Shown one piece after another: positions 1 to 64,000 of a stretch of 64,000 bases of DNA. How positions within the stretch are numbered: position 1 is the first letter of the stretch; each line of letters starts with the position of its first letter. The stretch comes from Thermoleophilia bacterium (GTDB lineage: Bacteria > Actinomycetota > Thermoleophilia > RBG-16-64-13), in the NCBI GenBank assembly GCA_026415615.1, contig JAOAGT010000002.1:448545-512544 (forward strand). The letters are read 5' to 3'. The notes below the pieces were generated by a model that was not told where the DNA came from, did no database searches, and worked only from the letters and a program-made list of their open reading frames with translations. Position numbers and translations under genes: made by a program.

Positions 1-214
1 CTCTCTTCTTGAGTTTCTCGTAGGGTTTATCCGTGACAACGAGATCACCTGCGTTTACGTGACTCACGAACTTACCGAAGCGCTTCAGCTTGCCGATCGG
101 ATTGTAGAGATCGGTGCTGACCGCATCCTTCGCGAGCTCGATCTTAGCGACCGCGCAGCCGTGGCGCGAGAGTGGCTTGCCCGCTCGTTGGGAAGATTAG
201 GGGGCGTGGCGTAG
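1..214 (+). CDS. ABC transporter ATP-binding protein, C-terminal fragment (5' end outside window)
   Basis: Frame 2 reads ...ITCVYVTHELTEALQLADRIVEIGADRIL... up to TAG at 212-214. The H-loop-like VTHE followed by EAL.LADRIV resembles ABC ATPase C-termini. The opposite strand is also open here, so strand assignment is tentative. Confidence 0.4.
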   Translation, partial: SLLEFLVGFIRDNEITCVYVTHELTEALQLADRIVEIGADRILRELDLSDRAAVAREWLARSLGRLGGVA

Positions 215-309
215 ACTGAATCCCCGCCAGCACACGTCCCGCCAACACTAGACTACCGTTGGATCCTTTCCGAGGCCGTGTCGCCCTAGCATAGTCCCAG
301 GCAAACATC

Positions 310-786
310 TTGGGGAAAGGAGGCACGGTGTTCCAGAAGCAGCCGTGGATGCAGCGTGCGGGCGAGTATCCAGCGGACGACCAGGGGTACTTTAGTTTGC
401 TAGCAAGGGCGGTGTTCTCTGCTGGCTTAGGGCCCAAGGTTGTGGAAGCTCGGTGGCCCCACATCTGTGCGGCTTTCCACGACTTTGATCCTAGGCAAGT
501 GGCGGCTATGGGGGAGGCTGATGTAACAAGACTTCTGACCGATCCTCACGTGATTCGGAACCGCAGGAAGATCGAGGCTGTACTGGAGAACGCACGCCGG
601 TTTCTGTCTTGTCTAGAGGAGTCCGGGGTGAATTTCCACGATTACCTGCGTAGTCTTGGAGCAGAAAAAGATCTAGATATTGTTGCAGAGAGACTGTCTC
701 AAACCTTCGTTCACCTTGGCCGACCCTCGGCTCTCTTCTTTCTTTTCAGCGCTGGGTGGCGGCCGCGAGACATGGGCTTCGCGTGA
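310..786 (+). CDS. tag: DNA-3-methyladenine glycosylase I (Tag) family protein
   Basis: AFHDFDPRQVAAMGEADVTRLLTDPHVIRNRRKIEAVLENARRFL matches the conserved Tag core (CFHQFDPVKVAAM...IIRHRGKIQAIIGNARAYL). The N-terminal YHDNEWG motif and C-terminal zinc ligands are not recognisable. Confidence 0.55.
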   Translation: MGKGGTVFQKQPWMQRAGEYPADDQGYFSLLARAVFSAGLGPKVVEARWPHICAAFHDFDPRQVAAMGEADVTRLLTDPHVIRNRRKIEAVLENARRFLSCLEESGVNFHDYLRSLGAEKDLDIVAERLSQTFVHLGRPSALFFLFSAGWRPRDMGFA

Positions 787-913
787 GTGGTTTGAAGTCG
801 CGATTACCTGGTTAACACACTATTATGTTGTCAGGGGGTGAAATCAGCTGGCACGCCAGCGAGCTCTCCCGGCGGTTGGTTACGACGCCGGGCGGGGTAG
901 GAAAGGAGGCGCT

Positions 914-1189
914 GTGGATCCGGTGATCCTGCAGGAGTACCAACTCAAGCTCGCTAAGTGGCTTGGACAAGGGTATCGACTTCTAGCAGACGACGTGGAC
1001 GGGACACTGCGCATTACGGTGCACTACGTCTCACACGACGGAGCCGTGGGCAGCGAGCGGGATCAGGAGTACTGGCCTATGGCTCCCGAGATAGTGCAGA
1101 TGCTGGAGCAAAACGGTATCGAGATTTCGCGTGCCTTAGCTGGTCCCAGGCCGTGGTCCGGGGGGCCGACTCCTGACGAGCTTGAATAG
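914..1189 (+). CDS. hypothetical small protein (91 aa)
   Basis: ORF with AAAGGAGG ribosome-binding site upstream of a GTG start. No recognisable motif. Confidence 0.35.
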   Translation: MDPVILQEYQLKLAKWLGQGYRLLADDVDGTLRITVHYVSHDGAVGSERDQEYWPMAPEIVQMLEQNGIEISRALAGPRPWSGGPTPDELE

Positions 1190-1296
1190 GGGGCACTCCG
1201 ATCGGCGCACTCTTCCCGCGCGTGGTGGTATCTTGTCGCAGTGCAATTCAGTATGTCGTATTGCACTCAGTGAAGACTTAGGAAAGGAGACCCCCC

Positions 1297-2478
1297 TTGT
1301 CTAGAAATGTTGTTATTGTCAGCGGCGCTCGTACTCCGGTAGGGCGCTTTCTAGGAACTCTGTCCGAAATTCCAGCTCCTAAGCTGGGCGCGATTGCCAT
1401 CCGCGAGGCTGTAAGGCGGGCGGGCATCGAGCCGGGAGAGGTCCAAGAGGTGATCATGGGACATGTGCTCTCGGGAGGCACCGGCCAAGGACCAGCTCGG
1501 CAGGCTGCTCTGATGGCTGGGCTGCCGCAGGAGGTTCCAGCTTGGTCGCTCAACCTGGTGTGCGGATCCGGTATGAAGGCTGTCCACGCCGCGGCCGAGG
1601 CCATTAAGGCTGGAGATGCTGAGGTTATCGTGGCCGGAGGCATGGAGAATATGAGCCTCGGTCCCTATATTGTTCCGAAAGCGCGTACCGGGTACCGCAT
1701 GGGCGACGGTGTGCTGCAGGATTTGATGATTCTGGACGGCCTCTGGTGTGCCATGAACCAGTACCACATGGGCATAACAGCCGAGAATGTGGCTGCCAAG
1801 TATGGCATCACCCGCGAGATGCAGGATCAAATAGCTTACGAGAGCCAAAAGCGGGCGGCTGCAGCTATTGCGGCGGGCAAGTTCAAGGCTGAGATAGTGC
1901 CTGTGGAAATCCCGCAGCGTAAAGGCGAGCCGCTTATCTTCGACACTGACGAGCATCCGCGGCCGGACACGACCCTGGAGGGGCTGGCCAAGCTTAAGCC
2001 AGCTTTCAAGGAAGATGGCACGGTGACCGCCGGGAATGCTTCCGGCATAAACGACGCAGCGGCAGCATTCGTGGTAGCTTCGGAAGAGTGGGCGCAGAGA
2101 AAAGGCATTAAGCCTCTTGCCACGATTGTCGAGTATGCGACTGCCGGTCTTGACCCTGCCTACATGGGTATGGGCCCCTATTACGCTACCAAGAAGGTGC
2201 TGGCCAAAGCGGGTATGAGCTTGGATGAGATGGATATCATCGAGTCCAACGAGGCTTTTGCAGCTCAGTGTGGTGCGGTGGCTAAGGAGCTAGGTCTTGA
2301 CATGTCCAAGACGAACGTATACGGGGGGGCGATCGCGCTTGGACATCCCATCGGGGCCTCCGGTGCTCGCATTCTGCTTACTCTGATCTCTGCGTTGAGG
2401 CAAGAAGGCGGCACTTACGGGCTGGCCACCATGTGCATAGGTGGTGGGCAGGGTATTGCTACCATTGTCAAGGTCTGA
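1297..2478 (+). CDS. acetyl-CoA C-acetyltransferase (thiolase II)
   Basis: [24 protein letters not shown] (active-site Cys region), C-terminal [18 protein letters not shown] and CIGGGQG thiolase signatures. 393 aa. Confidence 0.9.
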
Positions 2479-2496
2479 GAAGAAAGGAAGAAGGAA

Positions 2497-2721
2497 GTGA
2501 GAGACCGCGTAGAAAAAGCGCTCGAGATGATTCGGCCAGCCCTTCAGAATGATGGAGGAGATGTGGAGCTGGTCGACGTCGACGAGACCACCGGTGTGGT
2601 CAAGCTCAAGCTGGTAGGCGCCTGCGGCAGCTGTCCCATGTCGCAAATGACATTGCGCATGGGTGTGGAGCGCATACTCAAAGAGCAGGTCCCCGAGGTT
2701 GTAGAAGTTCAGGCTGTTTGA
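2497..2721 (+). CDS. NifU-like (Nfu-type) Fe-S cluster assembly domain protein
   Basis: 74 aa with [13 protein letters not shown] CxxC motif typical of the NifU C-terminal domain. Ribosome-binding site GGAAGAAGGAAG upstream. Confidence 0.75.
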
Positions 2722-2749
2722 AGCTGGCCAGCTTGTGGTCAGAGCTCGC

Positions 2750-3067
2750 CTAGGGCTTGACCCGTAAGAGCCAGCCCAGAGAACGGTCGAACTCGGTTTT
2801 GAGTAGGTTGAGCTGGGCAGCGGCGGCGGAGAGGGCTTGCAGCCTCTCCGCCGCCGCTGCTTGACTTTCCGCGGCCTCTTCCAGTCGCAAGGATACTGTC
2901 TGTGCCTGGCGGACGATGGCTGCTGCTTGCGCTCGGGCCGAAACACCCAGAACTCGGGCCCTTTTTAGTGCTCCTAGTCCTTGGACGACGGCATAAATTG
3001 ATCCGGCCAGCACCAGGATGCAGCCGACCCCCAAGCATATCAACATGATCAGAGTGCTCATGCTCAT
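2750..3067 (-). CDS. small membrane-anchored Ala-rich coiled-coil protein
   Basis: N-terminal TM helix (LIMLICLGVGCILVLAGSIYAVV) followed by an Ala/Gln/Leu-rich helical region. Lies immediately downstream of the NlpC/P60 gene on the same strand. The overlapping ORF 2739..3083 in another frame is Arg/Ser/Gly-rich junk. Confidence 0.4.
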   Translation of the reverse strand: MSMSTLIMLICLGVGCILVLAGSIYAVVQGLGALKRARVLGVSARAQAAAIVRQAQTVSLRLEEAAESQAAAAERLQALSAAAAQLNLLKTEFDRSLGWLLRVKP

Positions 3068-3076
3068 AGGGCAACT

Positions 3077-4384
3077 CTACCAAAAGGCGGGAGGACCCAC
3101 ACGGGGTTTCAGATCAAACCGCCTGATAAGAGCAAGATCGGAACGTTCGCTTAAGCGGGATATTCTCACCACGTCGCCGGTCCGGGGGGCGTGGATGAAC
3201 AGCCCTTCCCCTATGTAGATCCCTACGTGGTAAACAGGCCACCCGAAGGCCAGCAAGTCACCAGGGCGTATGTCCTGTGGTTGCACAGGAGTGCCCATTT
3301 GAGCCTGGCTGCCGGAGTAGTGGGGCAGATACACGCCATGCTGAGCATAGACGTACGCAGTGAATCCAGAGCAATCAAACCCAGTTGAAGGCCGGTCGCC
3401 AGCCCAAACATACGGAGTACCAAGGTAAGCTGCCGCAGTCTCGAGAAGCTGTGTGACAATGTCAATCTCGCTCTGAGGGGAGCCGGAGAGAGTTACTCGT
3501 GCGCCACTTACGATTGCAGCAAGGGTTGTCCTCAATCGGGCCTGTTCTTCTTCCTGTCGTTTTCGCTCTTGCTCAATGATCTGACGAATCTCGTCATTGA
3601 GTTGATTAAGAACGGTCTCCCGTGCTGCCAGAGCGGTTTGTATCTCTCGCCGCTTGGCCTCGATTTGGGTTCGCAGCTCTACTTGTTCTTGCTTGACCTT
3701 GTCTACCTCTTGGACCAGTTCCTCAAGCCTATCAGTACTCCTCTGCACGCTTTCTAGGGCCCGCTCGTCCTCTTCAGCCAACATCATGCCAAGACGGATC
3801 CGGTAGACGAGGTCGGTAAACCCTTGAGCTTCAAGCACGAGTTGGAAAAAGCGCGAGCGTCCGCCGGACTTGTAAAGGGCGCAGAGGTGCCTTTCCCACT
3901 TTCTCACCTGATAGGCGTGGTCTTTTTCAGCTTGGTCAAGGTCACGCCGAAGCTCAAGCAGCCTCACATTTGTTTCGTCAAGCTTGACCTGAAGCTGGTT
4001 GTAGTTTTCGGTGTAGCGCTCAAGTTCTTGGTCAAGCCTGTCTATCTCACTCTGAATGGCCTTTGCTTGGGCCTCTAGGTTGTCGACTGTAGCCTGTGCA
4101 GAGCGGGATAGCGGCCCGGAGTAGGGACCTACAGGGTAGGCGGCTCTCACGGTAGTTCCTACGAGGAAGACTGGGACAAGGAGGACGAACACAAGGCTCG
4201 TCAGCAGCACGACTTTGGCGACGCTGATTCCTTGGCAGCGCGCGTACTTCTTCGCGTTGGTTGCGTGGGGCGCTTGTCGGACCGCGCTCTGTTGTACGGT
4301 ATTTGTCCGGGTTCGCAAGGGGCTGCCTCTGCCGGTATAGTCTTGTTCGACGATTCGTTTGTCTGCAATGCTATCTTTAAACAA
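3077..4384 (-). CDS. NlpC/P60 (C40) family peptidoglycan endopeptidase with N-terminal TM anchor and long coiled-coil domain
   Basis: C-terminal GTPYVWAGDRPSTGFDCSGFTAYVY...H.GIYIGEG...IHAP catalytic Cys/His pattern. Central Q/E/L/R-rich heptad region. TM segment LLTSLVFVLLVPVFLVG. Resembles CwlO/RipA-type hydrolases. Confidence 0.85.
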   Translation of the reverse strand: MFKDSIADKRIVEQDYTGRGSPLRTRTNTVQQSAVRQAPHATNAKKYARCQGISVAKVVLLTSLVFVLLVPVFLVGTTVRAAYPVGPYSGPLSRSAQATVDNLEAQAKAIQSEIDRLDQELERYTENYNQLQVKLDETNVRLLELRRDLDQAEKDHAYQVRKWERHLCALYKSGGRSRFFQLVLEAQGFTDLVYRIRLGMMLAEEDERALESVQRSTDRLEELVQEVDKVKQEQVELRTQIEAKRREIQTALAARETVLNQLNDEIRQIIEQERKRQEEEQARLRTTLAAIVSGARVTLSGSPQSEIDIVTQLLETAAAYLGTPYVWAGDRPSTGFDCSGFTAYVYAQHGVYLPHYSGSQAQMGTPVQPQDIRPGDLLAFGWPVYHVGIYIGEGLFIHAPRTGDVVRISRLSERSDLALIRRFDLKPRVGPPAFW

Positions 4385-4471
4385 TGCTATCTCTAATTAT
4401 CGGCAACATGATATCTAGACTTGTCATGCTTTCGTTCGGCGAAGGTGTGGTATACTACGCAGCCCATACGG

Positions 4472-4548
<77 letters not shown>

Positions 4549-4552
4549 TAAC

Positions 4553-4585
4553 GAAGCCCTGCTTTTGCAGGGCTTCCTATTTTCC
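4553..4585 (+). terminator. intrinsic terminator after tRNA-fMet
   Basis: Hairpin AAGCCCTGC-TTTT-GCAGGGCTT followed by CCTATTTTCC. Confidence 0.5.
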
Positions 4586-4669
4586 GCATGAGTTGCAGCG
4601 GTCTCGCTGACGGGGCTATGGACTAGCATCGCTGTGTAGCAAGATCTTCATACCTTCGCCTCAGGCTCG

Positions 4670-5269
4670 TTACTCTCCCCACTTGGCCTCGATATCGCTA
4701 AAGATATCGCGCTGAAAAACAACGTACGAAGGGGTCGCGTCTTCTGGCATGGCGAAAGCCACCGCCCCTTTGACGGTCTTGCCAGGTAGCACCTGGCCGG
4801 TGCCAAGATCAGGCTTGCTGCAAGGGGCCATCAGCGACTCGTACTTCATGCCCTCAGTGTCGTACATCGTGAAGGCGAGCGCATTGTAGCTGTATGGCTC
4901 ATCGCCGATATTGCTGATGCTGACCATGCAATAAACGGCCTTCTGGTTAGGCTCAAGCAGCATCTCGCGGGTGATTTCGTCAAGATTGGCTGTGTCGTCC
5001 ACTGGGGCTGCTACGGTAATCTCCAGGCCCTTGAGCTTGGCAGTGCCTCCCCAGGGTTCTTCTACGACACCAGAAATCTTGACACCAGAAATCTTGGAAG
5101 TGGTTGTTTGCGGCTCTTTCGTCGGGCTGGGCTTGGCAGAGCTGTCGGTCGGTACTGATGTCTCAGTTGTCTCTGCAGCCGTAATAGTTCCAGTTTCGCT
5201 CACCGTGCAGCCAGCAGTGGCCACTAGCGTCAGACCGACTACGAGCAGGGCTAATAGCAACCTTGGCAT
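4670..5269 (-). CDS. lipoprotein with Thr/Ser/Pro-rich linker and C-terminal DUF4352-like domain
   Basis: Start placed at internal MPRLLLALLVVGLTLVATAGC (signal peptide plus lipobox Cys). The upstream part of the six-frame ORF, up to 5362, is Arg-rich and probably not translated. A linker ETTETSVPTDSSAKPSPTKEPQTTTS precedes a beta-rich C-terminal domain. Confidence 0.6.
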   Translation of the reverse strand: MPRLLLALLVVGLTLVATAGCTVSETGTITAAETTETSVPTDSSAKPSPTKEPQTTTSKISGVKISGVVEEPWGGTAKLKGLEITVAAPVDDTANLDEITREMLLEPNQKAVYCMVSISNIGDEPYSYNALAFTMYDTEGMKYESLMAPCSKPDLGTGQVLPGKTVKGAVAFAMPEDATPSYVVFQRDIFSDIEAKWGE

Positions 5270-5548
5270 GAGCTTCCTCCTTGTTTTGGAATGTCTGACT
5301 TGTCTTGCTCTGCATGATAGTCGGGCCTGCGGACGGCTAGTTGGCTCGGTCGGGCTATCCATGCTCGCAGGAAGGGTCTTACCTCGAGTCCGTCTGCTTT
5401 GTCATCTCAGTTGCCACGTGGATCGGCTTGACAGCGTAAACAGGGGGCAATCAAAAAGTGACTCGAGACAAGCCGAATAAAGTCTCAGAATCGTAGGTTT
5501 AGCAGGATTATGCAGCGACCTATCTCGATGACCCGCCGCTGGACTAGC

Positions 5549-5926
5549 TCAGGACTGGGTATGAGCTTCTCCTTGCTCCTCAACAGCTCGCCGCGCTGCC
5601 TTTTGTACAAGCCATTGGTCGAGCTTGCTCTGCAACAAACGCCTCTGTTCAGGGCCCATGGCCTGCACAGCTGCTTCAACAATCATTTTTTGCTCGGGTG
5701 AAAGATCTGGAGAAAGCCGGTAGTGCATCCATAGGCCATGGCGAGTGAAATCCACAAGCCCAGCATGATAAAGATACCTAAGATGTCTTGAAACCTTAGA
5801 CTGAGTGAGGCCGAAACTGCCCACAAAATCGCAAACGCAGAGTTCTCCCCGATCATGTAGCAGGGCCACCATCTGGAGCCGAGTCTCCTCGGCCAAGGCC
5901 TTGAGTGTTTCAACAACCTGGTTCAC
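5549..5926 (-). CDS. ArsR/SmtB family transcriptional regulator
   Basis: ELCVCDF...LTQSKVSRHLRYLYHAGLV winged-HTH with the CVC metal-sensing motif. Confidence 0.8.
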   Translation of the reverse strand: MNQVVETLKALAEETRLQMVALLHDRGELCVCDFVGSFGLTQSKVSRHLRYLYHAGLVDFTRHGLWMHYRLSPDLSPEQKMIVEAAVQAMGPEQRRLLQSKLDQWLVQKAARRAVEEQGEAHTQS

Positions 5927-6177
5927 TGGCGATCGCTTGCAAAGGCGCGCTCTGTATTGTCTGCCGCTAGATTGTCAGTTTAGCCTCACATGCGCTGAAT
6001 GATAGCGCTTGAACTAGGGTCTGCAAGGTACTTGCCGACAAAAGCTAGTGTGCGGGAGGCGCGGGTGGCCGAAATCAGCTTACCCGTTGCTACCCCTTTG
6101 GGTTGGGAACTTATCCGAGTGTACTGTGGTCTAGTAACGGGTAGAGTAGTGTCGGTGATGCCAACGTTGGAGGCAGC

Positions 6178-7818
6178 ATGGGAGCCGCCCGCAGCAATCA
6201 CGGAACTAGGGCGCGAGCATCTTGGCGCTCTCTCTGGCACGCGTTGCTTTCTGCAGTTCTTCCGGGTGCAGGTCAGCTTGCGGCTGGGGCGAAAGCTCGA
6301 GGCTTTGCCATGGTGGCTGCAAGTGTTTTTGTGGCTGCAGCGGCTGGGATAGTTGCTGTGGTAGCCGGTCTTGACAACATGCTTGCCTGGGTGATTGCGC
6401 CGTCGGTGCTTTTGCTTCTCATTTTGCTGGATGGGGCCTTACTGGCCTTCAGGGTGTTTGCGGTAGTCGACGCCTACAGAGTCCCGCGTCGGTCAGATAT
6501 AACCTGGCCTCCTCAGGTGGTGGGATCCCGAGTTGAGTTTCGTGCTGCTCAGCGCCAACACCGGGCTTCGTTGGCAGCGGGGCTTCTTCTTGCTCTACTT
6601 GTCTTGTTCACCGCCGTACCCCACCTTGTTGCTGGCTATTACCTGTATGTCTCGCGCGATTTGGTGATGAGTGTATTCTCTAGTGAGGGTATTCCTGGGG
6701 GCTCCACAGACGTATGCACCACTGTAGTGGTCAGCCATACTGAAAGCAGGGGCAGCGGCTCCCTCGCTGTTTCTACAACAGGCTCAAGCGCGACATCCAA
6801 TGGCGGTACTTCGACGACCTATCCAGTTTCTAGTTCTACAGCTGCCTCTACTGGCGCCTCCGAACCGGGCTCTCTAGGTCCGACCTCGTCTGGGGAGGAG
6901 ATACCAGTTGTGGCTGACGATGACGGAAGACTTACGGTCTTGTTGATAGGAACCGATGCTGGATACGGACGCAGTGGCGCTAGAGCGGATAGCATAATGG
7001 TAGCCACTGCAAACCTAGAGACTGGGCGGGTGGCTCTATTTGGAATAGCGCGGAATACAGGTAGTGTTCCTCTAAGCCAACCAGCAGCGAGAGCCTTGGG
7101 CACCAAGGTCTACCTGAACTTAATCAGCTCCCTTTACTCTGACGCACGTGAGCACCCAGAGCTTGCTCCTGAGGGACAGGATCCTGGCGCAGTTGTGCTG
7201 CGCGACACGGTTAGCATGTTGCTTGGGATCCCCATTGACTATTACGCAGTAGTGGATATGGGCGGATTTGTCAAAGTTGTAGACGCTTTGGGTGGAGTTA
7301 CTTTGAATGTGAAAGAGCGGGTGCAAGTGCGTCTTTCGCCGCCTACCCCTGACGAGGAATGGAGGGTCTACGACATTGAGCCGGGTGTACGGCACTTGAG
7401 CGGTCTTGAGGCGCTCGCCTTTGCCCGTTCGCGCACAGGGAGCAGCGACTACGTTCGTATGGGGAGGCAGCGTTGCATACTTGCGGCACTTTTGTATCAG
7501 AATGGAGCAGCAGAATTTCTTCTCAAATTTCCTAAGCTGGCGGAGGTTATAAAAGACAGCGTAAAGACTGATGTCCCGCTTGAGACCATTCAAGCATTGA
7601 TCAAATCCCGTTCGCGCCTGAAGGCGGACGAAATAATAACCGTAGGATTCACTCGGCCAAAATACACCACGGGTATCAATTCCATGGGCTATAACATCTT
7701 GGATGTTGATTTGGTCCAGCGTACTGTGCGTGAGATCATTGAACATCCAGAGGAAGTAATGGCTAAGTCTGGCACCGACCAGTCGCTCGACACTTACGAC
7801 TGTTGGAAGGTCAAGTAG
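6178..7818 (+). CDS. LytR-CpsA-Psr (LCP) family cell-envelope phosphotransferase
   Basis: N-terminal TM. Ser/Thr-rich low-complexity linker. LCP core RADSIMVATANLETGRVALFGIARNT ... YYAVVDMGGFVKVVDALGGV ... FARSRTGSSDYVRMGRQ. GGAGG ribosome-binding site 5 nt upstream of ATG. Confidence 0.8.
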   Translation: MGAARSNHGTRARASWRSLWHALLSAVLPGAGQLAAGAKARGFAMVAASVFVAAAAGIVAVVAGLDNMLAWVIAPSVLLLLILLDGALLAFRVFAVVDAYRVPRRSDITWPPQVVGSRVEFRAAQRQHRASLAAGLLLALLVLFTAVPHLVAGYYLYVSRDLVMSVFSSEGIPGGSTDVCTTVVVSHTESRGSGSLAVSTTGSSATSNGGTSTTYPVSSSTAASTGASEPGSLGPTSSGEEIPVVADDDGRLTVLLIGTDAGYGRSGARADSIMVATANLETGRVALFGIARNTGSVPLSQPAARALGTKVYLNLISSLYSDAREHPELAPEGQDPGAVVLRDTVSMLLGIPIDYYAVVDMGGFVKVVDALGGVTLNVKERVQVRLSPPTPDEEWRVYDIEPGVRHLSGLEALAFARSRTGSSDYVRMGRQRCILAALLYQNGAAEFLLKFPKLAEVIKDSVKTDVPLETIQALIKSRSRLKADEIITVGFTRPKYTTGINSMGYNILDVDLVQRTVREIIEHPEEVMAKSGTDQSLDTYDCWKVK

Positions 7819-7863
7819 GTCAACTAAGGCGCGACGTGCCAACCGTTCGAGGAGAGAACAACG

Positions 7864-9591
7864 ATGGGAACAGGGCGCATTCCCCCTCCATATCTCCCTA
7901 AAGACCACTGGGAATACAACCTTTACGAATATCACAAGGGGCTCCCCGACAAGAGTCACTACGAGTTCATCGCTAACACACCCGGGGTCAAGACGGCCGA
8001 ATATTGGAAGGAATGGTGCCAGGCCATTTTCTACGCTGGCACTACCCTTTGCATGTGGAACGCACTCCCCGAGGTTAAAGCGGCCTTTCTGTCACTGTGC
8101 TCGTTTGAGCCAGGCATGAAGGTATTTCTGGTGGGCAAGTATTTGTGGGAAAGCGGTCTAGCGGACGCGGTTCGCTCCCTTGTCGGAGATTCGGGAACTC
8201 TCGGCATCCTTGACATGACTGATCAAGTTCTCGAGACTGTGCGTGAGCTGGGTCCGCGGCGGACGGTTCAGTATGAGGCTGCGGGGGCTACTGGCAGCCG
8301 GGCGGCTAGGCCGTTAGTTTGGCCCTTGACGTGTTTTGACGGACTACCAGAAGGAAGCCTAGACAGAGTGGTTTTCTTCAATGGCGGCGCGCATGTAGCT
8401 AATTGGGAGCATGTGGCGTCAGAGATAAGCCGCGTTCTTGGGGAGCACGGACGACTGGTGATGGCGGAAGCTCCTCTGGGCGGTAGGGAGTTTGAGAATG
8501 CTTTGCATCTCGATTCCCATTATGAGTCTTTCATTCTCAGGGTACTTTCCGGCCTAGGTCTGTCGGAGAATGAGCTTCCGTATGTGGACCCTCGGGGTCT
8601 AAGCGAGCTTCTGCGGCCGCATTTTGCGTGGACCAGGTGGTGGTCACACCGGGGCATTCTCCTGTTGTACGGAGCCAAGGGGAAGCACGGTCACGAGATT
8701 GCCGTGCCTGGGCCGGCAGCTTCACTTCCCTGTTCAGACGAGGCAAGGGGTCCAGTGAGCGCATTTCTCGCCGTCAAACCGGTGACCAGCAGCTGGGAGC
8801 TAATGACTGAGCGGGAAAGAGAGATCTGGGGTGAGACTGTCGAGGATATTCTCACCCCTCACATGGGGAAATGCGTCACCTGGGGAGGGGGATCTCTTTG
8901 CTGGAATTACCGCAACCAGCGGGAGATCACGGACATCATGTGGAGCAACCTCGCCGCAAAGCCCGGAGACAAAGTAATGGTGATCGGGGAGTTTCTGCAC
9001 GACCTGGGCACCCTTGAGGAAGTCAAGAGGCGAGTGGGACCTACCGGCCAGGTTTTCCCTGTTGATATAACTGCTTCGCCTTGCTCTTATGATTACAAAG
9101 GTTGGCAGGCTAAGCGTAAAGCCTACATGGATCTAGGTTCACCTGAGGAGTGGCCCTACGATTTTGCGGATGACTTTCCGGACGAGTTTTTCGACGTGCT
9201 GTTCCTGCCTCAAGGTGTACACCACTGCAACAACTGGCTTAGGGACGCTCCCAGACTTCTGCGCGCAGTCAAAGTTGGCGGGCAGGTCATGGCGATCGAG
9301 TGTGGAATCAACCGTCCGGAGATGGCGCTAGCCAGAGATTTAAGTGCTCTTGTGCAGGTGGTGGGCGACCGGGTGTTTCGCATCGCGCTGCCTGAATGGC
9401 TCGTGGGGCCGTTGAGCCCCGAAGGGCCTCTCCCAGCAGGTACTGGCTATGGCCACGAGGGTCGCCCGTACCATGATGTGCCGACGGCGCATCTTCGCGA
9501 GGCCTTTGGCGCGGGGCTTACGGACGTTTGCAGTTTGGAGTACAAGGGCTGGATCCTCTTCTGGGGGTATAAGGCGCCGCGGACTGTCTAA
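7864..9591 (+). CDS. hypothetical protein with two tandem degenerate class-I methyltransferase-like (Rossmann) domains; paralog A
   Basis: 575 aa with GAGGAG ribosome-binding site. N-domain: FLVGKYLWESGL (motif-I position but no GxGxG), LGILDMTDQVLETV, GSLDRVVFFNGGAHVANWEHVASEISRVLGEHGRLVMAE (post-II/III-like). C-domain: KVMVIGEFLHDLGTL...VFPVDIT...VKVGGQVMAIE. Clear paralog of 29360..30883. Confidence 0.7.
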   Translation: MGTGRIPPPYLPKDHWEYNLYEYHKGLPDKSHYEFIANTPGVKTAEYWKEWCQAIFYAGTTLCMWNALPEVKAAFLSLCSFEPGMKVFLVGKYLWESGLADAVRSLVGDSGTLGILDMTDQVLETVRELGPRRTVQYEAAGATGSRAARPLVWPLTCFDGLPEGSLDRVVFFNGGAHVANWEHVASEISRVLGEHGRLVMAEAPLGGREFENALHLDSHYESFILRVLSGLGLSENELPYVDPRGLSELLRPHFAWTRWWSHRGILLLYGAKGKHGHEIAVPGPAASLPCSDEARGPVSAFLAVKPVTSSWELMTEREREIWGETVEDILTPHMGKCVTWGGGSLCWNYRNQREITDIMWSNLAAKPGDKVMVIGEFLHDLGTLEEVKRRVGPTGQVFPVDITASPCSYDYKGWQAKRKAYMDLGSPEEWPYDFADDFPDEFFDVLFLPQGVHHCNNWLRDAPRLLRAVKVGGQVMAIECGINRPEMALARDLSALVQVVGDRVFRIALPEWLVGPLSPEGPLPAGTGYGHEGRPYHDVPTAHLREAFGAGLTDVCSLEYKGWILFWGYKAPRTV

Positions 9592-9602
9592 TTGCAGCAA
9601 AG

Positions 9603-9653
9603 AGCTGAGCGCCCCGCTCGCCCGTCGGATCCGGGGCGAGCGGGGCGCTCAGC
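9603..9653. terminator. bidirectional GC-rich palindromic terminator between convergent genes
   Basis: Perfect 22-bp inverted repeat AGCTGAGCGCCCCGCTCGCCCG / CGGGGCGAGCGGGGCGCTCAGCT around a TCGGATC loop. No strong U-tract. Confidence 0.5.
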
Positions 9654-9743
9654 TGTCTCAGAGCTCAAGCTCTCCCGAGGCTTGTCCTAGCTCGGCAATG
9701 AGTTGCGGGCTAGAAAACTCGCTATATGGTTACTTTCCAATAA

Positions 9744-11111
9744 TCACTGCCCCGGCCACGGTGGCTTCGGGTAAATGGGTTTAGCTGTCCGCTTTGGCCC
9801 TGGGTCTATTACCTCGATCACCCCGTTTTGCCACTGGCCGATGAAGCCAGCGTAACAATCGCGGGCAAGAAGCTGGTTCTCAAACCAAGTATCTCCCAGC
9901 ACAGTCTGGAAATGCTCAGTCTTTAGGACCTCAGCCACTTTCTTGTTGTCCAAAGTGCCGGCCTTTTCGATAGCTTGCTTCAACATGTCAAGCGCAGCCA
10001 CAAAGTAGGCATAGCCGTAGTAGTTCATGTTGGCTTCGGTTCCGACTCTTTGCAGCAGCTTGTCGTGGAGTTGAGCAAGAGCAGGTGAGCTATGCACGCT
10101 CCAGACTCCATAGCCGCAGACCCCCTCCACCACTTTGTAGCCTTGTTCTGGTCCTTTGTCGCCTCCCATGGCAAACGGGAAAGCGCCAAAGGTTGCTCCG
10201 GGGCCCATTACCAGCATGCGCGGGTTATAGCCCAGTTGCATCATCTGGGCCACCATCGGGAAGTTCTGATCTGGGTAGCAGGGTACGAAGAAGCAGTCAG
10301 GATCAGCCTGCTGCACCTTTCGTAGTATCTGAGTGAAGTCTGCGGTGTTGGCAGGAATTGCCTCGTCATAAAGCAGCTTGATTCCCGCGTTCTTGGCCTC
10401 CTGGCGCATAACCTCGGAGTACTCTAGCCCGTGGAGGTCATCGAGATACACCATAGCTACGCTCTTAACTCCCACTTCCTTGAATATATCGATGAGGGTT
10501 GGGATGTCGTAGTGATTTGAATAGCTGAGCAAGCCAAAGAACATCGGCAAGTCGGGCAGCACCTCTTCAATGCTCTTGGCCCCTGCTTCCCCCGAGATGA
10601 GCAGATAACCGTGGGAGTTCGCCACATTCGCGGCTGCGAAGACAAATGCTGTACTTGCGGGAGAAAGGATGAAGTCCACCTTGTCCTCGACCATAAGCTT
10701 CTCAAGGAGCCGCATGCAGGTGTCCATATCGCTCTGGTCGTCGTAGACTTTCATCTCGATGGGGAGTTTCTTGCCATACTCAGCTACGTAAATGCCGCCT
10801 TCGGCATTGACCTCTTCTACCCACATCTTATAGATGACACCCAAAGCATTTTGCTCGAAGAAGCTTAGTGGTCCAGAGATGGGACGGGCGGCTCCGATGA
10901 CTATCTTGTCTTTTCCGCCCAGAGTGGTGGCAGTAGAAGTTTCTGTACTAGGAGCAGCAGTAGTCGTAGGTCCGGATGTGGTCGAAGGTCCGGCAGTTGT
11001 GCTGGGTGCTGCCGTTGTAGTTGTCTCCTTCTCGCCACAAGCAGCAACCAGCAAGGCGACCGCGGCGAGTATGCATACAACGGCCAGAATTCGTAAGTGT
11101 TTAGATCTCAT
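9744..11111 (-). CDS. ABC transporter substrate-binding lipoprotein, branched-chain amino acid (LivK/Leu-Ile-Val-binding) family fold
   Basis: Signal peptide plus lipobox LVAACGEKE. Long TTTAAPSTTAGPSTTSGPTTTAAPSTETSTATT linker. Type-I periplasmic-binding fold motifs (KIVIGAARPISGP..., FIGQW). No permease or ATPase adjacent. Confidence 0.8.
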   Translation of the reverse strand: MRSKHLRILAVVCILAAVALLVAACGEKETTTTAAPSTTAGPSTTSGPTTTAAPSTETSTATTLGGKDKIVIGAARPISGPLSFFEQNALGVIYKMWVEEVNAEGGIYVAEYGKKLPIEMKVYDDQSDMDTCMRLLEKLMVEDKVDFILSPASTAFVFAAANVANSHGYLLISGEAGAKSIEEVLPDLPMFFGLLSYSNHYDIPTLIDIFKEVGVKSVAMVYLDDLHGLEYSEVMRQEAKNAGIKLLYDEAIPANTADFTQILRKVQQADPDCFFVPCYPDQNFPMVAQMMQLGYNPRMLVMGPGATFGAFPFAMGGDKGPEQGYKVVEGVCGYGVWSVHSSPALAQLHDKLLQRVGTEANMNYYGYAYFVAALDMLKQAIEKAGTLDNKKVAEVLKTEHFQTVLGDTWFENQLLARDCYAGFIGQWQNGVIEVIDPGPKRTAKPIYPKPPWPGQ

Positions 11112-11284
11112 TTTTTATTCATCCCCCTCTCTTGCCTGTGCTGTCAGGAACGCACACGTTGCAGAATACAAACGCTAAACCGGATAAGCAATGCCTAGGG
11201 GCTACCGTGACCTGATGAGCAGGTGCTGATCCCCAGCACTGAAAAACCCCGCCCAGGCTTTTCTAAAGGTTAAATGGTGCGACG

Positions 11285-12025
11285 CTAATACTTGTCTGGA
11301 GCCGCACCGGGGGCCACACCGGGAGGAGGCGTCTGTATCGGTCTGCCGGTAACCGGATGAGAGCAGTGAAAAGGCAGAACCTCGTGCTCTGGCCAGCGGA
11401 GCGGCATTTGGTCGGCTAGTTCATCCGGACCATAAGGATCCTCGGGGTATGTGGTAGTGAGCAACGGTACAAAGTTAGGCGGCGCGAAAGCCCATCCATT
11501 CTCAAAAGTGCTAAACCATACCGGCCGATAGTCAAGCTTCTTGATCCGCCAGATGCCGTCGCGCTTGACGTAGACATTTTCATAGAGCGCCCCTTCCCAC
11601 CACTGTCGCGAGATGGTGGTGGGAGAGGGGTTGCGTTCGTAATGAGTGCCCGCCTGCATCAGAAGACGAAACCGGCCCCACGCTGTCTGCCGGTCGGGGG
11701 CGACGTCGATGACGTCCTGCATCATGGGGTGGTCAAGCAAGAAGCCGAACACAGGGCCATTCTTGCCGTTGGTGAACTGCTCGCGAAATCGCCCGCAGTA
11801 GAGACGGCGCGCACCTTCCTTGCCTCGGTAAATACCGCCGAAAAAATGAACTTCGCAATCGTCGTCGTAGCAATCCACGGCCTCGTCGTACATGCATTTG
11901 TCGATGAAGTAGCCGTAGAGATGCTGAAGCCGGCGAATTGCTTGTATGTCCTCAACCACCCCCAGGCGGTATTCGAGTTCTCTTACTCGCTCGCTAAGCT
12001 TCTCAAGCTCTGCAACCGGATCCAT
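11285..12025 (-). CDS. NTF2-like/SnoaL-like fold protein
   Basis: 246 aa, Trp/Tyr-rich, with a pattern typical of SnoaL-like polyketide cyclase/NTF2 superfamily proteins. Operonic with the cupin genes. Confidence 0.5.
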   Translation of the reverse strand: MDPVAELEKLSERVRELEYRLGVVEDIQAIRRLQHLYGYFIDKCMYDEAVDCYDDDCEVHFFGGIYRGKEGARRLYCGRFREQFTNGKNGPVFGFLLDHPMMQDVIDVAPDRQTAWGRFRLLMQAGTHYERNPSPTTISRQWWEGALYENVYVKRDGIWRIKKLDYRPVWFSTFENGWAFAPPNFVPLLTTTYPEDPYGPDELADQMPLRWPEHEVLPFHCSHPVTGRPIQTPPPGVAPGAAPDKY

Positions 12026-12066
12026 CTCGGCCCCCCCACCATTTGACTAGCTTGCTCCTCGATACT

Positions 12067-13092
12067 TCAGCTTGCTCCCCGGTACTTCTCAACACCCACC
12101 CCAATAGGCTGGGACATCAAAAAGAAAACTTGCTTTCTTATGTCTCTGATGATCAAAGGTCCCTGACTTACGTTTGGGGGGATATAGGCGAAGAAACTCT
12201 TGGTAATCACGTGCTTCTCGCCCCCAATCCAGAGCTCGACCTCAGCGCAAAGGTCCGTGATGTCCTCGTAGTTAAGACCCAGCATAGCCAGGGAGGTGCC
12301 GTGAGGAACGGCGTGCTCGTCCATGATCACCAACTCCGCCCTTGTCTCTTTGGTGGGCAGATACCATCTGGTGTCACAGCCAAACTCAGCATCAGGGATC
12401 ACGGTCTCGTCAATATAAGCAGCAGGACGAACGTATTCGGGGTCAAGGGGACGCATGTATTCTGGGCGCTTCACATCCGGAGGCGTGCCGAATACTACAT
12501 ACCGGGCGTATTTGGACTCGGCAGGGTCCACGTGTCTGGCCACTGGCGGCTCTTTCTGTTCCTCCTCTGCCTGTTTGGTTTTTTCGTCTTTCTCCCGTGT
12601 GTAGACCCCGCCTGGCCCCGAAGTCCAATGCACGGTCGGGCGGGAGAAATGATGGCCGGTCACCCCTCCTGAGAACACTGGCATATGAGGGAGCCCGGCT
12701 GGTACGTAGGCTACCCAACTGCTTGGGAGGGGAATAATTTCGTCACCCATCTGAATGGCTGTGGGGTCGGTTTTGCTCGGGTCGTCTGGATCGGTTCCCC
12801 ACCAAGAAAGCAGTTCGGGAAAGTCATGGACATGCGGAAACATGGTGGGTGTCTGGTAGCCCAGCTTGGCCAGGTCTTCCCAGGTTACCTGATTGGGATA
12901 GTCAGGAGGCCAAATCCAGGTGGTTTCCCCATAGTAGGCGCCAGGGATCACGTCGTGGTCGATCCAGTGGACATGCTCCATGCTAATCCGCTTCCCTTGG
13001 GCAGCCAGTTGACGCCTCTGCTCTGGGGTGGGGCCGGGCAAGAGGTGCTGCTTCTGCAATGTGGTGCAAATGTACTTGTCAAACTGACCCAT
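12067..13092 (-). CDS. bicupin-like protein of an HxH...E cupin-like family (two tandem domains)
   Basis: Domain 1 FPHVHDFPELLSWWGTDPDDP...GDEIIPLP...VPAGLPHMPV. Domain 2 EHAVPHGTS...LGLNYEDITDLCAEVELWIGGEKHV...IPPNVSQGPL. Both align with the 13137 and 33431 proteins. AAGGGAGGG ribosome-binding site. Confidence 0.6.
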   Translation of the reverse strand: MGQFDKYICTTLQKQHLLPGPTPEQRRQLAAQGKRISMEHVHWIDHDVIPGAYYGETTWIWPPDYPNQVTWEDLAKLGYQTPTMFPHVHDFPELLSWWGTDPDDPSKTDPTAIQMGDEIIPLPSSWVAYVPAGLPHMPVFSGGVTGHHFSRPTVHWTSGPGGVYTREKDEKTKQAEEEQKEPPVARHVDPAESKYARYVVFGTPPDVKRPEYMRPLDPEYVRPAAYIDETVIPDAEFGCDTRWYLPTKETRAELVIMDEHAVPHGTSLAMLGLNYEDITDLCAEVELWIGGEKHVITKSFFAYIPPNVSQGPLIIRDIRKQVFFLMSQPIGVGVEKYRGAS

Positions 13093-13136
13093 GGCCTTGT
13101 GCCCTCCCTTGACGTGTATCGCGCAGAACGCGCCGC

Positions 13137-13646
13137 CTATGATGTCCCTTTCCCGTAGGGGATTGTTTCAAAATTCATAACCTTGTGGGGATCGAAGTCC
13201 TTGTCTTGCTCAAAATACGGCTCTCTAGTTCCCTCCGGGCCAGCAAGCATGATCTCAACCTGAATTATGGGCTTGTCCACGCGAGTGACTTCTAACGGGC
13301 AGTGGGGAAGGCCAGGTGGGAGATGGACTAGCGTGGGCCGAGTGAATACGTGTTTTTCCATCTCGGGCCCAAAGTGGAGTACTACCTCAGCCTCAAATTC
13401 ATCGGGGTCTTCGGGATTTCCGCTGTACCAGGCCAGGAACTCGTGAAAATTGTGCGTGTGGCAGGGATTATCTCCTCGAAACGGCTTTCGCACAAACTGC
13501 AGGCCCATAGTAAGGGGAAACCCGAGCTGCTGGTGGCCGATCATAAGACCATCGAAGACTACCGTCCCATCTGACTTCATGCTGAGGCGCAAATGGGGCG
13601 GATGATGAATATATTGGTCATACTTTCCGCTCATGCTCGTCTCCAT
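13137..13646 (-). CDS. single-domain cupin-like protein of the same HxH...E family
   Basis: CHTHNFHEFLAWYSGNPEDPDEFEAEVVLHFG...LPPGLPHCPL...IMLAGP. Possible start at the second Met (13634). Confidence 0.6.
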   Translation of the reverse strand: METSMSGKYDQYIHHPPHLRLSMKSDGTVVFDGLMIGHQQLGFPLTMGLQFVRKPFRGDNPCHTHNFHEFLAWYSGNPEDPDEFEAEVVLHFGPEMEKHVFTRPTLVHLPPGLPHCPLEVTRVDKPIIQVEIMLAGPEGTREPYFEQDKDFDPHKVMNFETIPYGKGTS

Positions 13647-13649
13647 TGG

Positions 13650-14447
13650 TTACATTACCGATCCGCCTGAGACATGGAACACCTGTCCAGTCACATAGCT
13701 TGTAATGTCCGAGGCGAGGATCGCAATAGCATTTGCCATATCCCGCGCAGTGCCAAACCGGCCAAGCGGAAACTCACCCATGATGGCTGCCTGTCTTCTT
13801 TTCATCTCCTCTGGGGAAATGTTGGGGTCGGGCTCTCTTAGAATGGCTCCGAAGTTAGTGGGCACAGGACCGGGTGCCACACAGTTAACCCGAATTCCGT
13901 TTTTTCCTTCTACATACGCCAACTGCTTGGTGAACAAGTCGACGGCGTATTTGGAGATGGCGTACATACCCACCCCCATTTGGTACTGATGCGTGCTTCC
14001 CGAACCCACGTTCACGATGACCCCGTAGCCTCGTTCGCGCATATGAGGGACCACCGCCTGGGTGACGTTCATCGTGCCAATCAGGTTTAACTTAAGCTGC
14101 TTTTCCCAGACTGTAGGATCTTGCTTTTCGATGGGTACGTTGTCCTTGTGCAGGATAGCTCCGGCCACATTGCAGAGGATGTCAATCCGCCCAAATTCTT
14201 CGAGGACTTTCTGGACCATAGCTTTGACGGCCGCATTGTCAGTGATGTCGGCGCTTAGGGCAATACATCTTGGGCCCAAGCTGCGCACGGTTTCTGCGGT
14301 CTTGGCCAGGTTCTCCTCATCAATGTCTGTTACGGCGATGGCCTCGATCCCTTCCTCGGCCAACACCAAGGCCGTCTCTCTCCCTATCCCCACCTGGCTA
14401 GCTGCGCCCGTTACGAGGGCCACTTTGTTCTTGAAACCCAGATCCAT
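13650..14447 (-). CDS. short-chain dehydrogenase/reductase (SDR) family oxidoreductase
   Basis: VALVTGAASQVGIGRETALVLAEEG (TGxxxGxG), NVAGA, catalytic YAISK, PGPV motif. Confidence 0.9.
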   Translation of the reverse strand: MDLGFKNKVALVTGAASQVGIGRETALVLAEEGIEAIAVTDIDEENLAKTAETVRSLGPRCIALSADITDNAAVKAMVQKVLEEFGRIDILCNVAGAILHKDNVPIEKQDPTVWEKQLKLNLIGTMNVTQAVVPHMRERGYGVIVNVGSGSTHQYQMGVGMYAISKYAVDLFTKQLAYVEGKNGIRVNCVAPGPVPTNFGAILREPDPNISPEEMKRRQAAIMGEFPLGRFGTARDMANAIAILASDITSYVTGQVFHVSGGSVM

Positions 14448-14472
14448 GTTCGCGACTCCCTGCTTGTAGTGA

Positions 14473-16320
14473 TTATGGCCACAGCACTTGGGCTATGTCA
14501 TCGAGACCCAGCTCAAGCAGTTTGGCCTTGCTCGGCTTGCCCGTCTTCGTATCCCAGTCCATCTCGACCAGGTACTGATCGTAAATCTCCTCGTGCGTGA
14601 AGGTGATGCCGGCTCGTGGGCCCACGGTCTTGGGCGGTACGCCTCTCATCCTATCGGGGTAGAGGAAAGGCGTCTGGACACCCTCTCTAATGTTGAAGGC
14701 CTGCCTGACGTTGGTGATTCTTTCACCGGTCTTAAGCAGCTCGTCTGCGCTGATGTCCTCCCAGCCGGTCAGGGCTCTCAGAGCTTCGAGCAGTTGGTCC
14801 ACATGTGGATATGCTCCAATCACAAACTGGCAAAGCCCCATGGCGCTTGCTGCGTGCATGAAGTTGGTGCTGATCTTGTGGTAAAGGCCACGGCCGGTAC
14901 GTTGCTCGCGTGGTATATCGGGTATATTCAAGCCTGGTGGGTGTTGCCCGCCTCCCTGATTGTGTCTTCCGGGGGTGGGGTCGCAGCCATAACCAATGGC
15001 AAATCCCCAACCGCCACGAGGGTCGTGACCAGCAATCTCTTGACCGCCAATGTGCATGGCATATTTCTCTGCGCCCCGACCAATCTTCTCGGCCGCGCGC
15101 TTTACGCCGTCGGCGATGATGTCGCCAAAGCCCTCACGCTTGGCCATCTTCTCGACCATTGCCACGATAGCCTTGTGATTGCCCCAGGTCATCTCAAGGC
15201 CGTCTGTGTCCGCCTGAGAAAGCACGCCGTTTTCATAACACTCAATGGTGAAGGCGATGCAAGCACCCGCAGAGATGGTGTCTAGGCCATAACGATTGCA
15301 GATGTCGGCGGCCAGGATGATGGAGTCAAGGTTTGAGTTCAGGAGGTTGCTCCCCAGCATAGCAAGCGTCTCGTACTCGGGTTTATGAGCGCCCTCCTCA
15401 TACTTGTATTCGCCTGTTCCGGCTTTCATTAGGCCCCCGCAGGCAATGGGGCAACGCCAGCAGGCAAAGCGGCGCATCTGCTTTTCTAATACCGCTTGCC
15501 CTCCACAAGCTGCGTAGTCGGGAAGATCGACGGTAACCACACCGGCCCAATTCTTGGCTGGAGCGTCGTCGATTATGCAGCACATCTCGAATATGCCGGG
15601 GGTGCCGGTTTCGTGTAGCTGCTCAGCATGGCCGGTAAGGGCGGCCACGTGCTTTTTTCTGAGCTCTTTCATTAACTCGGGGTTGTAGGCCGGCGGGATG
15701 AGATTGCCCTGGGCCACGATAGCCTTTAGACGCTTGGAGCCCATGACCGCGCCGAGACCTGAACGGGCCGCGGCTCGGCCCTTATTGTTGATTACCCCGC
15801 TAATTAGAGCGAGCTTCTCGCTCGCTGGACCGATGCAGGCTACCTCCAGGTTCTTGCCGTGTTTGGCGCGCAAGATATCTTCAGTTTCTACAGTGTCTTT
15901 CCCCCAAATCTCTGCGGCGTCCAGGAGTTGGGCCTCCCCATTGTGAAGGTAAAGGTAGACCGGTTTCTCGGAAATTCCGGTGAAAAAGACGGCGTCGTAA
16001 CCAGCGAACTTAAGCTGCGGGCCAAAGCTCCCTCCCGAGTTGGCGTCCCCCCATCCTCCGGTGAGAGGAGATTTGCCGACTACTGTGTAGCGGGAGCCGC
16101 CGACTACGTCGGTGCCAGTGGTTATGCCGGTCACAAAACCCAACGTGGCGTCGGGGCCTAGGGGATCTACTCCTGGCTTTTGCCGGTCCCAGAGCACTCG
16201 CGCGCCTAGCCCGTATCCGCCCAGGTATTTGCGGGCGGCCTGTTCGTCGAAAGTATCTACGGTTATCTCGTGGGTTGTAAGATCCACCCAGAGGATTTTC
16301 TCCATAGCTCCAAAAGCCAA
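14473..16320 (-). CDS. aldehyde:ferredoxin oxidoreductase (AOR family, tungsten/molybdopterin-containing)
   Basis: N-terminal AOR domain KILWVDLTTHEI...GGYGLGARVLW...GKSPLTGGWGDANSGGSFG. CWRCPIACGG 4Fe-4S ligand region. 615 aa. Confidence 0.9.
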   Translation of the reverse strand: MAFGAMEKILWVDLTTHEITVDTFDEQAARKYLGGYGLGARVLWDRQKPGVDPLGPDATLGFVTGITTGTDVVGGSRYTVVGKSPLTGGWGDANSGGSFGPQLKFAGYDAVFFTGISEKPVYLYLHNGEAQLLDAAEIWGKDTVETEDILRAKHGKNLEVACIGPASEKLALISGVINNKGRAAARSGLGAVMGSKRLKAIVAQGNLIPPAYNPELMKELRKKHVAALTGHAEQLHETGTPGIFEMCCIIDDAPAKNWAGVVTVDLPDYAACGGQAVLEKQMRRFACWRCPIACGGLMKAGTGEYKYEEGAHKPEYETLAMLGSNLLNSNLDSIILAADICNRYGLDTISAGACIAFTIECYENGVLSQADTDGLEMTWGNHKAIVAMVEKMAKREGFGDIIADGVKRAAEKIGRGAEKYAMHIGGQEIAGHDPRGGWGFAIGYGCDPTPGRHNQGGGQHPPGLNIPDIPREQRTGRGLYHKISTNFMHAASAMGLCQFVIGAYPHVDQLLEALRALTGWEDISADELLKTGERITNVRQAFNIREGVQTPFLYPDRMRGVPPKTVGPRAGITFTHEEIYDQYLVEMDWDTKTGKPSKAKLLELGLDDIAQVLWP

Positions 16321-16398
16321 CGCCTACCTCCTTAGCTCGATGACGCCGTATTTATGACTATGGTCTTTATGACCCACTCAGACATCCGTTTGGCTTAG

Positions 16399-17715
16399 TT
16401 ACTTGCCGGTCACACTGGGAAGCCATGTCGCTAGCCCCGGGATAAGGAACAGGAGCACTACCATCAGCAGCCCGAGGGCAAAGAACGGCATGGAAGAACG
16501 AAACACCTGCCCCAGGGTAGCATGTGGTGGTGCTATAGCCTTCATAGTGTAAACATCCAGTCCAAACGGCGGAGATATCAGACCAAGCTGGATGTTAAGG
16601 AGAGAAACGACCCCGTACCAGATCAGATCGTACCCGAGGGCCTTAGCCAGCGGGAAGAAGATTGGCACCGTGATCATAACGATGCTGGCCGGATCCATGA
16701 ACATGCCGAGGAAGATAAGAATCACTTGAGTAGCGATGATTATGTAGATGGGGGCAATGTTGGCGCCTGTGGCCATATCGATCAGCTTTTGAATGGCCCC
16801 GGTGGTGGCCAGGATGCGGCTGAAGCTAATTGAGCCCACCACAATGAACATAACCATGACGGTGACGCGTACGCAGCTCATGGCGGATTTCGTTACCGTT
16901 TTCCAGCTTAACTGTCGGTAGAAAGCCGCCAGGACAAAGCAGGCTAACACGCCTAGAGCCGCTGCCTCACTCGGGGTGGCCACACCCAGGTATATGCTTC
17001 CGATCACCGCCAGAATGACAATGCCGATTGGGAGGATGTGGAATGTAAACGTGCGAAGCTTGTCTGTGAGGGAGACCTTTTCCACCTCGTAGGTGGGGGC
17101 AAGCGAAGGATCAAGTTTGCAACGTATCATGATGTAGAGGGCAAAGAGAATGGCCAGAAGCACACCGGGGATGATAATGGCCATGAGCAGCTTCCCTACT
17201 GAAATTTGCCCGATGGCTCCCAAAAAGACGGCAAGCGCGCTCGGTGGGATCAGAATGGCTAGGGTCCCGCTGGTGACGATGGGACCGTAAATCATAGCTG
17301 GTTTGTATCCTCGCGCTTCCATTTCGGGTACTAGTACCCGTCCAAGGATGCCAATCGATCCTCCACTGATGCCAATCATCGTCCCCAGAAGGACGCCGGA
17401 CCCTACGGCGAGTAGGCTTAAGCGGCCGGGCACCTTGCCTAGGAGCTTGTCTACCGCGCCCACTATTCGTGCGCCTGCTCCCGAAGAGAAGATGACGTCT
17501 CCCATCAGCACAAAAAGCGGGATGGGTAAAAACGCATAGTTTGCTACCGCGCTGTAAAAGCTCATTGCCAGCTGATCAAGACCCGGCGCCCCGCCCCAAA
17601 ACAGGACAGAACCAATGATGCACGTGAAGGTGAAAGCGAAACATATGGGCATGCCAGTCATCATGATGACAATGAGGCAACCAAACATGATAAGCAGTGA
17701 CGCCAACCATTCCAT
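16399..17715 (-). CDS. TRAP transporter large permease (DctM family)
   Basis: 438 aa polytopic membrane protein with DctM-like conserved stretches (GVATPSEAAALGV, LIPPSALAVFLGAIG). Confidence 0.9.
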   Translation of the reverse strand: MEWLASLLIMFGCLIVIMMTGMPICFAFTFTCIIGSVLFWGGAPGLDQLAMSFYSAVANYAFLPIPLFVLMGDVIFSSGAGARIVGAVDKLLGKVPGRLSLLAVGSGVLLGTMIGISGGSIGILGRVLVPEMEARGYKPAMIYGPIVTSGTLAILIPPSALAVFLGAIGQISVGKLLMAIIIPGVLLAILFALYIMIRCKLDPSLAPTYEVEKVSLTDKLRTFTFHILPIGIVILAVIGSIYLGVATPSEAAALGVLACFVLAAFYRQLSWKTVTKSAMSCVRVTVMVMFIVVGSISFSRILATTGAIQKLIDMATGANIAPIYIIIATQVILIFLGMFMDPASIVMITVPIFFPLAKALGYDLIWYGVVSLLNIQLGLISPPFGLDVYTMKAIAPPHATLGQVFRSSMPFFALGLLMVVLLFLIPGLATWLPSVTGK

Positions 17716-17724
17716 GGCTGCCTC

Positions 17725-18273
17725 CTACTCTGCTTTACCAGCTGGAGGCTGGGTCTCCGCTGGGGTCGGGGGACTGGTCTGCCGGTAGGCTTTAAAGTAG
17801 TTGACCGCGTGCCTTACTGCCTGGATTGTCAGCACCAGAAACGATATGGGAATGATCATCTCGATGGGCCACTTAACCGGATTAAGCACAGTAGCCAAGA
17901 TGAAGTGGTTGAGGTAGTCGTTGATAGTTAGCCGCGCGGTCAGAAAAAGACATAGGAGGCACAGGGCAACTACTACGCATGAAGTGGCGAAGTTAAGCAA
18001 GTTCTGGGCTCTCTTTGAAAGCATTCCAAGAATGGATTCCATCCTTACATGCCCGTGGTCGCGGTAGATGGCGGCTGTGCCAAGAAAGGTAAGCCACACC
18101 ATCGTGTAGGTCAGAAGCTCATACAAAGGTGCCCAGGTGAAGTCGACTGTCTTTCTGATGATTACGTCCTGTGCTATGGCCAAAGTGTCGAGAAGGATCA
18201 AGATGGCCGAGAGCAGCAGGAGAAAGTTAACAAGCTTGTCAAAAGCTCGGCCAGCTTTCTGTAAGAAGCGCAT
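17725..18273 (-). CDS. TRAP transporter small permease (DctQ family)
   Basis: 182 aa, four predicted TM helices, positioned immediately upstream of DctM. Confidence 0.75.
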   Translation of the reverse strand: MRFLQKAGRAFDKLVNFLLLLSAILILLDTLAIAQDVIIRKTVDFTWAPLYELLTYTMVWLTFLGTAAIYRDHGHVRMESILGMLSKRAQNLLNFATSCVVVALCLLCLFLTARLTINDYLNHFILATVLNPVKWPIEMIIPISFLVLTIQAVRHAVNYFKAYRQTSPPTPAETQPPAGKAE

Positions 18274-18458
18274 GTCACTAACCTCTCACAGGTTGGTTGA
18301 AGTACGCGCAAGCAGAGAAGCAGAGGGCGCGAAGCGGCCCTGGACAGGGCCGCTTCGCGCCCTCACTTGGGTCTTGCCTGGTTCCGCAGGATGGCAAACC
18401 ACCCCGATCCGCCTAGCCTACGACCTGTCTAGCCTATGGCTGGCTAATCCAGGCACCT

Positions 18459-19610
18459 TTACTTGGCGCGCTCAAAGTCTGGATTCACGAGCCATTCCTT
18501 GAGCTTGGGGCCAATCTCGGGCCACCTCGCGATGTCTTCGGCCCACATCGACTCGCGGTACTTCAGATAGAACTGCTTTGACTCCTCAGGCGACAGGTGA
18601 ATGATCTTAATACCCGCAGCTTCAAGATCTGCCTTTACCTTTTCCACTGTCTTGTGGAAGTGGTCCGCCATGTCAATCTCGGTTTGAATCATGGCTTGGG
18701 TGAGCACGGCCTTTTGTTTCTCAGTGAGGCTCTCCCACTTCTTGAGGTTCATGATCATCATGCCGCCGCAGGAGCTGAACGGCTCGTCCAGCATAGCCTT
18801 GGTCACAGGCGTGAGTCCGAAGTCCTGAATGCCGGGGATGCCGATGTTGTAGCCGTCGACTGTCCCGCGCTCCATGGCTGTGAAGTACTCAGTAAAGTCT
18901 ATGGGCACGCAGACTGCGCCGAGGGCCTCAATGAAGGAACGGTTGGAACCGCCGGTGGCTGCGATCTTGAGCCCCTTCAAGTCAGCTAGGCCGTTGATAA
19001 CCTTGCCGAGGTAAATGACCGTCTGCTCCTGGGGACGAGACGAGACAGAGGCCCCCAAGTACTTGATGCCGTTCTTAGCAAATTCTTCCTCGTAGTACTT
19101 AAAGGCTGGGTTGCCGTTGCGCAGCTCTGGCGGGCTGTATTCAGCTCGCCCGATGGTGCTGCATCCGGGGACCATGGTGTCGCAATAGGCGGACATTACG
19201 CTCGCGATATCCATCGTGCCCCTTTGTACTGCAGCTGGCTGGTCCGGGGCGGGGATAGCCTCTGGGCCGTTGAACTTGATGGTCATCTTGCCAGCCGAGT
19301 ATTCCTGGACCTTGTTAATGAAGTCGCGGTGCCAGTCGGCTCCCGGGGGAATATCGGGCAAGAAGCAGGCCATGGAAAGCTCGATAGGCTCTACATCAGC
19401 AATTACCTGAGGCCCCGACGCAGCTGTCGTTTCTGTAGATGGCGCAGTAGTCTCAGTGGGCGCAGCCGTAGTGGTTGTCGCGGGTGCTTGGGTGGTAGCG
19501 GTGGTAGCCGGTGCGGCTGTGGTTGTGGTGGCTTCTTCCTCTCCGCACGATACCGCCAGGATAGACAGCGCAAGTACACAGCAAATGGCTATTATGGCCA
19601 GTTTCCTCAT
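18459..19610 (-). CDS. TRAP transporter substrate-binding lipoprotein (DctP family)
   Basis: Start placed at MRKLAIIAICCVLALSILAVSCGEE (GGGGGG ribosome-binding site upstream). TTTTAAPATTATTQAPATTTTAAPTETTAPSTETT linker. DctP-fold body. The six-frame ORF extends to 19736 but that N-terminal extension lacks a signal peptide. Confidence 0.85.
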   Translation of the reverse strand: MRKLAIIAICCVLALSILAVSCGEEEATTTTAAPATTATTQAPATTTTAAPTETTAPSTETTAASGPQVIADVEPIELSMACFLPDIPPGADWHRDFINKVQEYSAGKMTIKFNGPEAIPAPDQPAAVQRGTMDIASVMSAYCDTMVPGCSTIGRAEYSPPELRNGNPAFKYYEEEFAKNGIKYLGASVSSRPQEQTVIYLGKVINGLADLKGLKIAATGGSNRSFIEALGAVCVPIDFTEYFTAMERGTVDGYNIGIPGIQDFGLTPVTKAMLDEPFSSCGGMMIMNLKKWESLTEKQKAVLTQAMIQTEIDMADHFHKTVEKVKADLEAAGIKIIHLSPEESKQFYLKYRESMWAEDIARWPEIGPKLKEWLVNPDFERAK

Positions 19611-20184
19611 GGTGCCCCCCAATCCTAAGATTGCCTGATTTTGCCAAGTCTGCCTGCTGACGTGGAAGTCATTTCTCGCAAGTGCCGAGATGTGCTCTGG
19701 TCCGCTCCAACCTCCTTTGCTCCCGTTTGCTGTCAAGCCGGAACCTGTTGATCAGTGCCTCCCGGTATCGCCAAGCGTATAGCGTGGTGCTCCCGGGCCG
19801 AGACTGCTACTCCGGCGCGCCCGACTATGTTAGTGAGGACTACTAGCACACGCTACTAGCGAATGCAACCGGTCTGTGTTATGTAGGACAGGTAATCGAG
19901 TTACTAGACAGCGTTCTTACCAGGGCAAGATGCTTCCCTCGGTACTGGGAATGAAAGGCGTGACACACAACATGGACTACCTTGACTTGCCCGCGGGCAA
20001 GAAAGAAAACACCAAGAAGGATGACGGTACTGGCCCTGAGGGCAACAGTTCGTCGCCACAGACCGGAACCACCCTCACCACCCACACCCGTGAGATCTCG
20101 GGAACTGTAGCTCGCAGTAGTGAGACCGCGGGAACAAACGGAGGAGGCAGCAAGAGGAGCTCCGTATCTCTGCGGTGGAAGACC

Positions 20185-20832
20185 ATGAAGCCCGAACAAA
20201 AGAAGGAGGCGGTTATCAAAGCCGTACTGCGGGTGATAGCCAAACACGGGGTTCAAGGTACCACCACCGCTCGTATCGCTGCAGCTCTGGGGGTATCTGA
20301 GCCGACCATCTACCGAGTTTTCCCGAGCCGGCGGGAAATGCTTCTGGCTGCGGCGCAAAGTCTATGGCGGCAACGCCGTGAAGAGCTCGAGGCGTTTGTT
20401 CCAGTTGACGCTATGGACTATCTAAGGAAGTTATCTGCGCATCACACCGCTGGCATCCAGAAAACCAGAGTAACCCGGTATCTTTACGAGCTTTCGGTTG
20501 CGCGGCCTTCTGATGGACTCCGTGACTACTTGCGCGGGGAAATGATCGCCGAAGCAGAACGTCTTGCGGCTATTGTGGAGCAAGGACAAAAAGAAGGGTG
20601 CATCCGTGCAGACGTAGACCCCGGGGAAACAGCCTGGCGGATCATGACCGTTTACTGGCTTGAGGCTATGGCCCGGCTCCATGGGCTTGAGGACATTCTT
20701 CTCACCGGGTTTTCCACCCGGTTTTTCGACGGGATCCTAACCGACATTGCTGCCGCGCCTCTAGATGCACCAGGTGAGCAGCAAACTGTAGGGCAAAGTA
20801 GCGTCAAAGCGAGCGGTCTTGAGGGAGTGTGA
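20185..20832 (+). CDS. TetR/AcrR family transcriptional regulator
   Basis: HTH: KEAVIKAVLRVIAKHGVQGTTTARIAAALGVSEPTIYRVFPSRREML. The six-frame ORF starts at 19876 with a roughly 100 aa Gly/Thr/Ser-rich extension. Either start is possible. Confidence 0.7.
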   Translation: MKPEQKKEAVIKAVLRVIAKHGVQGTTTARIAAALGVSEPTIYRVFPSRREMLLAAAQSLWRQRREELEAFVPVDAMDYLRKLSAHHTAGIQKTRVTRYLYELSVARPSDGLRDYLRGEMIAEAERLAAIVEQGQKEGCIRADVDPGETAWRIMTVYWLEAMARLHGLEDILLTGFSTRFFDGILTDIAAAPLDAPGEQQTVGQSSVKASGLEGV

Positions 20833-20836
20833 ATAG

Positions 20837-22093
20837 ATGGATCACCAGTCTCCGCAAGTCTTGTACCAAGAGAGATTAAAGAGGATTGAGGACGCCATAG
20901 CACTGCGCCAGCCGGATAGAGTCCCGATCGTGATGTCTGCCGGATATTTTCTGGCTGATCTGGGAGGCATTACCAAACAGCAGCTGCTTGAGGACCCTGA
21001 ACTTTGCCAACAGCTGCTAGAAAAGGCCGCCCTTGAATTTCAGCCTGATTCAATCTGGGGTCCTATGCCGGCGGATCCAACTCCCTCCCTTATTCTGGGG
21101 GACAGACAGAGCGCTTGGCCCGGACACCAGCTTTCGCCCAACAGCCAGTTCCAGTTCGTTGAAGGCGAATTCATGAAGGAAGACGAGTACGAGGAATTCC
21201 TGGAAGATCCCACCGACTGGACCATCCGCACCTATTTGCCGCGGGTGTTTGGGGCGCTTGAAAGCTTTGCGCAGCTGCCGCCTCCGATTCTGTTCCTGTT
21301 TGGCGGGGGTTTTGGCCTTTCTAATTTTGCAATGCTGACCTCAGGGGCATTCGCGGAGTCTTTCAAAGCTTTTGCCAAGGCCTTACAGGCGGTAGCCGAA
21401 GGCCATGAGCGGGCAGCCAGAAATCATGAGCGCATGGCGGCGTTGGGTTTTCCGCCGAGCTTCATGAACGGTCCGATTCTAACCGCTCCCTTCGACGTGA
21501 TGTCTGATGCGGTTCGTGGGATGCGCGGCATTATGCTCGACGTTATTCGGCGTCCCGACAAGCTGCTTGCGGCGCAAGAAAAGGTGATGCGCTTTGAGCT
21601 TAAGTGGGCTCTTGATTTTTGCCGGGCTACGGGCGCAAAGAGAGCTTTTCTGCCTCTTCACAGGGGGTCGGATGGCTTCATGTCGCTGAAGCAGTTTGAG
21701 ACCTTGTACTGGCCGCAGCTGAAGAAGGTTCTCGAGACCCTCATAGAGAACGGCGTGACCCCCGTGGTGTTCTACGAAGGCTGCTGGAATCAAAGACTGG
21801 AGTATCTAGCGGAGCTACCCAAGGGCAAGAGCGTAGGATGGTTCCAAGCAAGCGACATCTTCAAAGTCAAGGAAGTGCTTGGCGACACCATGTGCATCAT
21901 GGGGGGGATGCCAAACTCGCTGCTTAAGGCTGGTCCTGCCGAGGAGGTGCGTGCGTTCACCAAACGCCTTTGCGAAGAGGTTGGCAAGGGCGGGGGATTC
22001 ATCATGACCACCGCGGTTGGCGAATTGGCTGGCTGCGATCCGGATCTCATCAAGGTGTGGGTGGAGGCGACCAAGGAATTTGGGAAAGCTTAG
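20837..22093 (+). CDS. uroporphyrinogen decarboxylase (URO-D) family methyltransferase (MtaA/CmuA/MtvB-like corrinoid methyltransferase)
   Basis: 418 aa with the URO-D-fold pattern (RVPIVMSAGYFLADLGGIT, VVFYEGCWNQRLEYL, MCIMGGMPNSLL, GGGFIM). This family supplies substrate:corrinoid or methylcobamide:acceptor methyltransferases in anaerobes. Confidence 0.8.
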   Translation: MDHQSPQVLYQERLKRIEDAIALRQPDRVPIVMSAGYFLADLGGITKQQLLEDPELCQQLLEKAALEFQPDSIWGPMPADPTPSLILGDRQSAWPGHQLSPNSQFQFVEGEFMKEDEYEEFLEDPTDWTIRTYLPRVFGALESFAQLPPPILFLFGGGFGLSNFAMLTSGAFAESFKAFAKALQAVAEGHERAARNHERMAALGFPPSFMNGPILTAPFDVMSDAVRGMRGIMLDVIRRPDKLLAAQEKVMRFELKWALDFCRATGAKRAFLPLHRGSDGFMSLKQFETLYWPQLKKVLETLIENGVTPVVFYEGCWNQRLEYLAELPKGKSVGWFQASDIFKVKEVLGDTMCIMGGMPNSLLKAGPAEEVRAFTKRLCEEVGKGGGFIMTTAVGELAGCDPDLIKVWVEATKEFGKA

Positions 22094-22123
22094 CAAAGCA
22101 CAGGAAAGCTTAGGAATGAAACC

Positions 22124-22858
22124 ATGGACCTCAAGTTGAAGGATAAAGTTGCGCTCGTTACAGGAGCAGGGAGTCCCATAGGCTATGGCAGGGCAATTGC
22201 TCTCACCCTGGCCGAAGAGGGCTGTCGAGTTGCCTGTGCTGACCTACGACTTGACTGGGCAGAGGAGACCGCTGCCCTAATCAGAGAGGCAGGCGGCGAA
22301 GCCTTCGCAGTCAAGGTTGACGTGACCGACATGGCCCAGGTGGAGGCCATGGTGGAGGCGGTTGTTGCCCGATACGGGCGGATCGACATTCTCGTTAACA
22401 ACGCTGGCAAAAGCAGCATCGACAAACCTTTCATGGAAAAGACCCGGGCAGACTGGGATCTCGATATTCAGGTGAATTTGTATGGCCAAATGAACGTGGC
22501 GCGCGCAGTGATTCCTCACATGGCCAGGCAAGGCTATGGGCGCATCATTAACACTTCCGGCGGGCAGGGCTTGCCGACCGTATCCACTTACGGAGCAGCC
22601 AAAGCAGGGGTGGAAGCATTTACACATTCGTTGGCCATGGAGGTTGCCTCCTTGGGGATCATCGTAAACGCCATTGCCCCGGGGCTGGGGGAGACCGGCC
22701 TGATTTCGGCCAGCGAAGAACACAAAGAGGGGTATCGGCGTATGTCGGCCCTAAAACGCCTTTGCACTCCAGCCGACGTGGCACCTGCGGTGGCGTTTCT
22801 AGCTTCGGATGTTTGTAGCTACATGGTTGGGCAGTGCCTCAGGTTGAGTACCCACTAG
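22124..22858 (+). CDS. SDR family oxidoreductase (FabG-like)
   Basis: VALVTGAGSPIGYGRAIALTLAEEG, NNAG, catalytic YGAAK, PGLGET. Confidence 0.9.
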   Translation: MDLKLKDKVALVTGAGSPIGYGRAIALTLAEEGCRVACADLRLDWAEETAALIREAGGEAFAVKVDVTDMAQVEAMVEAVVARYGRIDILVNNAGKSSIDKPFMEKTRADWDLDIQVNLYGQMNVARAVIPHMARQGYGRIINTSGGQGLPTVSTYGAAKAGVEAFTHSLAMEVASLGIIVNAIAPGLGETGLISASEEHKEGYRRMSALKRLCTPADVAPAVAFLASDVCSYMVGQCLRLSTH

Positions 22859-22873
22859 CAAGGAGTACCAGTC

Positions 22874-23095
22874 ATGGCCATACGTCACTTTAGTCGTGAC
22901 GATTGCACGGGATGCGGGATATGTGTCGCTGCGTGTCCCATGGATGTGCTTCGTCTGGATGAGGAAGCGCAGAAGGCAACCGTAAGCTATCCCGACGACT
23001 GCATCGCCTGCTGGGGTTGCGAGTCGTTCTGTCCGCAGGGTTGTTTCGATATTTCTCCCGAACGGGCCCGCGGGGAGCTACCCGCTCCTTACTGA
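22874..23095 (+). CDS. 2x[4Fe-4S] ferredoxin
   Basis: CTGCGICVAACP and CIACWGCESFCP motifs in 73 aa. AAGGAG ribosome-binding site. Confidence 0.85.
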   Translation: MAIRHFSRDDCTGCGICVAACPMDVLRLDEEAQKATVSYPDDCIACWGCESFCPQGCFDISPERARGELPAPY

Positions 23096-23133
23096 GTCTC
23101 GCGGAGTAACAAAGGCGAGTGGGAAGGAAAGAC

Positions 23134-24849
23134 ATGAGAGGCTGGGATCAAACGCCGGTTAGGATTGCTGCCGATGTGCTGGTGCTGGGAGCGGGCGGTG
23201 CTGGCATGTGTGCGGCGCTTAAAGCGCGGGAAATCGGCGCTGATGTTCTGATGGTAGACAAGTGCGGCATCGGCTACAACGGGCAGGTGCCTATCGGGGG
23301 CGGCATACTCGCGTACATTTACCCCTCCTACGTAGAGACGTGGGTTGAGAAAGTTACCCGCCAGAGCCATTTCTTCAACAACCAGGAATGGACGTATCTC
23401 TTTGGCCGCTCAATGGACCCAGTTACTACTGAGCTTGCGAAGCTAGGGCTCACATTCTTGCGGAAAGAGGGCGAGATCGAGATTCTAACCTGGGGTCCAA
23501 ATATCCATGTGACGCTATTTGACGCGCCCAAGTCCTTAGTGGCCCTAAAAAGAACAGCCGCCGCCCGGGGCGTGCGCATGATGGACAAGATTTTTGCTGT
23601 CGATCTGCTCAAGAAAGACGACCGTGTGGTAGGAGCGGTGGCCTTTGGGTTGGTAGATGGGCGGGTTTATGTTTTTGATGCCAAGGCAGTAATTGTTGCC
23701 ACCGGGAACTGCGGCTACCAGCATGAAAAAACTTACAGCTCCGTCCAAGGCGAGGGCCCAGCTATGGGTTATCGAGCGGGGGCCAAACTCACCAACGCCG
23801 AGTTCAACAGCATGTACGTGTGGGGAGCTAAGGTCCTTGGCAAGGAGTTAATGGGCATCCATTACTACCTGTATCTCGAGAACGCCCGGGGAGAAAAGAT
23901 TATGGGCAAGCACTATCCGGAGCTGATGGTAGGAAAGCATGCCGTCTACACCTTTGATCCTCGGGTTATTGACGCCATGTACAAAGAGGTCCAGGCTGGG
24001 CTAGGACCCATCTATCTAAACCTCACGGGGCTGAGCGAGGAAGAAATTGCAGGGCTTGCCGAAGACGTCGTGGAAGAACTCTCTCATCTTATGGCAAACG
24101 ACTCCATGCGTTTGCTTCGGGAAAAGGCCGGCATTGATCCCACGAAAGAGCGCATCGAAATGTGGCCTCGTCTGTTGTACACGGGGGGCGGCATGCTGGT
24201 GGACACAGAGTGTCGAACGACTGTCCCAGGTCTTTGGGCGGCGGGGGGAGCGTGCAGCACCTTGTGGACTAACGGCGGCGGTGGTCAGGGCGGTCTAGGG
24301 GTACAGAACGCCGCGGTTACTGGATTTGTCGCTGGGGAGAGTGCAGCCAAATGGGCGGCGGAGACAACGCTTGTGCGCGCCGATGATGCCCATGTTGAGC
24401 AAGTTGTGGGGCGGATTATTGAGCCGCTTGTGCGGGAAGGGGCGGGCGACCCGTACGAGGTCACCTACCGAGTACATGAAGCAATAGTTCCCATGAAGTA
24501 CAACCGCATCCGAGAGGCTACTAGGATGCGTGAGGCACTGGGGATCTTGGCGGATGCGCGCGAAAAACTGTCTCGTATAAGCGTCCGCAATTTCCACGAT
24601 CTAGCCCGTTATCACTCAGCAGAAAGCATGCTGATGGCGGCGGAGTTTACCTACCAGGCTGCTTTAATGCGCCAGGAGAGCAGAAGCCAGCACTATAGAG
24701 AAGATTTCCCCGCGCGAGACGACGCAAATTGGCTTAAGTGGATCACGATCGAAAAGGGGGCAAACGGCCCCGAGCTTGGTGTTGTACCCGTGCCCTTGGA
24801 GAAGTACCCGCTCAAACCAGACTGGTGGCCAGCATTGAGCGGGAATTAG
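23134..24849 (+). CDS. FAD-dependent oxidoreductase, succinate dehydrogenase/fumarate reductase flavoprotein-like family
   Basis: ADVLVLGAGGAGMCAALKARE dinucleotide-binding motif. Approximately 570 aa. C-terminal helical capping domain. Start chosen at ATG 23134 (the ORF alternatively starts at 23119). Confidence 0.8.
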   Translation: MRGWDQTPVRIAADVLVLGAGGAGMCAALKAREIGADVLMVDKCGIGYNGQVPIGGGILAYIYPSYVETWVEKVTRQSHFFNNQEWTYLFGRSMDPVTTELAKLGLTFLRKEGEIEILTWGPNIHVTLFDAPKSLVALKRTAAARGVRMMDKIFAVDLLKKDDRVVGAVAFGLVDGRVYVFDAKAVIVATGNCGYQHEKTYSSVQGEGPAMGYRAGAKLTNAEFNSMYVWGAKVLGKELMGIHYYLYLENARGEKIMGKHYPELMVGKHAVYTFDPRVIDAMYKEVQAGLGPIYLNLTGLSEEEIAGLAEDVVEELSHLMANDSMRLLREKAGIDPTKERIEMWPRLLYTGGGMLVDTECRTTVPGLWAAGGACSTLWTNGGGGQGGLGVQNAAVTGFVAGESAAKWAAETTLVRADDAHVEQVVGRIIEPLVREGAGDPYEVTYRVHEAIVPMKYNRIREATRMREALGILADAREKLSRISVRNFHDLARYHSAESMLMAAEFTYQAALMRQESRSQHYREDFPARDDANWLKWITIEKGANGPELGVVPVPLEKYPLKPDWWPALSGN

Positions 24850-24900
24850 CTGGTAGTTGGATAGGCGGCCCTCAACGGTAAAGGAGGCGGGAAGAGCGCG

Positions 24901-26367
24901 ATGGTAAGCAAAGAAAGACTGGCAGAGATAGTAGGGGCTGCGAATGTCAGCAGCGAGCCGGATGTTCTTGAGCAGTACGCCAGGGACGTGAGTTTTGTCA
25001 ATCATACAAGACCGGCGTACGTGGTTAAGCCCCATACCGCCCAGGAGGTCAAGGACCTTGTCAAACTGGCCAACGAGAGCCGTACGCCTCTGGTGCCAGT
25101 GAGCTCGGGCCCACCGCACTTTCGGGGAGATACGGTGCCCACAGCGGGCGGGGCGGTGGTGGTAGACCTGAGTGAGATGAAACGCATCGTGTTTGTGGAT
25201 CGCCCGCGCAGAGTGGCCATGGTTGAGCCAGGCGTGACCTTTGGAGAACTCATTCCGGCTGCCACCAAGGAAGGGATTAGGCTAAACATGCCTCTCTTGC
25301 CTAGAACGACCAAGACAGTCGTGGGCAGCATGTTAGAGAGGGAACCTGTGGTCATGCCCAAGTATCAGTGGGACATCTCCGATCCCTTGGCGTGCGTTGA
25401 GGTAATCTTCGGCACGGGTGACGACTTCCGCACGGGCCAGGCCGCTGGACCCGGCACCATCGAAGAGCAGTGGCAGGTCGGGGGAGTGCAGAAAGCCCCC
25501 TACGGGCCTCACATTACCGCGTGGCATAGGCTCATTCAGGGAGCTCAGGGAACCATCGGAATCGTGACCTGGGCCTCTTTGCGCTGTGAGCTGCTGCCTC
25601 GGTTACAGGAGCCTTACGTCGTAGCAAGTGCGCAGCTGGGACCTTTGGTGGAGATGGCAGCCTGGTTGATTCGGCTAAGGATGGCCAACGAGTGCTTCAT
25701 TTTGTCGAATGCCAACCTGGCTGCGATCTTTGCCGAAGACTGGCCAAACGATTACGTCAAGCTAAAAGCCTCTCTGCCCTCTTGGACATTGTTCTACGTT
25801 CTGGCCGGCTACGAGTACTTCCCCGAAGAGAGGGTGGCGTCATATCAGAAGCAAGTCGTATCTCTTTGTCAGCGCCTAGCTCTGGAGCCGCTGCGGGCGG
25901 TGGGCGGACTTTCTGCGCGCAGCATCATGAAAGCTGTGCAGAACGTGTGCCCCGAACCCTACTGGAAGCTCCGCTACAAAGGCGCCTCAGAGGACGTGTT
26001 CTTCCTTACCACCAACGACAAGGTGGAAGGATTTGTAAGTACGATGCAGGCTCTTGCTGCCGAGGTAGGGTACGCTGCCTCTGACTTAGGAGTCTATGTC
26101 CAGCCAGTGGTGCAAGGTACGGCTTGTCACGTAGAGTTCAACCTCTTCTACGATCCAGGTGACAGCAAAGAAGTCGAGCGGACTAGATGTCTTGCCGGCA
26201 TTGCCACGAAAGCGTTCTTGGATGATGGCGCCTTCTTCTCTCGTCCATACGGCGAGTATGCCCGGGACATCATGAATCGCGATGCTGCGTCGCTAGATGT
26301 GCTTAAGAAGCTGAAGGGGATCTTTGATCCCAACAACATCATGAACCCGGGCAAGCTTTGCTTCTGA
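24901..26367 (+). CDS. FAD-linked oxidase (GlcD/D-lactate dehydrogenase-like, PCMH-type FAD-binding domain)
   Basis: N-terminal FAD-binding-4 pattern (VVKPHTAQEVKDLVKLANESRTPLVPVSSG). C-terminal FAD-oxidase domain. AAAGGAGG ribosome-binding site. Confidence 0.85.
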   Translation: MVSKERLAEIVGAANVSSEPDVLEQYARDVSFVNHTRPAYVVKPHTAQEVKDLVKLANESRTPLVPVSSGPPHFRGDTVPTAGGAVVVDLSEMKRIVFVDRPRRVAMVEPGVTFGELIPAATKEGIRLNMPLLPRTTKTVVGSMLEREPVVMPKYQWDISDPLACVEVIFGTGDDFRTGQAAGPGTIEEQWQVGGVQKAPYGPHITAWHRLIQGAQGTIGIVTWASLRCELLPRLQEPYVVASAQLGPLVEMAAWLIRLRMANECFILSNANLAAIFAEDWPNDYVKLKASLPSWTLFYVLAGYEYFPEERVASYQKQVVSLCQRLALEPLRAVGGLSARSIMKAVQNVCPEPYWKLRYKGASEDVFFLTTNDKVEGFVSTMQALAAEVGYAASDLGVYVQPVVQGTACHVEFNLFYDPGDSKEVERTRCLAGIATKAFLDDGAFFSRPYGEYARDIMNRDAASLDVLKKLKGIFDPNNIMNPGKLCF

Positions 26368-26429
26368 GCTTTGCTTCTGAGGCGAGGCCTGTTGGTGAGA
26401 CATTGGTCGTAGCAGAAGGAAGGAGCGAG

Positions 26430-27704
26430 ATGGCATTAGAAGATTACGCCGGTGACATGAACATGTGTTGCCGCTGCTCGGCATGCAAGTTCATACCACT
26501 GCAGATGATCAAAGGGTATAAGCATGCCTATGTGTGCCCCAGCATCTCCCGGTACAACTTCCACTTCTTCTCTGGCGGCGGCAGACTGAACCTGGGGGTG
26601 GCGGGGCTGGAGCAGGGGTTCAAATACACGCCCTGGTACCTCTCCAGTGTCTATAACTGTCAGCAATGCGGCGCCTGCGACGTGTCCTGCAAGTACGGCA
26701 TGGACATGGAGGTCCTGCTTCCCATCCAGGAGCTTCGCATCAAGGCAGTGGAAGACGGGCATGCGCATCCGGCTCTGGCGCGCGTGGTGGAGCGGATGAA
26801 CAAGACCGGGAGCATGGTCCCCATGGAAGGGGCAAGCCGTGGGGACTGGGCTGCGGACTTGGGCCTCAAAGACGCCACCCAAGAGAAGGTGGAGGTTCTC
26901 TACCACGTAGGGTGCCTGACCAGCTTTGATAAGGATATGCAGGCGGTGGCTCGGGCGACGGCCAAGGTACTTGGCGCGGCCGGGATTGACTTTGGCATCC
27001 TGGGCGATGCCGAGACCTGCTGTGGGGGGCGCGCCTACGAGATGGGCCACAAGAATGACTTCATGACTCAGGCCAAGAAGAGCATGGAGGTCATCCGGTC
27101 CACTGGGGCAAAATTCCTGGTCACGAGCTGCGCCGAGTGCTACCAGGCCTACAAGGTTCTCTACGATCGTTTTGGCCTACGGAATGATTCGGAGCTTAAG
27201 GTTCTCCATACCTCTCAGCTTCTAGACGAGGTGATAAGCCAGGGCAACCTCAAGCTAAGTGGCCGGGTCGATCTGTGTGTTACTTATCACGATCCTTGCC
27301 ATCTGGGCAGACTAGGAGAGCCCTGGATCCACTGGCAGGGTAAAAAAGTGCCGGGCGACCGCTTCATCTTTGACCCGCCGAAGCCTTACCGCCGCGGCAC
27401 TAACGGGGTATACGAGCCGCCGCGCCGGGTGCTAAAAAGCGTACCCGGGGTGATTCTCGAGGAGATGGACCGCATAAAGGAATACGCGTGGTGCGCTGGT
27501 TCGTGCGGTGGTGTTACCGACTCCAATCCGGAGTTTGCCGAATGGACCGCCGAGCAGCGTCTCGAAGAGGCGCTCTGCACAGGCGCGGAGGCGATTGTCT
27601 CGGCTACCCCGTGGGGCGAGAAGCTCCTGCGCGATGTCGCAAAGAAGAACGACGTGCAGCTCGAGGTTTATGACCTTGTTGAACTGGTCGCCCAGGCTAT
27701 CTAG
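26430..27704 (+). CDS. Fe-S oxidoreductase, GlcF/heterodisulfide-reductase-D-like (two 4Fe-4S motifs plus two CCG domains)
   Basis: CCRCSACKF and CQQCGACDVSCKYG, then HVGCLTSFD...CCGG and YHDPCHLGR cysteine-rich CCG domains. Start set at MALEDY (GAAGGAAGGAG ribosome-binding site). The ORF extends to 26358. Confidence 0.8.
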   Translation: MALEDYAGDMNMCCRCSACKFIPLQMIKGYKHAYVCPSISRYNFHFFSGGGRLNLGVAGLEQGFKYTPWYLSSVYNCQQCGACDVSCKYGMDMEVLLPIQELRIKAVEDGHAHPALARVVERMNKTGSMVPMEGASRGDWAADLGLKDATQEKVEVLYHVGCLTSFDKDMQAVARATAKVLGAAGIDFGILGDAETCCGGRAYEMGHKNDFMTQAKKSMEVIRSTGAKFLVTSCAECYQAYKVLYDRFGLRNDSELKVLHTSQLLDEVISQGNLKLSGRVDLCVTYHDPCHLGRLGEPWIHWQGKKVPGDRFIFDPPKPYRRGTNGVYEPPRRVLKSVPGVILEEMDRIKEYAWCAGSCGGVTDSNPEFAEWTAEQRLEEALCTGAEAIVSATPWGEKLLRDVAKKNDVQLEVYDLVELVAQAI

Positions 27705-27721
27705 GAAGGAGGTCGAAAGCC

Positions 27722-29212
27722 TTGGCACTTACTAAGGAAATGTATGAGGCGTTCGCAGGGGTAGTGGGGGAAGAGAATCTCTGCGACGATCCCGCCATGA
27801 TGGCTGCTTATTTCCGCACGGATTTTGCGGCGGTGGTGATGCCCAAGGACACTGCCGAAGTCCAAGCGGTCGTCAGATTGTGCAATAAGTTCAAGCTAAA
27901 GTTTAGGCCCATATGTACAGGCTGGACGGGAGTCTTCCAGCCGGGCAGCGTTCTGCTTGATCTGCGGCGGATGAACCGCATCATCGAGATCAACGAAAAG
28001 AACATGTATGCGGTAGTGGAGCCGTACGTGACTTCTGCCCAGCTGCAGGCTGAGCTGTTTAAGCGAGGGCTGAACACCAACATGAAGGGGGCAGGAGCCC
28101 AGTGTTCGGCCATGCTTCGGGGCCACGGACATCTCGATCAGTCGTGTGGCGCTGACGATCGCAATCACCTAGCTGTGGAGTGGGTGACTCCCGAGGGCGA
28201 GCTGGTCAAGATGGGATCCTGGGGCGCCATCGGTGAGTGGTTCTGTGGCGATGGGCCAGGCCCCTCTTTGCGCTCCCTTGTGTCCAGTGTGGTTCCGCCG
28301 AGCACCACTCCGGGCGTCTTCACCAAGGTGGCGATGAAGCTTTATCACTGGCCGGGGCCTGATAAGTACGCGCTGGAGGGCTACTCTCCCAAATATACGT
28401 TGCGGGAGTTTCCGCCCAACATGATGGCTCGGTACTACAGCTTCCCCACGCTTGAGAAGATGTGGCAGGCGGAGATTGCCATCGGCGAGGCGGAGATCGC
28501 TCTTGAGCTCATGGGCTTCAACGCGGCCATGGTGGCGGCGAATATCACCACCTGCAACGAAGAAGAAATGGCCATGTTTGAACGCCTCTCTAAGGAGGTG
28601 CAGGGGCCGGGCTTCTTTGTGATCATAGCTGGCGATTCTCCAGAAGACTTTGCCTACAAGAAAAAGGTCCTTGAGACTATCGTCAAGGAAAATGACGGGC
28701 AGTCGCTTAAGACAGTCGAAGATCCGGAGCTTGAGGGTATCCTGCTTACGCAGTGCACAAGAATCAGTGCATCAGTTCGGGAGACGTTCCGACCGGGTGG
28801 GTACTTCAAGTCGATTCCCATCATGGGTCAACGTGACCTTACTATTCGTTGGGCTGTAGGTGCTGGCAAGGCCAAGCTCCCGCTTATTGAGCAGGGTCTT
28901 ATTGCCGATGACGGTGGCGGATTCTTCGGCTGGGGAGTGGAGCACGGTCATCTCGGCAAGACGGAGATCTTCTGCAAGTTCAGTCCGCTTAATCCCGAGG
29001 CCTGGAAAGCGGTTAACAAGTGGCACCAGGAGCAGGTCCAGCGGGCGCTTGACGAAAAGTACTTTGCTCTCACCATGGGGCCGCAGGAAGAGATCGACAA
29101 GAAGGTTGGGCCCGCTCTCTCGAACTATCACTTGTGGTGGTACAAGGTGCTCGACGCCTTAGACCCCAACGGAGTGGTGCCTGACAAGGGCCTGAGCAAT
29201 CTTACGCCGTAG
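27722..29212 (+). CDS. FAD-binding oxidoreductase (GlcE/GlcD-like second flavoprotein subunit)
   Basis: PCMH-type FAD domain (VVMPKDTAEVQAVVRLCNKFKLKFRPICTGWTG). 496 aa. GGAAGGAGG ribosome-binding site. TTG or downstream ATG start. Confidence 0.8.
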   Translation: MALTKEMYEAFAGVVGEENLCDDPAMMAAYFRTDFAAVVMPKDTAEVQAVVRLCNKFKLKFRPICTGWTGVFQPGSVLLDLRRMNRIIEINEKNMYAVVEPYVTSAQLQAELFKRGLNTNMKGAGAQCSAMLRGHGHLDQSCGADDRNHLAVEWVTPEGELVKMGSWGAIGEWFCGDGPGPSLRSLVSSVVPPSTTPGVFTKVAMKLYHWPGPDKYALEGYSPKYTLREFPPNMMARYYSFPTLEKMWQAEIAIGEAEIALELMGFNAAMVAANITTCNEEEMAMFERLSKEVQGPGFFVIIAGDSPEDFAYKKKVLETIVKENDGQSLKTVEDPELEGILLTQCTRISASVRETFRPGGYFKSIPIMGQRDLTIRWAVGAGKAKLPLIEQGLIADDGGGFFGWGVEHGHLGKTEIFCKFSPLNPEAWKAVNKWHQEQVQRALDEKYFALTMGPQEEIDKKVGPALSNYHLWWYKVLDALDPNGVVPDKGLSNLTP

Positions 29213-29217
29213 GGGGT

Positions 29218-29258
29218 GGGCGGGCGCAGGCCCTGCAGGGCCTGCGCCCGCCCCCTTT
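29218..29258 (+). terminator. GC-rich palindromic terminator
   Basis: GGGCGGGCGCAGGCCCTGC/GCAGGGCCTGCGCCCGCCC perfect inverted repeat followed by CTTT. Confidence 0.5.
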
Positions 29259-29359
29259 CAGTACCCGTCCAATACGTGGGCCGGGAGTGTAGACTTTCTA
29301 GCCTGCTTCGCGCAGCGCTTCTCTCTTGTTTGTTTCGATAACGGCAAGGAGGTTGCGGT

Positions 29360-30883
29360 TTGACAGCCCTACCCGAGAGAACAGCAAGCTGGTGCCAAGC
29401 GTTGTTCTTTGCTGGATCCACGACCTACATGTGGAATCAGGCGCCGGAGCTTAAAGCGCTTTTCTTGACGGCCTGCTCCTTCGAGGAAGGTATGGACGTA
29501 CTCCTTATAGGCAAGTTCTTGGAGGAAAGCGGTCTTGTTTCGGCCGTTGAGTCGATCCTACGGAGCTGGGGCAATCTGCGGGTAGTGGACTTGGCTCCCC
29601 AGGTTGTGGCTGCATGGCGGGCGGCGGGTGTGGCAGATGAGCAGCCTTCTTTCAAATGGGATCTTGATTGTTTTGATGAGCTCAGAGATGGGAGTCTCGA
29701 CCGTGTCGTGTTGTTTAACGCGGCCTCCCACGTTGCGGACTGGGAACATCTGTCTGCTCAAATCGGCCGGGTTCTTTGTCGAGGAGGCCGGGTTGTAGTC
29801 GCAGAGGCTCCACTGGGCGGGGCTGCTTTTAAACGCGCCCTTGCCTTTCACGCAGGATGGCGAGCAACGGTCGAAGGATTGCTTAGCGGCTTGGATCTAG
29901 AAGAAAGGGCAGTTGCTCCGCCAGAACCGGAGGATCTCAGGGCTCTGCTTGCCCAGCATATGACTTGGGCTCGTGTGCATGAGTGGCAGGGAATCTTTAT
30001 TTGCTACGGACAAAAAGGTCTCACAGAAAGGGAGGAGCTGGAAGCGTCCACAGCTGCCGAGATGGCCGGTCTGGGGGAGAATGATCTGGTCTACGTACCC
30101 GGTCCGGACACGTTTACAGCTTTTCCGCCGGCCAACATCTGGGTGCGCAGTTTCTTGAAGGTGCGTCCAGTGCGCACCACGTGGAGCCTTATGAGCGAGC
30201 TTGAGAAGGAAATTTGGGCAGACACCGCTGTAGAACTAGTGACACACTCAGGTGGCGATCTGTCAACAAATAAGGTGCTGGGGCTTAGCTTGATCGTCGA
30301 GTCGCCACAATCTGAGTTGGCGTCGCAGACACTGGTTTTGACGAAGCCTGCTGCAATAGGAGATGCGCTAGGAGGCTTTTCTCATCACTGGGCTTCTGGG
30401 CTTGTCGGCGCGTTTCTGGAATGCTTCCTGGGTCCAGATGATGGCCACCTTGCAAAGGTTGGAGAAACGCATGGTCCTTCTGAGCTGGGAAGTCTTGTTG
30501 CCAGACACTCGGCAGACGAGCTTGATCTTCTTTTTGTTGACGCCAGACTGGGTGACAGACACTACTGGAAGGAAACAATATCCCTCCTGTTGCCGGTTCT
30601 AAAACCCGGGGGCCGGCTTGTGTTATTTGCGGAAGATGGCGATGCTATCCAGCTGCTGTCGTTTCACAGCGCCTTCGCGCGCCTGCTTCTGGCAAGACTA
30701 GTGACTCCAGCAGACCCACTCGCTGCAGACTCCGCGGACGCGCTCTGTAACCGACTGACGGGCGGCATAAATATGGACCCCGAGTTGCTGCGCCAAGTGC
30801 TTGCAGGGTTCTTTGATGAGATCTCTGTGGCAGGACACGGCGGCTTCGTATTTGTGTCTGGCCGAAAACCTATGCGTCTTTAG
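29360..30883 (+). CDS. hypothetical protein with two tandem degenerate class-I methyltransferase-like domains; paralog B
   Basis: 507 aa, TTG start with AAGGAGG ribosome-binding site. Aligns with 7864..9591 along its length: WCQALFFAGSTTYMWNQAPELKALFLTACSFEEGMDVLLIGKFLEESGL vs WCQAIFYAGTTLCMWNALPEVKAAFLSLCSFEPGMKVFLVGKYLWESGL; GSLDRVVLFNAASHVADWEHLSAQIGRVLCRGGRVVVAEAPLGG vs GSLDRVVFFNGGAHVANWEHVASEISRVLGEHGRLVMAEAPLGG. Confidence 0.7.
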   Translation: MTALPERTASWCQALFFAGSTTYMWNQAPELKALFLTACSFEEGMDVLLIGKFLEESGLVSAVESILRSWGNLRVVDLAPQVVAAWRAAGVADEQPSFKWDLDCFDELRDGSLDRVVLFNAASHVADWEHLSAQIGRVLCRGGRVVVAEAPLGGAAFKRALAFHAGWRATVEGLLSGLDLEERAVAPPEPEDLRALLAQHMTWARVHEWQGIFICYGQKGLTEREELEASTAAEMAGLGENDLVYVPGPDTFTAFPPANIWVRSFLKVRPVRTTWSLMSELEKEIWADTAVELVTHSGGDLSTNKVLGLSLIVESPQSELASQTLVLTKPAAIGDALGGFSHHWASGLVGAFLECFLGPDDGHLAKVGETHGPSELGSLVARHSADELDLLFVDARLGDRHYWKETISLLLPVLKPGGRLVLFAEDGDAIQLLSFHSAFARLLLARLVTPADPLAADSADALCNRLTGGINMDPELLRQVLAGFFDEISVAGHGGFVFVSGRKPMRL

Positions 30884-30888
30884 ACAAC

Positions 30889-31200
30889 CTATGCGTCTTT
30901 GGGCTCGCTGGGGCTGTTCTGTGGGCTGTCAGAGAAGAGACTCTCAAACCGACGCGCGGCTTTTTCTTTTTCTGCCTCCTGAGCAGCTCTTACTTTCGAT
31001 GCGGCTTCTTCCAGGGCCACTTTGTGTTGCTCTGCCCGGGCAAGCAGAGTGTCAAGCGAGACCTCCGGCTGCTCCTTCGCCACTTGCTTTAGGATAAAGA
31101 GCACTTCCTCTTGCAGCGTCCGCTGATTGTATGCCGCTCGCATGCGCAAGGCCCGGACTACTTCGTCGGGTACGTTTTTTATGGTCAGGGTGGTAGCCAT
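30889..31200 (-). CDS. ribbon-helix-helix FitA/plasmid-stability-type antitoxin-like protein
   Basis: Start at MATTLTIKNVPDEVVRALRMRAAYNQRTLQEEVLFIL (RHH beta-strand plus helices), then a charged C-terminal tail. No PIN/VapC partner adjacent. Confidence 0.5.
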   Translation of the reverse strand: MATTLTIKNVPDEVVRALRMRAAYNQRTLQEEVLFILKQVAKEQPEVSLDTLLARAEQHKVALEEAASKVRAAQEAEKEKAARRFESLFSDSPQNSPSEPKDA

Positions 31201-31219
31201 TACATTGACGCTCCTGCGT

Positions 31220-31768
31220 TCAAAGCCTAAGTACCAACAAGCGGGCTCGCTCTTCAATTCGCCTTAGCTCCGCTTCATCAGGAAGACCTTTGATGTTGCC
31301 CATTCTTCCTCTTGTGCTCAGTTCCTCAGACCCATGGAACTCAGAAAGCACATACCATTCATCTAGCACAGCGAACCCTAGGTGCTCAAAAAACTGCGCA
31401 GCGTACATGCCAGCTGGGATGGCCTCTCTGAGCCCCGTGTGTGGTCCCGAGAAAGTGCAGAAAATTAAGGCATTTCTGTTAGGCAGGCGCGGTGCTCCTG
31501 GCAAGACCCTGCCTTGATGGCGATACTGTTCAAACTTGCTCTTTAGATAATCATCCATGGCCCGGGGCGGATGCCAGTTGTAAGACGGAAACCCCAGGCA
31601 GACAAGATCAAAATCAAAGAAGTCAAGATCTCCAGCCTCTTCTACTGGACGCAAGGTAGTGGCCATTCCTCCGGCGCGGAGTCCTGCTTCGATGGCCCGA
31701 GCTACCTTGGCTGTATTTCCTGTGCGTGACCAATAAAGCACCAGGGCAGTTCTTGGCGCGTTGGTCAT
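31220..31768 (-). CDS. flavodoxin-like fold protein (NAD(P)H-dependent FMN reductase/flavodoxin family)
   Basis: TALVLYWSRTGNTAKVARAIEAGL flavodoxin-type phosphate-binding loop. Confidence 0.7.
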   Translation of the reverse strand: MTNAPRTALVLYWSRTGNTAKVARAIEAGLRAGGMATTLRPVEEAGDLDFFDFDLVCLGFPSYNWHPPRAMDDYLKSKFEQYRHQGRVLPGAPRLPNRNALIFCTFSGPHTGLREAIPAGMYAAQFFEHLGFAVLDEWYVLSEFHGSEELSTRGRMGNIKGLPDEAELRRIEERARLLVLRL

Positions 31769-31852
31769 TCCTCTACCTCTTATCTTGTGCTCGCGGTTGT
31801 TCCTGCCGTAATTTTGCTACCGACTAACAGAAGCCTACCATGACAACAGGCG

Positions 31853-32236
31853 GTGGCAAGAGGTTCCCAAAGGAGGCTGCACGTGATTGTCAAGCGAGCA
31901 AGCGACGTGGAGCAAGTAGAGGTAGCCGGGTGTCCTGGGGTAACAAAACAAATTGTCCTGGGCCCAGCCGATGGTTCAGAGGAGATAGTGCTCCGTTACT
32001 TTAAGGTAGAAAAAGGCAGCGCTACGCCCCGGCATGCTCATGATTTTCCTCACCTCGTGAAGATTGAAGCTGGCCAGGGAGTAGCGGTATGTGCTGATGG
32101 GACCGAGAAGCCTCTGGGCGCCGGCGACTACGTGTTTGTTCCAGCCAATGAGCTGCACAGCTTCAGGAACACAGGGGAAAAGACCTTTGAGTTCGTGTGT
32201 ATAGTGCCGGGGCGCGGCGAGCCGCCCGGAGCCTAG
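31853..32236 (+). CDS. cupin_2 domain protein
   Basis: PRHAHDFPHLVKIEAGQG...GDYVFVPANELHSFRNTG two-motif cupin signature. Confidence 0.7.
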   Translation: MARGSQRRLHVIVKRASDVEQVEVAGCPGVTKQIVLGPADGSEEIVLRYFKVEKGSATPRHAHDFPHLVKIEAGQGVAVCADGTEKPLGAGDYVFVPANELHSFRNTGEKTFEFVCIVPGRGEPPGA

Positions 32237-32272
32237 GCCGGGCGGCTCGCCGCCTAAATCCTGTCTAGCCTT

Positions 32273-33049
32273 TTACCGCACTATCCGGTAGACGACTGTC
32301 ACCGAAGCTGTTACCTGGATGTTCTGCGGAATGATCGGCGGCGGTGTTACCGAACCTGTCTCTTGGGCGCCAGCATAAGCTCTTGCATCCATTCCCGGGA
32401 ACCAGTTGTAGCTCTGGTTCTCACTGATGCTGACAACTTCTCCCAGACGAAGACCCTGGTCTTGTGCGATAGCTTCGGCTTTGAGCTGAGCGTTGGCAAG
32501 CGCCTTTGAAAGGGCCTTGGCGACTGCCGAACTGTCCTCTCTTAGTTGCCAAGCGGGACCGTTTATGTTGTCCGCTCCTGCGTCGCTAGCTGCAGCGAAA
32601 ACCTGTCCTATCTGGGCGAAATCCGTGATCCTGACACTTACCGTGTTCTGTGCCCGGTAGCCGGTGGTTTTCTCCTGGCCCGTTGCAGAGTCATAGTAAC
32701 GGTTGGGGTAGACTGTAACTCCTGCGGTCTCAATCTTGTCCTGCGAGATGCCCTCAGCCTTCAAGCGATCAAGGACCTTCTGTGTTTCCTTTGAGTTCGC
32801 GTCAAGTGCCGCGGCCGCGGTTTTCCCATCCGTTTCGACACCGATTTGGATCGTGGCCTCATCTGGAGCGGTGGTGACCGTGCCAGTGCCGGTGACGACG
32901 ATAGTGTTGGCTCCCTGGGCTTCAGGGCTCTCTGCTTGAGCGGCTGGCTGCTCCTGGCTGCATCCGGCTAATGTTCCTGCCAGGATAATCGTTAGACCCA
33001 CCAGAACTGCTGCAATGAGCCTCCCCGTGCTCCGTTTGGAGTGCGTCAT
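32273..33049 (-). CDS. SIMPL/DUF541 (BP26/OMP28-like) secreted protein
   Basis: Signal peptide plus Cys. NTIVVTGTGTVTTAPDEATIQIGVET...TQKVLDRLKAEGISQDKIETAGVTVYP pattern of the SIMPL domain. Confidence 0.8.
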   Translation of the reverse strand: MTHSKRSTGRLIAAVLVGLTIILAGTLAGCSQEQPAAQAESPEAQGANTIVVTGTGTVTTAPDEATIQIGVETDGKTAAAALDANSKETQKVLDRLKAEGISQDKIETAGVTVYPNRYYDSATGQEKTTGYRAQNTVSVRITDFAQIGQVFAAASDAGADNINGPAWQLREDSSAVAKALSKALANAQLKAEAIAQDQGLRLGEVVSISENQSYNWFPGMDARAYAGAQETGSVTPPPIIPQNIQVTASVTVVYRIVR

Positions 33050-33430
33050 TGTATTCTCCTTTCCACTCTGAGCCGTGGTCTAGCTTCGTTGTGCCCATGA
33101 GTGGGACGCACCCTGGGACGGTTTGGTTCCGTTGCGAAGTCCAAGAGGGTACCGATCGGATCGGAGGCTGCGTACACATCTTGGCGGACCGCACCCCCTT
33201 CTGGCAACTGCTAGAGGTTGGCAGTCGCTTGGCGCGACATGCGTCTCGGGTTAAGCGGGAACGTGGAGGGAAAGACGTGCGGGGACGACTGCAGCTTGAA
33301 GATCACTGCTTGTTCTGTGAACGAGAGATATCTTCCTATGTGGCCAGCTACCTCTATACTTGCAGGCGGTGCTTTGGAAGCGCCTGGAACTAAGCTTCAT
33401 TTGACGGAACCGGGCCAGAAAGGAAAACCC

Positions 33431-33898
33431 ATGTGCGCAGACGACGTTTCGAGGTATCTAGTTGATCACCCTCCCTACGAAGTGACGCCGCCCGCTGTCG
33501 AGGGTCGCACTTCTCCCATGACTCTGATGAGTCGCAACCTTGTCCCCGAAGCCAATGTCTACGTGGAGGGCGGCTGGATCTTCGGTCCCCCAGATCCAAA
33601 TCCCCACATTCTTGAGCACACTCACAACTACGATGAGCTGGTCATACACGTTGGGTCCGACCCAGAGAACCCCGAGGACCTCGGAGCCGAAATAGAGTTC
33701 ATGCTTGACGGCAAGCCTCTTCTCATTAGCCGGACGTCTTGTGTCTTTGTGCCCAAGGGTATGAAGCACGGCCCGCTTACCTGGAAGCGGTTCACGCGCC
33801 CGCATATCGAACTAACGGTCATGTTAGGAGCAGGCACTCTCGCTGAGGCTGATCCCGGAGGCCATCTGGCTGCCTCAGAGCAGAAGGACACTCCCTAA
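33431..33898 (+). CDS. single-domain cupin-like protein, third locus of the HxH...E family
   Basis: EHTHNYDELVIHVGSDPENPEDLGAEIEFMLDGKPL...VPKGMKHGPL aligns motif-for-motif with the 13137 protein. Start set at MCADD with AAAGGAAA ribosome-binding site (the ORF extends to 33218). Confidence 0.55.
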   Translation: MCADDVSRYLVDHPPYEVTPPAVEGRTSPMTLMSRNLVPEANVYVEGGWIFGPPDPNPHILEHTHNYDELVIHVGSDPENPEDLGAEIEFMLDGKPLLISRTSCVFVPKGMKHGPLTWKRFTRPHIELTVMLGAGTLAEADPGGHLAASEQKDTP

Positions 33899-33944
33899 TC
33901 AGCTCCTAGTGAGCTCGCGCCGCGCTTGTCAGGCTCGCTGCGCA

Positions 33945-34382
33945 CTAGTGCGCCCGGGTAAGGGGCGGCACGATAACAACTGGGCAGGGAGCGTGGTCGG
34001 CCACATGTCTGCTTACAGAGCCTAGCAACAATGAGGCTAGCGCTCCCTGCCCTCGTCTGCCTACTACCAACATCTCCGCCTCTTTGGCCTCTTCCACGAG
34101 CACTTCAGGGGGCCAACCGTTAATGGCTCGCCCCTCACGGGCCAAGGTGGGTTCGAGTTCTCTTACTCTCTCAAGGGCTTCGGCGACAACAGCCTCTGCT
34201 CCCTCCCTGATCACATCAAAAAGCCCGGCGGCTGTGAGGGCGTCTTGCTGGCCCAAGCTTGGACTCTCCCAGACGCAGATCACGCGCAGTAAGGCGTTTC
34301 GTATCTTGGCTTCCTCCACTGCAAACTCAAGAGCCACCCCCGATGCCTCAGAGCCATCTACGCCAACCAATATGAGCCCCAC
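33945..34382 (-). CDS. universal stress protein (UspA family)
   Basis: ILVGVDGSEAS...VVGRRGQGALASLLLGSVSRHVADHAPCPVVIV. Confidence 0.85.
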   Translation of the reverse strand: MGLILVGVDGSEASGVALEFAVEEAKIRNALLRVICVWESPSLGQQDALTAAGLFDVIREGAEAVVAEALERVRELEPTLAREGRAINGWPPEVLVEEAKEAEMLVVGRRGQGALASLLLGSVSRHVADHAPCPVVIVPPLTRAH

Positions 34383-34486
34383 CTTCAGCCTCCCGCCAAG
34401 TCTGGTCTTGTGCTAGTCGCGCGCAGTTCCCAAGCGGTGAATCTGCGCGAAAATAGGTTTGCGCGGAAATGGGTCTGCCTGAGTAA

Positions 34487-34912
34487 CTAGATGCCCTGCG
34501 ACAGCACTTCAACCACGCGGTTGGCGTCTTCTGCCGAGTCAAGCCCTACGTGAGCAACGAACCGTGTTCCTAGTGCCGCAGCGGAGAAGCCGCGCATGTT
34601 TATGCCTGCATCTGCCACCTTTTGCGCGATCTTAGACGCTACACCCGGTTCGTTTTGGCCCTCCACCCGAACCGAGTGAAGAGTAGAGGTTGCCGAGAAA
34701 CCCAGAGTAGTGGCGGCTCTAATTTCCCGGTCGCCGCGAATCGGGGTCACGAAAATCACACCTGTGCCAGGTTTCTCTGGCGCTCGCCGCACAATGATGA
34801 AATCCAAGTCAGCTCCTGCTGCAGCCAACCCTTGTAGAACTGCGGCTAGGGCTCCCGGTTTATCCTCAAGACTTGCAGCCCACACTTCTTCCTTTTCCAC
34901 CAGGAGTTCCAT
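34487..34912 (-). CDS. tandem ACT-domain protein
   Basis: Two ACT-like beta-alpha-beta-beta-alpha-beta units (LEDKPGALAAVLQGLAAAGADL; GQNEPGVASKIAQKVADAGINM). Confidence 0.65.
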   Translation of the reverse strand: MELLVEKEEVWAASLEDKPGALAAVLQGLAAAGADLDFIIVRRAPEKPGTGVIFVTPIRGDREIRAATTLGFSATSTLHSVRVEGQNEPGVASKIAQKVADAGINMRGFSAAALGTRFVAHVGLDSAEDANRVVEVLSQGI

Positions 34913-35106
34913 GAATTCCCCCTTCGTAACGTAAGAGCGCTTTCCCTAAGAGTAGGCTTGTTCGACGGCCTATGAGCCGCTCTCTTGTTGCGAAGTTACC
35001 CAGAATAAGCCTTGTCTAAGCCCCCTCGTCGTCCTTAAGTTGGCGGCAAGACCACGCACGAGAGCGCGTGGTGGGGAGGGCAGATCGCAGCAGGCGCGCG
35101 TGGCAT

Positions 35107-36336
35107 TTATGGGGTGGTCTGTGGGGCGGTCCCTGAGAGTTTCTTGGCCAGAGCCGGGAGACCTATGACGTCAAGCGTACGAATCTCTGAGCGGTTGGTT
35201 TCAAACAGAGTGGCAAAACCTGTGGGTAGCTCTCCGTTTCTCGCTAGGAGCAAAATGCCGTTGTCCTGCGCAAGACACGCGCTAGCTACCAAGGCATCGG
35301 CAAAGCTATCGCCACTCGCAATACAAGTGTGCGCGAAGCTCAACCCGTTCCGTGAGGCGTAACTCACTACGGCAGCGGCGGTGGTGAATGGGTCAGTCTC
35401 GTTAATAGTCTCCACAGTAGCAAGAGAGAGCTTGGTCTGTGTTCCCACTATGAGTGCCGATGTCACTCCAGCCTGGTCCAGAAATGAGGTTACCTGTGCA
35501 GGTAACTTGGCGTCGCGTCTGGTAAGAACCACAGGCCACTTGTGCGCGCCAGCGAGCGGGCCAACGGCGACCGCTTCAACAAAGTCATCCGAGGGGACAA
35601 CCACGACCCGAGCAATGGTCTCCAATTTGCCGGCTAGCGTCTGCGCTATAAGCACTGCGGTTTGGTAGGCGTCATCGCCAGTTATCGTGGTGACCTGGGG
35701 CTTGTCCAGTATTTCTCTTAGTCGAGAAGCGGTCGCTTTAGCCTTTGGAACTCCCACCAGGAAGACCTGGACTGGGTCAAGCCTCTTGAGCTCCGTCTCT
35801 AAATCACCGCGCAGCCCCGAGGGGGGCATCAGCAGCACGGGTCCCCCGTAAGCAGCTGCTAAGGGAGGGACGCAGATACCATGCTCGAAGCTCTCCCCAG
35901 AAACCAAGACTACGCTCGGCGCTCCTGTGGGGAAGTTTAGCCGCGAAACAGCTATGGCTGTGGCGTAGCGGTCTTCGCCAGCGGGGATGTTGTTTACTAT
36001 GAGAGGTTCAGTGGTAGTGGTGGTGGACGTCTCTTCTACATAAGGGGTCGTGCTAGGTACGGTGTAGGCTGTTTCCGTTGTATTGGAGGCAAACAACGGG
36101 AACACAAGTCGCTCCGCGGTGTAGTAGAGAGCGTATGCAATTGCCGCTATCACACCGAGAGAAAAAAGCCACTTAACAACTTGTGCTCCCACGCGGATGT
36201 AAGTGGTCCCGCCGAGCAAACCCAGGTGAACCCGGGGAAGACGCGCCCCGCAGTACCAGCAATACTTGCTTCCGCGAGTGTTGGTTCCACCGCACTCGCG
36301 ACACTCGATGCCCTGATCTTGCTTCTCAGCAGCCAC
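35107..36336 (-). CDS. cell wall binding repeat 2 (CWB2) protein with N-terminal cytoplasmic zinc ribbon and single TM
   Basis: CRECGG...CWYCGARL zinc ribbon. TM VIAAIAYALYYTA. Three CWB2-like repeats (DRYATAIAVSRLNF...; DDAYQTAVLIAQTL...; DPFTTAAAVVSYAS...). Confidence 0.7.
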   Translation of the reverse strand: MAAEKQDQGIECRECGGTNTRGSKYCWYCGARLPRVHLGLLGGTTYIRVGAQVVKWLFSLGVIAAIAYALYYTAERLVFPLFASNTTETAYTVPSTTPYVEETSTTTTTEPLIVNNIPAGEDRYATAIAVSRLNFPTGAPSVVLVSGESFEHGICVPPLAAAYGGPVLLMPPSGLRGDLETELKRLDPVQVFLVGVPKAKATASRLREILDKPQVTTITGDDAYQTAVLIAQTLAGKLETIARVVVVPSDDFVEAVAVGPLAGAHKWPVVLTRRDAKLPAQVTSFLDQAGVTSALIVGTQTKLSLATVETINETDPFTTAAAVVSYASRNGLSFAHTCIASGDSFADALVASACLAQDNGILLLARNGELPTGFATLFETNRSEIRTLDVIGLPALAKKLSGTAPQTTP

Positions 36337-36380
36337 GTTTCCCCCCGCTTGGCAGCTCCAATCTACTACATTAGCCCTAT

Positions 36381-37895
36381 TTAAAGCAGTAGGGATCTAG
36401 TCGGAAACTGGGGATCGCTGGTGGCGTTTAGACCGAGTCTGCGCAAGCCCGCCTCATCGCCTGCTGTGGGCATGTGAGTGGTATGAAACTCGCAGCCGGC
36501 GAGTTCTCTTAGGTGTCCCATGGCCAGCTGAGCTGCGGGATTGGTAGCCGCGCTTATCCCCAGAGCTATTAACGTTTCGTCGAGATCCAAACTTACGGAG
36601 TTCATCCGCAGGATGTCTTTTTTCATGTTGGCTATTGATTCAAGGACGTTGGGGGTAAGCAGAGGCAACTCGTCCGGAATATGGGAAAGATACTTGACGG
36701 CGTTCAGCACGGCTGCGGACGCGGCGTGCATCAAAGGAGAGTTCTTGCCGGTGACAATATGGCCGTCTGAAAGTTCGATGGCGGCGCCGCAGTATATCCC
36801 GTTGTTGCCCTTGCCTTTAGCTTCTGCCTCTTGAGCTGCCTGCCTTGCGGGCTGCACGACGCTGCGCTGACTCTCGTCAAGCCCAAGCTCTTTCATAAGA
36901 AGCAAGGCGCGCTCGGCATCTTCTTTTTCCACCAAACCCAGCGCATATTCGCATGCATAGCGGAAATAGCGACGGATAACCTCCTGCTCGGCGGCTCGGC
37001 ACACTACCTCCTCGTCAACAATGGCGAAACCGGCCCGGTTGACTCCCATATCCGTTGGAGAGCGGTATAAGGTTGGGGCGCCTATGCGCTCGAGGATCCG
37101 AGCCAGCAACGGGAAAGCCTCTATATCTCGATTGTAGTTCACGGCTTGCACCCCATAGGCCGCCAAGTGGAAGGGGTCGATCTGGTTGACGTCCCGTAGC
37201 TCCACCGTGGCGGCCTCATAAGCGACGTTTACTGGATGCTTAAGGGGAAGATTCCATATTGGAAAAGTTTCAAACTTGGCATACCCTGCTTTGTTCCCCC
37301 TGAGATTTTCGTGGTAAAGCTGCGAGAGACATGTGGCCAACTTGCCGCTGCCAGGGCCGGGTCCCACTACTACCACCACCGGGCGCTCGGTCGGAATGTA
37401 GCTGTTGGCCCCATACCCTTCCTCGCTCACGATCCGGTCCACGTCGGTTGGGTAGCCGCGAGTAGAAGCGTGGGTATACACGGGAATGCCACGGCGCTCA
37501 AGCCGAGACTTGAAAATCCGGGCCGAAGGCTGTCCGTCAAAACGTGTGATGACAACCGCACGAACCAACAATCCCCAGTCTTGTAGATCGTCAATGAGTT
37601 TAAGAGCGTCCAGATCGTAAGGAATGCCGAAATCCGCCCGTATCTTGCGACGTTCGATCGCTCCTGCGTAGATGCAAACGATGATCTCAGCCTGGTCTCG
37701 CAACAGCTGAAGCAGCCGGACTTTCACGTTTGGGTCGTAGCCGGGTAACACCCGCGCCGCGTGGTAGTCATAGGCCACCTTCCCCCCAAATTCAAGATAC
37801 AGTCGCCCCCCGGTCCGCTCGGCTCTCTCGATTATGGCTCGGCTCTGTTCCTCCAGATACTTCTCGTTATCAAAACCGATCTTCTTTTGCGCCAA
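36381..37895 (-). CDS. DUF1846/UPF0371 family protein
   Basis: N-terminus MAQKKIGFDNEKYLEEQSRAIIERA...LYLEFGGKVAYDYHAARVLPGYDPN characteristic of UPF0371. 504 aa. Confidence 0.75.
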   Translation of the reverse strand: MAQKKIGFDNEKYLEEQSRAIIERAERTGGRLYLEFGGKVAYDYHAARVLPGYDPNVKVRLLQLLRDQAEIIVCIYAGAIERRKIRADFGIPYDLDALKLIDDLQDWGLLVRAVVITRFDGQPSARIFKSRLERRGIPVYTHASTRGYPTDVDRIVSEEGYGANSYIPTERPVVVVVGPGPGSGKLATCLSQLYHENLRGNKAGYAKFETFPIWNLPLKHPVNVAYEAATVELRDVNQIDPFHLAAYGVQAVNYNRDIEAFPLLARILERIGAPTLYRSPTDMGVNRAGFAIVDEEVVCRAAEQEVIRRYFRYACEYALGLVEKEDAERALLLMKELGLDESQRSVVQPARQAAQEAEAKGKGNNGIYCGAAIELSDGHIVTGKNSPLMHAASAAVLNAVKYLSHIPDELPLLTPNVLESIANMKKDILRMNSVSLDLDETLIALGISAATNPAAQLAMGHLRELAGCEFHTTHMPTAGDEAGLRRLGLNATSDPQFPTRSLLL

Positions 37896-37928
37896 GGCTG
37901 TCTCCCCGTGCTCCTTTCCGCTCTGTCT

Positions 37929-38783
37929 TTAGAGGTCTTCTCGCCAGTTCCAGTCCCGGCCTCCTTTGAAAACATTGGCGTTCATCTCATTGCTGAGGTG
38001 CACAAGGTTGGCTTCGGGGAAACGCTCAGCCATAGCGTAGTAGAACCCTGCCACAGTGTCGTGTCTGGCAAGCTCTTCTTCGGTTGCGATTAAGTACTCG
38101 CGTGTGAAGTCGAGGGAGCTACGATCAAAAGGCATGCCAGGCTTCTGGTGCCCCGGAATGATTATCTCGGCACCCATCTTTTCTATCTTGTCGATTTCCT
38201 CTATCCACTGCTTGCGCTCTTCGGCGGTAAGCTCGCAGGTGAACGGGTGCGCCTGGTTGAAAAGCACGTCGCTCGCATAGAGCGTCTTCATGCAGGGAAT
38301 CCACACCATGGTGTTGTACTTCATGTCGCCCATAACGCGCGGGATGATCTCGATCCGTTCGCCTTCAAGCTCTAGGTAGTCTTGCTCAAGCGGCTCCACC
38401 GGGACGGTCTGCCGACACACGTTGTGGGAACCGATGATGCTTTCCCAGTGCTCGATCTTGCCGAAGAACTGCTTGTTTATGATGTTTGCCTCCGACGGAA
38501 CAGCAACAACTCTAGCTTTGGGGAAAGCTGCGGCTATGGTGCCTGCGCCAAAGTAGTGGTCTGGGTGGGCGTGGGTGAGATAGATTGTATGCAGGTTCTT
38601 GCCTGTCTCGAGAATCTCCGCAATAACTCTGTAAGCGTTGGAAAGAGTCCACTGGGCGTCGATTAGGATGGCGTCCCTCTCGCCCATTATGATAACCGAG
38701 GCAACTTCAAAGCCCTTCTCATCGCTGAATAGCACCTTGGCTGTGAGGGGGCTGGTGGCGACTCCGGCGTGTCTAATCTCCAT
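37929..38783 (-). CDS. MBL-fold metallo-hydrolase
   Basis: THAHPDHYFG zinc-binding motif. Approximately 280 aa. Confidence 0.8.
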   Translation of the reverse strand: MEIRHAGVATSPLTAKVLFSDEKGFEVASVIIMGERDAILIDAQWTLSNAYRVIAEILETGKNLHTIYLTHAHPDHYFGAGTIAAAFPKARVVAVPSEANIINKQFFGKIEHWESIIGSHNVCRQTVPVEPLEQDYLELEGERIEIIPRVMGDMKYNTMVWIPCMKTLYASDVLFNQAHPFTCELTAEERKQWIEEIDKIEKMGAEIIIPGHQKPGMPFDRSSLDFTREYLIATEEELARHDTVAGFYYAMAERFPEANLVHLSNEMNANVFKGGRDWNWREDL

Positions 38784-38855
38784 CGCGTGATCCTCCTTGA
38801 CTAGTGTTTCTCTCCGTTCTCACGTTCGGCGCGTGCTTAGTGTAGGGGTTACTTT

Positions 38856-39818
38856 TTAGACCGCTTCAATAGTGGAAGGCGGCTTGGGAGCAATGTTGTA
38901 CGTCACGCTGACCACTCCAGGCACTTCCTGCACGATCTCTCGAGCCAGGCGCTCAAGAACATCAAATGGCAGGCGGGTGGGAGTGGCCGTGCGGGCATCT
39001 ACACTGTCCCAACACCTCACTTCGATTTGCTGACCAAACTCCCGTTTGCCGTTGCGCATGCCCGTGACCCGATCCTCGTGCAGAATAGCCAGGTACTGGA
39101 ATGCTCCGTACCCGGAGAGCATGCGCTCTACAATCTCGGTGGCTTGGCGAACGGTCTCTATTCGCTCGGGTGTGACCTCGCCAATAACTCGGGCAGCTAG
39201 AGCGGGACCTGGGAAGGGAATGCGTTCGAAAACTTCGGGTGGTAACCCAAGAGCTTCCCCGACCTTGCGCACCCCGTCCTTGCGCAGTTGGACCAGGGGC
39301 TCAATGATTTTGTATCCAAAAGCGGCTTCAGGGTCTATGCCAAGCTGCTCAAAAACGTTGTGTTGGCGTTTTATACCAGCCGCCGTTTCTTCCACGTCGG
39401 TTAGAATTGTGCCCTGCAGGAGGAACCTCGCTCCGCTTTCGCGCACGATGCGTCCAAATACGTCCCGGTAGAACGTTTGCGTGATGGCCTCGCGCTTGGC
39501 CTCGGGATCCGTAACGCCGCGCAGGGCATTGAAAAACTCCTCTCGGGCATCGACGAGCTCTACAGGTATGCCAAGATCTCGGAACAGGCCAACCACTTGC
39601 TCGGGCTCCCCGGCCCGCATGAGTCCGTTGTTAATGAAGACTGTGCGCAGCCGGTCTCCCAAGGCTCGATGACCTAGCATGGTCACGGTTGAGGAGTCAA
39701 CCCCTCCAGACAGGGCGTTGATGGCATGTCCGTCGCCAACCAGCTCCCTTATTTCTCTAACCTTTTCGTCGATAAAACGCTGTGGATCGAGCTCCGACGC
39801 CGGAATTTCCTTGATCAT
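38856..39818 (-). CDS. GMP synthase ATP-pyrophosphatase domain protein (GuaA C-terminal/archaeal subunit-B-like), standalone
   Basis: PP-loop ALSGGVDSST, VFINNGLMRAGE, LLQGTILTDVEE, C-terminal KPPSTIE. Start at MIKEIP (AAGGAGA ribosome-binding site). No glutamine amidotransferase domain or neighbouring gene. Confidence 0.75.
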   Translation of the reverse strand: MIKEIPASELDPQRFIDEKVREIRELVGDGHAINALSGGVDSSTVTMLGHRALGDRLRTVFINNGLMRAGEPEQVVGLFRDLGIPVELVDAREEFFNALRGVTDPEAKREAITQTFYRDVFGRIVRESGARFLLQGTILTDVEETAAGIKRQHNVFEQLGIDPEAAFGYKIIEPLVQLRKDGVRKVGEALGLPPEVFERIPFPGPALAARVIGEVTPERIETVRQATEIVERMLSGYGAFQYLAILHEDRVTGMRNGKREFGQQIEVRCWDSVDARTATPTRLPFDVLERLAREIVQEVPGVVSVTYNIAPKPPSTIEAV

Positions 39819-40143
39819 CCAGTTGTCTCCTTTAGCCTTCACATATGTGGTCTTGCGATCGGCCAAACCATAGGTCCTGATCAAGCTTCCATTATCCAGG
39901 ATTGGCTAGCTGTTTGAAGGCTCTTTTGTGACCGTAGTTGATCATCCAGTTAACGCGGGCGTACACTAGGCAAAGACCAGCCTGCGAAGGTGCAGAGCAA
40001 TCCAAGCGGTCTGCCGTGTCGAGCTCTTCTTGTCGTCTTGAGCTCTTCTATTGCCTGCCGGCGCGTAAGAATATCGACCGGCTGGTAGGGTTCCCGTAGT
40101 AAGATGGCCGGAGCTAAAAACACCGAAAGGAAGGTTCCAAGAG

Positions 40144-40554
40144 ATGCCGGTTGATGTAATTACCGCTGACACCCTCAACAAAGAGACCATTAAAGAAGCA
40201 CTGGACCCAGACTTTCCCAACGTCTTTGTTGACGAAGACGGGGATTTGGGGGTGAGGGACCTTTGCATCTGCTACCTGCTTCCGAACGTGGAGCAGAAGA
40301 GGCTGAGACTGCTCACTCTTTGGCATTTTAGGAAAGAGGTAGGGGAGCTCGAGAAGTATCTTTGCGCAAACCGCATAAATGTAGACTATGCCATCGTGCG
40401 GGCGGCTGTGGTGGGGAATAACCTTGCCATGACATACGATGTTTCTTTGGAGGGAGACGGAATATCTCGTCGGTCTCTGGTTCTTTTGATAAAGCGTTTC
40501 TGCTCTGCAGCCCTGGCTTCTGCCATGGAGTATGGGCAAGGTCTGCTTTCCTGA
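40144..40554 (+). CDS. hypothetical protein (136 aa)
   Basis: ORF with GAAAGGAAGG ribosome-binding site. No clear motif. Possibly YbjN-like. Confidence 0.35.
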   Translation: MPVDVITADTLNKETIKEALDPDFPNVFVDEDGDLGVRDLCICYLLPNVEQKRLRLLTLWHFRKEVGELEKYLCANRINVDYAIVRAAVVGNNLAMTYDVSLEGDGISRRSLVLLIKRFCSAALASAMEYGQGLLS

Positions 40555-40735
40555 GATAGACAGAGGGAAAGAGCTCATCTGGCCGGGTATAAGAGCCCGA
40601 GGGAGGTTTGAAAAGAAAGGGCGCTGCGTAGCCAAGAGAGCGGCGCCGGCAAAGAGGAGCGGCCCGCCGATGGCGGGCCGCTCCTCTTTGGTCTTAAGCC
40701 TTTTCCCGAGCCTCGGGACCGAAGGCTCCAGAGTT

Positions 40736-41587
40736 CTACTTGCTAAGCACAATGTCGCCCAGGTTGACAGACGTGAAAGTCCTTGCCTCTAGCACCTGGT
40801 CCTTGTAACCAGCCATTGAAACCGTGAGCTTGTACTTGGTATTGGCTGGCAGCCCGTCGAACTCAAAATCGCCGAAGCCGTCGGTGACTTTGGTTTGCTT
40901 GGCGCCAGTCGGATTCCCGTCCACATCAAGCTCCTCAAGCGTCACCGTCGCTCCCTTGGCGCACTCATCGGTGTCGCCAAGGACTACGCACCCGGCTATG
41001 AAGCTCTTGGGCAACCCGATATAGCGGACCTTCTCTTTTAGACCAAATTCGGGATGAAGCACCTCGGTCTGGCTTGAGGCAAGCAGTTTCGAGATGGCGC
41101 TGTTTGGATCATCCAGGTCGCCAAAGACAAGAGCTCCGGTGGGGCATGCCTCCACGCAGCGAGGCTCCTTCCACCCAGCATCCAGAAGGTGGGCACAGAA
41201 CGTGCATTTCTGGGGTAGCTGGGACTCCTCGTTCCAGAAGATCACCCTGTACGGGCAACGGTTAACGAGTTCCTTTTGGCCCTTGGCCTTGACGGGATCA
41301 ATGATCACTATGCCGTCGTCACGCTTGTAGACGGCGCCATCTCGCGAAGCCGCCACACAGGGGGCGTCATCGCAGTGCATGCAAGGGATGGCCGTATAGT
41401 CAACCTTGACCTTGGGGTACTGGCCCCGCTGGGTCTCAATGACGTTCATCCAAGTCTGCCCGGTCAGAGGCTGGGCCGCCGCATACGGGCTGTGATCATT
41501 GCCGCAATGCTCGTCCTTGCAGGCAATGAAGCAGTTGTAGCACCCAATACAGTGGGCGACGTCGATCACCATTCCGTACCTGGTCAT
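40736..41587 (-). CDS. molybdoenzyme Fe-S (4Fe-4S ferredoxin-type) small subunit with C-terminal Ig-like/carboxypeptidase-regulatory-like domain (BthL-like)
   Basis: CIGCYNCFIACKDEH, CMHCDDAPCVAAS, CPYRVIFWN, CTFCAHLLDAGWKEPRCVEACP cluster motifs. C-terminal beta domain GDFEFDGLPANTKYKLTVSMAGY. Confidence 0.85.
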   Translation of the reverse strand: MTRYGMVIDVAHCIGCYNCFIACKDEHCGNDHSPYAAAQPLTGQTWMNVIETQRGQYPKVKVDYTAIPCMHCDDAPCVAASRDGAVYKRDDGIVIIDPVKAKGQKELVNRCPYRVIFWNEESQLPQKCTFCAHLLDAGWKEPRCVEACPTGALVFGDLDDPNSAISKLLASSQTEVLHPEFGLKEKVRYIGLPKSFIAGCVVLGDTDECAKGATVTLEELDVDGNPTGAKQTKVTDGFGDFEFDGLPANTKYKLTVSMAGYKDQVLEARTFTSVNLGDIVLSK

Positions 41588-41588
41588 C

Positions 41589-44093
41589 TTAGGCCTCCCA
41601 TCTGGTTATCTCGATCAAGCACGAGTTGGGTGCCATGCCCGGTGCATTCTTAGAGAGCAGTCTCGCCGGCGTGAGCAGGTTGACGCATCCGCCTCTGTCA
41701 ATGGCGCCAGGCTTACCGGGCTCCAGCGGGTCGTACTTGGCCGATCCTTCATATGAGTGAACAACGCCAGGCCGAACTCTCTCGGTAACTTCGGCGGCGC
41801 ACAGCACCGCAGCGCGGTCGTTAAACAGCTTCACGATGTCACCGTTCTTGATGCCTCTGGCCTCAGCGTCCCGCGGATGGATGCGCACGATCCAGTAGTC
41901 GTAGCCGTTCTTGCGCATCCGGTGGATGGGGATCTCTGACAGCCACGGCACATGGGTGTCGTGGTGAGTATGGAAGCTAAACCGCGGATGCGGGGATATG
42001 AGCTGCAACGGGTACTTCTTGGCTAGCTCAGAGGTATGCCCCTCCCAGCTTGGGATGTACTTGGGCATTGGCGCCCGCTCAGTGTCATCCGGGGTATGCG
42101 CCAGCAAGCTTTGCGACACGAACTCGATCTTACCGCTGTAGGTGCCAAGCTCGTGCGCCTTCTCGGTGCCGCGCTTGGGATTGGCAAAGTCAGGCGTGTC
42201 GCAAGGTCTGCCCTCGTAGAACCACCGCAGGGCTGGAGTGGGCTTGTAGTTCTCGATCTGCGGGACCACAAAGTAGCCCTTGCGCTTGAACTCCTCGAAG
42301 GATATGTACTTGGGCAGATCCGAGGCGTAGAACATCTTCTCGATCCACTCCTCGATGGTCTTGCCTTCGGTGTAATCCTCGAGGAAGCCAAGGCGTTCAG
42401 CAAGTCCGCAGAAGATGTCCCAGTCAGAACGTGACTCACCAAGCGGCTCGATGCACTTCTGCTGGTAAATAATGACGCGGTGGTTGCAGCTACCAGAAGC
42501 GTGGAGGGAGTATCCGCCCGAGCTTGCCCACTCGCTAATGTCGTTGCGCTCCAAGTTGGTGCACGCCGGCAGAATGACGTCAGCAAAGCGAGTCTCCGTG
42601 GACCACCAGCAGTCCTGGTTGACCACAAACTCCAACTTCGGGCTCTGATACATCCGGACCCAGCGGTTGGTCTCGGTCATAGTGGCGATGAATGCGCCCC
42701 CATACCGATAGAACATCTTCACCTCAGAGTGTCCCGGCAGCGGGTACACAAATTTGGTGAACTGCTGTTCGAGCGATCCGCCGCAGAAGCCCTCGCCCAT
42801 CCATTCGATGTGCCCATCAAGGATTGCTTCCGGCACAAGCAAGCGGTACACGCGCTGCTTAACCGGGTTAATCGCCTTCTTCTCAGCGATGAGGTTAAAC
42901 CCGCCGCTGGCGTATCCCGGGAAGTCAAGCTCGTAGTTGTACGGCGGCCCGTTAGTGGTGCCCCATATGCTGACTCCGGGCTTGCCCAAGCCTTGCATAG
43001 CTTGCAGGAAGACCAGCATCCGGTCGTGCTCGGTAGCGTAGGCTTGACGGCAGTGACCACCCTCGCCGCCTTTGGTGCCGCCTGCCAGGCAAGTGCGGTT
43101 GGCGGCCCACTCGCGAGCCAACGCAACGATGGTGCGGGCCTCGACTCCGGTGATCTCAGCTGCCCATCTGGGGTCCTTAGGTACGCCGTCTTCTTCGCCG
43201 AGCACATACTTCTTGAACTCATCAAAGCCAATAGTGCGATTGGCGATGTAGTCCTTGTCGTAAGTGCCCTCGGTAAGCCAGACATAGGCGATGCCCAGAG
43301 CCAACGCTCCCGTGGTGCCGGGCCGGTAAGCGATCCACTTATCTCCTACCGCAGCGCCGGTGTAGTTGTAGAACGGGTCGATGATAATCTGCCGAATGCC
43401 CTTTTCTTTGAACCAATAACGCCAGAGTGCGGACTCATTACCCCCGTAGATGCCGTGGGTGGAGTCGGCGTCGTTTCCCCAGTGGATAATGAGCGTGGTA
43501 TGCCTCAGTGTTTCCTCGAGCATGTCGTAATGCTCGGGGTTGCCGAGGCGCCAGTAGAAGCCCCAGGCGTGTGTGGCTCCCCAGTGCCAGCCTTCCCAGC
43601 TGTCTGGGTTGTCCAGGATGTCGGTAAAGCCGAGCATGTTGAAGAAGCGAGCCCACGCCCCGGTGCGATAGCCCAGGTTACCCCAGTTGTGATGCGAGGA
43701 AGCGCGGGACATGATGGCTTCGGGACCATAGGTCTCCCGAATCCGCTTCATCTCATTCGCAACTAGGTCCAGCGCCTCGTCCCAGCTGATCCTCACATAT
43801 CCGGACTTGCCCCGGTTTTGGGGATTGCGCTCACCGTTTGGATCGAAGTCAACCCGCTTCATGGGGTAGAGGATCCGGTCCTCAGAGTAGACGCGGGCTT
43901 TTTCCGTCAAGGTGAAAGGCGCAACACAGGCTTTACGTGGAGGCGTGTACTTCTTGCCTTCAACATCGATTACCCAAGACGGGGCGTCCGTCTCGTCAAA
44001 GACGAGCGGACGCACCCGTACTATCTTTCCATCCTTGACATGGACTCGGATTGGGCCGCCGGCAGTGCAGTTAATAAATGTCTGCTCCGACAT
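41589..44093 (-). CDS. molybdopterin oxidoreductase large subunit, pyrogallol-phloroglucinol transhydroxylase (AthL)-like, lacking an N-terminal Fe-S motif
   Basis: 834 aa. N-terminus MSEQTFINCTAGGPIRVHVKDGKIVRV has a single Cys (no CxxCxxxC). Conserved YPMKRVDFDPNGERNPQNRG, SSHHNWGN, DSWEGWHWG, LPACTNLERND. Confidence 0.8.
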   Translation of the reverse strand: MSEQTFINCTAGGPIRVHVKDGKIVRVRPLVFDETDAPSWVIDVEGKKYTPPRKACVAPFTLTEKARVYSEDRILYPMKRVDFDPNGERNPQNRGKSGYVRISWDEALDLVANEMKRIRETYGPEAIMSRASSHHNWGNLGYRTGAWARFFNMLGFTDILDNPDSWEGWHWGATHAWGFYWRLGNPEHYDMLEETLRHTTLIIHWGNDADSTHGIYGGNESALWRYWFKEKGIRQIIIDPFYNYTGAAVGDKWIAYRPGTTGALALGIAYVWLTEGTYDKDYIANRTIGFDEFKKYVLGEEDGVPKDPRWAAEITGVEARTIVALAREWAANRTCLAGGTKGGEGGHCRQAYATEHDRMLVFLQAMQGLGKPGVSIWGTTNGPPYNYELDFPGYASGGFNLIAEKKAINPVKQRVYRLLVPEAILDGHIEWMGEGFCGGSLEQQFTKFVYPLPGHSEVKMFYRYGGAFIATMTETNRWVRMYQSPKLEFVVNQDCWWSTETRFADVILPACTNLERNDISEWASSGGYSLHASGSCNHRVIIYQQKCIEPLGESRSDWDIFCGLAERLGFLEDYTEGKTIEEWIEKMFYASDLPKYISFEEFKRKGYFVVPQIENYKPTPALRWFYEGRPCDTPDFANPKRGTEKAHELGTYSGKIEFVSQSLLAHTPDDTERAPMPKYIPSWEGHTSELAKKYPLQLISPHPRFSFHTHHDTHVPWLSEIPIHRMRKNGYDYWIVRIHPRDAEARGIKNGDIVKLFNDRAAVLCAAEVTERVRPGVVHSYEGSAKYDPLEPGKPGAIDRGGCVNLLTPARLLSKNAPGMAPNSCLIEITRWEA

Positions 44094-44107
44094 GCGCTAT
44101 AGCCCTC

Positions 44108-45331
44108 CTAGTCGACTGGTGCTGCGTTCAGCAAGGCCATGTCCGTCGTTGCAAATCCATGCAGGAAGCTGTAGACGTCCCTTAGATGCTTGCTGAAGGG
44201 CACGTCGTCATCAGTTGTACCGTATCCGCCGAAGATGCCGCACGCGTGGTTGACAAACTCCACGCCGATTTGGTCGACAAAGGCCTTGACCAGCATTCCG
44301 ATCTTCGGATTGTAGTCGTGCTTTGTCTGGTACGACCAGGCACCCTTCCAGAGCAGCGCCCGAGCCGCCTCAAGCTTGGCCTGCATGTCGGCGATCTTCA
44401 TGGCGACATGGTGATGCTGAATGATGGGCTTTCCGCCCTGCACCCGCTTCTTAGCGTAGTCCAGAGCCTCTTCATAAATTGCCCTCACCGTGCCCAGGTT
44501 GGCAGCAGCGCCCAGGAGCCCAAACGGCGGTGGAACTCCTTGCGGGGTCTTGGACCAGTCTTTCTGCGGGCCTCCCCACTCGCCTTCGGTTCCCCAAGCC
44601 TCGCCTTCCTTACCTACGAGGTAGCGGGCCGGAATCCGAGCGTTCTCGAAAACTAGCTCAGCGTTGGCAAGCAGCCTCCTACCCAACTTGTTGTGGAACC
44701 GGCCGATCCGCAACCCTGGGGTGTCGTGCGGCACGAGGAAGCAGCTCAGGCTGGTGGAGATGGGGCCCTTCCTGTCGGTACGGGCATACAGGAAATAAAG
44801 CTTGGCGATGCCGCCGCAGGAAATGTAATGCTTAGTGCCGTTAATAATGTATTCGTCGCCTACTCTTTCGGCATAGGTTTGAATTGAGGCTCCCGGCTCG
44901 TCGTAGAGGAAGTGAGAGTCGGTTCCCGCCTCCGGCTCGGACCGCGCCAGACCCAGGAGGAAGGTGTCGTCTTCCAGGAACTTTGGCAACCACTCGTCGC
45001 GCTGTTCAGGTGTGAGCTCCCCGACAAGTCGTGGAGACTCGGTGTAGCAGCCGCGGATGATGGTGGCAAAGCCCTGGTCTGCCACTCCCAGTTCCTCGAG
45101 GACGATGCAGAGAGTAAGGTAATCCGCGCCTCCGCCTCCCCACTTCTCAGGGATGGCAAGAGTACGAAGACCAAGCTGCGAAGCCTTCTTGATCAGGTCC
45201 CACGGGACACAGTCAATCGGGTTCGGCCGCCGGTCGTACTCCATGGCCACGGGCTTCACCTCGTTCTCGGCGAAATCCCGCACCATGTCGCGGATCATCT
45301 GTTGTTCTTCGGTTAGATAAAAATCAACCAT
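44108..45331 (-). CDS. acyl-CoA dehydrogenase family protein
   Basis: 407 aa. Acyl-CoA dehydrogenase fold with a C-terminal IFGGYG...TDMALL helical domain. Confidence 0.85.
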   Translation of the reverse strand: MVDFYLTEEQQMIRDMVRDFAENEVKPVAMEYDRRPNPIDCVPWDLIKKASQLGLRTLAIPEKWGGGGADYLTLCIVLEELGVADQGFATIIRGCYTESPRLVGELTPEQRDEWLPKFLEDDTFLLGLARSEPEAGTDSHFLYDEPGASIQTYAERVGDEYIINGTKHYISCGGIAKLYFLYARTDRKGPISTSLSCFLVPHDTPGLRIGRFHNKLGRRLLANAELVFENARIPARYLVGKEGEAWGTEGEWGGPQKDWSKTPQGVPPPFGLLGAAANLGTVRAIYEEALDYAKKRVQGGKPIIQHHHVAMKIADMQAKLEAARALLWKGAWSYQTKHDYNPKIGMLVKAFVDQIGVEFVNHACGIFGGYGTTDDDVPFSKHLRDVYSFLHGFATTDMALLNAAPVD

Positions 45332-45605
45332 GCAATTCCTATCCTCCTTCCAGCACCGAGAGGCTGCCGCCGACGTTGGCTAGATCACCGGAGGTCCGGT
45401 GGTTGCTGTAGCTGAAGACCAGCCCAGCAACTAGCTCCATCATAGTACTTGTTGTTGCTGCGCGGGCCGTTTTAAGTCAACTTGTCATGACTTGGCCAAA
45501 CTATTACGGGAAGGTATGAATCCGGACCGCTGCCAGAGCTAGACGAATCTGGACTGCCGTCAGCACCAGATCAAGGTGGAATGTTGCCGCCACGAGACAC
45601 TCGGG

Positions 45606-46490
45606 CTAGCCCCGCTGGACAATGGCGCTCTTTATGTGGAGCATTAGGGCGCGGGCCGCTGCCGGGAGGGGCCGGTCGCGGGGATAGATAAGAGTAAGGT
45701 CTCGGTAGAGAGGACGTTCAAACGGGACCACTACCAGATCTTCAGCATTATCTGCGGTGGCAAGCATTTTTGGCATGGGAGCAACCCCAAAACCTTTGCT
45801 TACCAAAGCCTTGATCAGCTCTGGGTAATTGGCACGATAGGAGAAGCGAGGCTCCACGCCTGCTCGCCGCAGGGCGTCGGCTGCAATGTTCCCCGCATTC
45901 ATGGTGGTACGCGGGAGAAGTATCGATTCTCCAGCAAGCATCTTGAGCGGAACGCGGGGGAGGCGAGCCAACCGGTGGTTTCGCGGCACCACAAGCACTA
46001 TTTCTTCTGTAAGAAGATGCTGCGCAGCAGTGCGTGACGAACCCCAGGGAGTTATTACCGCGCAGTCGAGTTCCCCACGAATGACTGCCTCTTCGAGCTG
46101 AGCGTCATCCTTTTCCACGAGGTCTACACTGACATGGGGATAGGCTTCCAAGAACGAAACTAGAATAGGAGTAAGAAGCAGTGCCATGACGTTGCCGACG
46201 GCGCCAAAACGCACCGAACTGGATGTGGCTCCGGCCTGTTCGCGTATGAGAGCGATGGCCTCCTCGGTTCGGGCGACGATTGCTTGGGCCAAGGGCAATA
46301 AGAGCTGGCCGGCTGCGGTGCATTCCACGTGCCGTCCGTATCGCTCAAAGAGCTGAGCTCCCAGCTCACGCTCTAGTCGCGCTATCTGCCTGCTCAGGGT
46401 AGGCTGCGTGGAGTGCATAGCGCGAGCCGCCCGGCTGAAACTTCGGGCTTCGGCTACGGCAAGAAAGGATTTGAACAGCTCCAGGTCCAT
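45606..46490 (-). CDS. LysR family transcriptional regulator
   Basis: MDLELFKSFLAVAEARSFSRAARAMHSTQPTLSRQIARLE HTH plus LysR substrate-binding domain. Confidence 0.9.
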   Translation of the reverse strand: MDLELFKSFLAVAEARSFSRAARAMHSTQPTLSRQIARLERELGAQLFERYGRHVECTAAGQLLLPLAQAIVARTEEAIALIREQAGATSSSVRFGAVGNVMALLLTPILVSFLEAYPHVSVDLVEKDDAQLEEAVIRGELDCAVITPWGSSRTAAQHLLTEEIVLVVPRNHRLARLPRVPLKMLAGESILLPRTTMNAGNIAADALRRAGVEPRFSYRANYPELIKALVSKGFGVAPMPKMLATADNAEDLVVVPFERPLYRDLTLIYPRDRPLPAAARALMLHIKSAIVQRG

Positions 46491-46640
46491 CTATGCAATA
46501 TGGTAATACTTCTTGCTAGCCATGAAAAGTTCCATACAAAACTCAACTTGCTGTTGGCATAGGGCTATCATGTATAAAGCCCGTTTCTGCGGGCGGGGGT
46601 CGTTTCCAGGTATGCCTTGAAAAAAAGGAATGGATGACTC

Positions 46641-47417
46641 ATGAACATTGTAGTTTGCGTGAAACAAGTTATCGACACCGAAGCCGAAAACAGGCTCAAC
46701 CCGGAGACGTGGCGCGTAGACCGCAGCGTCAATTGCATTCTCAACCCCTATGACGAGTATGCAGTGGAAGAAGCGCTAAGGCTTCAAGAGGCGCACGGCG
46801 GCCAGGTTACTGTGGTTTGCATGGGACCAGAGAAGGCTGCTGAGGCCGTGCGGAAGGCTCTGGCCATGGGAGCAGACAGCGCCGTGCTGGTGAGCGACGA
46901 AGCTTTGGCCGGTTCCGATGTGCAGGGTACCGCGTATGCGCTGGCGGAAGCTCTCAAGGGGCTAACCTTTGATCTCCTGATTTTCGGCAACCGTTCCACC
47001 GACGGCGAAACAGGGTGCGTACCTGCAGCTGTGGCCGAGCGACTGGGCATTCCGTTCTTGTCTTGCTTGTCCAAGGTCGAGGTCAACGGGAACACCCTAT
47101 CTGTCCATCGGGAAACAGACCAAGGCCATGTTGCGTATGAATGCCCGCTGCCGGCTGCCATTTCGGTGGTCAAGGGAATCAATGAGCCTCGGTATCCAAG
47201 CATCAAGGGCATCATGACCGCAAAGAAAAAGCCGCTCGACGTCAAGAATGTGGCGGCTCTTGGTCTGGACGCTGGCCAAGTAGGGGCTGCCGGGGCAAAG
47301 ACCAAGGTCCTGACAGCAACCGTTCCAGAGCCACGCAAGGCTGGGGTCAAGATTGAGGACGACGGTTCAGGCGGCAAGCGCATAGCTGAGTTCTTGGCTG
47401 GCGCCAAGCTCATCTAG
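46641..47417 (+). CDS. etfB: electron transfer flavoprotein beta subunit
   Basis: MNIVVCVKQVIDTEAE...NPYDEYAVEEALRL. Confidence 0.9.
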   Translation: MNIVVCVKQVIDTEAENRLNPETWRVDRSVNCILNPYDEYAVEEALRLQEAHGGQVTVVCMGPEKAAEAVRKALAMGADSAVLVSDEALAGSDVQGTAYALAEALKGLTFDLLIFGNRSTDGETGCVPAAVAERLGIPFLSCLSKVEVNGNTLSVHRETDQGHVAYECPLPAAISVVKGINEPRYPSIKGIMTAKKKPLDVKNVAALGLDAGQVGAAGAKTKVLTATVPEPRKAGVKIEDDGSGGKRIAEFLAGAKLI

Positions 47418-47434
47418 GAAGGGGAGATAGAACC

Positions 47435-48424
47435 GTGAGCAACAAGACTGGGATCCTGGTTGTAGCTGAGCCCGGCCAAGGCCGGCTGGCTAACGTTACT
47501 CTCGAAAGCATTACTCAAGCTCGGGTGCTTGCGGCGTCCCTGGGCGGGCCCGTGAGTGTGGCCGTGATCTCCTCTGAAGCGGCTCCTCTGGTGGCTCAGG
47601 CTGGACGGTTTGGGGCAGACAAAGTCTACGTGGTAGAGAGCCCCGAACTTAGCGTATTCCGGTCCGGCACGTTTGCTGATGCTGCCACGGCGGCGATCAA
47701 AGCGGCAGACCCGGCGGTGGTGCTCTTTTCTAATTCGAACGATGGTCGGGATGTGGCAGCAGCGTGTGCTGCTCGTCTGGGCGTAGGACTCTTGGTGGAC
47801 GTCACCGATTTGCAGGTGAAAGACGGGACGCTTCGAGCTTATCATCCGTGCTTTGGTGGGCGGATGATTGCTGAAAAAGAGGCCACTTCCGTTCCCGTCA
47901 TGGTCACGGTCCGGCCAAGCGCGTTTGCGCGCGAAGAGGCTCCTAAGGAACCCGAGGTTGTCCCGCTTGCTGTTGATTTTGGGCCGACAAGCCTCGCTGC
48001 AAAGATAGTGGATGTGGTCACCGAGAGTCTCGGGGAAATTGCCCTCGAGGAGGCTTCGGTCATCGTAGCCGGTGGACGCGGAGTGGGAAGCGCAGAGGGA
48101 TTTGGCGTCTTGCGCGAATTGGCCAAAGAGCTGGGGGCTGCGGTGGCAGCGAGCCGAGCTGTGGTGGATCTCGGTTGGATGCCTCACCAGAGCCAGGTTG
48201 GCCAGACGGGCAAGACCGTTTCGCCGCAGCTTTATATTGCCTGCGGGATTTCCGGGTCCATCCAGCACCGAGCTGGTATGCAGACTTCCAAATGCATCGT
48301 GGCCATCAACAAAGACCCCGAGGCGCCCATCTTTTCCATTGCCGACTTTGGCGTGGTGGGAGATCTCTTTGCTGTCGTGCCGGCGCTGACCGAGGAAATT
48401 CGTCGTCGCAAAGCGGGAGCCTAA
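47435..48424 (+). CDS. etfA: electron transfer flavoprotein alpha subunit
   Basis: C-terminal FAD domain ...[36 protein letters not shown]. No N-terminal ferredoxin domain. Confidence 0.9.
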
Positions 48425-48488
48425 AGCAATGTGCGCGAAAGCCCTCGCAGCGGTTAAGGTTTGGTCCTTAGAGTAGGAGGGTGCGCCG

Positions 48489-50180
48489 ATGACTCAAGAA
48501 CGAGAGGTAATGGAGGTCGATGTCCTCTATGTGGGCGGAGGCGTTGCCTCTCTAAGTAGCGCTCTTCACCTGTCAAATCTTATTAATGCTCACAACGCCA
48601 AGGGCGAGGGCAAGAAGCTTGATGAGGTTATGGTAGCGGTCCTCGAGAAGGGGGCCTACTTTGGAGCTCACGGCATTTCCGGAGCAGTGATGGCTCCTGG
48701 CCCGCTTAAAGAGCTGATACCCGACTACTTAGACAAAGGCGCCCCCATTGAGGGAGAGGTAACAAAAGAATCCATCTACCTTCTGACCGAGCGGGGCAAG
48801 ATTAAGTCTCCCATTACTCCTCCTCCACTTAATAACCACGGCAACGTCGTCATATCCATGGCGAAGATGAATCAATGGCTGGCTGGCCTAGTGGAGGAGA
48901 ACGGCGTTTACATGTTCCCCAGCTTTGCTGGAGTTGAGCTTCTCTACGACGGGGACAGGGTCATTGGAGTTCGCACTGGAGACAAGGGAGTTGGCCCCGA
49001 CGGGCAAAAGAAGCCCAACTATGAACCGGGAGCCGACGTCATCGCCCGGGTGGTCGTGTTAGGCGAGGGTTCGCGTGGAAGCTTGACCAAAGAGGTCATA
49101 AAGCGTTTCGGGCTTGATCGCGGCAAGAACCCGCCAGGATTTGAGGTTGGTGTAAAAGAGGTTTGGGAGATACCTGCTGGTCGTATCGAGCCTGGCGAAG
49201 TAATCCACACCATGGGGTATCCGCTCAAGAGCGATACTTTTGGCGGGGGCTTCATCTACGGTATGAAAGACAATCTGGTGTGCCTCGGCCATCTCACCAG
49301 TCTGGATTATTCAGATCCTTTCATTGATCCCCACCGCGAGTTCCAGCGTTTTAAGCTTCATCCTTTGGTGAGAGGACTACTGGAGGGCGGCAAGCTTGTC
49401 CAGTACGGGGCCAAGACTGCGCCAGTGGGTGGATATTACTCGATTCCCAAGCTCACCTTCCCTGGCGGTTTGCTAATTGGTGACGGCGCCAACCTCTTCA
49501 ACGCCCAGAAAATCAAAGGCGTGGATATAGCTATGCGGTCAGGAATGCTGGCTGCAGAGGTTATTTTCGCTGCACTGGTTAACGACGATTTTTCTGAGTC
49601 CCGCCTTGCGGCGTACGAGCAGGCCATGGCTGAGACCAAGGAAATGAAGGACCTGTACAAGGTGCGGAATTTCCATCAAGCCATGACGCGCGGGCTGTAT
49701 TTGGGCCTGCTTACCGCGGCTGCTCAGTATGTTCTGGGAGGGCGAGTACTTAAGAACAGGTTGCCTGCTACTCCGGATCATACCCACCTGAAAACTGTCG
49801 CGGAGAAGTACGGCACAACTACCCCGAGCCCCGAGGCGGTGCGCGACTTCAAGTATGACGGCAAGCTCACTTTTGACAAAGAGACAGACGTTTACTACTC
49901 GGGAACGGTTCACGAAGAAGCTCAGCCCTCTCATCTCAAGATAAAGAGCTTGGACATTTGCTACGGGGAGTGCGCTACACGTTATCAATATCCTTGCGTC
50001 AGGTTCTGTCCAGCCGGGGTCTATGAGATTGAGGTGGACGAGTCTACCGGGCAGAAGTCGCTCAAGATTAACTTCTCAAACTGCGTTCATTGCAAGACGT
50101 GTGATGTGAAGGATCCTTTCGAGAACATCCAATGGGTGCCCCCGGAAGGAGGAGGAGGTCCCAAGTACACAGTCGTGTAG
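48489..50180 (+). CDS. electron-transfer-flavoprotein:quinone oxidoreductase (ETF-QO/FixC-like) with C-terminal 4Fe-4S ferredoxin domain
   Basis: VDVLYVGGGVASLSSA FAD motif. C-terminal CVRFCPAGVYE...CVHCKTCD. Confidence 0.85.
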   Translation: MTQEREVMEVDVLYVGGGVASLSSALHLSNLINAHNAKGEGKKLDEVMVAVLEKGAYFGAHGISGAVMAPGPLKELIPDYLDKGAPIEGEVTKESIYLLTERGKIKSPITPPPLNNHGNVVISMAKMNQWLAGLVEENGVYMFPSFAGVELLYDGDRVIGVRTGDKGVGPDGQKKPNYEPGADVIARVVVLGEGSRGSLTKEVIKRFGLDRGKNPPGFEVGVKEVWEIPAGRIEPGEVIHTMGYPLKSDTFGGGFIYGMKDNLVCLGHLTSLDYSDPFIDPHREFQRFKLHPLVRGLLEGGKLVQYGAKTAPVGGYYSIPKLTFPGGLLIGDGANLFNAQKIKGVDIAMRSGMLAAEVIFAALVNDDFSESRLAAYEQAMAETKEMKDLYKVRNFHQAMTRGLYLGLLTAAAQYVLGGRVLKNRLPATPDHTHLKTVAEKYGTTTPSPEAVRDFKYDGKLTFDKETDVYYSGTVHEEAQPSHLKIKSLDICYGECATRYQYPCVRFCPAGVYEIEVDESTGQKSLKINFSNCVHCKTCDVKDPFENIQWVPPEGGGGPKYTVV

Positions 50181-50224
50181 TGCTGTTGGACGGTCAAATC
50201 AACAAGAAGTAAAGGAGTGGTCAG

Positions 50225-50680
50225 ATGGCACGGCCCGAAGAACAGAAAATTGTGGAGATTTTTAAGGCCGCTAAGACCGGCGAAGATATTCTCGCAGCGT
50301 GGGCTGCTCAGCGGCCAGGGTACAAGCCCAGCGGCGCCGGCGACCCGAGCCTGGATTTCTGGGTAAAGCGCAGACCGGACATGCTGCATACCTTTGCCCA
50401 TAACCAGCTCACCCAGCTGCTTGATCGCGGCATCCTCGATCCGAAGACCCGTTACCTCCTGCTCGTGGGTCTCTACATGATGCAGGGTCATTACGACGGG
50501 GTTCTGCCGCAGGCCTGCAACGCCAAGGCTGCTGGTGCTACCGAGGAAGAGCTCATGGAAGTGGCTTTCTGCGTTTGCTACTCCGTGGGCAAGGCCAAAC
50601 TCCAGGAGACTGGCGCCTGCCTGGACAAGGTTTTCTCCAATCCGATGTTCCAGCAGATCAAGCGGGTCGGCGAGGAGTAA
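50225..50680 (+). CDS. carboxymuconolactone decarboxylase (AhpD-like) family protein
   Basis: 151 aa helical protein with a CxxxC-like region (AFCVCYSVG) in an AhpD-fold pattern. Confidence 0.65.
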   Translation: MARPEEQKIVEIFKAAKTGEDILAAWAAQRPGYKPSGAGDPSLDFWVKRRPDMLHTFAHNQLTQLLDRGILDPKTRYLLLVGLYMMQGHYDGVLPQACNAKAAGATEEELMEVAFCVCYSVGKAKLQETGACLDKVFSNPMFQQIKRVGEE

Positions 50681-50836
50681 TCTCTCCCAAGAAAGCCGAT
50701 CTTGGTTTGGAAGTGCGCAAGAGGAGGCCCCGTCCATGCGGGGCCTCCTCTTGCTTAACGGCTCGGCAGGGCGGCAGGAGTCTTGCTGTTAGCCGGTCCG
50801 TCTTGACCAGTGTAAGAGAAGGGTCTGCGTGCAGGC

Positions 50837-51580
50837 ATGGTTGTGCGGGAAAAGCAAGTAAAGAGCATTTTGTCTCCCTCCAAGGTCTACGACTATGCGC
50901 TTAACCCGTACGTAGGATGTGAGCACGCATGCGCATACTGCTATGCCCGCTTCATGCGCCGGTTTACTGGTCACCGGGAGCCGTGGGGCGAGTTTGTGGA
51001 CGTGAAAACCAATGCGCCAGATTTGCTTCGCCGGGAAATTATGCGAAAGCCTGTGGGTACAGTGTGGGTGAGCGGGGTTTGTGATCCCTATCAGCCGCTT
51101 GAGCGCCAATACAGGCTCACGCGCCAGTGCCTTGAAATCTTGGTGGAGAACCAGTGGCCCATCTGTGTTCAGACTCGGTCTCCTCTCGTGTTGCGAGATC
51201 TGGACGTTTTGCGTCTGGGATCACGGTTGGAGGTCGGTTTTACGATCACCACCGGTGACGACGAAATCAGGCGCCTGTTTGAGCCTCGTGCATCGAGCGT
51301 GCAAGAGCGGCTGGAAGGTCTTGCAGTGCTACACGAGGCGGGAATAAAGACCTTCGCCATGATTGCTCCTATCTTGCCCGGCGCCGAGAAACTGCCCAAG
51401 TTACTCGCTGGCAAGGTAGATCACATTCTTGTGGACCGGCTAAACTACGACTACGGCAATTGGGTCTACAAACAGCACGAACTTGAGTACGCTCGCACAG
51501 ACGCTTACTTCGAGTCCGTTGCCAGAGAACTCGCGGCTGATTGCGCACGACTAGGCATTCCGTGCCGAGTGGTGTTCTAG
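50837..51580 (+). CDS. radical SAM protein, SplB/DNA-repair-photolyase-like family
   Basis: LNPYVGCEHACAYCYARF (CxxxCxxC variant CEHACAYC) near the N-terminus. 247 aa. Confidence 0.65.
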   Translation: MVVREKQVKSILSPSKVYDYALNPYVGCEHACAYCYARFMRRFTGHREPWGEFVDVKTNAPDLLRREIMRKPVGTVWVSGVCDPYQPLERQYRLTRQCLEILVENQWPICVQTRSPLVLRDLDVLRLGSRLEVGFTITTGDDEIRRLFEPRASSVQERLEGLAVLHEAGIKTFAMIAPILPGAEKLPKLLAGKVDHILVDRLNYDYGNWVYKQHELEYARTDAYFESVARELAADCARLGIPCRVVF

Positions 51581-51625
51581 TCGAACTCTAGCGGCTGTTA
51601 TGATGCCGGAGATGTCGAACAAACT

Positions 51626-54199
51626 GTGATGGAGAGTGGGGGTATGATCGCGCGCACTACGGCCTGGTCAGCGGGCCCCGGCTGCCACGGAGGGTGCGGG
51701 GTTCTAGCTTATGTTGAGGACGGCAGACTGGTAAAGGTGGAAGGGGATCCGGATCATCCCATCAACCGGGGACGGCTCTGCGCCCGGTGTCTGGCGATGC
51801 CCCAGTACATCTATCACCCGGATCGCCTACGCAGTCCCAGGATTAGAGTTGGCGAGCGCGGCGAGGGAAAGTGGAAAGACATCTCTTGGGAGGAGGCCTT
51901 CGACTATATAGAGGAAAGAATGAAGGCCATCCGAGACAAGCATGGGGCCGAAAGCGTGCTGTTTGCTATGGGCACCGGTCGTGATGTCGGGGCCTGGATC
52001 TGTTTGCTTGCTTACAACTATGGGAGTCCCAACGTAGTTTTTGCCCTATCCGGAATCGGATGCTACACGCCTCGTATTGTGGCCTCCGAGACAGTGTTGG
52101 GTGACTACTGCGTGTTTGACGGTGGGCAGTGGCTTCCGCAGGGACACGATGATCCGGCGTACCGAGTGCCGGAGTGCATCGTTATCTGGGGTTACAACAT
52201 TAACGCCTCTTGCCCAGACAATATCTTTGGTCACTGGGTGACCGATCTCATGAAAAAGGGCTCCAAGCTCATCACGATCGATCCCCGTCTTACCTTTTTT
52301 GCTTCGCGAGCCGACAAGTGGCTTCAGCTTAGGCCTGGTACAGATGGTGCCCTGGCTATGGGCTTTCTCAATGTGATCATCGAAGAAGGACTCTACGACA
52401 AGGAGTTTGTAGAGAAGTGGACAAATGCTCCCCATCTGATCCGGACCGACACAGGTACGCTCTTGCGCGCTTCGCACCTGGTTGCTGATGGCTCGCCTGA
52501 CGACTTTGTGGTCTGGGATCTTGCCGGTGGACGTCCTGCTATATGGGATTCGGCCAACGTGGAGTTTCGCAGTCCTGGGGTGACTCCTGCGTTGGAAGGA
52601 AGCTTTACCGTGCGTCTGGCTGACGGTTCCTCGGTTACCACTGAGACGGTGTGGTCGCTGTTCTGCAGGGAAGTCGCCAAGTATCCTGTGGAGGAGGTTG
52701 CGAGAATCACCTGGCTCAAGCCGGACGATATCAGAGAAGCTGCCCGTCTATATGCCACGAGCAAACCCGCCACCATCCAGTGGGGCGTGGCAATTGATAT
52801 GACTCCGGCCATAACTCCCACCTCAATGGCTATTGCCGACCTTTGGTGCATTACCGGCAACCTTGACGTGCCGGGGGGAAATGTGATTGCGCGCCCGGCT
52901 TTTGGGGCAGTGCCGTACGCTCTACCTGGGCAAAGGGGGCCTATCCGGCTGCCCGATGAAAGCATCGACGAAAAGCGCATAGGTCGAGACCGTTACGGAG
53001 CTCTAAGAGAGTTCATTTGGCGGGCCCACACCGATCTTGCGTTGGAACAGATCTTTACCGGAGATCCGTACCCGATTAAGGGAATGTGGATTCAGTGCTG
53101 CAACTTGGTAGGAGGCATAGGGTACGACCCGGAGCGATGGGTGAGGGCTTTGAAGAAGCTCGACTTTGTCGCTGTGGTGGACACTTTCATGACGCCTACT
53201 GCGGAGCTTGCGGACATCGTGCTACCCGCGGCTACTTTCTTAGAAAAGAACGGAGTGCGCAGCTGGTGGACTCCGCTTGAGGCCATTGTCAAGGTTGTTG
53301 AAGTGGAAGGGTGCAAACCGGACAACGAAATCAACTTTGAGCTTGCCAGGCGCTTTAATCCAAACATGAAGTGGAAGTCCTGCGATGAGCTTCTGGACGA
53401 GATCGTAAGTCCAGCGGGCGTGACCTTCAAAGAGCTTGCCGAGAAGGGCTGGATTCTTCCTCCTGATGGTCATCCGAGCGCTCCCTACCGCCGACACGAG
53501 CGCGGTTTACTTCGGCCCGACGGAAAGCCTGGCTTTAAAACTCCATCGGGCAAGGTAGAGCTCTACTCAGTCTTGCGGGAAAAATGGGGGTTTGAGCCCT
53601 TGCCACACCACGAGGAGCCGCCTTTTAGTCCGGTGGCGAGCCCAGACCTCTTCCAGCGATATCCGCTTATTCTCACCACTGGGAGGCGCTCTCCCGTGTA
53701 CTTTAACTCCGAGCATCGCAATATCCCTTGGCTTCGTGAGGCCGACCCCGACCCAGTGGTTGAACTTCATCCTGAGACTGCCGCTGCCCTAGGCATCGGC
53801 GATGGCGAGTGGGTCTGGATAGAGAACATGTTTGGGCGGTGTCGACTGAAAGCCAAGCTCACGCGTGTAGTGCCGCGCTGGCTAGCCTCTGCTACGCATG
53901 GATGGTGGTACCCAGAGAGAGAAGGTGCCGAGCCGTCGCTGCGGGGAGTTTGGGACTCAAGCACAAATCAACTGCTTCCTATGGGCTATCAGGGCAAAGA
54001 CGGATTGGGGACCCATGCCAAGTGCACCATCTGCCGGGTCTATCGGGCCCACACCGCTCCTCCCAGCGCCTATGCCATGCCAGAGGGCGGTGTCATTGGT
54101 GGAGTACTAAAGCCGAGATCGGTGCCTCATGGTGCGGCTCCAGGCCACGCCTCGGCGCCGGCCGGATCGGCGGGGCGGGAAGACAGAGAGGAGAAGTAA
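51626..54199 (+). CDS. molybdopterin-dependent oxidoreductase catalytic subunit (DMSO reductase/MopB superfamily), cytoplasmic
   Basis: N-terminal 4Fe-4S site CHGGCGV...C...CARC. 857 aa. No twin-arginine signal. Gly/Ala/Pro-rich C-terminal tail. Confidence 0.85.
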   Translation: MMESGGMIARTTAWSAGPGCHGGCGVLAYVEDGRLVKVEGDPDHPINRGRLCARCLAMPQYIYHPDRLRSPRIRVGERGEGKWKDISWEEAFDYIEERMKAIRDKHGAESVLFAMGTGRDVGAWICLLAYNYGSPNVVFALSGIGCYTPRIVASETVLGDYCVFDGGQWLPQGHDDPAYRVPECIVIWGYNINASCPDNIFGHWVTDLMKKGSKLITIDPRLTFFASRADKWLQLRPGTDGALAMGFLNVIIEEGLYDKEFVEKWTNAPHLIRTDTGTLLRASHLVADGSPDDFVVWDLAGGRPAIWDSANVEFRSPGVTPALEGSFTVRLADGSSVTTETVWSLFCREVAKYPVEEVARITWLKPDDIREAARLYATSKPATIQWGVAIDMTPAITPTSMAIADLWCITGNLDVPGGNVIARPAFGAVPYALPGQRGPIRLPDESIDEKRIGRDRYGALREFIWRAHTDLALEQIFTGDPYPIKGMWIQCCNLVGGIGYDPERWVRALKKLDFVAVVDTFMTPTAELADIVLPAATFLEKNGVRSWWTPLEAIVKVVEVEGCKPDNEINFELARRFNPNMKWKSCDELLDEIVSPAGVTFKELAEKGWILPPDGHPSAPYRRHERGLLRPDGKPGFKTPSGKVELYSVLREKWGFEPLPHHEEPPFSPVASPDLFQRYPLILTTGRRSPVYFNSEHRNIPWLREADPDPVVELHPETAAALGIGDGEWVWIENMFGRCRLKAKLTRVVPRWLASATHGWWYPEREGAEPSLRGVWDSSTNQLLPMGYQGKDGLGTHAKCTICRVYRAHTAPPSAYAMPEGGVIGGVLKPRSVPHGAAPGHASAPAGSAGREDREEK

Positions 54200-54200
54200 G

Positions 54201-54617
54201 GTGTCGGATCACAGAGTGAATTCAGACGCCAGCGTCAGCCAGGGTGCACCCACGAGTGGTGAAACAAAGCCGCGTCGTGACAAGCAACCCGAGTATGGCC
54301 TTCTCATTGACTATGAATTCTGCACCGGGTGTTTTGCTTGTCAGGTGGCCTGTCAGCAAGAGCACCGCTGGCCGTCGGGATTGGGAGGCATTCGGGTGCA
54401 GGAGATAGTCCAAAATTTGCCGAATGATCGGGCCTACCTTACATATCTCCCCTTTCCGACCGAGCTCTGTGTCCTGTGTGCTGCACGCACTCGTAAAGGG
54501 CTTCAACCCGCATGCGTCCAGCACTGCATGGCTCGCTGCATGAAATATGGGCGACTGGAGGATCTCGTCAAGGAGATGACGAAGCCGCGGATGGTGTTAT
54601 GGGCGCCTCGCGCGTGA
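54201..54617 (+). CDS. 4Fe-4S dicluster ferredoxin-like electron-transfer subunit
   Basis: CTGCFACQVACQQEH and CVLCAARTRKGLQPACVQHC motifs. GTG at 54201 directly follows the TAA of the Mo subunit (GAGGAG ribosome-binding site inside the upstream gene). The six-frame ORF from 54129 overlaps the upstream CDS. Confidence 0.65.
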   Translation: MSDHRVNSDASVSQGAPTSGETKPRRDKQPEYGLLIDYEFCTGCFACQVACQQEHRWPSGLGGIRVQEIVQNLPNDRAYLTYLPFPTELCVLCAARTRKGLQPACVQHCMARCMKYGRLEDLVKEMTKPRMVLWAPRA

Positions 54618-54662
54618 TTTGCGCCTAAGTAATTCGCGCTTAGCTCGGTAATTCGCGCTCAA

Positions 54663-55247
54663 TTAGTTGTGGCAGTTGTGGCGAGTTGGGGCATCCCGCC
54701 AGGCAACTCTCTCGGACGAGATTGGTCGGGCTGGCACTCCACCCACAAAGCTTCCCGGTGCCACGTCCGCGTTAACCAAGCTACAAGCGGAGATCACAGC
54801 ACGATCTCCGATCTTTACTCCTGGCAGAATGGTCACGTTGGCGCCTATCATCACCCGCTGACCAATCGTGACCGGTCCAACTCGCAGCTCGTCAACTAGG
54901 AACTCGTGAGCGAGGATTACCGTGTTGTAGCCAATAATAGAGTTATCGCCAACGGTTATAAGTTGGGGGAAGAATATGTCCAAGACGGATCCGAGGCCAA
55001 ACGATACTTGATTCCCGATACGTGCTCCTAGTGCCCGGTAGAGGAAGTTTTTCCAGGACAGGAAAGGCAAGTACCGGCAAAGGTATATCACGACAAAATT
55101 AAGAGCTACCCTACGCAGCGGTACCCACTTTCGCCAGACCCACAGGGAATTAGAGTCTGGCGGCGCCGGCATAACTGACAGTCTAGCAGTTCGTGATGTC
55201 TGTCCGTCCATCCAAGAGTGCTCGCTTATTGCCGTGCATCCTACCAA
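54663..55247 (-). CDS. hexapeptide-repeat (left-handed beta-helix) acetyltransferase, WcaF-like
   Basis: N-terminal hydrophobic helix, then IGNQVSFGLGSV...IGYNTVILAHEF...IGQRVMIGANVTILPGVKIGDRAVISACSLV hexapeptide repeats. Confidence 0.75.
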   Translation of the reverse strand: MVGCTAISEHSWMDGQTSRTARLSVMPAPPDSNSLWVWRKWVPLRRVALNFVVIYLCRYLPFLSWKNFLYRALGARIGNQVSFGLGSVLDIFFPQLITVGDNSIIGYNTVILAHEFLVDELRVGPVTIGQRVMIGANVTILPGVKIGDRAVISACSLVNADVAPGSFVGGVPARPISSERVAWRDAPTRHNCHN

Positions 55248-55357
55248 GTATTGTAAAGCGGGCGCGGCAGTGGTCTACTCTACTGCGTAGGAGTAGTTGT
55301 AAAGCAGCAGTAGTTCGTAAAGCAGCACCTAACGGGTTCTCAACTGGGTAAGCCGCA

Positions 55358-56026
55358 ATGGTATCGTTGCTCTCTTCACAGCCACACGAGTACCGGATCT
55401 TGCGGCATGCCGTGAGGGCTTGGACCTGTTTTGCTCGCTGGGCGGTCTACAGTCCCGTCGTCTGGGTCTTGGTTGCGGTTAACCTCGGTAGTGCAGTTCC
55501 GGGTTACCTTTTTTGGTATGGCGGAACGCTACAGCGTTCTCCCTGGTACCTGTGGGTTTTCGTTCCTGACAGCCCCCTGTCTGTCAGCCTTATGGGCGTG
55601 GCGCTTGTGGCCTTGCATTACCGCAAACGGTGGGAAGTACTGTATATGTTGGCCTCCGTTAGCTGTATGAAATATGGAATGTGGACTGTCTTGGTCTGGC
55701 TTACCCACTACCTCTCGGGCGGAAGTTACGACTTTACCGCTATCCTAATGAGCGCGACCCACGGCGGAATGGTGATCGAGGGCTTTATAGTTGCTGTCCT
55801 CATGCGACGCGTTCTTTTATCTCTTGTTGTCTCTGCTTGCTACCTAGTGGTCAATGACGTGGTCGACTACGTGCTCGGTCACCATCCGCGAGTTCCCAAT
55901 CCTCAAGACTTGCCGCTAATAGGCATCTTAACGGCTCTTCTGTCCGTCCTCATCATCGTCGGGTGGGTGGTTGTTCTGGTCAAACAAGGGGCACTTCATC
56001 GCCAGTCCGCGTTGATGGGCAAGTGA
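55358..56026 (+). CDS. DUF1405 family integral membrane protein
   Basis: Polytopic, with the conserved pattern WYLWVFVPDSPLSVSLMGVALV...YGMWTVLVW. Confidence 0.65.
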   Translation: MVSLLSSQPHEYRILRHAVRAWTCFARWAVYSPVVWVLVAVNLGSAVPGYLFWYGGTLQRSPWYLWVFVPDSPLSVSLMGVALVALHYRKRWEVLYMLASVSCMKYGMWTVLVWLTHYLSGGSYDFTAILMSATHGGMVIEGFIVAVLMRRVLLSLVVSACYLVVNDVVDYVLGHHPRVPNPQDLPLIGILTALLSVLIIVGWVVVLVKQGALHRQSALMGK

Positions 56027-56095
56027 GGCGGGGCGTGTCCAGCGCTGGCACTTCGGCCGAGCCTCCAGATTTCAAATAGCATCTTGGGACTTAAT

Positions 56096-56150
56096 GGCTG
56101 AGATTTGACGGCTGAGATTTGATAGGTGGGATTTGATGCGCTCTTGATTG
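56096..56150. repeat. tandem direct repeats (approximately 14 nt unit, GATTTGA core) upstream of ftsH
   Basis: tGGCTGAGATTTGAc GGCTGAGATTTGAta GGTGGGATTTGAtgcgctcTTGATTGG. Two perfect 13-nt copies plus two degenerate copies. Confidence 0.5.
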
Positions 56151-56215
56151 GGGTAGTGTTAAATAGCAGCGGCGGCGTGAGAAATAGCCGATGCCAACAT
56201 GTGAAGGGTGTGTAT

Positions 56216-58282
56216 ATGGTTCTTGGCGCAGTCGAGAACAACGACCAGTCGGTGAAGGCCGAGAAGAGCTTGGAGTCCGGTGAGCGTGCTGGAGTAGGGC
56301 AGAGCAACTCGCGTTCTGCTCGCTCCAATCGGCAGGCCCAAAGGCCTCTTCGCTCGCCCACAACTCGGGGAGAGGGCGACGCCGACGGGCGTCAGCCTCG
56401 CGGGCGGCACCTTTGGCACTTTGTGGCCTACGTCATTGTGGCTCTGGTGGCCCTGTATCTGTTTCAGCAGTTTATCCTTGGTCCTCTAACCAGTCCCTCG
56501 GTTGAGCTCGACTACAGCACATTCAAGGCTAAGCTTGCTGAGGGGCAGATACTTACCGCCACCATTGGGGACAACCAGATAACCGGGACGATGAAGGATC
56601 CCACAGGGGCTACCAAGAAGGGAGTCGAGTTTCGAACCTACGCCAAGCTGGGTGCAGACAGCAATCTTGTCAAGGAGCTGCAGGACGCCGGAGTCCACTA
56701 CAAGTTCAGCAGCCCGAGCAGTCCCGTGGTGAACATTCTCATTAGCCTGTTGCCTTTTGTGCTGATCGGGGTGTTCTGGTACTTGATGTACGGCCGGATC
56801 ATGGGCGGCGCGAGGGGCGCGGGGGGCATATTTGGCGTGGGAAAGAGCAAAGCTACCCGCGTTATGCCTGAGCAGGTAGGGGTGACGTTTAAAGACGTGG
56901 GCGGAGCCGACGAGGCTATTGCTGAATTGCGGGAGATCATCGAATTTCTCAAGAATCCTGAGCAGTTCGCTCGTTTGGGCGGCCGAATTCCGAAAGGTGT
57001 GTTGCTGGTGGGTCCGCCGGGAACGGGTAAGACCCTGTTGGCAAAGGCGACGGCTGGCGAGGCTGGTGTACCTTTCTTTGAAAGTAGCGGGTCTGAGTTT
57101 GTTGAGATGTTCGTCGGAGTGGGAGCAGCCCGCGTGCGCGATCTGTTTGAGCAAGCGCGCAAAGTGGCTCCGGCAATCGTTTTCATCGATGAGATTGATG
57201 CCATCGGAAAGAGTCGCGCGATGGGCATCACGCTGGGAGGGGCCAATGACGAGCGCGAGCAAACTTTGAACCAGTTGCTTGCTGAAATCGACGGTTTTAG
57301 CAGCGACACTGGTCGTCCGGTAATCATAATGGCGGCAACTAACCGTCCCGAGGTTCTCGACCCTGCGTTGCTGCGTCCCGGGCGATTTGACCGGCAGATC
57401 GAGGTAGGCAATCCGGATCTTCACGGGCGTATACAGATCCTTAAGATTCATAGCCGCGGAATTAAACTTGCCCCCGACTTTGACATCGAGCGGGCAGCCA
57501 GAATAACCCCTGGTTTTAGCGGCGCCGACTTGGCCAACACCATGAACGAAGCAGCGCTTCTTGCGGCCAGACGTAACGCTCGTGCGGTGACTATGGCCGA
57601 CTTCGAAGCGGCTATGGAGCGAGTCATAGCAGGGCTGGAAAAGAAAACTCGAGCCATGAACGAACACGAGCGCAGAATCGTTGCCTACCACGAAGCGGGC
57701 CACGCTTTGGTTGCCGGACTTCTGCCGCATGCCGATCCGGTTGCCAAAATAAGCATCATTCCGCGTGCCCGCGGTGCTCTGGGTTACACGCTTCAGATGC
57801 CAGCCGAAGATCGATACATTCTGACTCGAGAGGAGCTTCTTGATCGTATCGCTGTGATGCTTGGGGGTAGGGCTGCGGAGAAATTAGTTGTAGGGACGAT
57901 TAGCACCGGAGCGACTGATGATATCCAAAAAGCAACGGAGCTAGCTCGCCGCATGGTGGTTGAGTTTGGCATGAGCGAGGCTCTAGGCTCGGTACGTTAT
58001 GCTGGGCAGCAACTGCAGTATCTCGGGGGAGGGATACAAGAAGCGGGCGTTATTAGTCCCAGTACCCAAGAGCTAATAGACCGCGAAGTCAAGAATTTAG
58101 TAACTGAGCAGTATGAGCGGGCTGTCACCTTGCTCACCGAGCATCGGCAGGCATTGGAATATCTCGCCAACAAACTGCTGCGTGAGGAAACGCTCGAGGG
58201 TTCTGTTGTGCAAGAGGCCCTAGAGGTCGAGGGTCAGGGATCAAACGCGACCGCCGCCGAGGCGATAAGCCCGGCGCCGTAG
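56216..58282 (+). CDS. ftsH: ATP-dependent zinc metalloprotease FtsH
   Basis: Walker A GPPGTGKT. Second region of homology. HEAGH zinc motif. A long Arg/Gly-rich N-terminal region precedes the TM. Start uncertain (56126 or 56216). Confidence 0.9.
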
Positions 58283-58305
58283 GATATGAGGGAAGCGAGA
58301 CTGCT

Positions 58306-59142
58306 ATGACATCTGTGGGCGTGATAGGGGCTGGCAATATGGGTTCTGCCATGGTTCGAGGTTGGGCCCGTGACCCCGCGAGCAACCTCGAGGTAGTTGT
58401 CTGGGACAAAGTCGAAAGCGCGGTTCGGCAATTTGACGCCTTTCCTCGTGTACGGCTCGCGGCTGGCCTGGAGGATGTCATCAAAGACGTAGACTTTGTT
58501 TTTCTGGTGGTAAAGCCCAAGGACGCCATCCAGGTGCTTCGAGAACTTCGCTCGTGCTTGAATGCGGTGCAGACTGTTGTTTCGGCCATGGCGGGGGTCA
58601 CTCTTGCCTGGCTGCGGGAGGGGCTTGGACCCGGCCCTGGGTTGATCCGCATCATGCCCAATCTTGCGGTTGAGTTTGGAGTGGGCACGATTGGTCTAGC
58701 TCCCGAGTGGGGCACAAGTGAGGAAATGATTGCGGCCTGCCGGCGAATCCTTAGTCCGCTGGGCTTGGTTGAGATGGTACCGGAGGACTGTATGGATGCC
58801 GTCACCGCGGTGGCCGGCTCGGGGCCTGCTTTCTTTGCTATTGCCATGGAGGCGCTCGAAGACGGCGCTGTTTCAGCAGGGTTGAGTAGGGCTGCGGCTA
58901 GAGCACTCGTGTTGCGGGTTGCCGCCCGTGTGGGCGAGGAACTCATGCTTCTCCATGACGAAATGCGAGAAGGTTTATCCGGAATTGACGACAGGGAACA
59001 ACAAATGTCAGCTGTTGCGAGGGCCGCGGCTTTGGTCGAGCAGCGCGCAGTGCGGGAAGCTTTTCGCCAAGCCGTGGTGGCGGCAGTCGAGCGTGGGCGC
59101 GCGATGCTCTTGCATCAGCCCCGTCCTAGTGCTGTAGACTGA
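58306..59142 (+). CDS. proC: pyrroline-5-carboxylate reductase
   Basis: VGVIGAGNMGSAMVRGW NADP-binding motif. 278 aa. Confidence 0.85.
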   Translation: MTSVGVIGAGNMGSAMVRGWARDPASNLEVVVWDKVESAVRQFDAFPRVRLAAGLEDVIKDVDFVFLVVKPKDAIQVLRELRSCLNAVQTVVSAMAGVTLAWLREGLGPGPGLIRIMPNLAVEFGVGTIGLAPEWGTSEEMIAACRRILSPLGLVEMVPEDCMDAVTAVAGSGPAFFAIAMEALEDGAVSAGLSRAAARALVLRVAARVGEELMLLHDEMREGLSGIDDREQQMSAVARAAALVEQRAVREAFRQAVVAAVERGRAMLLHQPRPSAVD

Positions 59143-59185
59143 AAGACAGTGGCAAATTTCGGGTCACAAGGAGAGGGAGGGAAAA

Positions 59186-59818
59186 ATGCTAGTCAGGGAT
59201 CGGATGTCAAAACACCCCGTCACGATTCGACCCGATGCATCAGTTCCGGATGCGCTGAAGGTGATGCAGGGTAGCAAGGTCCGTCAGCTTCCCGTAGTCA
59301 CCGACAAAGGGGAGCTGGTTGGAATAGTCTCCTTGGTAGACCTGTTCAGAGTCTCGCCTTCCCCAGCTACGTCACTTAGCGTTTGGGAAGTGGACTACTT
59401 GCTTGAGAAGATCACCATCGAGCAAATCATGACTCGAGAGGTGATCACCGTCACCGAAGATACGGCAGTGGAGGAGGCGGGTCGGATCATGGCTGACAAC
59501 AAGATCAGCGGCCTGCCAGTTATGCGCGGTGACGAGCTTGTCGGCATGTTTACTGAGAGCCACGTTTTCAACATCTTGCTCGAACTATTTGGGGCGTGGA
59601 CTTCCGGCGTCAGGGTCACAGCCAAGATTGCTCATGAGCAGGGGATGTTGGCCAAGATCACCGGCGCTATCGCCAGCATAGGAGGGCAAATCGAGGCGCT
59701 TGGTCTTCACGGAGATTCGCAGACCGTCACTTTTAAGGTGGTGAATCTCCCGCGGGAGGAAATCATCAAGGCTATTGAGCCTCTTGTGATAGAGATCCTG
59801 GACGTAAGAGAAACCTGA
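59186..59818 (+). CDS. CBS-pair plus ACT domain protein
   Basis: Two CBS motifs (VTIRPDASVPDALKVM; VITVTEDTAVEEAGRIM) followed by a C-terminal ACT-like domain. Confidence 0.75.
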   Translation: MLVRDRMSKHPVTIRPDASVPDALKVMQGSKVRQLPVVTDKGELVGIVSLVDLFRVSPSPATSLSVWEVDYLLEKITIEQIMTREVITVTEDTAVEEAGRIMADNKISGLPVMRGDELVGMFTESHVFNILLELFGAWTSGVRVTAKIAHEQGMLAKITGAIASIGGQIEALGLHGDSQTVTFKVVNLPREEIIKAIEPLVIEILDVRET

Positions 59819-59845
59819 AGCACCTTTCATTGCTTCTGAAATCGG

Positions 59846-59880
59846 CGGGGCGGGGGCTTGTCTTGCAAGCCCCCGCCCCG
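59846..59880. terminator. bidirectional GC-rich hairpin between convergent genes
   Basis: CGGGGCGGGGGCTTG-TCTTG-CAAGCCCCCGCCCCG followed by CAGTTTCTCT. Confidence 0.5.
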
Positions 59881-59945
59881 CAGTTTCTCTCCAGGACTCC
59901 CGCGCGAAGATACTTCCGCGCTTAAGCTAGATCTACGAAATACGT

Positions 59946-60815
59946 CTACGAAGTTTTTCTCGCCGGCTGGGCTTGTTTGCGCAGGTAGATGAACCAGTAC
60001 ATGAATCCCACCAAGACGGCCCCGCCAATAATGTTGCCAATTGTTACGGGGATGAGATTGTTCACGAAGAAGTTTCCCCAGGTAAGGTCGGGATAGTCGG
60101 CAGCAGTCTTGCCGATCGCCGTCCAGAAGGACTCCGGGGCAAGTGCTTTGATCGCTAGGCCCAGAGGAATGAAGTACATGTTTGCAATGCTGTGCTCGAA
60201 GCCTGCAGCGACGAAAGCAGTTATGGGCGGAATTATGGCCAATATACGGTCAGTAGTGCTGCGGGCGCTGTAGGTAAGCCAGACTGCCAAGCAGACAAGG
60301 GCATTACACATGATGCCCAAGACAAGAGCTTGGAAGAAATCTAGACCGGACTTGGTGTTGGCTATAGCAAGTGCTGTTGCGCCCACGACTCCGGACCCAA
60401 AGCGGTACTGCCCGGTGGCTAGCATGAGGCCCACGGTAGCCAGGGAGCCCACAAAATTTCCCACCCAGACGACCAGCCAGTTCCACAGTAGTCGCCGGGT
60501 GCTTACTTTTCGCCGGGCCCAAGCCATTACGATCAAATTGTTTCCCGTAAAAAGCTCGGCTCCGCCGATCACTACCAGCATGAGCCCGAGGCTAAAAGCT
60601 AGACCGCCGAGCAGTTTCACTATCCCATATGGTAGGGCGCCAGTAAGCCCGGCGGATCCGTCAACCGAGCGGAAATCCAAAGTGCCTGAGATTACGGTGG
60701 TTGAGAAAACTGCTCCCAGAGCAATAAAGGCGCCAGCTAGCACGGAAAGAGCAAACATCCGGGGGAAATCCATGTTTGCCTTAGACACGCCTATCTGTTC
60801 GGCCTTAGTTGCCAT
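59946..60815 (-). CDS. formate/nitrite transporter (FNT) family channel
   Basis: Start at MATKAEQ (M46 of the ORF). Polytopic. FNT-like segments (LVVWVGNFVGSL...GFEHSIANMYF). Confidence 0.8.
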   Translation of the reverse strand: MATKAEQIGVSKANMDFPRMFALSVLAGAFIALGAVFSTTVISGTLDFRSVDGSAGLTGALPYGIVKLLGGLAFSLGLMLVVIGGAELFTGNNLIVMAWARRKVSTRRLLWNWLVVWVGNFVGSLATVGLMLATGQYRFGSGVVGATALAIANTKSGLDFFQALVLGIMCNALVCLAVWLTYSARSTTDRILAIIPPITAFVAAGFEHSIANMYFIPLGLAIKALAPESFWTAIGKTAADYPDLTWGNFFVNNLIPVTIGNIIGGAVLVGFMYWFIYLRKQAQPARKTS

Positions 60816-60880
60816 CTGTGAGGGGAGAAGGGCGTCAAAGGAAACGGCACCATGGCCGGGATGATTCCCCTGTGGTCTTC

Positions 60881-61534
60881 TCATGCGCGGCTGAGCTTCT
60901 CGAGTGCTTGTTGGCACAGTCTTACTCCCTCCATTGCGTCGTTGGTCCAAAGGTCAGCGCCTATGTAGCGCGCGGTAGCTTCGTCGATAGTTCCCCCGCC
61001 TACGACTAACAGCGGCAAGTGTTCAAACTCCGAGGCGTGCTGACGGAAGAGCGCCACGGTTTCGTGCATAGAAGCAAAAGCAGCTGTGAGGAGACCGGAC
61101 ATGCCCACGATGTCGGGCTTGGACTCCCGTGCCGCTTCGAGAAACTCCTCTGGGGGTATGTTTACGCCAAGGTCACGGACAGAGAAGCCAAACATGCGAA
61201 ATGCCAAAGCTGCCATGTTCTTGCCGATATCGTGGATATCCCCAGCTACAGTACCAAGCAGCACTTTCCCCGAGGCTTCCCCAGTCCACTCGGCTTCGAG
61301 CCCTGGTCTTACCAGTTCCATAACGGTCCGGAAGATTTCGCCGGCCATTATGAGCCCGGACAAGTAGATTTCTTTTTGCTCGTACCTTTCTCCAACGCGG
61401 CGCATGCCTGCCTGCACAGCTCGCACCACCTCGACCGGGCTGGTGCCCTCTTTGAGGGCTTGTTCCACAAGGTCGAGGACTCGCTTGTCGTCTAGCTCCT
61501 CGACTGCGCCGCTTATCTGTTCCAAGACAAGCAT
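60881..61534 (-). CDS. cobalamin-binding corrinoid protein (MtaC/MtbC-type, B12-binding Rossmann plus N-terminal helical cap)
   Basis: GDIHDIGKN (DxHxxG) lower-axial His motif, SxL...GG downstream, approximately 215 aa. Confidence 0.85.
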   Translation of the reverse strand: MLVLEQISGAVEELDDKRVLDLVEQALKEGTSPVEVVRAVQAGMRRVGERYEQKEIYLSGLIMAGEIFRTVMELVRPGLEAEWTGEASGKVLLGTVAGDIHDIGKNMAALAFRMFGFSVRDLGVNIPPEEFLEAARESKPDIVGMSGLLTAAFASMHETVALFRQHASEFEHLPLLVVGGGTIDEATARYIGADLWTNDAMEGVRLCQQALEKLSRA

Positions 61535-61591
61535 CTACTCCTCCCGCAGCTTCCCCCTCCACGTCACCACGATGTCACCGCGCTGCGATGA

Positions 61592-62491
61592 TCATTTCCT
61601 GGCGCGAGCAAGCGGCGCCGATCGAGGTTCACGTGGTGGCACGGGACCTAGGTGGCTTGTTAGCTGAAATTGATCAGGCCGGCAGAGGAAACGGCCCCAA
61701 CTTAGCGGTCTGCCGTCAAAATCGTGGAACAAACTCTCTAAACACAACGCAGGCGAGCCAACGGGCAGCTCTAGATTAGCCGCGGCTTCGCTGTCCAGAC
61801 TGACAGCGCGTATGGTGAGCCAACCTCCGGGCAAGCCTTCGGCTCTGGCAGATCGCAGCAGGCCGGCAAGGGATGTAATCTGGAGTTCAACCTCAACTAG
61901 AGGTCGATGCTCATCGTAGAGTATGTAGGCCAGCTGGTAAATCAGGGGAGTTTGTTCCCGCTTCACTAGACGGCGTAAGTAGACAGTGGGCGTTCCCGTC
62001 TCGACCTCAAGCACGGCCGCCACCTCTTCGTCAGCCGGTTTGATCCTTGCCTCGAGCAATAGGACTTCGGCAGAGTCGTCCTCGGTCCACGACTCGGTAA
62101 TTTCTTGGAGGCGAAAGATCGCCTCTCCCATGTCAAGAGCACGCACGAACGTGCCCTTGCCCTGTACCGTGGTGACTAGACCTCTGTCGAGGAGCAGGCC
62201 GATGGCTCTGCGGACAGTCATAGGACTAACTCTGTACTGTGCCCGCAGCTGGGGCTCGGTCGGGAGTTGGTCCCCGGGGCGAAATACTCCGGCCGCAATC
62301 TGCTCCGAAAGAGCGTTTGCGATACGCACATAGGCCGGCTCATAAGAACGTTCTGATGGGTAACGAGGGCGACCTCGCTCAGACGCGGCTGGCGGAACAG
62401 GTTCCAAGTTCCCCTGCATGCCGCCATATCCCGCCTGCTGGCTTCGTCTTTGAGTCGGCGGGCCCGAAGCGTTGTTGAAGGGCTCTACCAC
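61592..62491 (-). CDS. GntR family (HutC/UTRA subfamily) transcriptional regulator
   Basis: HTH YRVSPMTVRRAIGLLLDRGLVTTVQGKGTFV. C-terminal UTRA-like domain. Pro/Gly-rich N-terminal extension of uncertain reality. Confidence 0.75.
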   Translation of the reverse strand: MVEPFNNASGPPTQRRSQQAGYGGMQGNLEPVPPAASERGRPRYPSERSYEPAYVRIANALSEQIAAGVFRPGDQLPTEPQLRAQYRVSPMTVRRAIGLLLDRGLVTTVQGKGTFVRALDMGEAIFRLQEITESWTEDDSAEVLLLEARIKPADEEVAAVLEVETGTPTVYLRRLVKREQTPLIYQLAYILYDEHRPLVEVELQITSLAGLLRSARAEGLPGGWLTIRAVSLDSEAAANLELPVGSPALCLESLFHDFDGRPLSWGRFLCRPDQFQLTSHLGPVPPREPRSAPLARARK

Positions 62492-62657
62492 TTATGTCCC
62501 ACAACCTCCTCGAACAACTTGCACATTTATCTATATAACTATACAATACATCCCCGGACTGTCAAACCAAGTAGTTGTGAGAACTTGCGGGCTCGACTGA
62601 CGGCGAAGTTCTCCCGCATGTTCTCGGGCGTACAAGCGTCGTAATGGAGCATAGCTG

Positions 62658-64000
62658 ATGAAGACGGAGTCGAGGATCAAGACTGACATCGAGATTGCTC
62701 ACGAAGCCACCCTGGTTCCCATCACTGAAATAGCTGCTGATCTAGGTCTATCTGCTGACGACATCGACCAGTATGGCAAATACAAAGCCAAGATACATCT
62801 GGATGTCCTTGAGCGTCTAAGCGACAGACCCGACGGCAAGCTCGTTCTCTGCACAGCGATCACCCCCACTCCGGCAGGAGAGGGAAAAACGACTACCAAC
62901 ATTGGCCTCTCCATGGCTCTGAACAAACTGGGCCGCAAAGCTGTATGCACTCTGCGCGAGCCGTCCTTGGGGCCCTGCTTTGGGATTAAAGGCGGTGCGG
63001 CTGGCGGCGGCTATGCCCAGGTTGTGCCCATGGAAGACATCAACCTTCATTTTACTGGAGATATTCACGCTATCGGAGCTGCGCACAATCTGTGTGCTGC
63101 GGTTCTGGACAACCACCTTTTCCAAGGAAACGAGCTTGACATTAATCCCAACGACATCCCCTGGCCTCGCGTGGTTGACTTGAACGACCGTGCGCTTCGT
63201 GACATTACCATCGGCCAGGGTGGCCAAGGCGTCGAGCGCAAGACTCGCTTCGACATCACTGTGGCCTCCGAAGTGATGGCTATCCTCTGCTTGGCTAACG
63301 ACTATGACGACCTGAAGGCCCGCCTTGAGCGTACCGTAGTAGCTTGGACCCACTCGGGTCAGCCTGTCACGGCCAAGGATCTCAAGGTTTCGGGGTCTAT
63401 GGCTGTTCTCTTGCGTGACGCACTCATGCCCAACCTGGTGCAGACGCTGGAAAATACTCCGGCGATTATTCATGGTGGTCCCTTCGCCAACATCGCTCAC
63501 GGATGCAATTCGGTGCAGGCTACCAAGATCGGTCTCAAGCTAGGTGACTACTGCGTCACCGAGGCCGGCTTTGGGGCTGATCTCGGGGCCGAGAAGTTCT
63601 TCGACATTAAGTGCCGCTACGCTGGTTTATCGCCAGACTGCGTAGTCTTGGTGGCAACCATTCGGGCTCTTAAGATGCACGGTGGTGTTCCGTTGGCGGA
63701 TCTTAAGACCGAGAATCTTGAGGCGCTCAGCCTCGGCATCGAGAACCTTGAAAAGCACCTCGAGAACATTCAGGGCTTTGGTATGCCGGTGGTTGTGGCC
63801 ATTAACCGCTTCCCCGATGACACCGAAGCGGAGCTTGAGCTTTTGCGGCAGAGAGTGGCTGCCATGGGAGCCAATGTAGTGCTATCTGAAGTCTGGGCCC
63901 ACGGCGGAGATGGCGGGCTTGAGCTGGCGGAGGAAGTCATTCGGTTGTGCGAGTCAGGAGAAAAACCACAGCTAAAGTTTACGTATGACCTTGAGGACAG
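62658..64000 (+). CDS. fhs: formate--tetrahydrofolate ligase, 3' end outside window
   Basis: [21 protein letters not shown]-loop and ...[14 protein letters not shown] conserved FTHFS region. ATG at 62658. Runs to window end. Confidence 0.9.

What the first reader, a model, noticed from the sequence alone, without database searches (positions are those of the whole stretch)
7864..9591. Uncharacterised paralog pair: proteins built from two degenerate methyltransferase-like Rossmann domains
This is a 575 aa protein and a 507 aa paralog (29360..30883) 20 kb away. They share long colinear identity (for example WCQA.F.AG.T..MWN..PE.KA.FL..CSFE.GM.V.L.GK.L.ESGL and GSLDRVV.FN...HVA.WEH....I.RVL...GR.V.AEAPLGG). 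Each half has the strand/helix spacing of class-I SAM methyltransferases, but the glycine-rich SAM loop is replaced (GKYL/GKFL). They are therefore either non-canonical methyltransferases or a binding scaffold. I cannot match them to a characterised family. Both sit at the outer borders of one catabolic supercluster, which suggests a dedicated function in that pathway.
Basis: seen in the sequence. Interest (0 to 1): 0.72.

Follow-up and report, generated by a model that had tools for sequence, protein, structure and literature searches.

The report
Rare tandem methyltransferase-like protein pair
Two related genes in a Thermoleophilia genome each encode a protein made of two fused, divergent copies of the common SAM-methyltransferase fold; they belong to a very rare, unstudied family that usually sits next to nutrient-uptake transporter genes, and whether they still methylate anything is unresolved.

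Summary
ORF A (7864..9591, 575 aa) and ORF B (29360..30883, 507 aa) are paralogs: 40% identity over 312 aa, E 2e-66. Both are predicted with confidence to consist of two class-I methyltransferase-fold modules. The two modules are homologous to each other (hhalign 99.5%). GxGxG is replaced by a family-conserved loop, G-K-(Y/F)-x-x-E-S-G in the N-module and G-E-(F/L)-P-E-D-L-G in the C-module.

No curated family fits beyond a partial Methyltransf_11 hit. The family is tiny: 27 proteins among 5.8 billion and 2 loci in 185,579 genomes. About 240-aa single-module relatives exist, sometimes as adjacent paralog pairs.

The 'catalytically dead' reading is not established. The N-module keeps the ribose-binding acid (20/20) and the adenine-side acid (18/20). 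Similar loop substitutions occur in the genuine SAM enzymes TPMT and COMT. The C-module has lost the ribose acid in most members.

The 'borders of one supercluster' idea is weak. A's conserved partner is the adjacent Liv-type ABC transporter (8 of 25 loci). B lies behind a strong terminator-like hairpin and evolves about ten times faster than its neighbours.

My verdict is a new variant of a known kind, with biochemistry unknown and moderate interest.

The parts
7864..9591 (+). ORF A, 575 aa: tandem methyltransferase-fold protein (GenBank locus tag N3B14_05020, 'hypothetical protein', Thermoleophilia MAG)
   Evidence: 100% match P0001; AF2 pLDDT 88.4, pTM 0.90; fold matches
7864..7998 (+). A residues 1-45: N-terminal cap extension (P-x-P-Y-P-P-K-D-H-W-E-Y...), conserved in A-type homologs and absent from B
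   Evidence: alignment; (46% mean pairwise identity)
7999..8688 (+). A residues 46-275: N-module (Rossmann-like core, lid, beta6/7 hairpin). It keeps the beta2-end acid D117 (E/D in 20/20) and D159 (acidic in 18/20)
8134..8160 (+). A residues 91-99, G-K-Y-L-W-E-S-G-L: family-specific replacement of motif I (GxGxG) in the N-module
   Evidence: gap-free alignment of the equivalent loop of single-module relatives to G-C-G-V-G-T-P-G of MitM/RebM
8689..8865 (+). A residues 276-334: inter-module linker, whose second half is the helical cap of the C-module (homologous to the N-terminal 'PWDY...' cap of single-module relatives)
   Evidence: (single-module proteins match profile positions from about 290)
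8866..9588 (+). A residues 335-575: C-module. It is homologous to the N-module and strongly conserved among A-type proteins (60.8% mean pairwise identity), but its beta2-end position 401 is acidic in only 8/19
   Evidence: (hhalign 99.5%, E 7.6e-23)
8986..9009 (+). A residues 375-382, G-E-F-L-H-D-L-G: motif I replacement in the C-module (family consensus G/A-E-F-P-E-D-L-G; E376 in 19/19)
9744..11111 (-). Liv-type (Peripla_BP_6, HAAT family) lipoprotein solute-binding protein, convergent with A. It is the only Liv-type gene in the window and the family's most recurrent neighbour
29360..30883 (+). ORF B, 507 aa: divergent paralog of A (TTG start, Shine-Dalgarno AAGGAGG at 29346..29352)
29360..30034 (+). 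B residues 1-225: N-module (46% identical to A's; motif I G-K-F-L-E-E-S-G-L at 29510..29536; beta2-end D76). dN/dS 0.19 against the L008 ortholog
30035..30229 (+). B residues 226-290: linker and cap, the most constrained part of B (dN/dS 0.04)
30230..30880 (+). B residues 291-507: degenerate C-module (about 20% identical to A's, dN/dS 0.42, lower model confidence, still an alpha/beta domain with a terminal hairpin)
29214..29262 (+). GC-rich hairpin plus T-run immediately after the GlcE-like stop codon: an intrinsic-terminator-like element separating B from the upstream flavoprotein genes
   Evidence: dG -47.4 kcal/mol, z -4.6; conserved in L008, where the tail is TTTTTT

Best explanation
A and B belong to a small, uncharacterised family of two-module proteins. 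The family arose by fusion or duplication of a roughly 240-aa UbiE/RebM-like class-I methyltransferase-fold module. Free-standing single-module relatives still exist, sometimes as adjacent paralog pairs.

The fused protein behaves as a built-in pseudo-heterodimer. The N-module keeps a nucleoside pocket: G1 of motif I, the ribose-binding acid at the end of beta2 and the adenine-side acid after beta3. It is the likely cofactor site. The C-module has lost the ribose acid in most members but stays strongly conserved in A-type proteins, so it more likely supplies substrate binding or structural support. This division of labour is known from nematode di-domain phosphoethanolamine methyltransferases.

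I infer that A is a cytoplasmic small-molecule-modifying enzyme acting on a compound imported by the adjacent Liv-type ABC transporter. SAM-dependent methylation is the most likely chemistry. B is an old, fast-evolving duplicate with an eroding C-module and is probably transcribed on its own.

Shown: the fold, the internal duplication, the conserved motifs, the rarity, the transporter linkage and the rate asymmetry. Inferred: SAM binding, catalysis and the substrate.
For: Fold and duplication:
- N-half against C-half: hhalign 99.5%, E 7.6e-23.

Single-module relatives:
- Free-standing relatives of about 240 aa exist.
- Two adjacent paralogs occur in L014.
- The single-module profile matches RebM (E 1e-9) and MitM (E 3e-8) through motif I without gaps.

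Nucleoside pocket:
- N-module beta2 acid is E/D in 20/20, D159 is acidic in 18/20, G91 is G in 16/20. C-module position 401 is acidic in only 8/19.
- The same kinds of loop substitution occur in genuine SAM enzymes: TPMT has G-K-A-V-E and COMT has G-A-Y-C-G.

Precedent and linkage:
- One active and one inactive domain is documented in di-domain PMTs (PMC4805780).
- A Liv-type ABC component is the immediate neighbour in 8 of 25 loci. The only such gene in the 64-kb window is next to A.
- A's C-module is at least as conserved as its N-module, 60.8% against 57.1%.

B specifically:
- dN 0.108 and omega 0.27, against 0.00-0.07 for the neighbouring enzymes. C-half omega is 0.42.
- A hairpin lies between the GlcE-like gene and B.
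Against: - No direct evidence of SAM binding exists. The model coordinates could not be inspected, so pocket geometry is untested.
- G2 is a bulky Y/F and G3 is acidic in both modules, and the acidic residue two positions before G1 is absent.
- A subclade (P0027, P0033) keeps the G-K-(F/Y)-x-x-E-S-G-L loop and the beta2 acid but carries a well-supported signal or lipoprotein leader with a P/T/S linker. That would place it outside the cytoplasm, where SAM is not available.
- Sequence similarity to solved methyltransferases is confined to motifs II/III for the tandem proteins.
- The adjacent SBPs fall into two clades, so there is no single orthologous partner. About two thirds of loci show no transporter, although many have short flanks.
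Confidence: 0.42

Rival explanations
1. The family are pseudoenzymes or ligand-binding proteins. The methyltransferase fold has been re-used as a cofactor-free binding or scaffold module, like the anamorsin/Dre2 N-domain. It might sense or hand over the solute taken up by the neighbouring ABC transporter, or regulate that transporter.
For: - GxGxG is lost in both modules.
- Anamorsin's SAM-free domain is a good structural match, and weak Anamorsin_N/DRE2_N Pfam hits appear in relatives.
- The exported subclade keeps the same loop motif.
- Linkage is to transporters and not to a fixed enzyme set.
- The C-module lacks the ribose acid yet is highly conserved.
Against: - Full conservation of the beta2 acid (20/20) and near-full conservation of the post-beta3 acid in the N-module and in single-module relatives is hard to explain without a nucleoside-type ligand.
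- There are many invariant charged residues around the expected active-site loops, including K72, K92, E96, H177, R190, E202 and 'AEAPLGGxEF'.
- TPMT and COMT show that the loop changes are compatible with SAM binding.
Confidence: 0.28
2. The family are enzymes on the methyltransferase fold that do something other than methyl transfer. They would either be cofactor-independent (cyclase, isomerase or hydrolase-like, as SpnF or LepI illustrate) or use SAM or another adenosyl compound in a different way.
For: - An exported subclade exists.
- The family recurs next to CocE/NonD or FrsA-type alpha/beta hydrolases and catabolic redox genes.
- The remodelled loop carries conserved K/E and E/D side chains that could be catalytic.
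Against: No specific catalytic constellation can be recognised. The structural matches to non-methyltransferases are no better than those to ordinary methyltransferases. The neighbourhoods do not point to one reaction.
Confidence: 0.2
3. The two genes are dedicated accessory components of the TRAP / AOR / URO-D / FAD_binding_2 / GlcDEF-like catabolic cluster that lies between them.
For: - B follows the GlcE-like gene on the same strand, in the window and in L008.
- A homologous FAD_binding_2 plus small ferredoxin pair lies beside two single-module relatives in L014.
Against: - None of 24 other A-type loci contains that cluster.
- L008 is 95% identical in intergenic DNA, so it is not an independent observation.
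- A strong terminator-like hairpin precedes B.
- B evolves far faster than the cluster's enzymes.
- A is flanked by a LytR-family gene and a convergent SBP gene, not by the cluster.
Confidence: 0.1

Closest known systems
Di-domain phosphoethanolamine N-methyltransferases (plant PEAMT/AtPMT1-2, nematode PMT-1/PMT-2; PDB 5wp4, 5wp5, 4krg, 4krh)
   Same: Two class-I methyltransferase-fold modules sit in one chain, and they are the top structural matches over both halves. In the nematode enzymes only one of the two domains is catalytic (PMC4805780).
   Different: Sequence identity is only 8-14%. The relative orientation of the two modules differs (whole-chain rmsd above 20 A and TM about 0.2). PMT active domains have a canonical glycine loop. 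There is no phosphobase-pathway context here. The two modules here are each other's closest relatives, so the duplication is independent.
UbiE/Coq5, RebM and MitM-type small-molecule methyltransferases (Pfam Methyltransf_11 / Ubie_methyltran)
   Different: GxGxG is replaced by G-(K/E)-(Y/F/small)-x-(D/E)-x-(S/C)-G. All curated NCBIfam models score far below cutoff, for example 17-32 bits against 158-378. The tandem fusion and the family-specific caps are also different.
Thiopurine S-methyltransferase (2bzg) and catechol O-methyltransferase (1vid and others)
   Same: They are bona fide SAM enzymes whose motif I carries the same kinds of substitution. TPMT has G-K-A-V-E and COMT has G-A-Y-C-G, each with the beta2-end acid.
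   Different: No specific homology is detectable: no TPMT or Methyltransf_3 Pfam hit was found. They serve only as proof that the loop changes do not exclude SAM binding.
Anamorsin / Dre2 N-terminal methyltransferase-like domain (4m7r, 2yui)
   Same: It is a class-I fold without a glycine loop. It has among the highest per-domain identity (20%) and TM (0.6) in the searches, and relatives give weak Anamorsin_N/DRE2_N hits.
   Different: It is a eukaryotic Fe-S assembly factor with a single domain. All hits fall below the Pfam cutoffs. That anamorsin does not bind SAM is my recollection of the literature and was not tested here.

Membership tests
Class-I (Rossmann-like) SAM-dependent methyltransferase fold | Seven-stranded alpha/beta sandwich with the beta6/beta7 hairpin | tested here: met
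Class-I (Rossmann-like) SAM-dependent methyltransferase fold | Motif I glycine-rich loop (E/D-x-G-x-G-x-G) after beta1 | tested here: not met
   Only G1 is kept (G91 in 16/20). G2 is Y/F and G3 is E/D in the N-module. The C-module has G/A-E-F-P-E-D-L-G. Similar deviations exist in TPMT and COMT.
Class-I (Rossmann-like) SAM-dependent methyltransferase fold | Acidic residue at the end of beta2 that binds the ribose hydroxyls of SAM | tested here: met
   N-module: E/D in 20/20 (D117 in A, D76 in B). Single-module relatives: E/D throughout. C-module: only 8/19, so the feature is not met there.
Class-I (Rossmann-like) SAM-dependent methyltransferase fold | Actual binding of SAM or SAH and methyl transfer | not testable with these tools
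This needs biochemistry.
Pfam Methyltransf_11 (PF08241) | Score above the gathering threshold over the whole domain | tested here: inconclusive
   Whole-protein scores of 33.6 bits (A) and 32.2 bits (B) exceed the 21.2-bit cutoff. For A the match covers only profile positions 55-95 of 95 (motifs II/III). For B it covers 12-95.
UbiE/COQ5 quinone C-methyltransferases (NCBIfam TIGR01934, NF001240 and related) | Score above the curated equivalog or subfamily cutoff | tested here: not met
   The best score is 17.3 bits against a 378-bit cutoff for A. Relatives score at most 32 bits.
Di-domain phosphoethanolamine N-methyltransferases | Sequence homology to PEAMT/PMT with canonical SAM motifs in at least one domain | tested here: not met
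   Identity is 8-14%. The profile match to 5wp4/5wp5 is only E of about 1e-3 over about 50 residues. There is no canonical motif I in either module.

The most novel reading that the evidence does not exclude
The family is not a SAM enzyme at all. It would be a duplicated methyltransferase fold re-purposed as a cofactor-independent binding or catalytic module that works with solute-binding-protein-dependent importers. Members would act both in the cytoplasm (A, B) and, in one subclade, on the outer face of the membrane as lipoproteins. That would make it a new functional class derived from the commonest methyltransferase fold.
Probability: 0.3. Interest if true: 0.55.

Novelty: new variant of a known kind. 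Interest (0 to 1): 0.36.

Why it matters
If the N-module still binds SAM, the family adds a new motif I variant and an independent case of 'one active module plus one conserved non-cofactor module' fused in a single chain. Free-standing paralog pairs survive as the likely precursor state, which makes it a tidy model for how pseudo-heterodimeric methyltransferases evolve.

If it does not bind SAM, it would be a bacterial counterpart of the anamorsin-type re-use of the fold, tied to ABC importers.

In either case the practical consequence is modest. The family is extremely rare, its substrate is unknown, and databases currently label it 'SAM-dependent methyltransferase' or 'hypothetical protein' without support for activity.

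Tried and rejected
- Curated families: Pfam and NCBIfam scans of A, B and ten relatives found only generic, mostly partial methyltransferase hits.
- PDB sequence searches: the single sequence found only 3i9f at E 0.19. The family profile reached only E of about 1e-3 over motifs II/III.
- The afdb50 fold library was unavailable, so no AlphaFold-database neighbours were obtained.
- Model coordinates are not exposed to scripts, so the cofactor pocket could not be measured.
- hhalign in global mode against two canonical methyltransferases from fetched loci failed. In local mode it suggested a 5-residue insertion in the loop. I rejected that reading after the HMMER alignment to RebM and MitM showed a gap-free match.
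- An orthologous SBP partner was rejected, because the adjacent SBPs form two clades with about 24% identity between them.
- Substrate inference from the SBP and the S15-type hydrolase led nowhere. The SBP matches urea, amino-acid and aromatic-acid binders equally weakly, and the hydrolase matches an uncharacterised CocE/NonD protein.
- The literature searches that could have turned up a description of this family found none.
- The invariant Cys (C52 in A) as a catalytic residue was rejected as universal, because it is Arg in B's ortholog P0029.
Full report
**1. The observation**

ORF A (7864..9591, +, 575 aa, ATG) and ORF B (29360..30883, +, 507 aa, TTG with an AAGGAGG Shine-Dalgarno 7 nt upstream) are present as described. 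A second alignment joins A's C-half to B's N-half (22%, E 1e-6), which already hints at an internal repeat.

The similarity between A and B lies in the N-module (46%) and the linker (34%). The C-halves share only about 20%.

In that stretch B is longer by 18 residues. A is longer overall because of a 45-residue N-terminal cap and insertions in its C-module.

Both proteins are exact matches to GenBank proteins of a Thermoleophilia MAG. They are annotated 'hypothetical protein' (N3B14_05020) and 'methyltransferase domain-containing protein'.

**2. Fold and architecture**

AlphaFold2 with the family alignment gives a confident model of A (pLDDT 88.4, pTM 0.90). It has two alpha/beta modules, each with strands beta1-beta5 and a terminal beta6/7 hairpin.

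- Foldseek against the PDB ranks the two-domain phosphoethanolamine N-methyltransferases first (E 1.5e-9), followed by many single-domain SAM methyltransferases.
- B's model (pLDDT 82.7, pTM 0.84) gives the same picture. Its N-module is confident and its C-half weaker (pLDDT 40-90), but the C-half is still alpha/beta with the terminal hairpin.

A profile-profile comparison of the family's N-halves and C-halves gives 99.5% probability, E 7.6e-23 over 208 columns. The two modules are therefore duplicates of one another, and 'GKYxxESG' aligns with 'GEFPEDLG'.

**3. The family**

The family is very small.

- 27 proteins at E below 1e-3 among 5.8 billion clusters.
- 132 hits, only 21 below 1e-30, among 1.84 billion representatives scanned exhaustively.
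- 2 loci in 185,579 species-representative genomes, one Actinomycetota MAG and one Chloroflexia MAG.
- 21 loci in the metagenome collection.
- The B-type has only two orthologs, at 82% and 59% identity.

The exhaustive search also found single-module relatives of about 240 aa. Their motif I position reads h-h-h-G-E-(A/G/C/S)-h-(D/E)-x-C-G-F. In locus L014 two such paralogs (42% identical) lie about 1 kb apart. This is the likely precursor state of the fused proteins.

No Pfam or NCBIfam family describes any of them beyond generic hits, and for the tandem proteins the match is partial or weak.

**4. Is the SAM site gone?**

| Position | N-module | C-module |
|---|---|---|
| Motif I loop | G91 16/20, K92 19/20, Y/F93, E96 19/20, S97 18/20, G98 18/20 | E376 19/19, G382 16/19 |
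| Acid at the end of beta2 (ribose position) | E/D in 20/20 | acidic in 8/19 |
| Acid after beta3 | D159 acidic in 18/20 | not tabulated as such |

The single-module profile aligns without gaps through motif I to MitM and RebM, as G-E-a-l-e-a-c-G against G-C-G-V-G-T-P-G. The loop therefore has normal length. G1 is kept, G2 becomes a small residue in the singles or an aromatic in the tandem proteins, and G3 becomes acidic.

I verified two precedents against PDB sequences. Thiopurine methyltransferase reads P-L-C-G-K-A-V-E-M...V-G-V-E-I-S. Catechol O-methyltransferase reads L-E-L-G-A-Y-C-G-Y-S...T-M-E-M-N. Both are genuine SAM enzymes, so the loop changes alone do not prove loss of SAM binding.

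Evidence on the other side:
- For the tandem proteins, sequence similarity to solved methyltransferases covers only motifs II/III.
- The anamorsin domain is a good structural match.
- A divergent subclade (P0027, P0033) keeps the loop motif and the beta2 acid but starts with a convincing signal or lipoprotein leader. P0027 has a Shine-Dalgarno, then MKK, a 15-residue hydrophobic core with mean hydropathy 2.6, C-S-C and a P/T/S linker. An exported SAM enzyme would be very unusual.

The two modules are not equivalent. Among A-type proteins the C-module is at least as conserved as the N-module (60.8% against 57.1% mean pairwise identity). It is not a decaying remnant, even though it lacks the ribose acid.

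**5. Genomic context**

In the window the order is: LytR-family gene, A, a convergent Peripla_BP_6 lipoprotein SBP, a minus-strand block (SnoaL, two unknown genes, SDR, aldehyde:ferredoxin oxidoreductase, TRAP DctMQP), a plus-strand block (TetR, URO-D-like, SDR, a small ferredoxin, FAD_binding_2, GlcD-like, CCG/Fe-S, GlcE-like), B, and then a minus-strand RHH gene and flavodoxin. That is several transcription units, not one cluster bracketed by the paralogs.

Across 25 A-type loci the most recurrent neighbour is a Liv-type ABC component.

- It lies within 6 kb in 9 loci.
- It is the immediately adjacent gene in 8 loci (gaps of 117-638 bp, mostly on the same strand). In L017 the order is permeases, SBP, then the homolog.
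- The 64-kb window holds exactly one such gene, and it lies next to A.
- The SBPs form two clades, with about 24% identity between them. The link is therefore to this transporter type and not to one ortholog.

A CocE/NonD-type hydrolase recurs in 3 loci. Other loci show a PadR/HAAS 'Sensor' pair, an Opp-type ABC system with MarR, or a molybdopterin oxidoreductase with an Fe-S protein. None contains the window's GlcDEF-like cluster.

B's synteny with that cluster is seen only in L008. L008 has 95% identical intergenic DNA, so it is not an independent observation. One loose echo is that a homologous FAD_binding_2 (28% identity) plus ferredoxin (41%) pair sits beside the two single-module paralogs of L014.

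**6. B is a fast-evolving, separately punctuated copy**

A 19-bp GC stem (dG -47.4 kcal/mol, z -4.6) followed by a T-run sits immediately after the GlcE-like stop codon. It is conserved in L008, where the tail is TTTTTT.

Against L008, B has dN 0.108 and omega 0.27. The neighbouring enzymes have dN 0.001-0.028 and omega 0.00-0.07, and only TetR is comparable at 0.21.

Within B, omega is 0.19 for the N-module, 0.04 for the linker and cap, and 0.42 for the C-half. B is therefore still constrained, so it is not a pseudogene, but its C-module is eroding.

A neighbour-joining tree of N-modules places the B clade beside A and the other Thermoleophilia-type sequences. This fits an old duplication in this lineage. 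The branches are long and there is no bootstrap, so the placement is weak.

**7. Interpretation**

*Shown:* a rare family of fused, duplicated class-I methyltransferase-fold modules with a conserved non-canonical motif I. The N-module retains the nucleoside-binding acids. The C-module is conserved but has lost the ribose acid. The family is linked to Liv-type importers. B is a rapidly evolving paralog.

*Inferred:* the N-module is the cofactor site and the C-module a substrate or structural partner, as in nematode di-domain PMTs where one domain is active (PMC4805780). A would modify an imported small molecule, most likely by SAM-dependent methylation.

I put this at about 0.42. The rivals are a cofactor-free binding or scaffold role at about 0.28 and another chemistry on the same fold at about 0.20.

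**8. Novelty and score**

This is a new variant of a known kind. It is an uncharacterised, very rare subfamily of the commonest methyltransferase fold, with an independent tandem fusion and an unusual but not unprecedented cofactor loop.

Divergent methyltransferase-like proteins without known function are common in MAGs, and 'one active plus one degenerate domain' is an established theme. The less ordinary points are the conserved loop shared by cytoplasmic and apparently exported members, and the tight transporter linkage.

Interest is 0.36.

Noticed in passing
window 22874..23095 (+): A 73-aa 2x[4Fe-4S] ferredoxin ORF lies between the SDR and FAD_binding_2 genes. It is conserved in L008. 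A homologous ferredoxin (41%) and flavoprotein (28%) pair occurs beside two single-module methyltransferase-like paralogs in L014.
   Followed up: partly
L006 10001..11584 (P0027); also P0033: The most divergent tandem family members carry an N-terminal signal or lipoprotein-like leader plus a P/T/S-rich linker, so they appear to be exported. P0027's start is supported by a strong Shine-Dalgarno and an upstream in-frame stop. Its neighbours include a TAT-signal flavoprotein and a subtilase.
   Followed up: partly
L014 6179..6901 (-) and 8001..8732 (+): Two single-module family paralogs (42% identical) flank an ornithine-cyclodeaminase-like gene. They sit in an island with TctC-type SBPs, FrsA-like hydrolases, a CMD-family protein and a class II aldolase. 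This is a possible unfused heterodimer version of the tandem proteins.
   Followed up: partly
window 29214..29262 (+): A very stable GC-rich hairpin (-47 kcal/mol) with a short T-run lies directly after the GlcE-like stop codon. It could be an intrinsic terminator or a REP-like element.
   Followed up: partly
window 12067..13092 (-) and 13137..13646 (-): Two adjacent proteins with no Pfam hit share 29-34% identical segments, and the larger one matches the smaller in two separate places. They look like a small repeat-containing paralog pair inside the AOR/SDR block.
   Followed up: no
window 30889..31257 (-): This is an RHH (FitA-like) antitoxin-type gene with no obvious toxin partner. Its 5' end overlaps the 3' end of the flavodoxin gene (31220..31768) by 38 nt. 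The arrangement is conserved in L008.
   Followed up: no
window 14473..16320 (-): A full-length tungsten-type aldehyde:ferredoxin oxidoreductase (AFOR_N plus AFOR_C, E 1e-75 and 1e-101) lies next to TRAP transporter genes in a Thermoleophilia genome. This suggests anaerobic acid or aldehyde metabolism.
   Followed up: no
window 19876..20832 (+) against L008 608..1420: The TetR regulator ORF is 318 aa in the window but was called at 270 aa in L008. The window's GTG start is probably too far upstream. TetR also has the highest dN/dS (0.21) among B's neighbours.
   Followed up: no
L013 8001..9588 against L005 10001..11356: On the same Chloroflexia contig, tblastn matches residues 7-573 of A, but the called protein P0024 has only 451 aa. 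The homolog is probably frameshifted or mis-called near its 3' end.
   Followed up: no

Follow-up and report, generated by a model that had tools for sequence, protein, structure and literature searches.

A conserved 16-gene block in an uncultured Thermoleophilia bacterium that probably degrades phenolic acids from lignin or polyphenols by an undescribed route without oxygen

The window, a 64 kb stretch of DNA from an uncultured soil or sediment actinobacterium (Thermoleophilia), carries two divergent operons whose intergenic gaps, judged from ORF coordinates, are short or overlapping. All 18 open reading frames of the original prediction were found at the coordinates given for them, and the domain families proposed for them were upheld by Pfam and NCBIfam. 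The features are:

9744-11111, minus strand: LivK-type binding protein (Peripla_BP_6), outside the conserved unit
11285..12025, minus strand: LdpA-family NTF2-like lyase (SnoaL_4, Pfam 7.7e-24)
12067..13092, minus strand: bicupin of a new family, unmatched by sequence in Pfam, NCBIfam and the PDB
13137..13646, minus strand: single-domain cupin, paralogue of the bicupin N-terminal half
13650..14447, minus strand: short-chain dehydrogenase SDR 1 (adh_short_C2 1.9e-54)
14473..16305, minus strand: aldehyde:ferredoxin oxidoreductase (AOR), tungsten/molybdenum-pterin family (AFOR_N and AFOR_C)
16399..17715, minus strand: DctM, TRAP large permease (PF06808 2e-72; TIGR00786 293 bits, above cut-off)
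17725..18273, minus strand: DctQ, TRAP small permease (PF04290 8.4e-21)
18459..19610, minus strand: DctP, TRAP solute-binding lipoprotein (PF03480 1.3e-28; NF037995 above cut-off)
19840..19859, unstranded: operator-like repeat CTACTAG-N6-CTACTAG in the divergent intergenic region, adjoining the TetR gene
20185..20832, plus strand: TetR-family regulator (TetR_N at residues 114-159 of the long ORF)
20837..22093, plus strand: URO-D-superfamily protein resembling substrate:corrinoid methyltransferases (MT-I; PF01208 1.4e-19)
22124..22858, plus strand: SDR 2 (adh_short_C2 1.8e-57)
22874..23095, plus strand: ferredoxin, 2x[4Fe-4S], 73 aa (Fer4 families; weak AprB and HgcB likeness)
23119..24849, plus strand: SdhA/FrdA/AprA-fold flavoprotein (FAD_binding_2 and Succ_DH_flav_C)
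24901..26367, plus strand: FAD_binding_4 flavoprotein 1, 488 aa (PF01565 and PF02913)
26358..27704, plus strand: iron-sulfur protein with a 4Fe-4S dicluster and two CCG domains (PF02754 x2 and Fer4_8)
27722..29212, plus strand: FAD_binding_4 flavoprotein 2, 496 aa (PF01565)
29360-30883, plus strand: methyltransferase-like gene (Methyltransf_11), outside the conserved unit

A cluster extending over 21 kb (9744-30883) had been proposed. This extent held for 16 genes; neither the LivK-type nor the methyltransferase-like end gene is kept with the cluster in syntenic relatives, and the conserved unit is therefore 11285-29212. Among MAGs and metagenomes of other Actinomycetota, 17 or more independent loci show the same gene order and orientation, at amino acid identities of 60-90%, which bears out the expectation of a conserved neighbourhood. 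The set includes 12 species-level Actinomycetota genomes, each with the whole unit at 50-84% amino acid identity, the metagenome contigs L086, L089, L091 and L097, and L167/L168, whose FAD protein occurs on at least 24 contigs. Such recurrence is not chance. The flanks beyond either cluster end vary among relatives, and downstream of flavoprotein 2 every relative has different genes. A claim of unusual composition fell away: GC is 0.55-0.58 over the whole window, an ordinary base composition.

The CTACTAG-N6-CTACTAG repeat occurs once in the window, against 0.23 sites expected by chance. Of 15 syntenic intergenic regions, 13 carry the 22-mer with at most 3 mismatches, and relatives have a third CTACTAG copy upstream. 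The adjoining TetR ORF is open from 19876, with a likely start at 20185; its orthologue in L167 was called at 193 aa. Both operons share this conserved operator-like repeat beside the regulator gene and are predicted to be co-regulated.

The minus-strand operon begins with DctP, whose proposed start at 19610 was correct and opens a lipoprotein signal (MRKLAII...LAVSC). The top PDB match of DctP is 4mnc (82.6 bits), which we take to bind benzoylformate; TRAP specificity is unreadable from sequence.

The last gene of the same operon had been called NTF2-like, which was right for the fold family (SnoaL_4) and can be refined. Its product matches the LdpA structures 8abv and 8abt over the full length (195 and 187 bits, 44% identity). 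LdpA is a cofactorless lyase that acts on lignin beta-1 dimers with release of formaldehyde, and its oxyanion-hole tyrosines Y35 and Y147 hold the substrate phenolate (PMC9942872). Equivalents of NaLdpA Y35, D40, Y74, H97, E143, Y147 and Y165 are kept in this protein and in all 12 orthologues compared, and by sequence comparison the protein is a clear LdpA homologue with all essential catalytic residues present. In the same proteins Q170 is replaced by I or F and H183 by E, D or N. With these two contacts changed, the substrate is predicted not to be DGPD-like in detail.

The bicupin and the small cupin, for which no Pfam family was matched, constitute a new, Pfam-less family. The bicupin had been recognised by eye, and its AlphaFold2 model (pLDDT 90.3) confirmed the call, as Foldseek against the PDB returned bicupins, quercetinase and oxalate decarboxylase (probability 1.0, TM about 0.4). 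With an invariant H87-x-H89-x3-E93 and H136 in its N-terminal barrel, it looks like a catalytic metal enzyme. The small cupin aligns with this N-terminal half (hhalign 93%, E 3.6e-7), shares with the bicupin the motif PH-H-F-E-L-W...P-G-PH, and is 74-92% identical among syntenic loci. The bicupin family comprises about 320 homologues, none of them named, and is also found alone or beside peptide-type ABC transporters. The AOR carries the CxxCxxxC cluster motif CWRCPIAC and matches 1aor best in the PDB (329 bits, against 194 bits for BamB-type 4z3w). The enzyme is of the classical type, which supports an aldehyde intermediate. SDR 1 matched no NCBIfam equivalog above cut-off.

In the plus-strand operon, the small ferredoxin (70-82% identity among syntenic loci) precedes a flavoprotein whose top PDB match is the AprA-like PAPS reductase alpha subunit 8a8o (141 bits). 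The description of this protein as Sdh/Frd-like applies to its architecture only. Among the E. coli FrdA residues compared, R287 alone is kept; H44 is N, H232 is Y, H355 is L and R390 is G or Q. With the fumarate-binding residues lost, we rejected a fumarate or succinate enzyme. The label GlcD/E/F-like likewise fits the architecture of the following trio and not its identity: flavoprotein 1 scores 52 bits against the glcD equivalog (cut-off 568), the score for the glcE equivalog is 21 bits (cut-off 284), and the CCG protein, which is TfrB-like at 131.7 bits, reaches 25 bits for GlcF (cut-off 333). In the PDB, the FAD domains of both FAD_binding_4 proteins come closest to those of VAO/PCMH enzymes (for flavoprotein 1, 77 bits against 45 bits for D-lactate dehydrogenase), a likeness limited to this domain. 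The two flavoproteins are 32% identical to each other over the N-terminal 126 aa only; flavoprotein 2, the last conserved gene of the operon, shows 63-84% identity among syntenic loci.

The URO-D protein matches CdmB (9rui) at 134 bits, and the O-demethylases MtvB/OdmB/VdmB form the sister group of the CdmB clade (PMC13222342). In L081, a 71%-identical paralogue comes right after a corrinoid protein. A corrinoid-type methyltransferase, as proposed earlier, gains from this resemblance, but genes for a corrinoid protein, an MT-II and an activating enzyme are all absent from the cluster, and the nearest corrinoid protein gene lies 30 kb away at 60881-61534; the protein is therefore a candidate for this role. 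The window also has genes for pyrogallol-hydroxytransferase-like Mo enzymes, and related loci have chalcone-isomerase-like and C-glycoside deglycosidase genes. Pfam annotation revealed no oxygenase genes within the cluster.

Other lineages carry variant clusters in which an AOR gene (79-83% identity) overlaps the bicupin gene and is divergent from ETF, FAD_binding_4, CCG, FAD_binding_4 and SDR genes. In L135 the trio is followed directly by the bicupin gene, with MFS transporter, URO-D and Amidohydro_2 genes; L125 combines bicupin, trio, MFS transporter and a SnoaL_4 protein. This joint re-assortment argues for a functional link between AOR, bicupin and trio. Variant clusters of the first kind, with AOR and ETF genes, contain a PrpD/MmgE-family gene but neither LdpA nor URO-D, so the shared core could act on an aliphatic intermediate.

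We favour, at about even confidence, a single TetR-controlled island in an oxygen-avoiding host, which would degrade a lignin- or polyphenol-derived 4-hydroxyphenyl (guaiacyl-type) carboxylic acid via an aldehyde. Likely substrates are hydroxycinnamates or dihydrocinnamates, arylacetate- or mandelate-type acids, or a carboxylated dimer fragment. An aromatic substrate with methoxy or hydroxy groups had been suggested, and the LdpA-family residues, the CdmB/O-demethylase-like methyltransferase and the polyphenol genes nearby point the same way; the missing corrinoid protein does not. The analysis shows the gene content, the protein families, the synteny and the common regulatory motif. We infer which class of compound is degraded, in what order the steps run, which way the AOR works and what the cupins and the AprA-like flavoprotein do. 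The TRAP system would import the acid, and the side chain would be activated at the benzylic carbon through quinone-methide chemistry by the LdpA-type lyase or hydratase and the FAD enzymes, the trio acting as a dehydrogenase. The two SDRs would oxidise the resulting alcohols. C-C cleavage or decarboxylation by the metal-binding cupin and bicupin may then yield an aldehyde (aromatic or formaldehyde), which the AOR would convert to the acid while reducing ferredoxin. Ring O-methyl groups may be stripped by the URO-D-type methyltransferase via a corrinoid protein encoded elsewhere (e.g. at 60881-61534), and the small ferredoxin, AprA-like flavoprotein and CCG protein may serve electron transfer or C=C reduction.

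It is unlikely that the unit instead performs an oxygen-free version of the sphingomonad breakdown of a lignin beta-1-type diaryl compound. Here the LdpA homologue would remove formaldehyde to give a stilbene, and the AOR would serve as formaldehyde/aldehyde:ferredoxin oxidoreductase. Instead of lignostilbene dioxygenase, the trio, the SDRs, the cupins and the AprA-like flavoprotein with ferredoxin would hydrate, oxidise and cleave the stilbene bridge, and the methyltransferase would demethylate the guaiacyl rings. The complete catalytic set, the formaldehyde freed by LdpA (PMC9942872) and a cluster without an oxygenase all suit this scheme, and two SDRs plus two FAD enzymes fit stepwise oxidation of a two-carbon bridge. 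AOR-family enzymes oxidise formaldehyde, and the formaldehyde oxidoreductase 1b25 is among the AOR's PDB matches. Against it, H183, which binds the beta-ring (second ring) in LdpA, is not kept, motif II Q170 is hydrophobic here, a TRAP transporter implies that the substrate is an anion, which the neutral DGPD is not, and the variants keep AOR, bicupin, trio and SDR without an LdpA gene.

Similarly improbable is oxidation of an aliphatic hydroxy acid or tricarboxylate (glycolate-, lactate-, hydroxyglutarate- or citrate-type) by a GlcDEF-like dehydrogenase, the SDRs and the AOR, with a dicarboxylate TRAP importer and the LdpA- and URO-D-like proteins unrelated or accessory. C4-dicarboxylates are common cargo of DctPQM systems, the trio copies glycolate oxidase architecture, and the variants add PrpD/MmgE and an ETF, as in lactate dehydrogenase/Etf complexes. 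However, the equivalog scores are far below cut-off, the FAD domains are nearer to VAO/PCMH than to D-lactate dehydrogenase or glycolate oxidase, and strictly syntenic LdpA-type and MT-I-type genes in a polyphenol context favour an aromatic substrate.

Less probable still is a fermentative electron sink in which the AOR would use reduced ferredoxin to turn an imported acid into an aldehyde, the adjacent SDR would form the alcohol, and the flavoproteins would supply or balance electrons. Enzymes of the AOR family act reversibly as carboxylic acid reductases, the SDR gene comes immediately after that of the AOR, and the cluster codes for a ferredoxin and several electron-transfer proteins; the lyase, cupins, methyltransferase and conserved AOR-bicupin pairing would be left unexplained. 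That two unrelated operons are merely neighbours by descent is very improbable, since many species keep the divergent pair intact between flanks that change, its common control region holds a conserved repeat beside the regulator gene, and AOR and bicupin from one operon re-assort with trio and SDR from the other.

Overall, conservation and the aromatic guess of the original prediction gained support, and the two end genes and the Sdh/Frd-type enzyme fell. No description of this gene combination was found in the searchable literature, in agreement with its not having been recognised as a pathway, and we regard a phenolic-acid route as probable. Its parts have known counterparts. GlcDEF glycolate oxidase has the same architecture of two FAD_binding_4 proteins and a CCG protein, but sequence scores place the trio far from it. 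The AOR is closer to the classical enzyme than to the BamB type. In the LdpA homologue the His-Asp dyad, Glu143 and the oxyanion-hole tyrosines are intact, and two substrate contacts differ. For uptake, Rhodopseudomonas palustris offers a precedent, with TRAP (TarPQM) and LivK-type (CouP) binding proteins that take up lignin-derived hydroxycinnamates (PMC3610893).

The cluster consists of two divergently transcribed operons. All genes of the original prediction were found at their coordinates by ORF listing, and their families were borne out by Pfam and NCBIfam (sources in brackets):

9744–11111, minus strand: Peripla_BP_6 (LivK-type) binding protein (Pfam/NCBIfam)
11285–12025, minus strand: SnoaL_4 protein, LdpA-like (Pfam)
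12067–13092, minus strand: bicupin, 341 aa, 100% identical to MCX8032736.1, without Pfam or NCBIfam match
13137–13646, minus strand: small cupin, 169 aa, without Pfam or NCBIfam match
13650–14447, minus strand: SDR, here SDR1 (Pfam/NCBIfam)
14473–16305, minus strand: aldehyde:ferredoxin oxidoreductase, AOR (AFOR_N and AFOR_C)
16399–17715, minus strand: DctM (PF06808; TIGR00786)
17725–18273, minus strand: DctQ (PF04290)
18459–19610, minus strand: DctP (PF03480)
ORF from 19876, plus strand: TetR regulator, start probably 20185
20837–22093, plus strand: URO-D protein (PF01208)
22124–22858, plus strand: SDR, here SDR2 (Pfam/NCBIfam)
22874–23095, plus strand: 2×[4Fe-4S] ferredoxin, 73 aa (Pfam/NCBIfam)
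23119–24849, plus strand: flavoprotein, FAD_binding_2 and Succ_DH_flav_C (Pfam/NCBIfam)
24901–26367, plus strand: first FAD_binding_4 protein, 100% identical to MCX8032748.1
26358–27704, plus strand: Fer4_8 and 2× CCG iron-sulfur protein, here CCG protein (Pfam/NCBIfam)
27722–29212, plus strand: second FAD_binding_4 protein (Pfam/NCBIfam)
29360–30883, plus strand: Methyltransf_11 protein (Pfam/NCBIfam)

For DctP, the predicted start at 19610 holds, since a lipoprotein signal peptide opens there. In the long ORF of the TetR regulator the HTH occupies residues 114–159, and one orthologue is annotated with 193 aa; translation therefore probably starts at 20185. The three transporter domains of DctPQM lie adjacent on one strand, and TIGR00786 and NF037995 exceed their cut-offs. 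Among PDB entries, DctP matches 4mnc best, a structure reportedly solved with benzoylformate bound; the reading below does not rest on this ligand.

One genome per GTDB species was scanned with a URO-D alignment (the window protein plus relatives), and all window proteins were compared with the 80 loci returned using tblastn. Twelve Actinomycetota MAGs, named RBG_16_64_13, Gaiellales or plain Actinomycetota/Actinomycetes and many of them from soil (isolate prefix MFD), hold the SnoaL gene through the second FAD_binding_4 gene in identical divergent order and orientation, at 50–84% amino acid identity. The order is also kept in further loci: a bicupin-anchored metagenome scan returned the same layout at four of them (L086, L089, L091 (~90% identity) and L097), and the complete cluster was also present at L167/L168, reached via a FAD protein that is 68% identical to that of the window and occurs on at least 24 contigs. 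In the 12 syntenic MAGs, tblastn found no counterpart of the LivK-type and Methyltransf_11 proteins, and the genes 3′ of the second FAD_binding_4 gene are different in every relative. The conserved unit therefore comprises 16 genes (11285–29212). The proposed 18-gene supercluster (9744–30883) stands for these and fails for the two end genes.

Some relatives carry extra genes that are absent from the window, namely a second NTF2 paralogue and a third small cupin, the latter between the URO-D and SDR2 genes. On either side of the cluster, the plus-strand genes at 7864–9591 and 29360–30883 encode a pair of paralogues, 40% identical across 312 aa and each built of duplicated Methyltransf_11-like halves; neither paralogue adjoins the cluster in relatives. 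Just past it lie a flavodoxin-like protein (31220–31768, minus strand), whose conservation with the cluster is not supported, and a conventional Cupin_2 protein (31853–32236, plus strand). Around the gene for the LivK-type lipoprotein (9744–11111) there are no permease or ATPase genes, and among relatives only the locus L016 has a match to it (44%). CouP of R. palustris, which binds hydroxycinnamates, belongs to the same class of proteins (PMC3610893). MCX8032736.1 and MCX8032748.1, the identical matches of the bicupin and the first FAD_binding_4 protein, belong to one Thermoleophilia MAG (locus tags N3B14_), and the spacing of 12 between the two accessions agrees with the number of genes counted here. 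The flanking LytR_cpsA_psr, NlpC/P60 and CWB2 genes are consistent with a Gram-positive cell wall. The cluster had also been described as unusual in composition. GC is flat (0.55–0.58) throughout the window, which therefore contains no compositional oddity, and a horizontally acquired island visible by composition is ruled out.

Across 15 loci, the regions between the divergent operons have little in common besides ribosome-binding sites and one element, ACTACTAGCACACGCTACTAGC, which was found with ≤3 mismatches in 13 of them. Most relatives have CTACTAG a third time, 13 bp upstream. The window copy of the element (19840–19859) sits between the DctP and TetR starts and is the sole such site in 64 kb (0.23 expected by chance). 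Judging by its position and partial dyad symmetry, it is a putative TetR operator common to both operons. Scans for consensus promoters and terminators gave results at chance level.

The most informative re-annotation concerns the SnoaL_4 protein. The predicted NTF2-like fold was correct and can be narrowed to a relative of LdpA: residues 11–230 of 246 align with PDB 8abv and 8abt at 195 and 187 bits, with 44% identity. LdpA (LsdE), known from Novosphingobium aromaticivorans and Sphingobium sp. SYK-6 (PDB 8abt–8abw; PMC9942872), is a cofactorless diarylpropane lyase acting on β-1 lignin dimers; it converts erythro-DGPD to lignostilbene and formaldehyde via a quinone-methide intermediate. Mutagenesis showed that its His97–Asp40 acid-base dyad (motif I), Glu143 and the oxyanion-hole residues Tyr35/Tyr147, which hold the phenolate, are essential; His183 contacts the second (β-guaiacyl) ring, and motif II is a Glu-Tyr-Gln triad (PMC9942872). 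Its homologues have been studied so far in aerobic sphingomonads only (PMC9942872).

Seven LdpA positions are kept in the window protein (N. aromaticivorans numbering first: Y35→Y37, D40→D42, Y74→Y76, H97→H99, E143→E144, Y147→Y148, Y165→Y166) and two are altered (Q170→F171, H183→N184). The residues whose mutation kills LdpA activity are invariant in 12/12 cluster orthologues, so the LdpA-type chemistry, which needs a 4-hydroxyphenyl compound and a leaving group on its benzylic carbon, has probably been conserved. The motif II triad is incomplete: Y166 is kept, and the orthologues consistently have I/F at position 170 and E/D/N at position 183. As judged from these substitutions, the second-ring part of the pocket differs from that of LdpA.

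The LdpA-like family is small, with 141 representative clusters at E ≤ 1e-30 among 1.84 billion proteins. Many representatives (P0368–P0381 among others) are 450–1000 aa long and contain two or three tandem LdpA-like domains; since LdpA forms homotrimers, such proteins may represent fusions into pseudo-trimers. The NTF2 paralogue of relatives (216 aa; L001 801–1451, L006 593–1243, L010 431–1081 and other syntenic loci) is encoded by a gene that separates the LdpA-like gene from that of the bicupin. Of the LdpA residues, it retains H97 and Y147, lacks D40 and E143, and is probably non-catalytic.

All cluster proteins fall into known superfamilies except the cupin family, for which there is no model. 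Sequence and profile searches of the PDB gave no match for the bicupin, and neither cupin nor bicupin matched the Pfam cupin models. The AF2 model of the bicupin (pLDDT 90.3) shows two double-stranded beta-helix barrels, whose nearest folds in Foldseek are quercetinase and oxalate decarboxylase (probability 1.0, TM ~0.4, 11–15% identity). The first barrel carries an invariant HxHx3E...H site, with H87, H89 and E93 invariant and H136 nearly so. Model, fold matches and His/Glu site confirm the earlier bicupin-like call. The 169-aa cupin is homologous to this first barrel, and none of the ~320 bicupin homologues found is named. Going by these searches, the two proteins form a new, Pfam-less family. 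A pectin/uronate KduI–KduD–KdgF module was rejected, as neither KduI nor Cupin_2 models matched and kduD was not the top SDR match.

The AOR matches AFOR_N and AFOR_C at 251 and 338 bits (Pfam) and has the [4Fe-4S] Cys motif CWRCPIAC. It aligns full-length with 1aor (329 bits) and scores 194 bits against BamB-type 4z3w, which places it by sequence with the classical type and rules out a BamB-type dearomatising reductase.

Variant clusters join genes from both operons of the window. Five unassigned metagenome contigs (L084, L085, L126, L128 and L132) combine an AOR (79–83% identical), whose stop overlaps the bicupin start, with the bicupin and a radical-SAM gene; divergent from these run ETF beta/alpha, FAD_binding_4, CCG, FAD_binding_4, SDR and a PrpD-family gene. 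At the locus L135, the FAD trio (FAD_binding_4, CCG, FAD_binding_4) is directly followed by bicupin, MFS transporter, URO-D and Amidohydro_2, while L125 holds bicupin, FAD trio, MFS transporter and a SnoaL_4 protein together. These three layouts argue that AOR, bicupin, FAD trio and SDR act jointly. Because the cupin family is repeatedly paired with AOR, a new aldehyde-forming reaction is suggested. The bicupin is also found in unrelated contexts, so the family is not confined to this pathway.

The sole meaningful PDB relative of the URO-D protein is CdmB (134 bits), to which the C-terminal half alone aligns. CdmB is the substrate:corrinoid methyltransferase of a chloromethane system, and its clade has the O-demethylases MtvB, OdmB and VdmB as its sister group (PMC13222342). 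At L081, a locus in a related MAG, a 71%-identical paralogue lies directly 3′ of a B12-binding corrinoid protein, near a chalcone-isomerase-like gene. The 16 conserved genes, here and in the syntenic loci, include neither a corrinoid protein nor an MT-II or activating enzyme. The predicted corrinoid-type methyltransferase thus holds as a UroD-superfamily, MT-I-like protein, and the cluster itself has no corrinoid protein to go with it. The family has >4,000 relatives. The sole B12-binding protein of the window (60881–61534, minus strand; B12-binding_2 and B12-binding) lies between a GntR/UTRA regulator (61592–62491) and a formate/nitrite-family transporter (59946–60950), and is a candidate partner of the methyltransferase 40 kb off.

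The remaining plus-strand proteins are putative electron carriers and dehydrogenases. The flavoprotein at 23119–24849 scores highest in the PDB against 8a8o, the AprA-like alpha subunit of a PAPS reductase (141 bits), and its NCBIfam scores were 130–200 bits against cut-offs of 560–930. Compared with E. coli FrdA, the covalent-FAD His is replaced (H44→N), as are three of four dicarboxylate-site residues (H232→Y, H355→L, R390→G/Q); only the proton donor R287 is kept, and the L167 orthologue has the same substitutions. The Sdh/Frd-like label is thus right for the SdhA fold, and a genuine fumarate reductase or succinate dehydrogenase is ruled out.

The two FAD_binding_4 proteins are only distant relatives of one another. 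The nearest PDB entries are p-cresol methylhydroxylase (PCMH) and vanillyl-alcohol/eugenol oxidases, at 77 and 53 bits over the FAD domain only; no solved structure was matched by sequence to the substrate domains. The AF2 model of the first protein reached a pLDDT of 50, because its alignment held only ~70%-identity relatives. The trio (24901–29212) had been called GlcD/F/E-like. Its content, two FAD_binding_4 proteins and a CCG Fe-S protein, agrees with this name; its equivalog scores are far under the cut-offs (glcD 52 and 44 vs 568 bits, GlcE 21 vs 284, GlcF 25 vs 333), and the CCG protein is nearer TfrB than GlcF.

A second catabolic cluster (40114–50180) contains a hydroxytransferase-like Mo enzyme with its small subunit, acyl-CoA dehydrogenase, LysR, ETF beta/alpha and ETF-QO. 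The molybdenum-enzyme genes of this cluster and further genes at higher coordinates are:

40736–41587: Fer4_11/CarboxypepD_reg small subunit of the hydroxytransferase-like Mo enzyme
41589–44093: pyrogallol-hydroxytransferase-like Mo enzyme with AhtL-like first domain
50837–51580: radical-SAM protein
51626–54199: second bis-MGD molybdopterin oxidoreductase, with Fe4S4 domain
54129–54617: small 4Fe-4S protein

The hydroxytransferase-like module recurs at L081, beside corrinoid/URO-D genes. There, 2990–11251 encodes, besides the 71%-identical URO-D paralogue and two more URO-D fragments, a pair of B12-binding proteins, FMN_red proteins and a Chalcone_N protein resembling bacterial chalcone isomerase, and is a probable methoxylated-flavonoid module. 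Next to the variant cluster of L085, 14050–21068 encodes a CGDB domain, AP_endonuc_2, two GFO_IDH_MocA oxidoreductases and an MFS transporter, a gene content characteristic of C-glycoside cleavage, which suggests that this organism uses flavonoid C-glycosides. With these hydroxytransferase-like, corrinoid and C-glycoside genes, the lineage looks specialised in (poly)phenol conversion. A phloroglucinol pathway was rejected as the function of the conserved cluster, as there is no matching enzyme set, though the pyrogallol-hydroxytransferase-like cluster is 10 kb off.

What is observed is a divergent operon pair with a shared control element, encoding an acid importer, an LdpA-type lyase, two cupins, two SDRs, an AOR, an MT-I-like protein, a ferredoxin, an AprA-like flavoprotein and the FAD trio. 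We give about even chances to the general reading that this cluster serves the anoxic catabolism of a 4-hydroxyphenyl or guaiacyl carboxylic acid; for any one specific substrate our confidence is far lower. In such a pathway, the benzylic carbon of the side chain would be functionalised through a quinone methide and by dehydrogenation, a metal-dependent cupin reaction would release an aldehyde, and the AOR would couple its oxidation to ferredoxin reduction. Ring methoxy groups would be removed by the MT-I together with a distal corrinoid protein.

Among the alternatives, most weight goes to an anoxic route for β-1 dimers, the substrates of LdpA itself. An aliphatic hydroxy-acid or tricarboxylate route comes second, and a reductive sink, in which an acid would be turned into an alcohol, third. 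That the operons are unrelated and merely adjacent is unlikely in view of the synteny.

Mineralisation of lignin- and polyphenol-derived aromatics without O2 is a long-standing gap. It matters for the carbon stored in peat, wetland soils and sediments (the 'enzyme latch' debate) as well as for the valorisation of lignin. To our knowledge, the LdpA family is the only cofactorless lignin-dimer lyase family. The cluster joins it with oxygen-sensitive enzymes (AOR, Fe-S flavoproteins and a putative corrinoid-type methyltransferase), recurs widely in conserved form among soil and sediment Actinomycetota that are abundant but uncultured, and offers testable parts for anoxic lignin/polyphenol catabolism: the binding protein, the LdpA-like lyase and the AOR–bicupin pair. 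A bolder proposal, which we regard as rather improbable, is that it provides the first genetic handle on O2-independent cleavage of lignin side chains or C–C-linked units. The work of the oxygenases in aerobic lignin degraders would then be done by a quinone-methide lyase of LdpA type, a tungsten AOR and a new family of metal cupins, widely so in uncultured Thermoleophilia and with variants in unassigned anoxic soil/sediment metagenome contigs.

As a general type, such catabolic clusters are well established. The combination found here had not been recognised as a described pathway in the original prediction, and our search of the searchable literature likewise found no description of it. Its parts can be set against known systems. 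R. palustris takes up lignin-derived hydroxycinnamates through TRAP (TarPQM) and LivK-type (CouPSTU) systems (PMC3610893). The window likewise has a DctPQM-type TRAP transporter and a neighbouring LivK-type protein in an aromatic-catabolic setting, a likeness at the level of protein class; unlike in CouPSTU, this LivK-type protein stands without a permease/ATPase partner and outside the conserved unit. With the acetogen corrinoid systems (MtvB/OdmB/VdmB; CdmBCA) the cluster shares a URO-D-superfamily TIM-barrel protein that has a paralogue beside a corrinoid protein, but it lacks the corrinoid protein, MT-II and activating enzyme.

As in AprBA and the PAPS reductase of M. thermolithotrophicus, a small 2×[4Fe-4S] ferredoxin gene lies directly 5′ of the gene for an SdhA-fold flavoprotein, and the CCG protein matches TfrB of the thiol:fumarate reductase TfrAB at 132 bits. 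The cluster differs from these systems in scores far under the family cut-offs, missing fumarate-binding residues and the absence of sulfur-metabolism genes nearby. With GlcDEF it has in common two FAD_binding_4 proteins and a 4Fe-4S/CCG iron-sulfur protein, here in the order FAD–FeS–FAD, and unlike PCMH it has no cytochrome subunit. The AOR shares both AFOR domains and the Fe-S Cys motif with Pyrococcus furiosus AOR (1aor) and Aromatoleum aromaticum AorB (8c0z); it lacks the AorA/AorC-type partner subunits of the AorB system and, in contrast to known tungsten AORs, is paired with the new cupin/bicupin family, the genes overlapping in some lineages.

The lyase has the NTF2-like fold, full-length alignment, His–Asp dyad, Glu143, Tyr35/Tyr147, Tyr74 and Tyr165 in common with LdpA, and differs in Gln170 (Ile/Phe) and His183 (Glu/Asp/Asn). 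LdpA occurs with lignostilbene dioxygenases in an aerobe, whereas the cluster gene belongs to a putative anaerobe, where it lies among genes for an AOR, for cupins and for a TRAP transporter.

Follow-up and report, generated by a model that had tools for sequence, protein, structure and literature searches.

A URO-D-family corrinoid methyltransferase in a conserved redox gene cluster of uncultured Actinomycetota, with its partners probably encoded elsewhere in the genome

The open reading frame (ORF) at 20837..22093 encodes a substrate:corrinoid methyltransferase (MT-I) of the URO-D fold, an uncharacterised addition to a known type of enzyme. It probably serves a corrinoid-dependent demethylation system of the conventional type, the components of which are dispersed in the genome. 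It lies in a 64-kb window (the whole stretch of DNA analysed here), within a TRAP/AOR/flavoprotein cluster of 17 genes that is conserved among uncultured Actinomycetota (Table 1). The original prediction had hinted that methyl groups enter the tetrahydrofolate (THF) pathway by a non-canonical route. THF is a plausible destination, but no unusual methyl-transfer route is needed, because the partners of MT-I are scattered in the genome, the majority probably just beyond the right edge of the window.

The Pfam URO-D model (PF01208) matched the ORF at 70.7 bits, in the C-terminal half only. In a PDB sequence search, the protein was alignable over its full length with CdmB (PDB 9rui; E=7e-38, 133.9 bits, ~31% identity over 323 residues), whereas HemE matched the last 135 residues only (E=1.6e-4) and MtaA gave no match at E≤1. 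Scores against NCBIfam models were far below the cut-offs, both for the hemE equivalog TIGR01464 (22.7 vs 302.95 bits, covering residues 281–413 only) and for PRK06252 of the MtaA/MtbA type (30.8 vs 244 bits). Judged by these comparisons, the protein is neither HemE nor a zinc-dependent MtaA-type enzyme, in agreement with the original prediction of a URO-D-family corrinoid methyltransferase and not a uroporphyrinogen decarboxylase. The zinc ligands that it had suggested looking for were not there: MT-I has no H-x-C motif, the family-invariant H275 being followed by R276-G277, and CdmB likewise has no zinc. C353 and C379, also invariant in the family, are candidates for a metal-site role.

The AF2 model of MT-I (pLDDT 85, pTM 0.86) showed the URO-D/MtaA fold. 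In a Foldseek search against the PDB, it resembled UroD and MtaA chains of 337–357 aa (TMt 0.6–0.69). HemE structures ranked first (TMt ~0.6–0.66) and M. mazei MtaA (4ay7, TMt 0.69) second, a ranking that does not discriminate between MT-I and HemE, as the fold library is older than the CdmB structures. MT-I is ~60–80 residues longer than the UroD and MtaA chains, with the surplus in the N-terminal half of the model; residues ~75–115 and 139–202 form no core-barrel strands. A URO-D TIM barrel with extra segments (~420 aa vs ~340) and a sequence closer to a characterised MT-I (CdmB) than to HemE or MtaA are two of the marks of the MT-I branch, and the protein has both.

The family to which the protein belongs is recognised by the motifs PLHRGSDGF, FYEG[CV]W and TMCIxGGMPNS. 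It was found in uncultured Actinomycetota and Chloroflexota. Genomes representing 185,579 species contained at least 323 loci of the family, and metagenome collections over 4,000 of its proteins. To our knowledge, none of its members has been characterised, and no annotation model is specific to it. MT-I retained all family-invariant residues, including every one that is invariant across relatives linked to a corrinoid protein (CP). Purifying selection was strong, with a dN/dS of 0.02 against a 90%-identical homologue. The ORF is thus a real, strongly constrained protein.

CdmB, an MT-I characterised by biochemistry and structure, belongs to the chloromethane dehalogenase/methyltransferase system CdmBCA of Acetobacterium dehalogenans. 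In the study that describes it, CdmB stands beside the O-demethylases, sharing one branch of the UroD superfamily with MtvB, OdmB, VdmB and MtoB (PMC13222342). Its identity to the O-demethylase MtoB is at the same level as that between MT-I and CdmB, ~31% (PMC13222342). MT-I and CdmB share the URO-D TIM barrel, the added segments in the N-terminal half, a length of ~420–430 aa and, for the MT-I family, a place beside genes for a corrinoid protein, a pterin-binding MT-II and an activase. They differ in the pocket (PVWYN--SF in CdmB, PLHRGSDGF in MT-I), in their hosts (Actinomycetota/Chloroflexota for the MT-I family, Bacillota or Asgard archaea for the CdmB comparison) and in gene neighbourhood, since the MT-I of the window, unlike CdmB, sits in a redox/TRAP catabolic cluster without partners. 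Because the pocket motif differs (H-R-G-S-D vs W-Y-N), the substrate of CdmB is not transferable to MT-I. A haloalkane substrate is unlikely. MtvB (Moorella), OdmB (Acetobacterium) and the archaeal VdmB and MtoB follow the same logic, with an MT-I, a corrinoid protein, an MT-II and an activating enzyme. As for these enzymes, to which MT-I is likened via CdmB and the published tree, the context of MT-I fits methoxylated-aromatic metabolism. MtaA and MtbA (MT2, zinc-dependent URO-D enzymes) have the same fold, but MT-I is ~80 residues longer and lacks their motif. HemE shares the fold as well, but the genomic partners of the MT-I family are corrinoid proteins, not haem genes.

Considered as a family, MT-I is an ordinary constituent of MT-II/CP/MT-I/RACo/DUF1638 operons. 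We counted partner genes around the 53 relatives in which MT-I is flanked by 5 kb or more on each side. A CP gene directly adjoined MT-I in 27 of them, and MT-II, RACo and DUF1638 were found within 10 kb in 20, 22 and 23, respectively. Neither CP, MT-II nor RACo genes lay within 10 kb of MT-I in the window, and the same held for all but one of the 12 distinct genomes carrying the 17-gene cluster. Seventeen further relatives had no partner nearby and shared scattered pieces (cupin, SDR, AOR, MFS transporters) without a common scheme. The CP-adjacent MT-I genes of Actinomycetota nest within the clade formed by genes of the 17-gene cluster. In one locus (L031), a CP gene was located between TetR and MT-I, within this same cluster, and the MT-I of this locus shared 93% identity with a CP-linked copy found in a different context. 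Some relatives adjoined a chalcone-isomerase-like gene and a pyrogallol-hydroxytransferase-like cluster. The window contains a cluster of the latter kind as well (40736..50680).

The gene order of the 17-gene cluster is TRAP-AOR-SDR-cupin-bicupin-SnoaL, divergent from TetR-MT-I-SDR-ferredoxin-APS-reductase-like flavoprotein-FAD4-CCG-FAD4. MT-I is therefore embedded in redox genes, as originally noted, and the TetR stop lies 4 nt before its start. The called TetR ORF, of 318 aa, probably starts too far upstream, because its relatives have 208–239 aa. The SDR downstream of MT-I was 71–80% identical to that of the relatives. For the APS-reductase-like flavoprotein, the nearest solved protein was the PAPS reductase alpha subunit (E=4e-40), and for the second FAD_binding_4 flavoprotein, p-cresol methylhydroxylase and vanillyl-alcohol oxidase, a weak match confined to the FAD domain. 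TRAP transporters carry organic acids of many kinds; the closest solved relative of the TRAP binding protein here was 4mnc. The AOR matched P. furiosus AOR at E=3e-97, and the solved AOR homologues are tungsten enzymes. A reading of the cluster as a class II benzoyl-CoA reductase (BamB-type) was dropped, the AOR being closest to true aldehyde oxidoreductases. Both cupin assignments come from HxH...E motifs read in the sequence. The PDB sequence search gave no match for the bicupin-like protein, and relaxed Pfam scans of the unclassified ORFs, including the cupin-like ones, returned nothing useful. Promoter and terminator scans of 19500..31500 found no excess of sites over shuffled sequence. 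The only Rfam hit of the window was one tRNA; riboswitches for cobalamin or THF were not detected. We know of no characterised O-demethylase MT-I in a TRAP/AOR/flavoprotein cluster like this one.

Table 1 Features of the 17-gene cluster and of the right end of the window.
Feature	Position	Strand	Remarks
SnoaL_4 protein	11285..12025	-	Conserved cluster member
Bicupin-like protein, 341 aa	12067..13092	-	Conserved cluster member
Cupin-like protein, 169 aa	13137..13646	-	Conserved cluster member
SDR	13650..14447	-	Conserved cluster member
Aldehyde:ferredoxin oxidoreductase, AOR family	14473..16320	-	Pfam AFOR_N + AFOR_C
TRAP transporter genes	16399..19736	-	DctP 18459..19736, DctQ 17725..18273, DctM 16399..17715; divergent from MT-I operon
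TetR-family regulator	19876..20832	+	TetR_N at residues 114–159; upstream of MT-I also in related clusters
MT-I, URO-D-fold substrate:corrinoid methyltransferase, 418 aa	20837..22093	+	Pfam, CdmB match, AF2 model, dN/dS
SDR oxidoreductase	22124..22858	+	Conserved cluster member
2x[4Fe-4S]-type ferredoxin, 73 aa	22874..23095	+	Conserved cluster member
Fumarate-reductase/APS-reductase-like FAD flavoprotein	23119..24849	+	Pfam FAD_binding_2 + Succ_DH_flav_C
FAD_binding_4 flavoprotein (GlcD-like)	24901..26367	+	
Fe-S/CCG-domain protein (GlcF/TfrB/HdrD-like)	26358..27704	+	
Second FAD_binding_4 flavoprotein	27722..29212	+	
FocA formate channel	59946..60950	-	Downstream of CP2; NCBIfam formate_focA 291.7 bits; syntenic in L091/L092
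Corrinoid protein CP2 (GntR-linked subfamily)	60881..61534	-	Motif DIHDIG; Pfam PF02607 (B12-binding_2) + PF02310 (B12-binding)
GntR/UTRA regulator (HutC/PhnF-like)	61592..62491	-	Precedes CP2 on the same strand; divergent from fhs
fhs (formate-tetrahydrofolate ligase)	62658..64000	+	ATG at 62658; 3' end beyond window; 447 aa seen

The sole corrinoid protein of the window, CP2, is encoded 39 kb from MT-I and flanked by the GntR/UTRA gene and fhs. It has the build of a cognate corrinoid protein, a B12-binding_2 cap and a B12-binding Rossmann domain with DxHxxG, and scored 124 bits with TIGR02370, under the cut-off of 215. CP2 belongs to a distinct subfamily of corrinoid proteins, invariably paired with a GntR regulator: in sequence clustering, all 26 members of its group adjoin a GntR gene. 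We found nothing specific in the literature on pairs of GntR and corrinoid proteins, or on the 17-gene cluster. The true start of FocA is probably later than called, because the called start overlaps CP2. Neither a Pterin_bind/MtrH-like gene, RACo nor DUF1638 was detected in the window by Pfam scans of all substantial ORFs and by tblastn at E≤1. On the single corrinoid protein, and on the lack of MtrH-like and RACo genes within the window, the original prediction was right.

In relatives, fhs is the first gene of an operon, fhs-fchA-folD-DUF5981-metF-lpd-like-CP1-(URO-D)-DUF1638-MT-II, and the Fhs proteins were 80–95% identical to that of the window. Two contigs with the 17-gene cluster carry GntR-CP2 divergent to fhs-FTCD_C-FolD-DUF5981-MTHFR-Pyr_redox-CP1-(URO-D)-DUF1638-Pterin_bind, at distances of ~92 kb and ~1.29 Mb from the MT-I cluster. 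In relatives with the cluster, CP1 and MT-II are thus found in the fhs operon. The closest relative of the window (L091/L092) has the same synteny, with 95% identity for Fhs, 86% for the CP, 84% for GntR and 87% for FocA, and, ~7.5 kb downstream from the start of fhs, its contig reaches a CP1-type corrinoid protein gene, of which the N-terminal part is present before the contig ends. Because the fhs operon of close relatives ends in CP1-DUF1638-MT-II, most partners of MT-I are probably just beyond the window; from synteny, a second corrinoid protein (CP1) and MT-II are predicted 6–9 kb past its edge. RACo was not located in any genome with the 17-gene cluster.

The following mechanism can be proposed from what is known of the family. 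MT-I would bind a methylated substrate, most likely a carboxylate-bearing aryl methyl ether imported by the adjacent TRAP transporter, and offer it to a small corrinoid protein in the Co(I) state, which would take the methyl group. A pterin-binding MT-II would then pass the methyl to THF. Methyl-THF could be oxidised by MetF/DUF5981, FolD, FchA and Fhs to formate, leaving the cell via FocA, or be used for acetyl-CoA. A RACo-type activase, encoded elsewhere, would repair oxidised Co(II). The corrinoid carrier and MT-II are expected at the end of the operon starting with fhs, and CP2 would be a second, distinct corrinoid protein associated with this operon. The demethylated product may be handed to the SDRs, the ferredoxin, the APS-reductase-like flavoprotein, a GlcDEF/VAO-like flavoprotein complex, the cupins, SnoaL and AOR, with the TetR regulator presumably controlling the cluster. 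The data show to which family MT-I belongs, that its gene contexts are conserved and that it is under purifying selection, while the class of substrate, the corrinoid protein used and the fate of the product are all put forward as what the family and the gene context suggest. Our best guess for the substrate is a methoxylated aromatic acid, based on the TRAP transporter, on the weak resemblance of one flavoprotein to VAO/PCMH and on the pyrogallol-hydroxytransferase-like cluster nearby.

The route of the original prediction would dispense with a pterin-binding MT-II and RACE, and pass methyl groups to THF via CP2 and other methyltransferase-like proteins of the window. MT-II and RACo are indeed absent from the window, its only corrinoid protein adjoins fhs, and the GntR-linked corrinoid subfamily accompanies the MT-I family in many loci. 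However, the "two tandem methyltransferase-like paralogs" on which it drew do not exist. The only SAM-methyltransferase-like ORFs, at 7864..9591 and 29360..30883, are 40% identical, ~20 kb apart and not conserved in related clusters, and near the cluster, the cupin-like and bicupin-like genes, which do not look methyltransferase-like, are the sole paralogs in tandem. In addition, the fhs operon of relatives with the same cluster closes with CP1, DUF1638 and MT-II, and in the closest relative this operon extends further than the window reaches. A non-canonical route is not supported, as the absence of MT-II and RACE is an effect of the window end and of gene dispersal; the classical set elsewhere, which the original prediction had named as refuting it, is largely present in relatives, RACo alone not having been located. 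We regard this route as very improbable and give it the least credence of all. Scarcely more probable is a corrinoid-free enzyme, either a cofactor-free decarboxylase, as HemE is for acetate side chains, or another TIM-barrel enzyme acting on an intermediate. The URO-D fold, the HemE structures at the top of the Foldseek ranking, the 11 of 12 distinct genomes without a corrinoid protein in the cluster and the purely redox and catabolic character of the other cluster genes would suit it. Against it, the Foldseek ranking is non-discriminating, the hemE equivalog score is far below its cut-off, and all residues invariant in CP-linked relatives are kept. HemE has a conserved arginine motif near the N-terminus, and the corresponding region of MT-I reads PDRVPIVMSAGYF. 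The CP-MT-I cassette at the same position in L031, with an MT-I that shares 93% of its residues with a CP-linked one, also speaks for a corrinoid partner.

A corrinoid-dependent MT-I acting on something other than an aryl methyl ether is unlikely, though clearly less so than the two preceding readings. Such a substrate could be a halomethane, a methylated sugar acid (4-O-methylglucuronate), a methylthio compound or a methylated amine. The closest solved relative, CdmB, dehalogenates chloromethane, TRAP transporters accept diverse organic acids, and MT-I was compared with the characterised O-demethylases through CdmB and the published tree only. However, the position of the CdmB pocket is polar or charged in MT-I (H275-R-G-S-D vs W-Y-N), a poor fit to a hydrophobic haloalkane. 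The chalcone-isomerase-like and pyrogallol-hydroxytransferase-like neighbours of relatives, the latter shared by the window, and the weakly VAO/PCMH-like flavoprotein of the cluster also count against this reading. The preferred reading thus remains a conventional MT-I with dispersed partners. Going further, it is conceivable, but rather doubtful, that, in uncultured Thermoleophilia-like Actinomycetota, the 17-gene cluster encodes an anaerobic pathway not yet described, for an aromatic acid that is methoxylated and comes from lignin or flavonoids, with O-demethylation coupled to new ferredoxin-/Fe-S-linked dehydrogenases, and that the GntR-CP2 pair, invariably divergent to the C1/methyltransferase operon, is a corrinoid-based regulatory sensor, not a catalytic methyl carrier.

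Corrinoid-dependent demethylation of methoxylated plant aromatics brings methyl groups into anaerobic C1 metabolism. Members of the Actinomycetota genus RBG-16-64-13 were reported to rank among the most actively methylotrophic bacteria of a thawing permafrost mire (PMC10805028). The MAG of L007, among the closest relatives found here, bears the RBG-16-64-13 label. Partner genes that are absent from a 64-kb window are not evidence for a new route. A standard MT-I fixed in a conserved catabolic cluster of one lineage is a concrete target for finding the substrate.

The gene for the URO-D-fold substrate:corrinoid methyltransferase (MT-I) lay among redox genes, as the original prediction had described. 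Its PF01208 match was limited to residues 215-414 of the protein. A gap of 4 nt separates its start from the end of an upstream TetR-family ORF, whose true start is probably ~100 codons past the first GTG, with 19876..20170 (+) being an ORF-calling artefact. Compared with a 90%-identical homologue sharing the same neighbours, the MT-I gene had a dN/dS of 0.02, and it is under strong purifying selection.

Coordinates of the MT-I gene, its neighbours and other features in the window.
Feature	Position	Strand	Remarks
tRNA-Met (CAT)	4472..4548	+	the window's sole hit with Rfam or ARAGORN
SAM-methyltransferase-like pair	7864..9591 (575 aa), 29360..30883 (507 aa)	+	weak class-I domain
Aldehyde:ferredoxin oxidoreductase	14473..16320	-	true AOR; divergent from MT-I genes
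TRAP transporter DctPQM	16399..19736	-	divergent from MT-I genes
Another SDR, two cupin-like proteins, SnoaL_4 protein			divergent from MT-I genes
URO-D-fold MT-I	20837..22093	+	418 aa, ATG start; Pfam URO-D PF01208, 70.7 bits
SDR	22124..22858	+	downstream of MT-I, same strand
Ferredoxin, 73 aa	22874..23095	+	downstream of MT-I
Fumarate-reductase/APS-reductase-like flavoprotein	23119..24849	+	downstream of MT-I
FAD_binding_4 protein	24901..26367	+	downstream of MT-I
Fer4/CCG protein	26358..27704	+	downstream of MT-I
FAD_binding_4 protein, second	27722..29212	+	downstream of MT-I; weak VAO/PCMH-like similarity
Pyrogallol-hydroxytransferase-like molybdoenzyme, AhtL-like	41589..44093		with Fer4_11/CarboxypepD_reg subunit
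Acyl-CoA dehydrogenase, LysR, ETF beta and alpha, ETF-QO-like, CMD-like protein	within 40114..50680		
Corrinoid protein CP2	60881..61534	-	B12-binding_2 and B12-binding domains, motif DIHDIG

By sequence, the closest solved protein was CdmB, which serves as MT-I in the chloromethane methyltransferase system of Acetobacterium dehalogenans (PMC13222342). It matched over the full length at E=7e-38, with ~31% identity across 323 aligned positions. CdmB is a homodimer without zinc, with a URO-D TIM barrel carrying extensions; it is 31% identical to MtoB, and its clade includes the O-demethylases MtvB, OdmB, VdmB and MtoB (PMC13222342). True HemE proteins matched the window MT-I at ~1e-4 at best, over the last 135 residues alone. 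NCBIfam scores were 22.7 for hemE (cut-off 303) and 30.8 for the MtaA-type PRK06252 (cut-off 244). AF2 modelling with 21 homologues gave a confident structure (pLDDT 85, pTM 0.86). It resembled UroD and Methanosarcina mazei MtaA at TMt 0.6-0.69, in a fold ranking made without CdmB, whose entries the library predates. A corrinoid-independent decarboxylase is a very improbable identity for the protein.

The family shows tight conservation, at a mean column identity of 72% across Actinomycetota and Chloroflexota, and has the signatures PLHRGSDGF, FYEG[CV]W and TMCIxGGMPNS. Unlike MtaA and MtbA, the window MT-I lacks the H-x-C zinc motif that the original prediction had proposed to look for, because R-G comes after H275. 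Where CdmB reads W-Y-N, the family reads H-R-G-S-D, which argues for a substrate more polar than a haloalkane.

Representative genomes of 185,579 species were scanned with two MT-I family motifs, giving 323 confirmed loci. Marker searches on the best 80 of these revealed three kinds of context. In Chloroflexota and others (53-61% identity), MT-I lay in canonical operons, with GntR and a corrinoid protein divergent from DUF1638, the corrinoid activase RACo, a Pterin_bind methyltransferase (MT-II) and one to four corrinoid protein-MT-I pairs. In uncultured Actinomycetota (66-72% identity; MAGs labelled Thermoleophilia, Gaiellales or RBG_16_64_13), MT-I lay inside exactly the 17-gene cluster of the window, and no partner gene was found within 10 kb of it. 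The remaining loci had varied surroundings and lacked partners close by. Of the 53 loci flanked by at least 5 kb on either side of MT-I, 27 were canonical, all with an adjacent corrinoid protein (MT-II in 20, RACo in 22, DUF1638 in 23). Another 9 carried the redox cluster and 17 were partner-less, so MT-I often occurs as an orphan in the family. Two links tie the orphan genes to the corrinoid system. One copy of the 17-gene cluster (L031) has a corrinoid protein gene inserted between TetR and MT-I, and its MT-I is 93% identical to the corrinoid protein-linked copy at L010. Furthermore, actinobacterial MT-I genes adjacent to a corrinoid protein (L031, L010, L009) nest within the orphan clade in an NJ tree without bootstrap.

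The two tandem methyltransferase-like paralogs of the original prediction do not exist. The SAM-methyltransferase-like ORFs are ~20 kb apart, 40% identical to each other, and not kept beside the MT-I cluster in relatives. The sole tandem paralogs, 12067..13092 (-) and 13137..13646 (-), resemble cupins and are kept in every copy of the cluster. Together with 33218..33898 (+) they form a mutually related trio with HxH...E motifs, for which Pfam and PDB comparison gave no match. Several Chloroflexota loci with an orphan MT-I (L024, L027, L044) also have a protein of the 169-aa type.

At L010, the corrinoid protein-MT-I pair abuts a chalcone-isomerase-like gene and a cluster of ETF, LysR, acyl-CoA dehydrogenase and pyrogallol-hydroxytransferase-like genes. 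Its window counterpart, 40736..50680, is syntenic and 70-78% identical; the cluster at 40114..50680 hints at trihydroxybenzene or flavonoid catabolism. Directly past the ETF genes, 50837..54617 (+) encodes a radical SAM protein, an 857-aa molybdopterin oxidoreductase with an Fe4S4 domain and a small Fer4 protein.

CP2 was confirmed as the sole corrinoid protein in the window, between the formate channel FocA and a GntR/UTRA regulator. The fhs gene starts at 62658, divergent from GntR-CP2, and runs off the window end; a 227-aa ORF within it, 62817..63500 (-), was rejected as spurious. The 89 corrinoid proteins from MT-I loci formed two sequence clusters. The one including CP2 had an adjacent GntR gene in 26/26 cases, so CP2 is not the type usually beside this MT-I; almost all 62 members of the other adjoin MT-I, often with MT-II as well. 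CP2 thus belongs to a GntR-linked module, found at 60881..62491 (-) and at L005, L035, L047, L074, L088, L090, L091 and others. In Chloroflexota the module typically diverges from a methyltransferase operon, and in Actinomycetota from an fhs/THF operon. Its constant position divergent to C1/methyltransferase operons in both phyla hints at a corrinoid-based regulatory role. No report of such a pair was found in the searchable literature. At L088, a formate dehydrogenase-like Fer2/Pyr_redox/molybdopterin pair (10641..14756) follows the GntR-linked corrinoid protein in place of FocA, which again connects the module with formate and C1 metabolism.

As originally noted, the window holds no pterin-binding methyltransferase or activase: no Pterin_bind, RACo or DUF1638 genes were found by Pfam on all substantial ORFs or by tblastn (E<=1). 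We then read the contexts of CP2 orthologues. The closest, L091/L092 (Fhs 95%, corrinoid protein 86%, GntR 84% and FocA 87% identical), have FocA-CP-GntR divergent from fhs-FTCD_C(fchA)-FolD-DUF5981-MTHFR-Pyr_redox. The last 48 residues encoded on their contig match the N-terminus of a second corrinoid protein type, CP1, at 81% identity. In two genomes, one contig carries both the orphan MT-I cluster and the fhs operon (~92 kb and ~1.29 Mb apart, by reported contig ranges). There the operon continues into CP1, an optional URO-D paralogue, DUF1638 and MT-II, and then stops. RACo was absent from the fhs operon of relatives and was not located. By synteny, the window fhs should open an operon of this kind, with CP1 and MT-II predicted ~6-9 kb past position 64000.

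What the original prediction observed was largely correct, and it named the right enzyme class and the right destination, THF. Its non-canonical methyl-transfer route is not needed, as the relatives' fhs operon carries CP1 and MT-II, and we regard it as very improbable. MT-I is likely a corrinoid-dependent enzyme working with canonical partners. The evidence best supports a conventional demethylation system of three or four components whose genes are dispersed: MT-I would be housed in a substrate-specific, TetR-controlled catabolic cluster, a shared CP1 and MT-II would close the THF methyl-branch operon, with the GntR-CP2 module beside it, and the activase would be encoded elsewhere. The TRAP transporter, the weakly VAO/PCMH-like flavoprotein, the polar pocket motif and the nearby polyphenol-type genes point, with roughly even chances, to a methoxylated aromatic acid as substrate. 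A genuine MT-I acting on some other class of methyl donor is an unlikely option. The window MT-I is an uncharacterised protein within a known class of enzyme. Two features are worth noting: the GntR-linked subfamily of corrinoid proteins, and the conserved actinobacterial cluster with MT-I fixed inside it.
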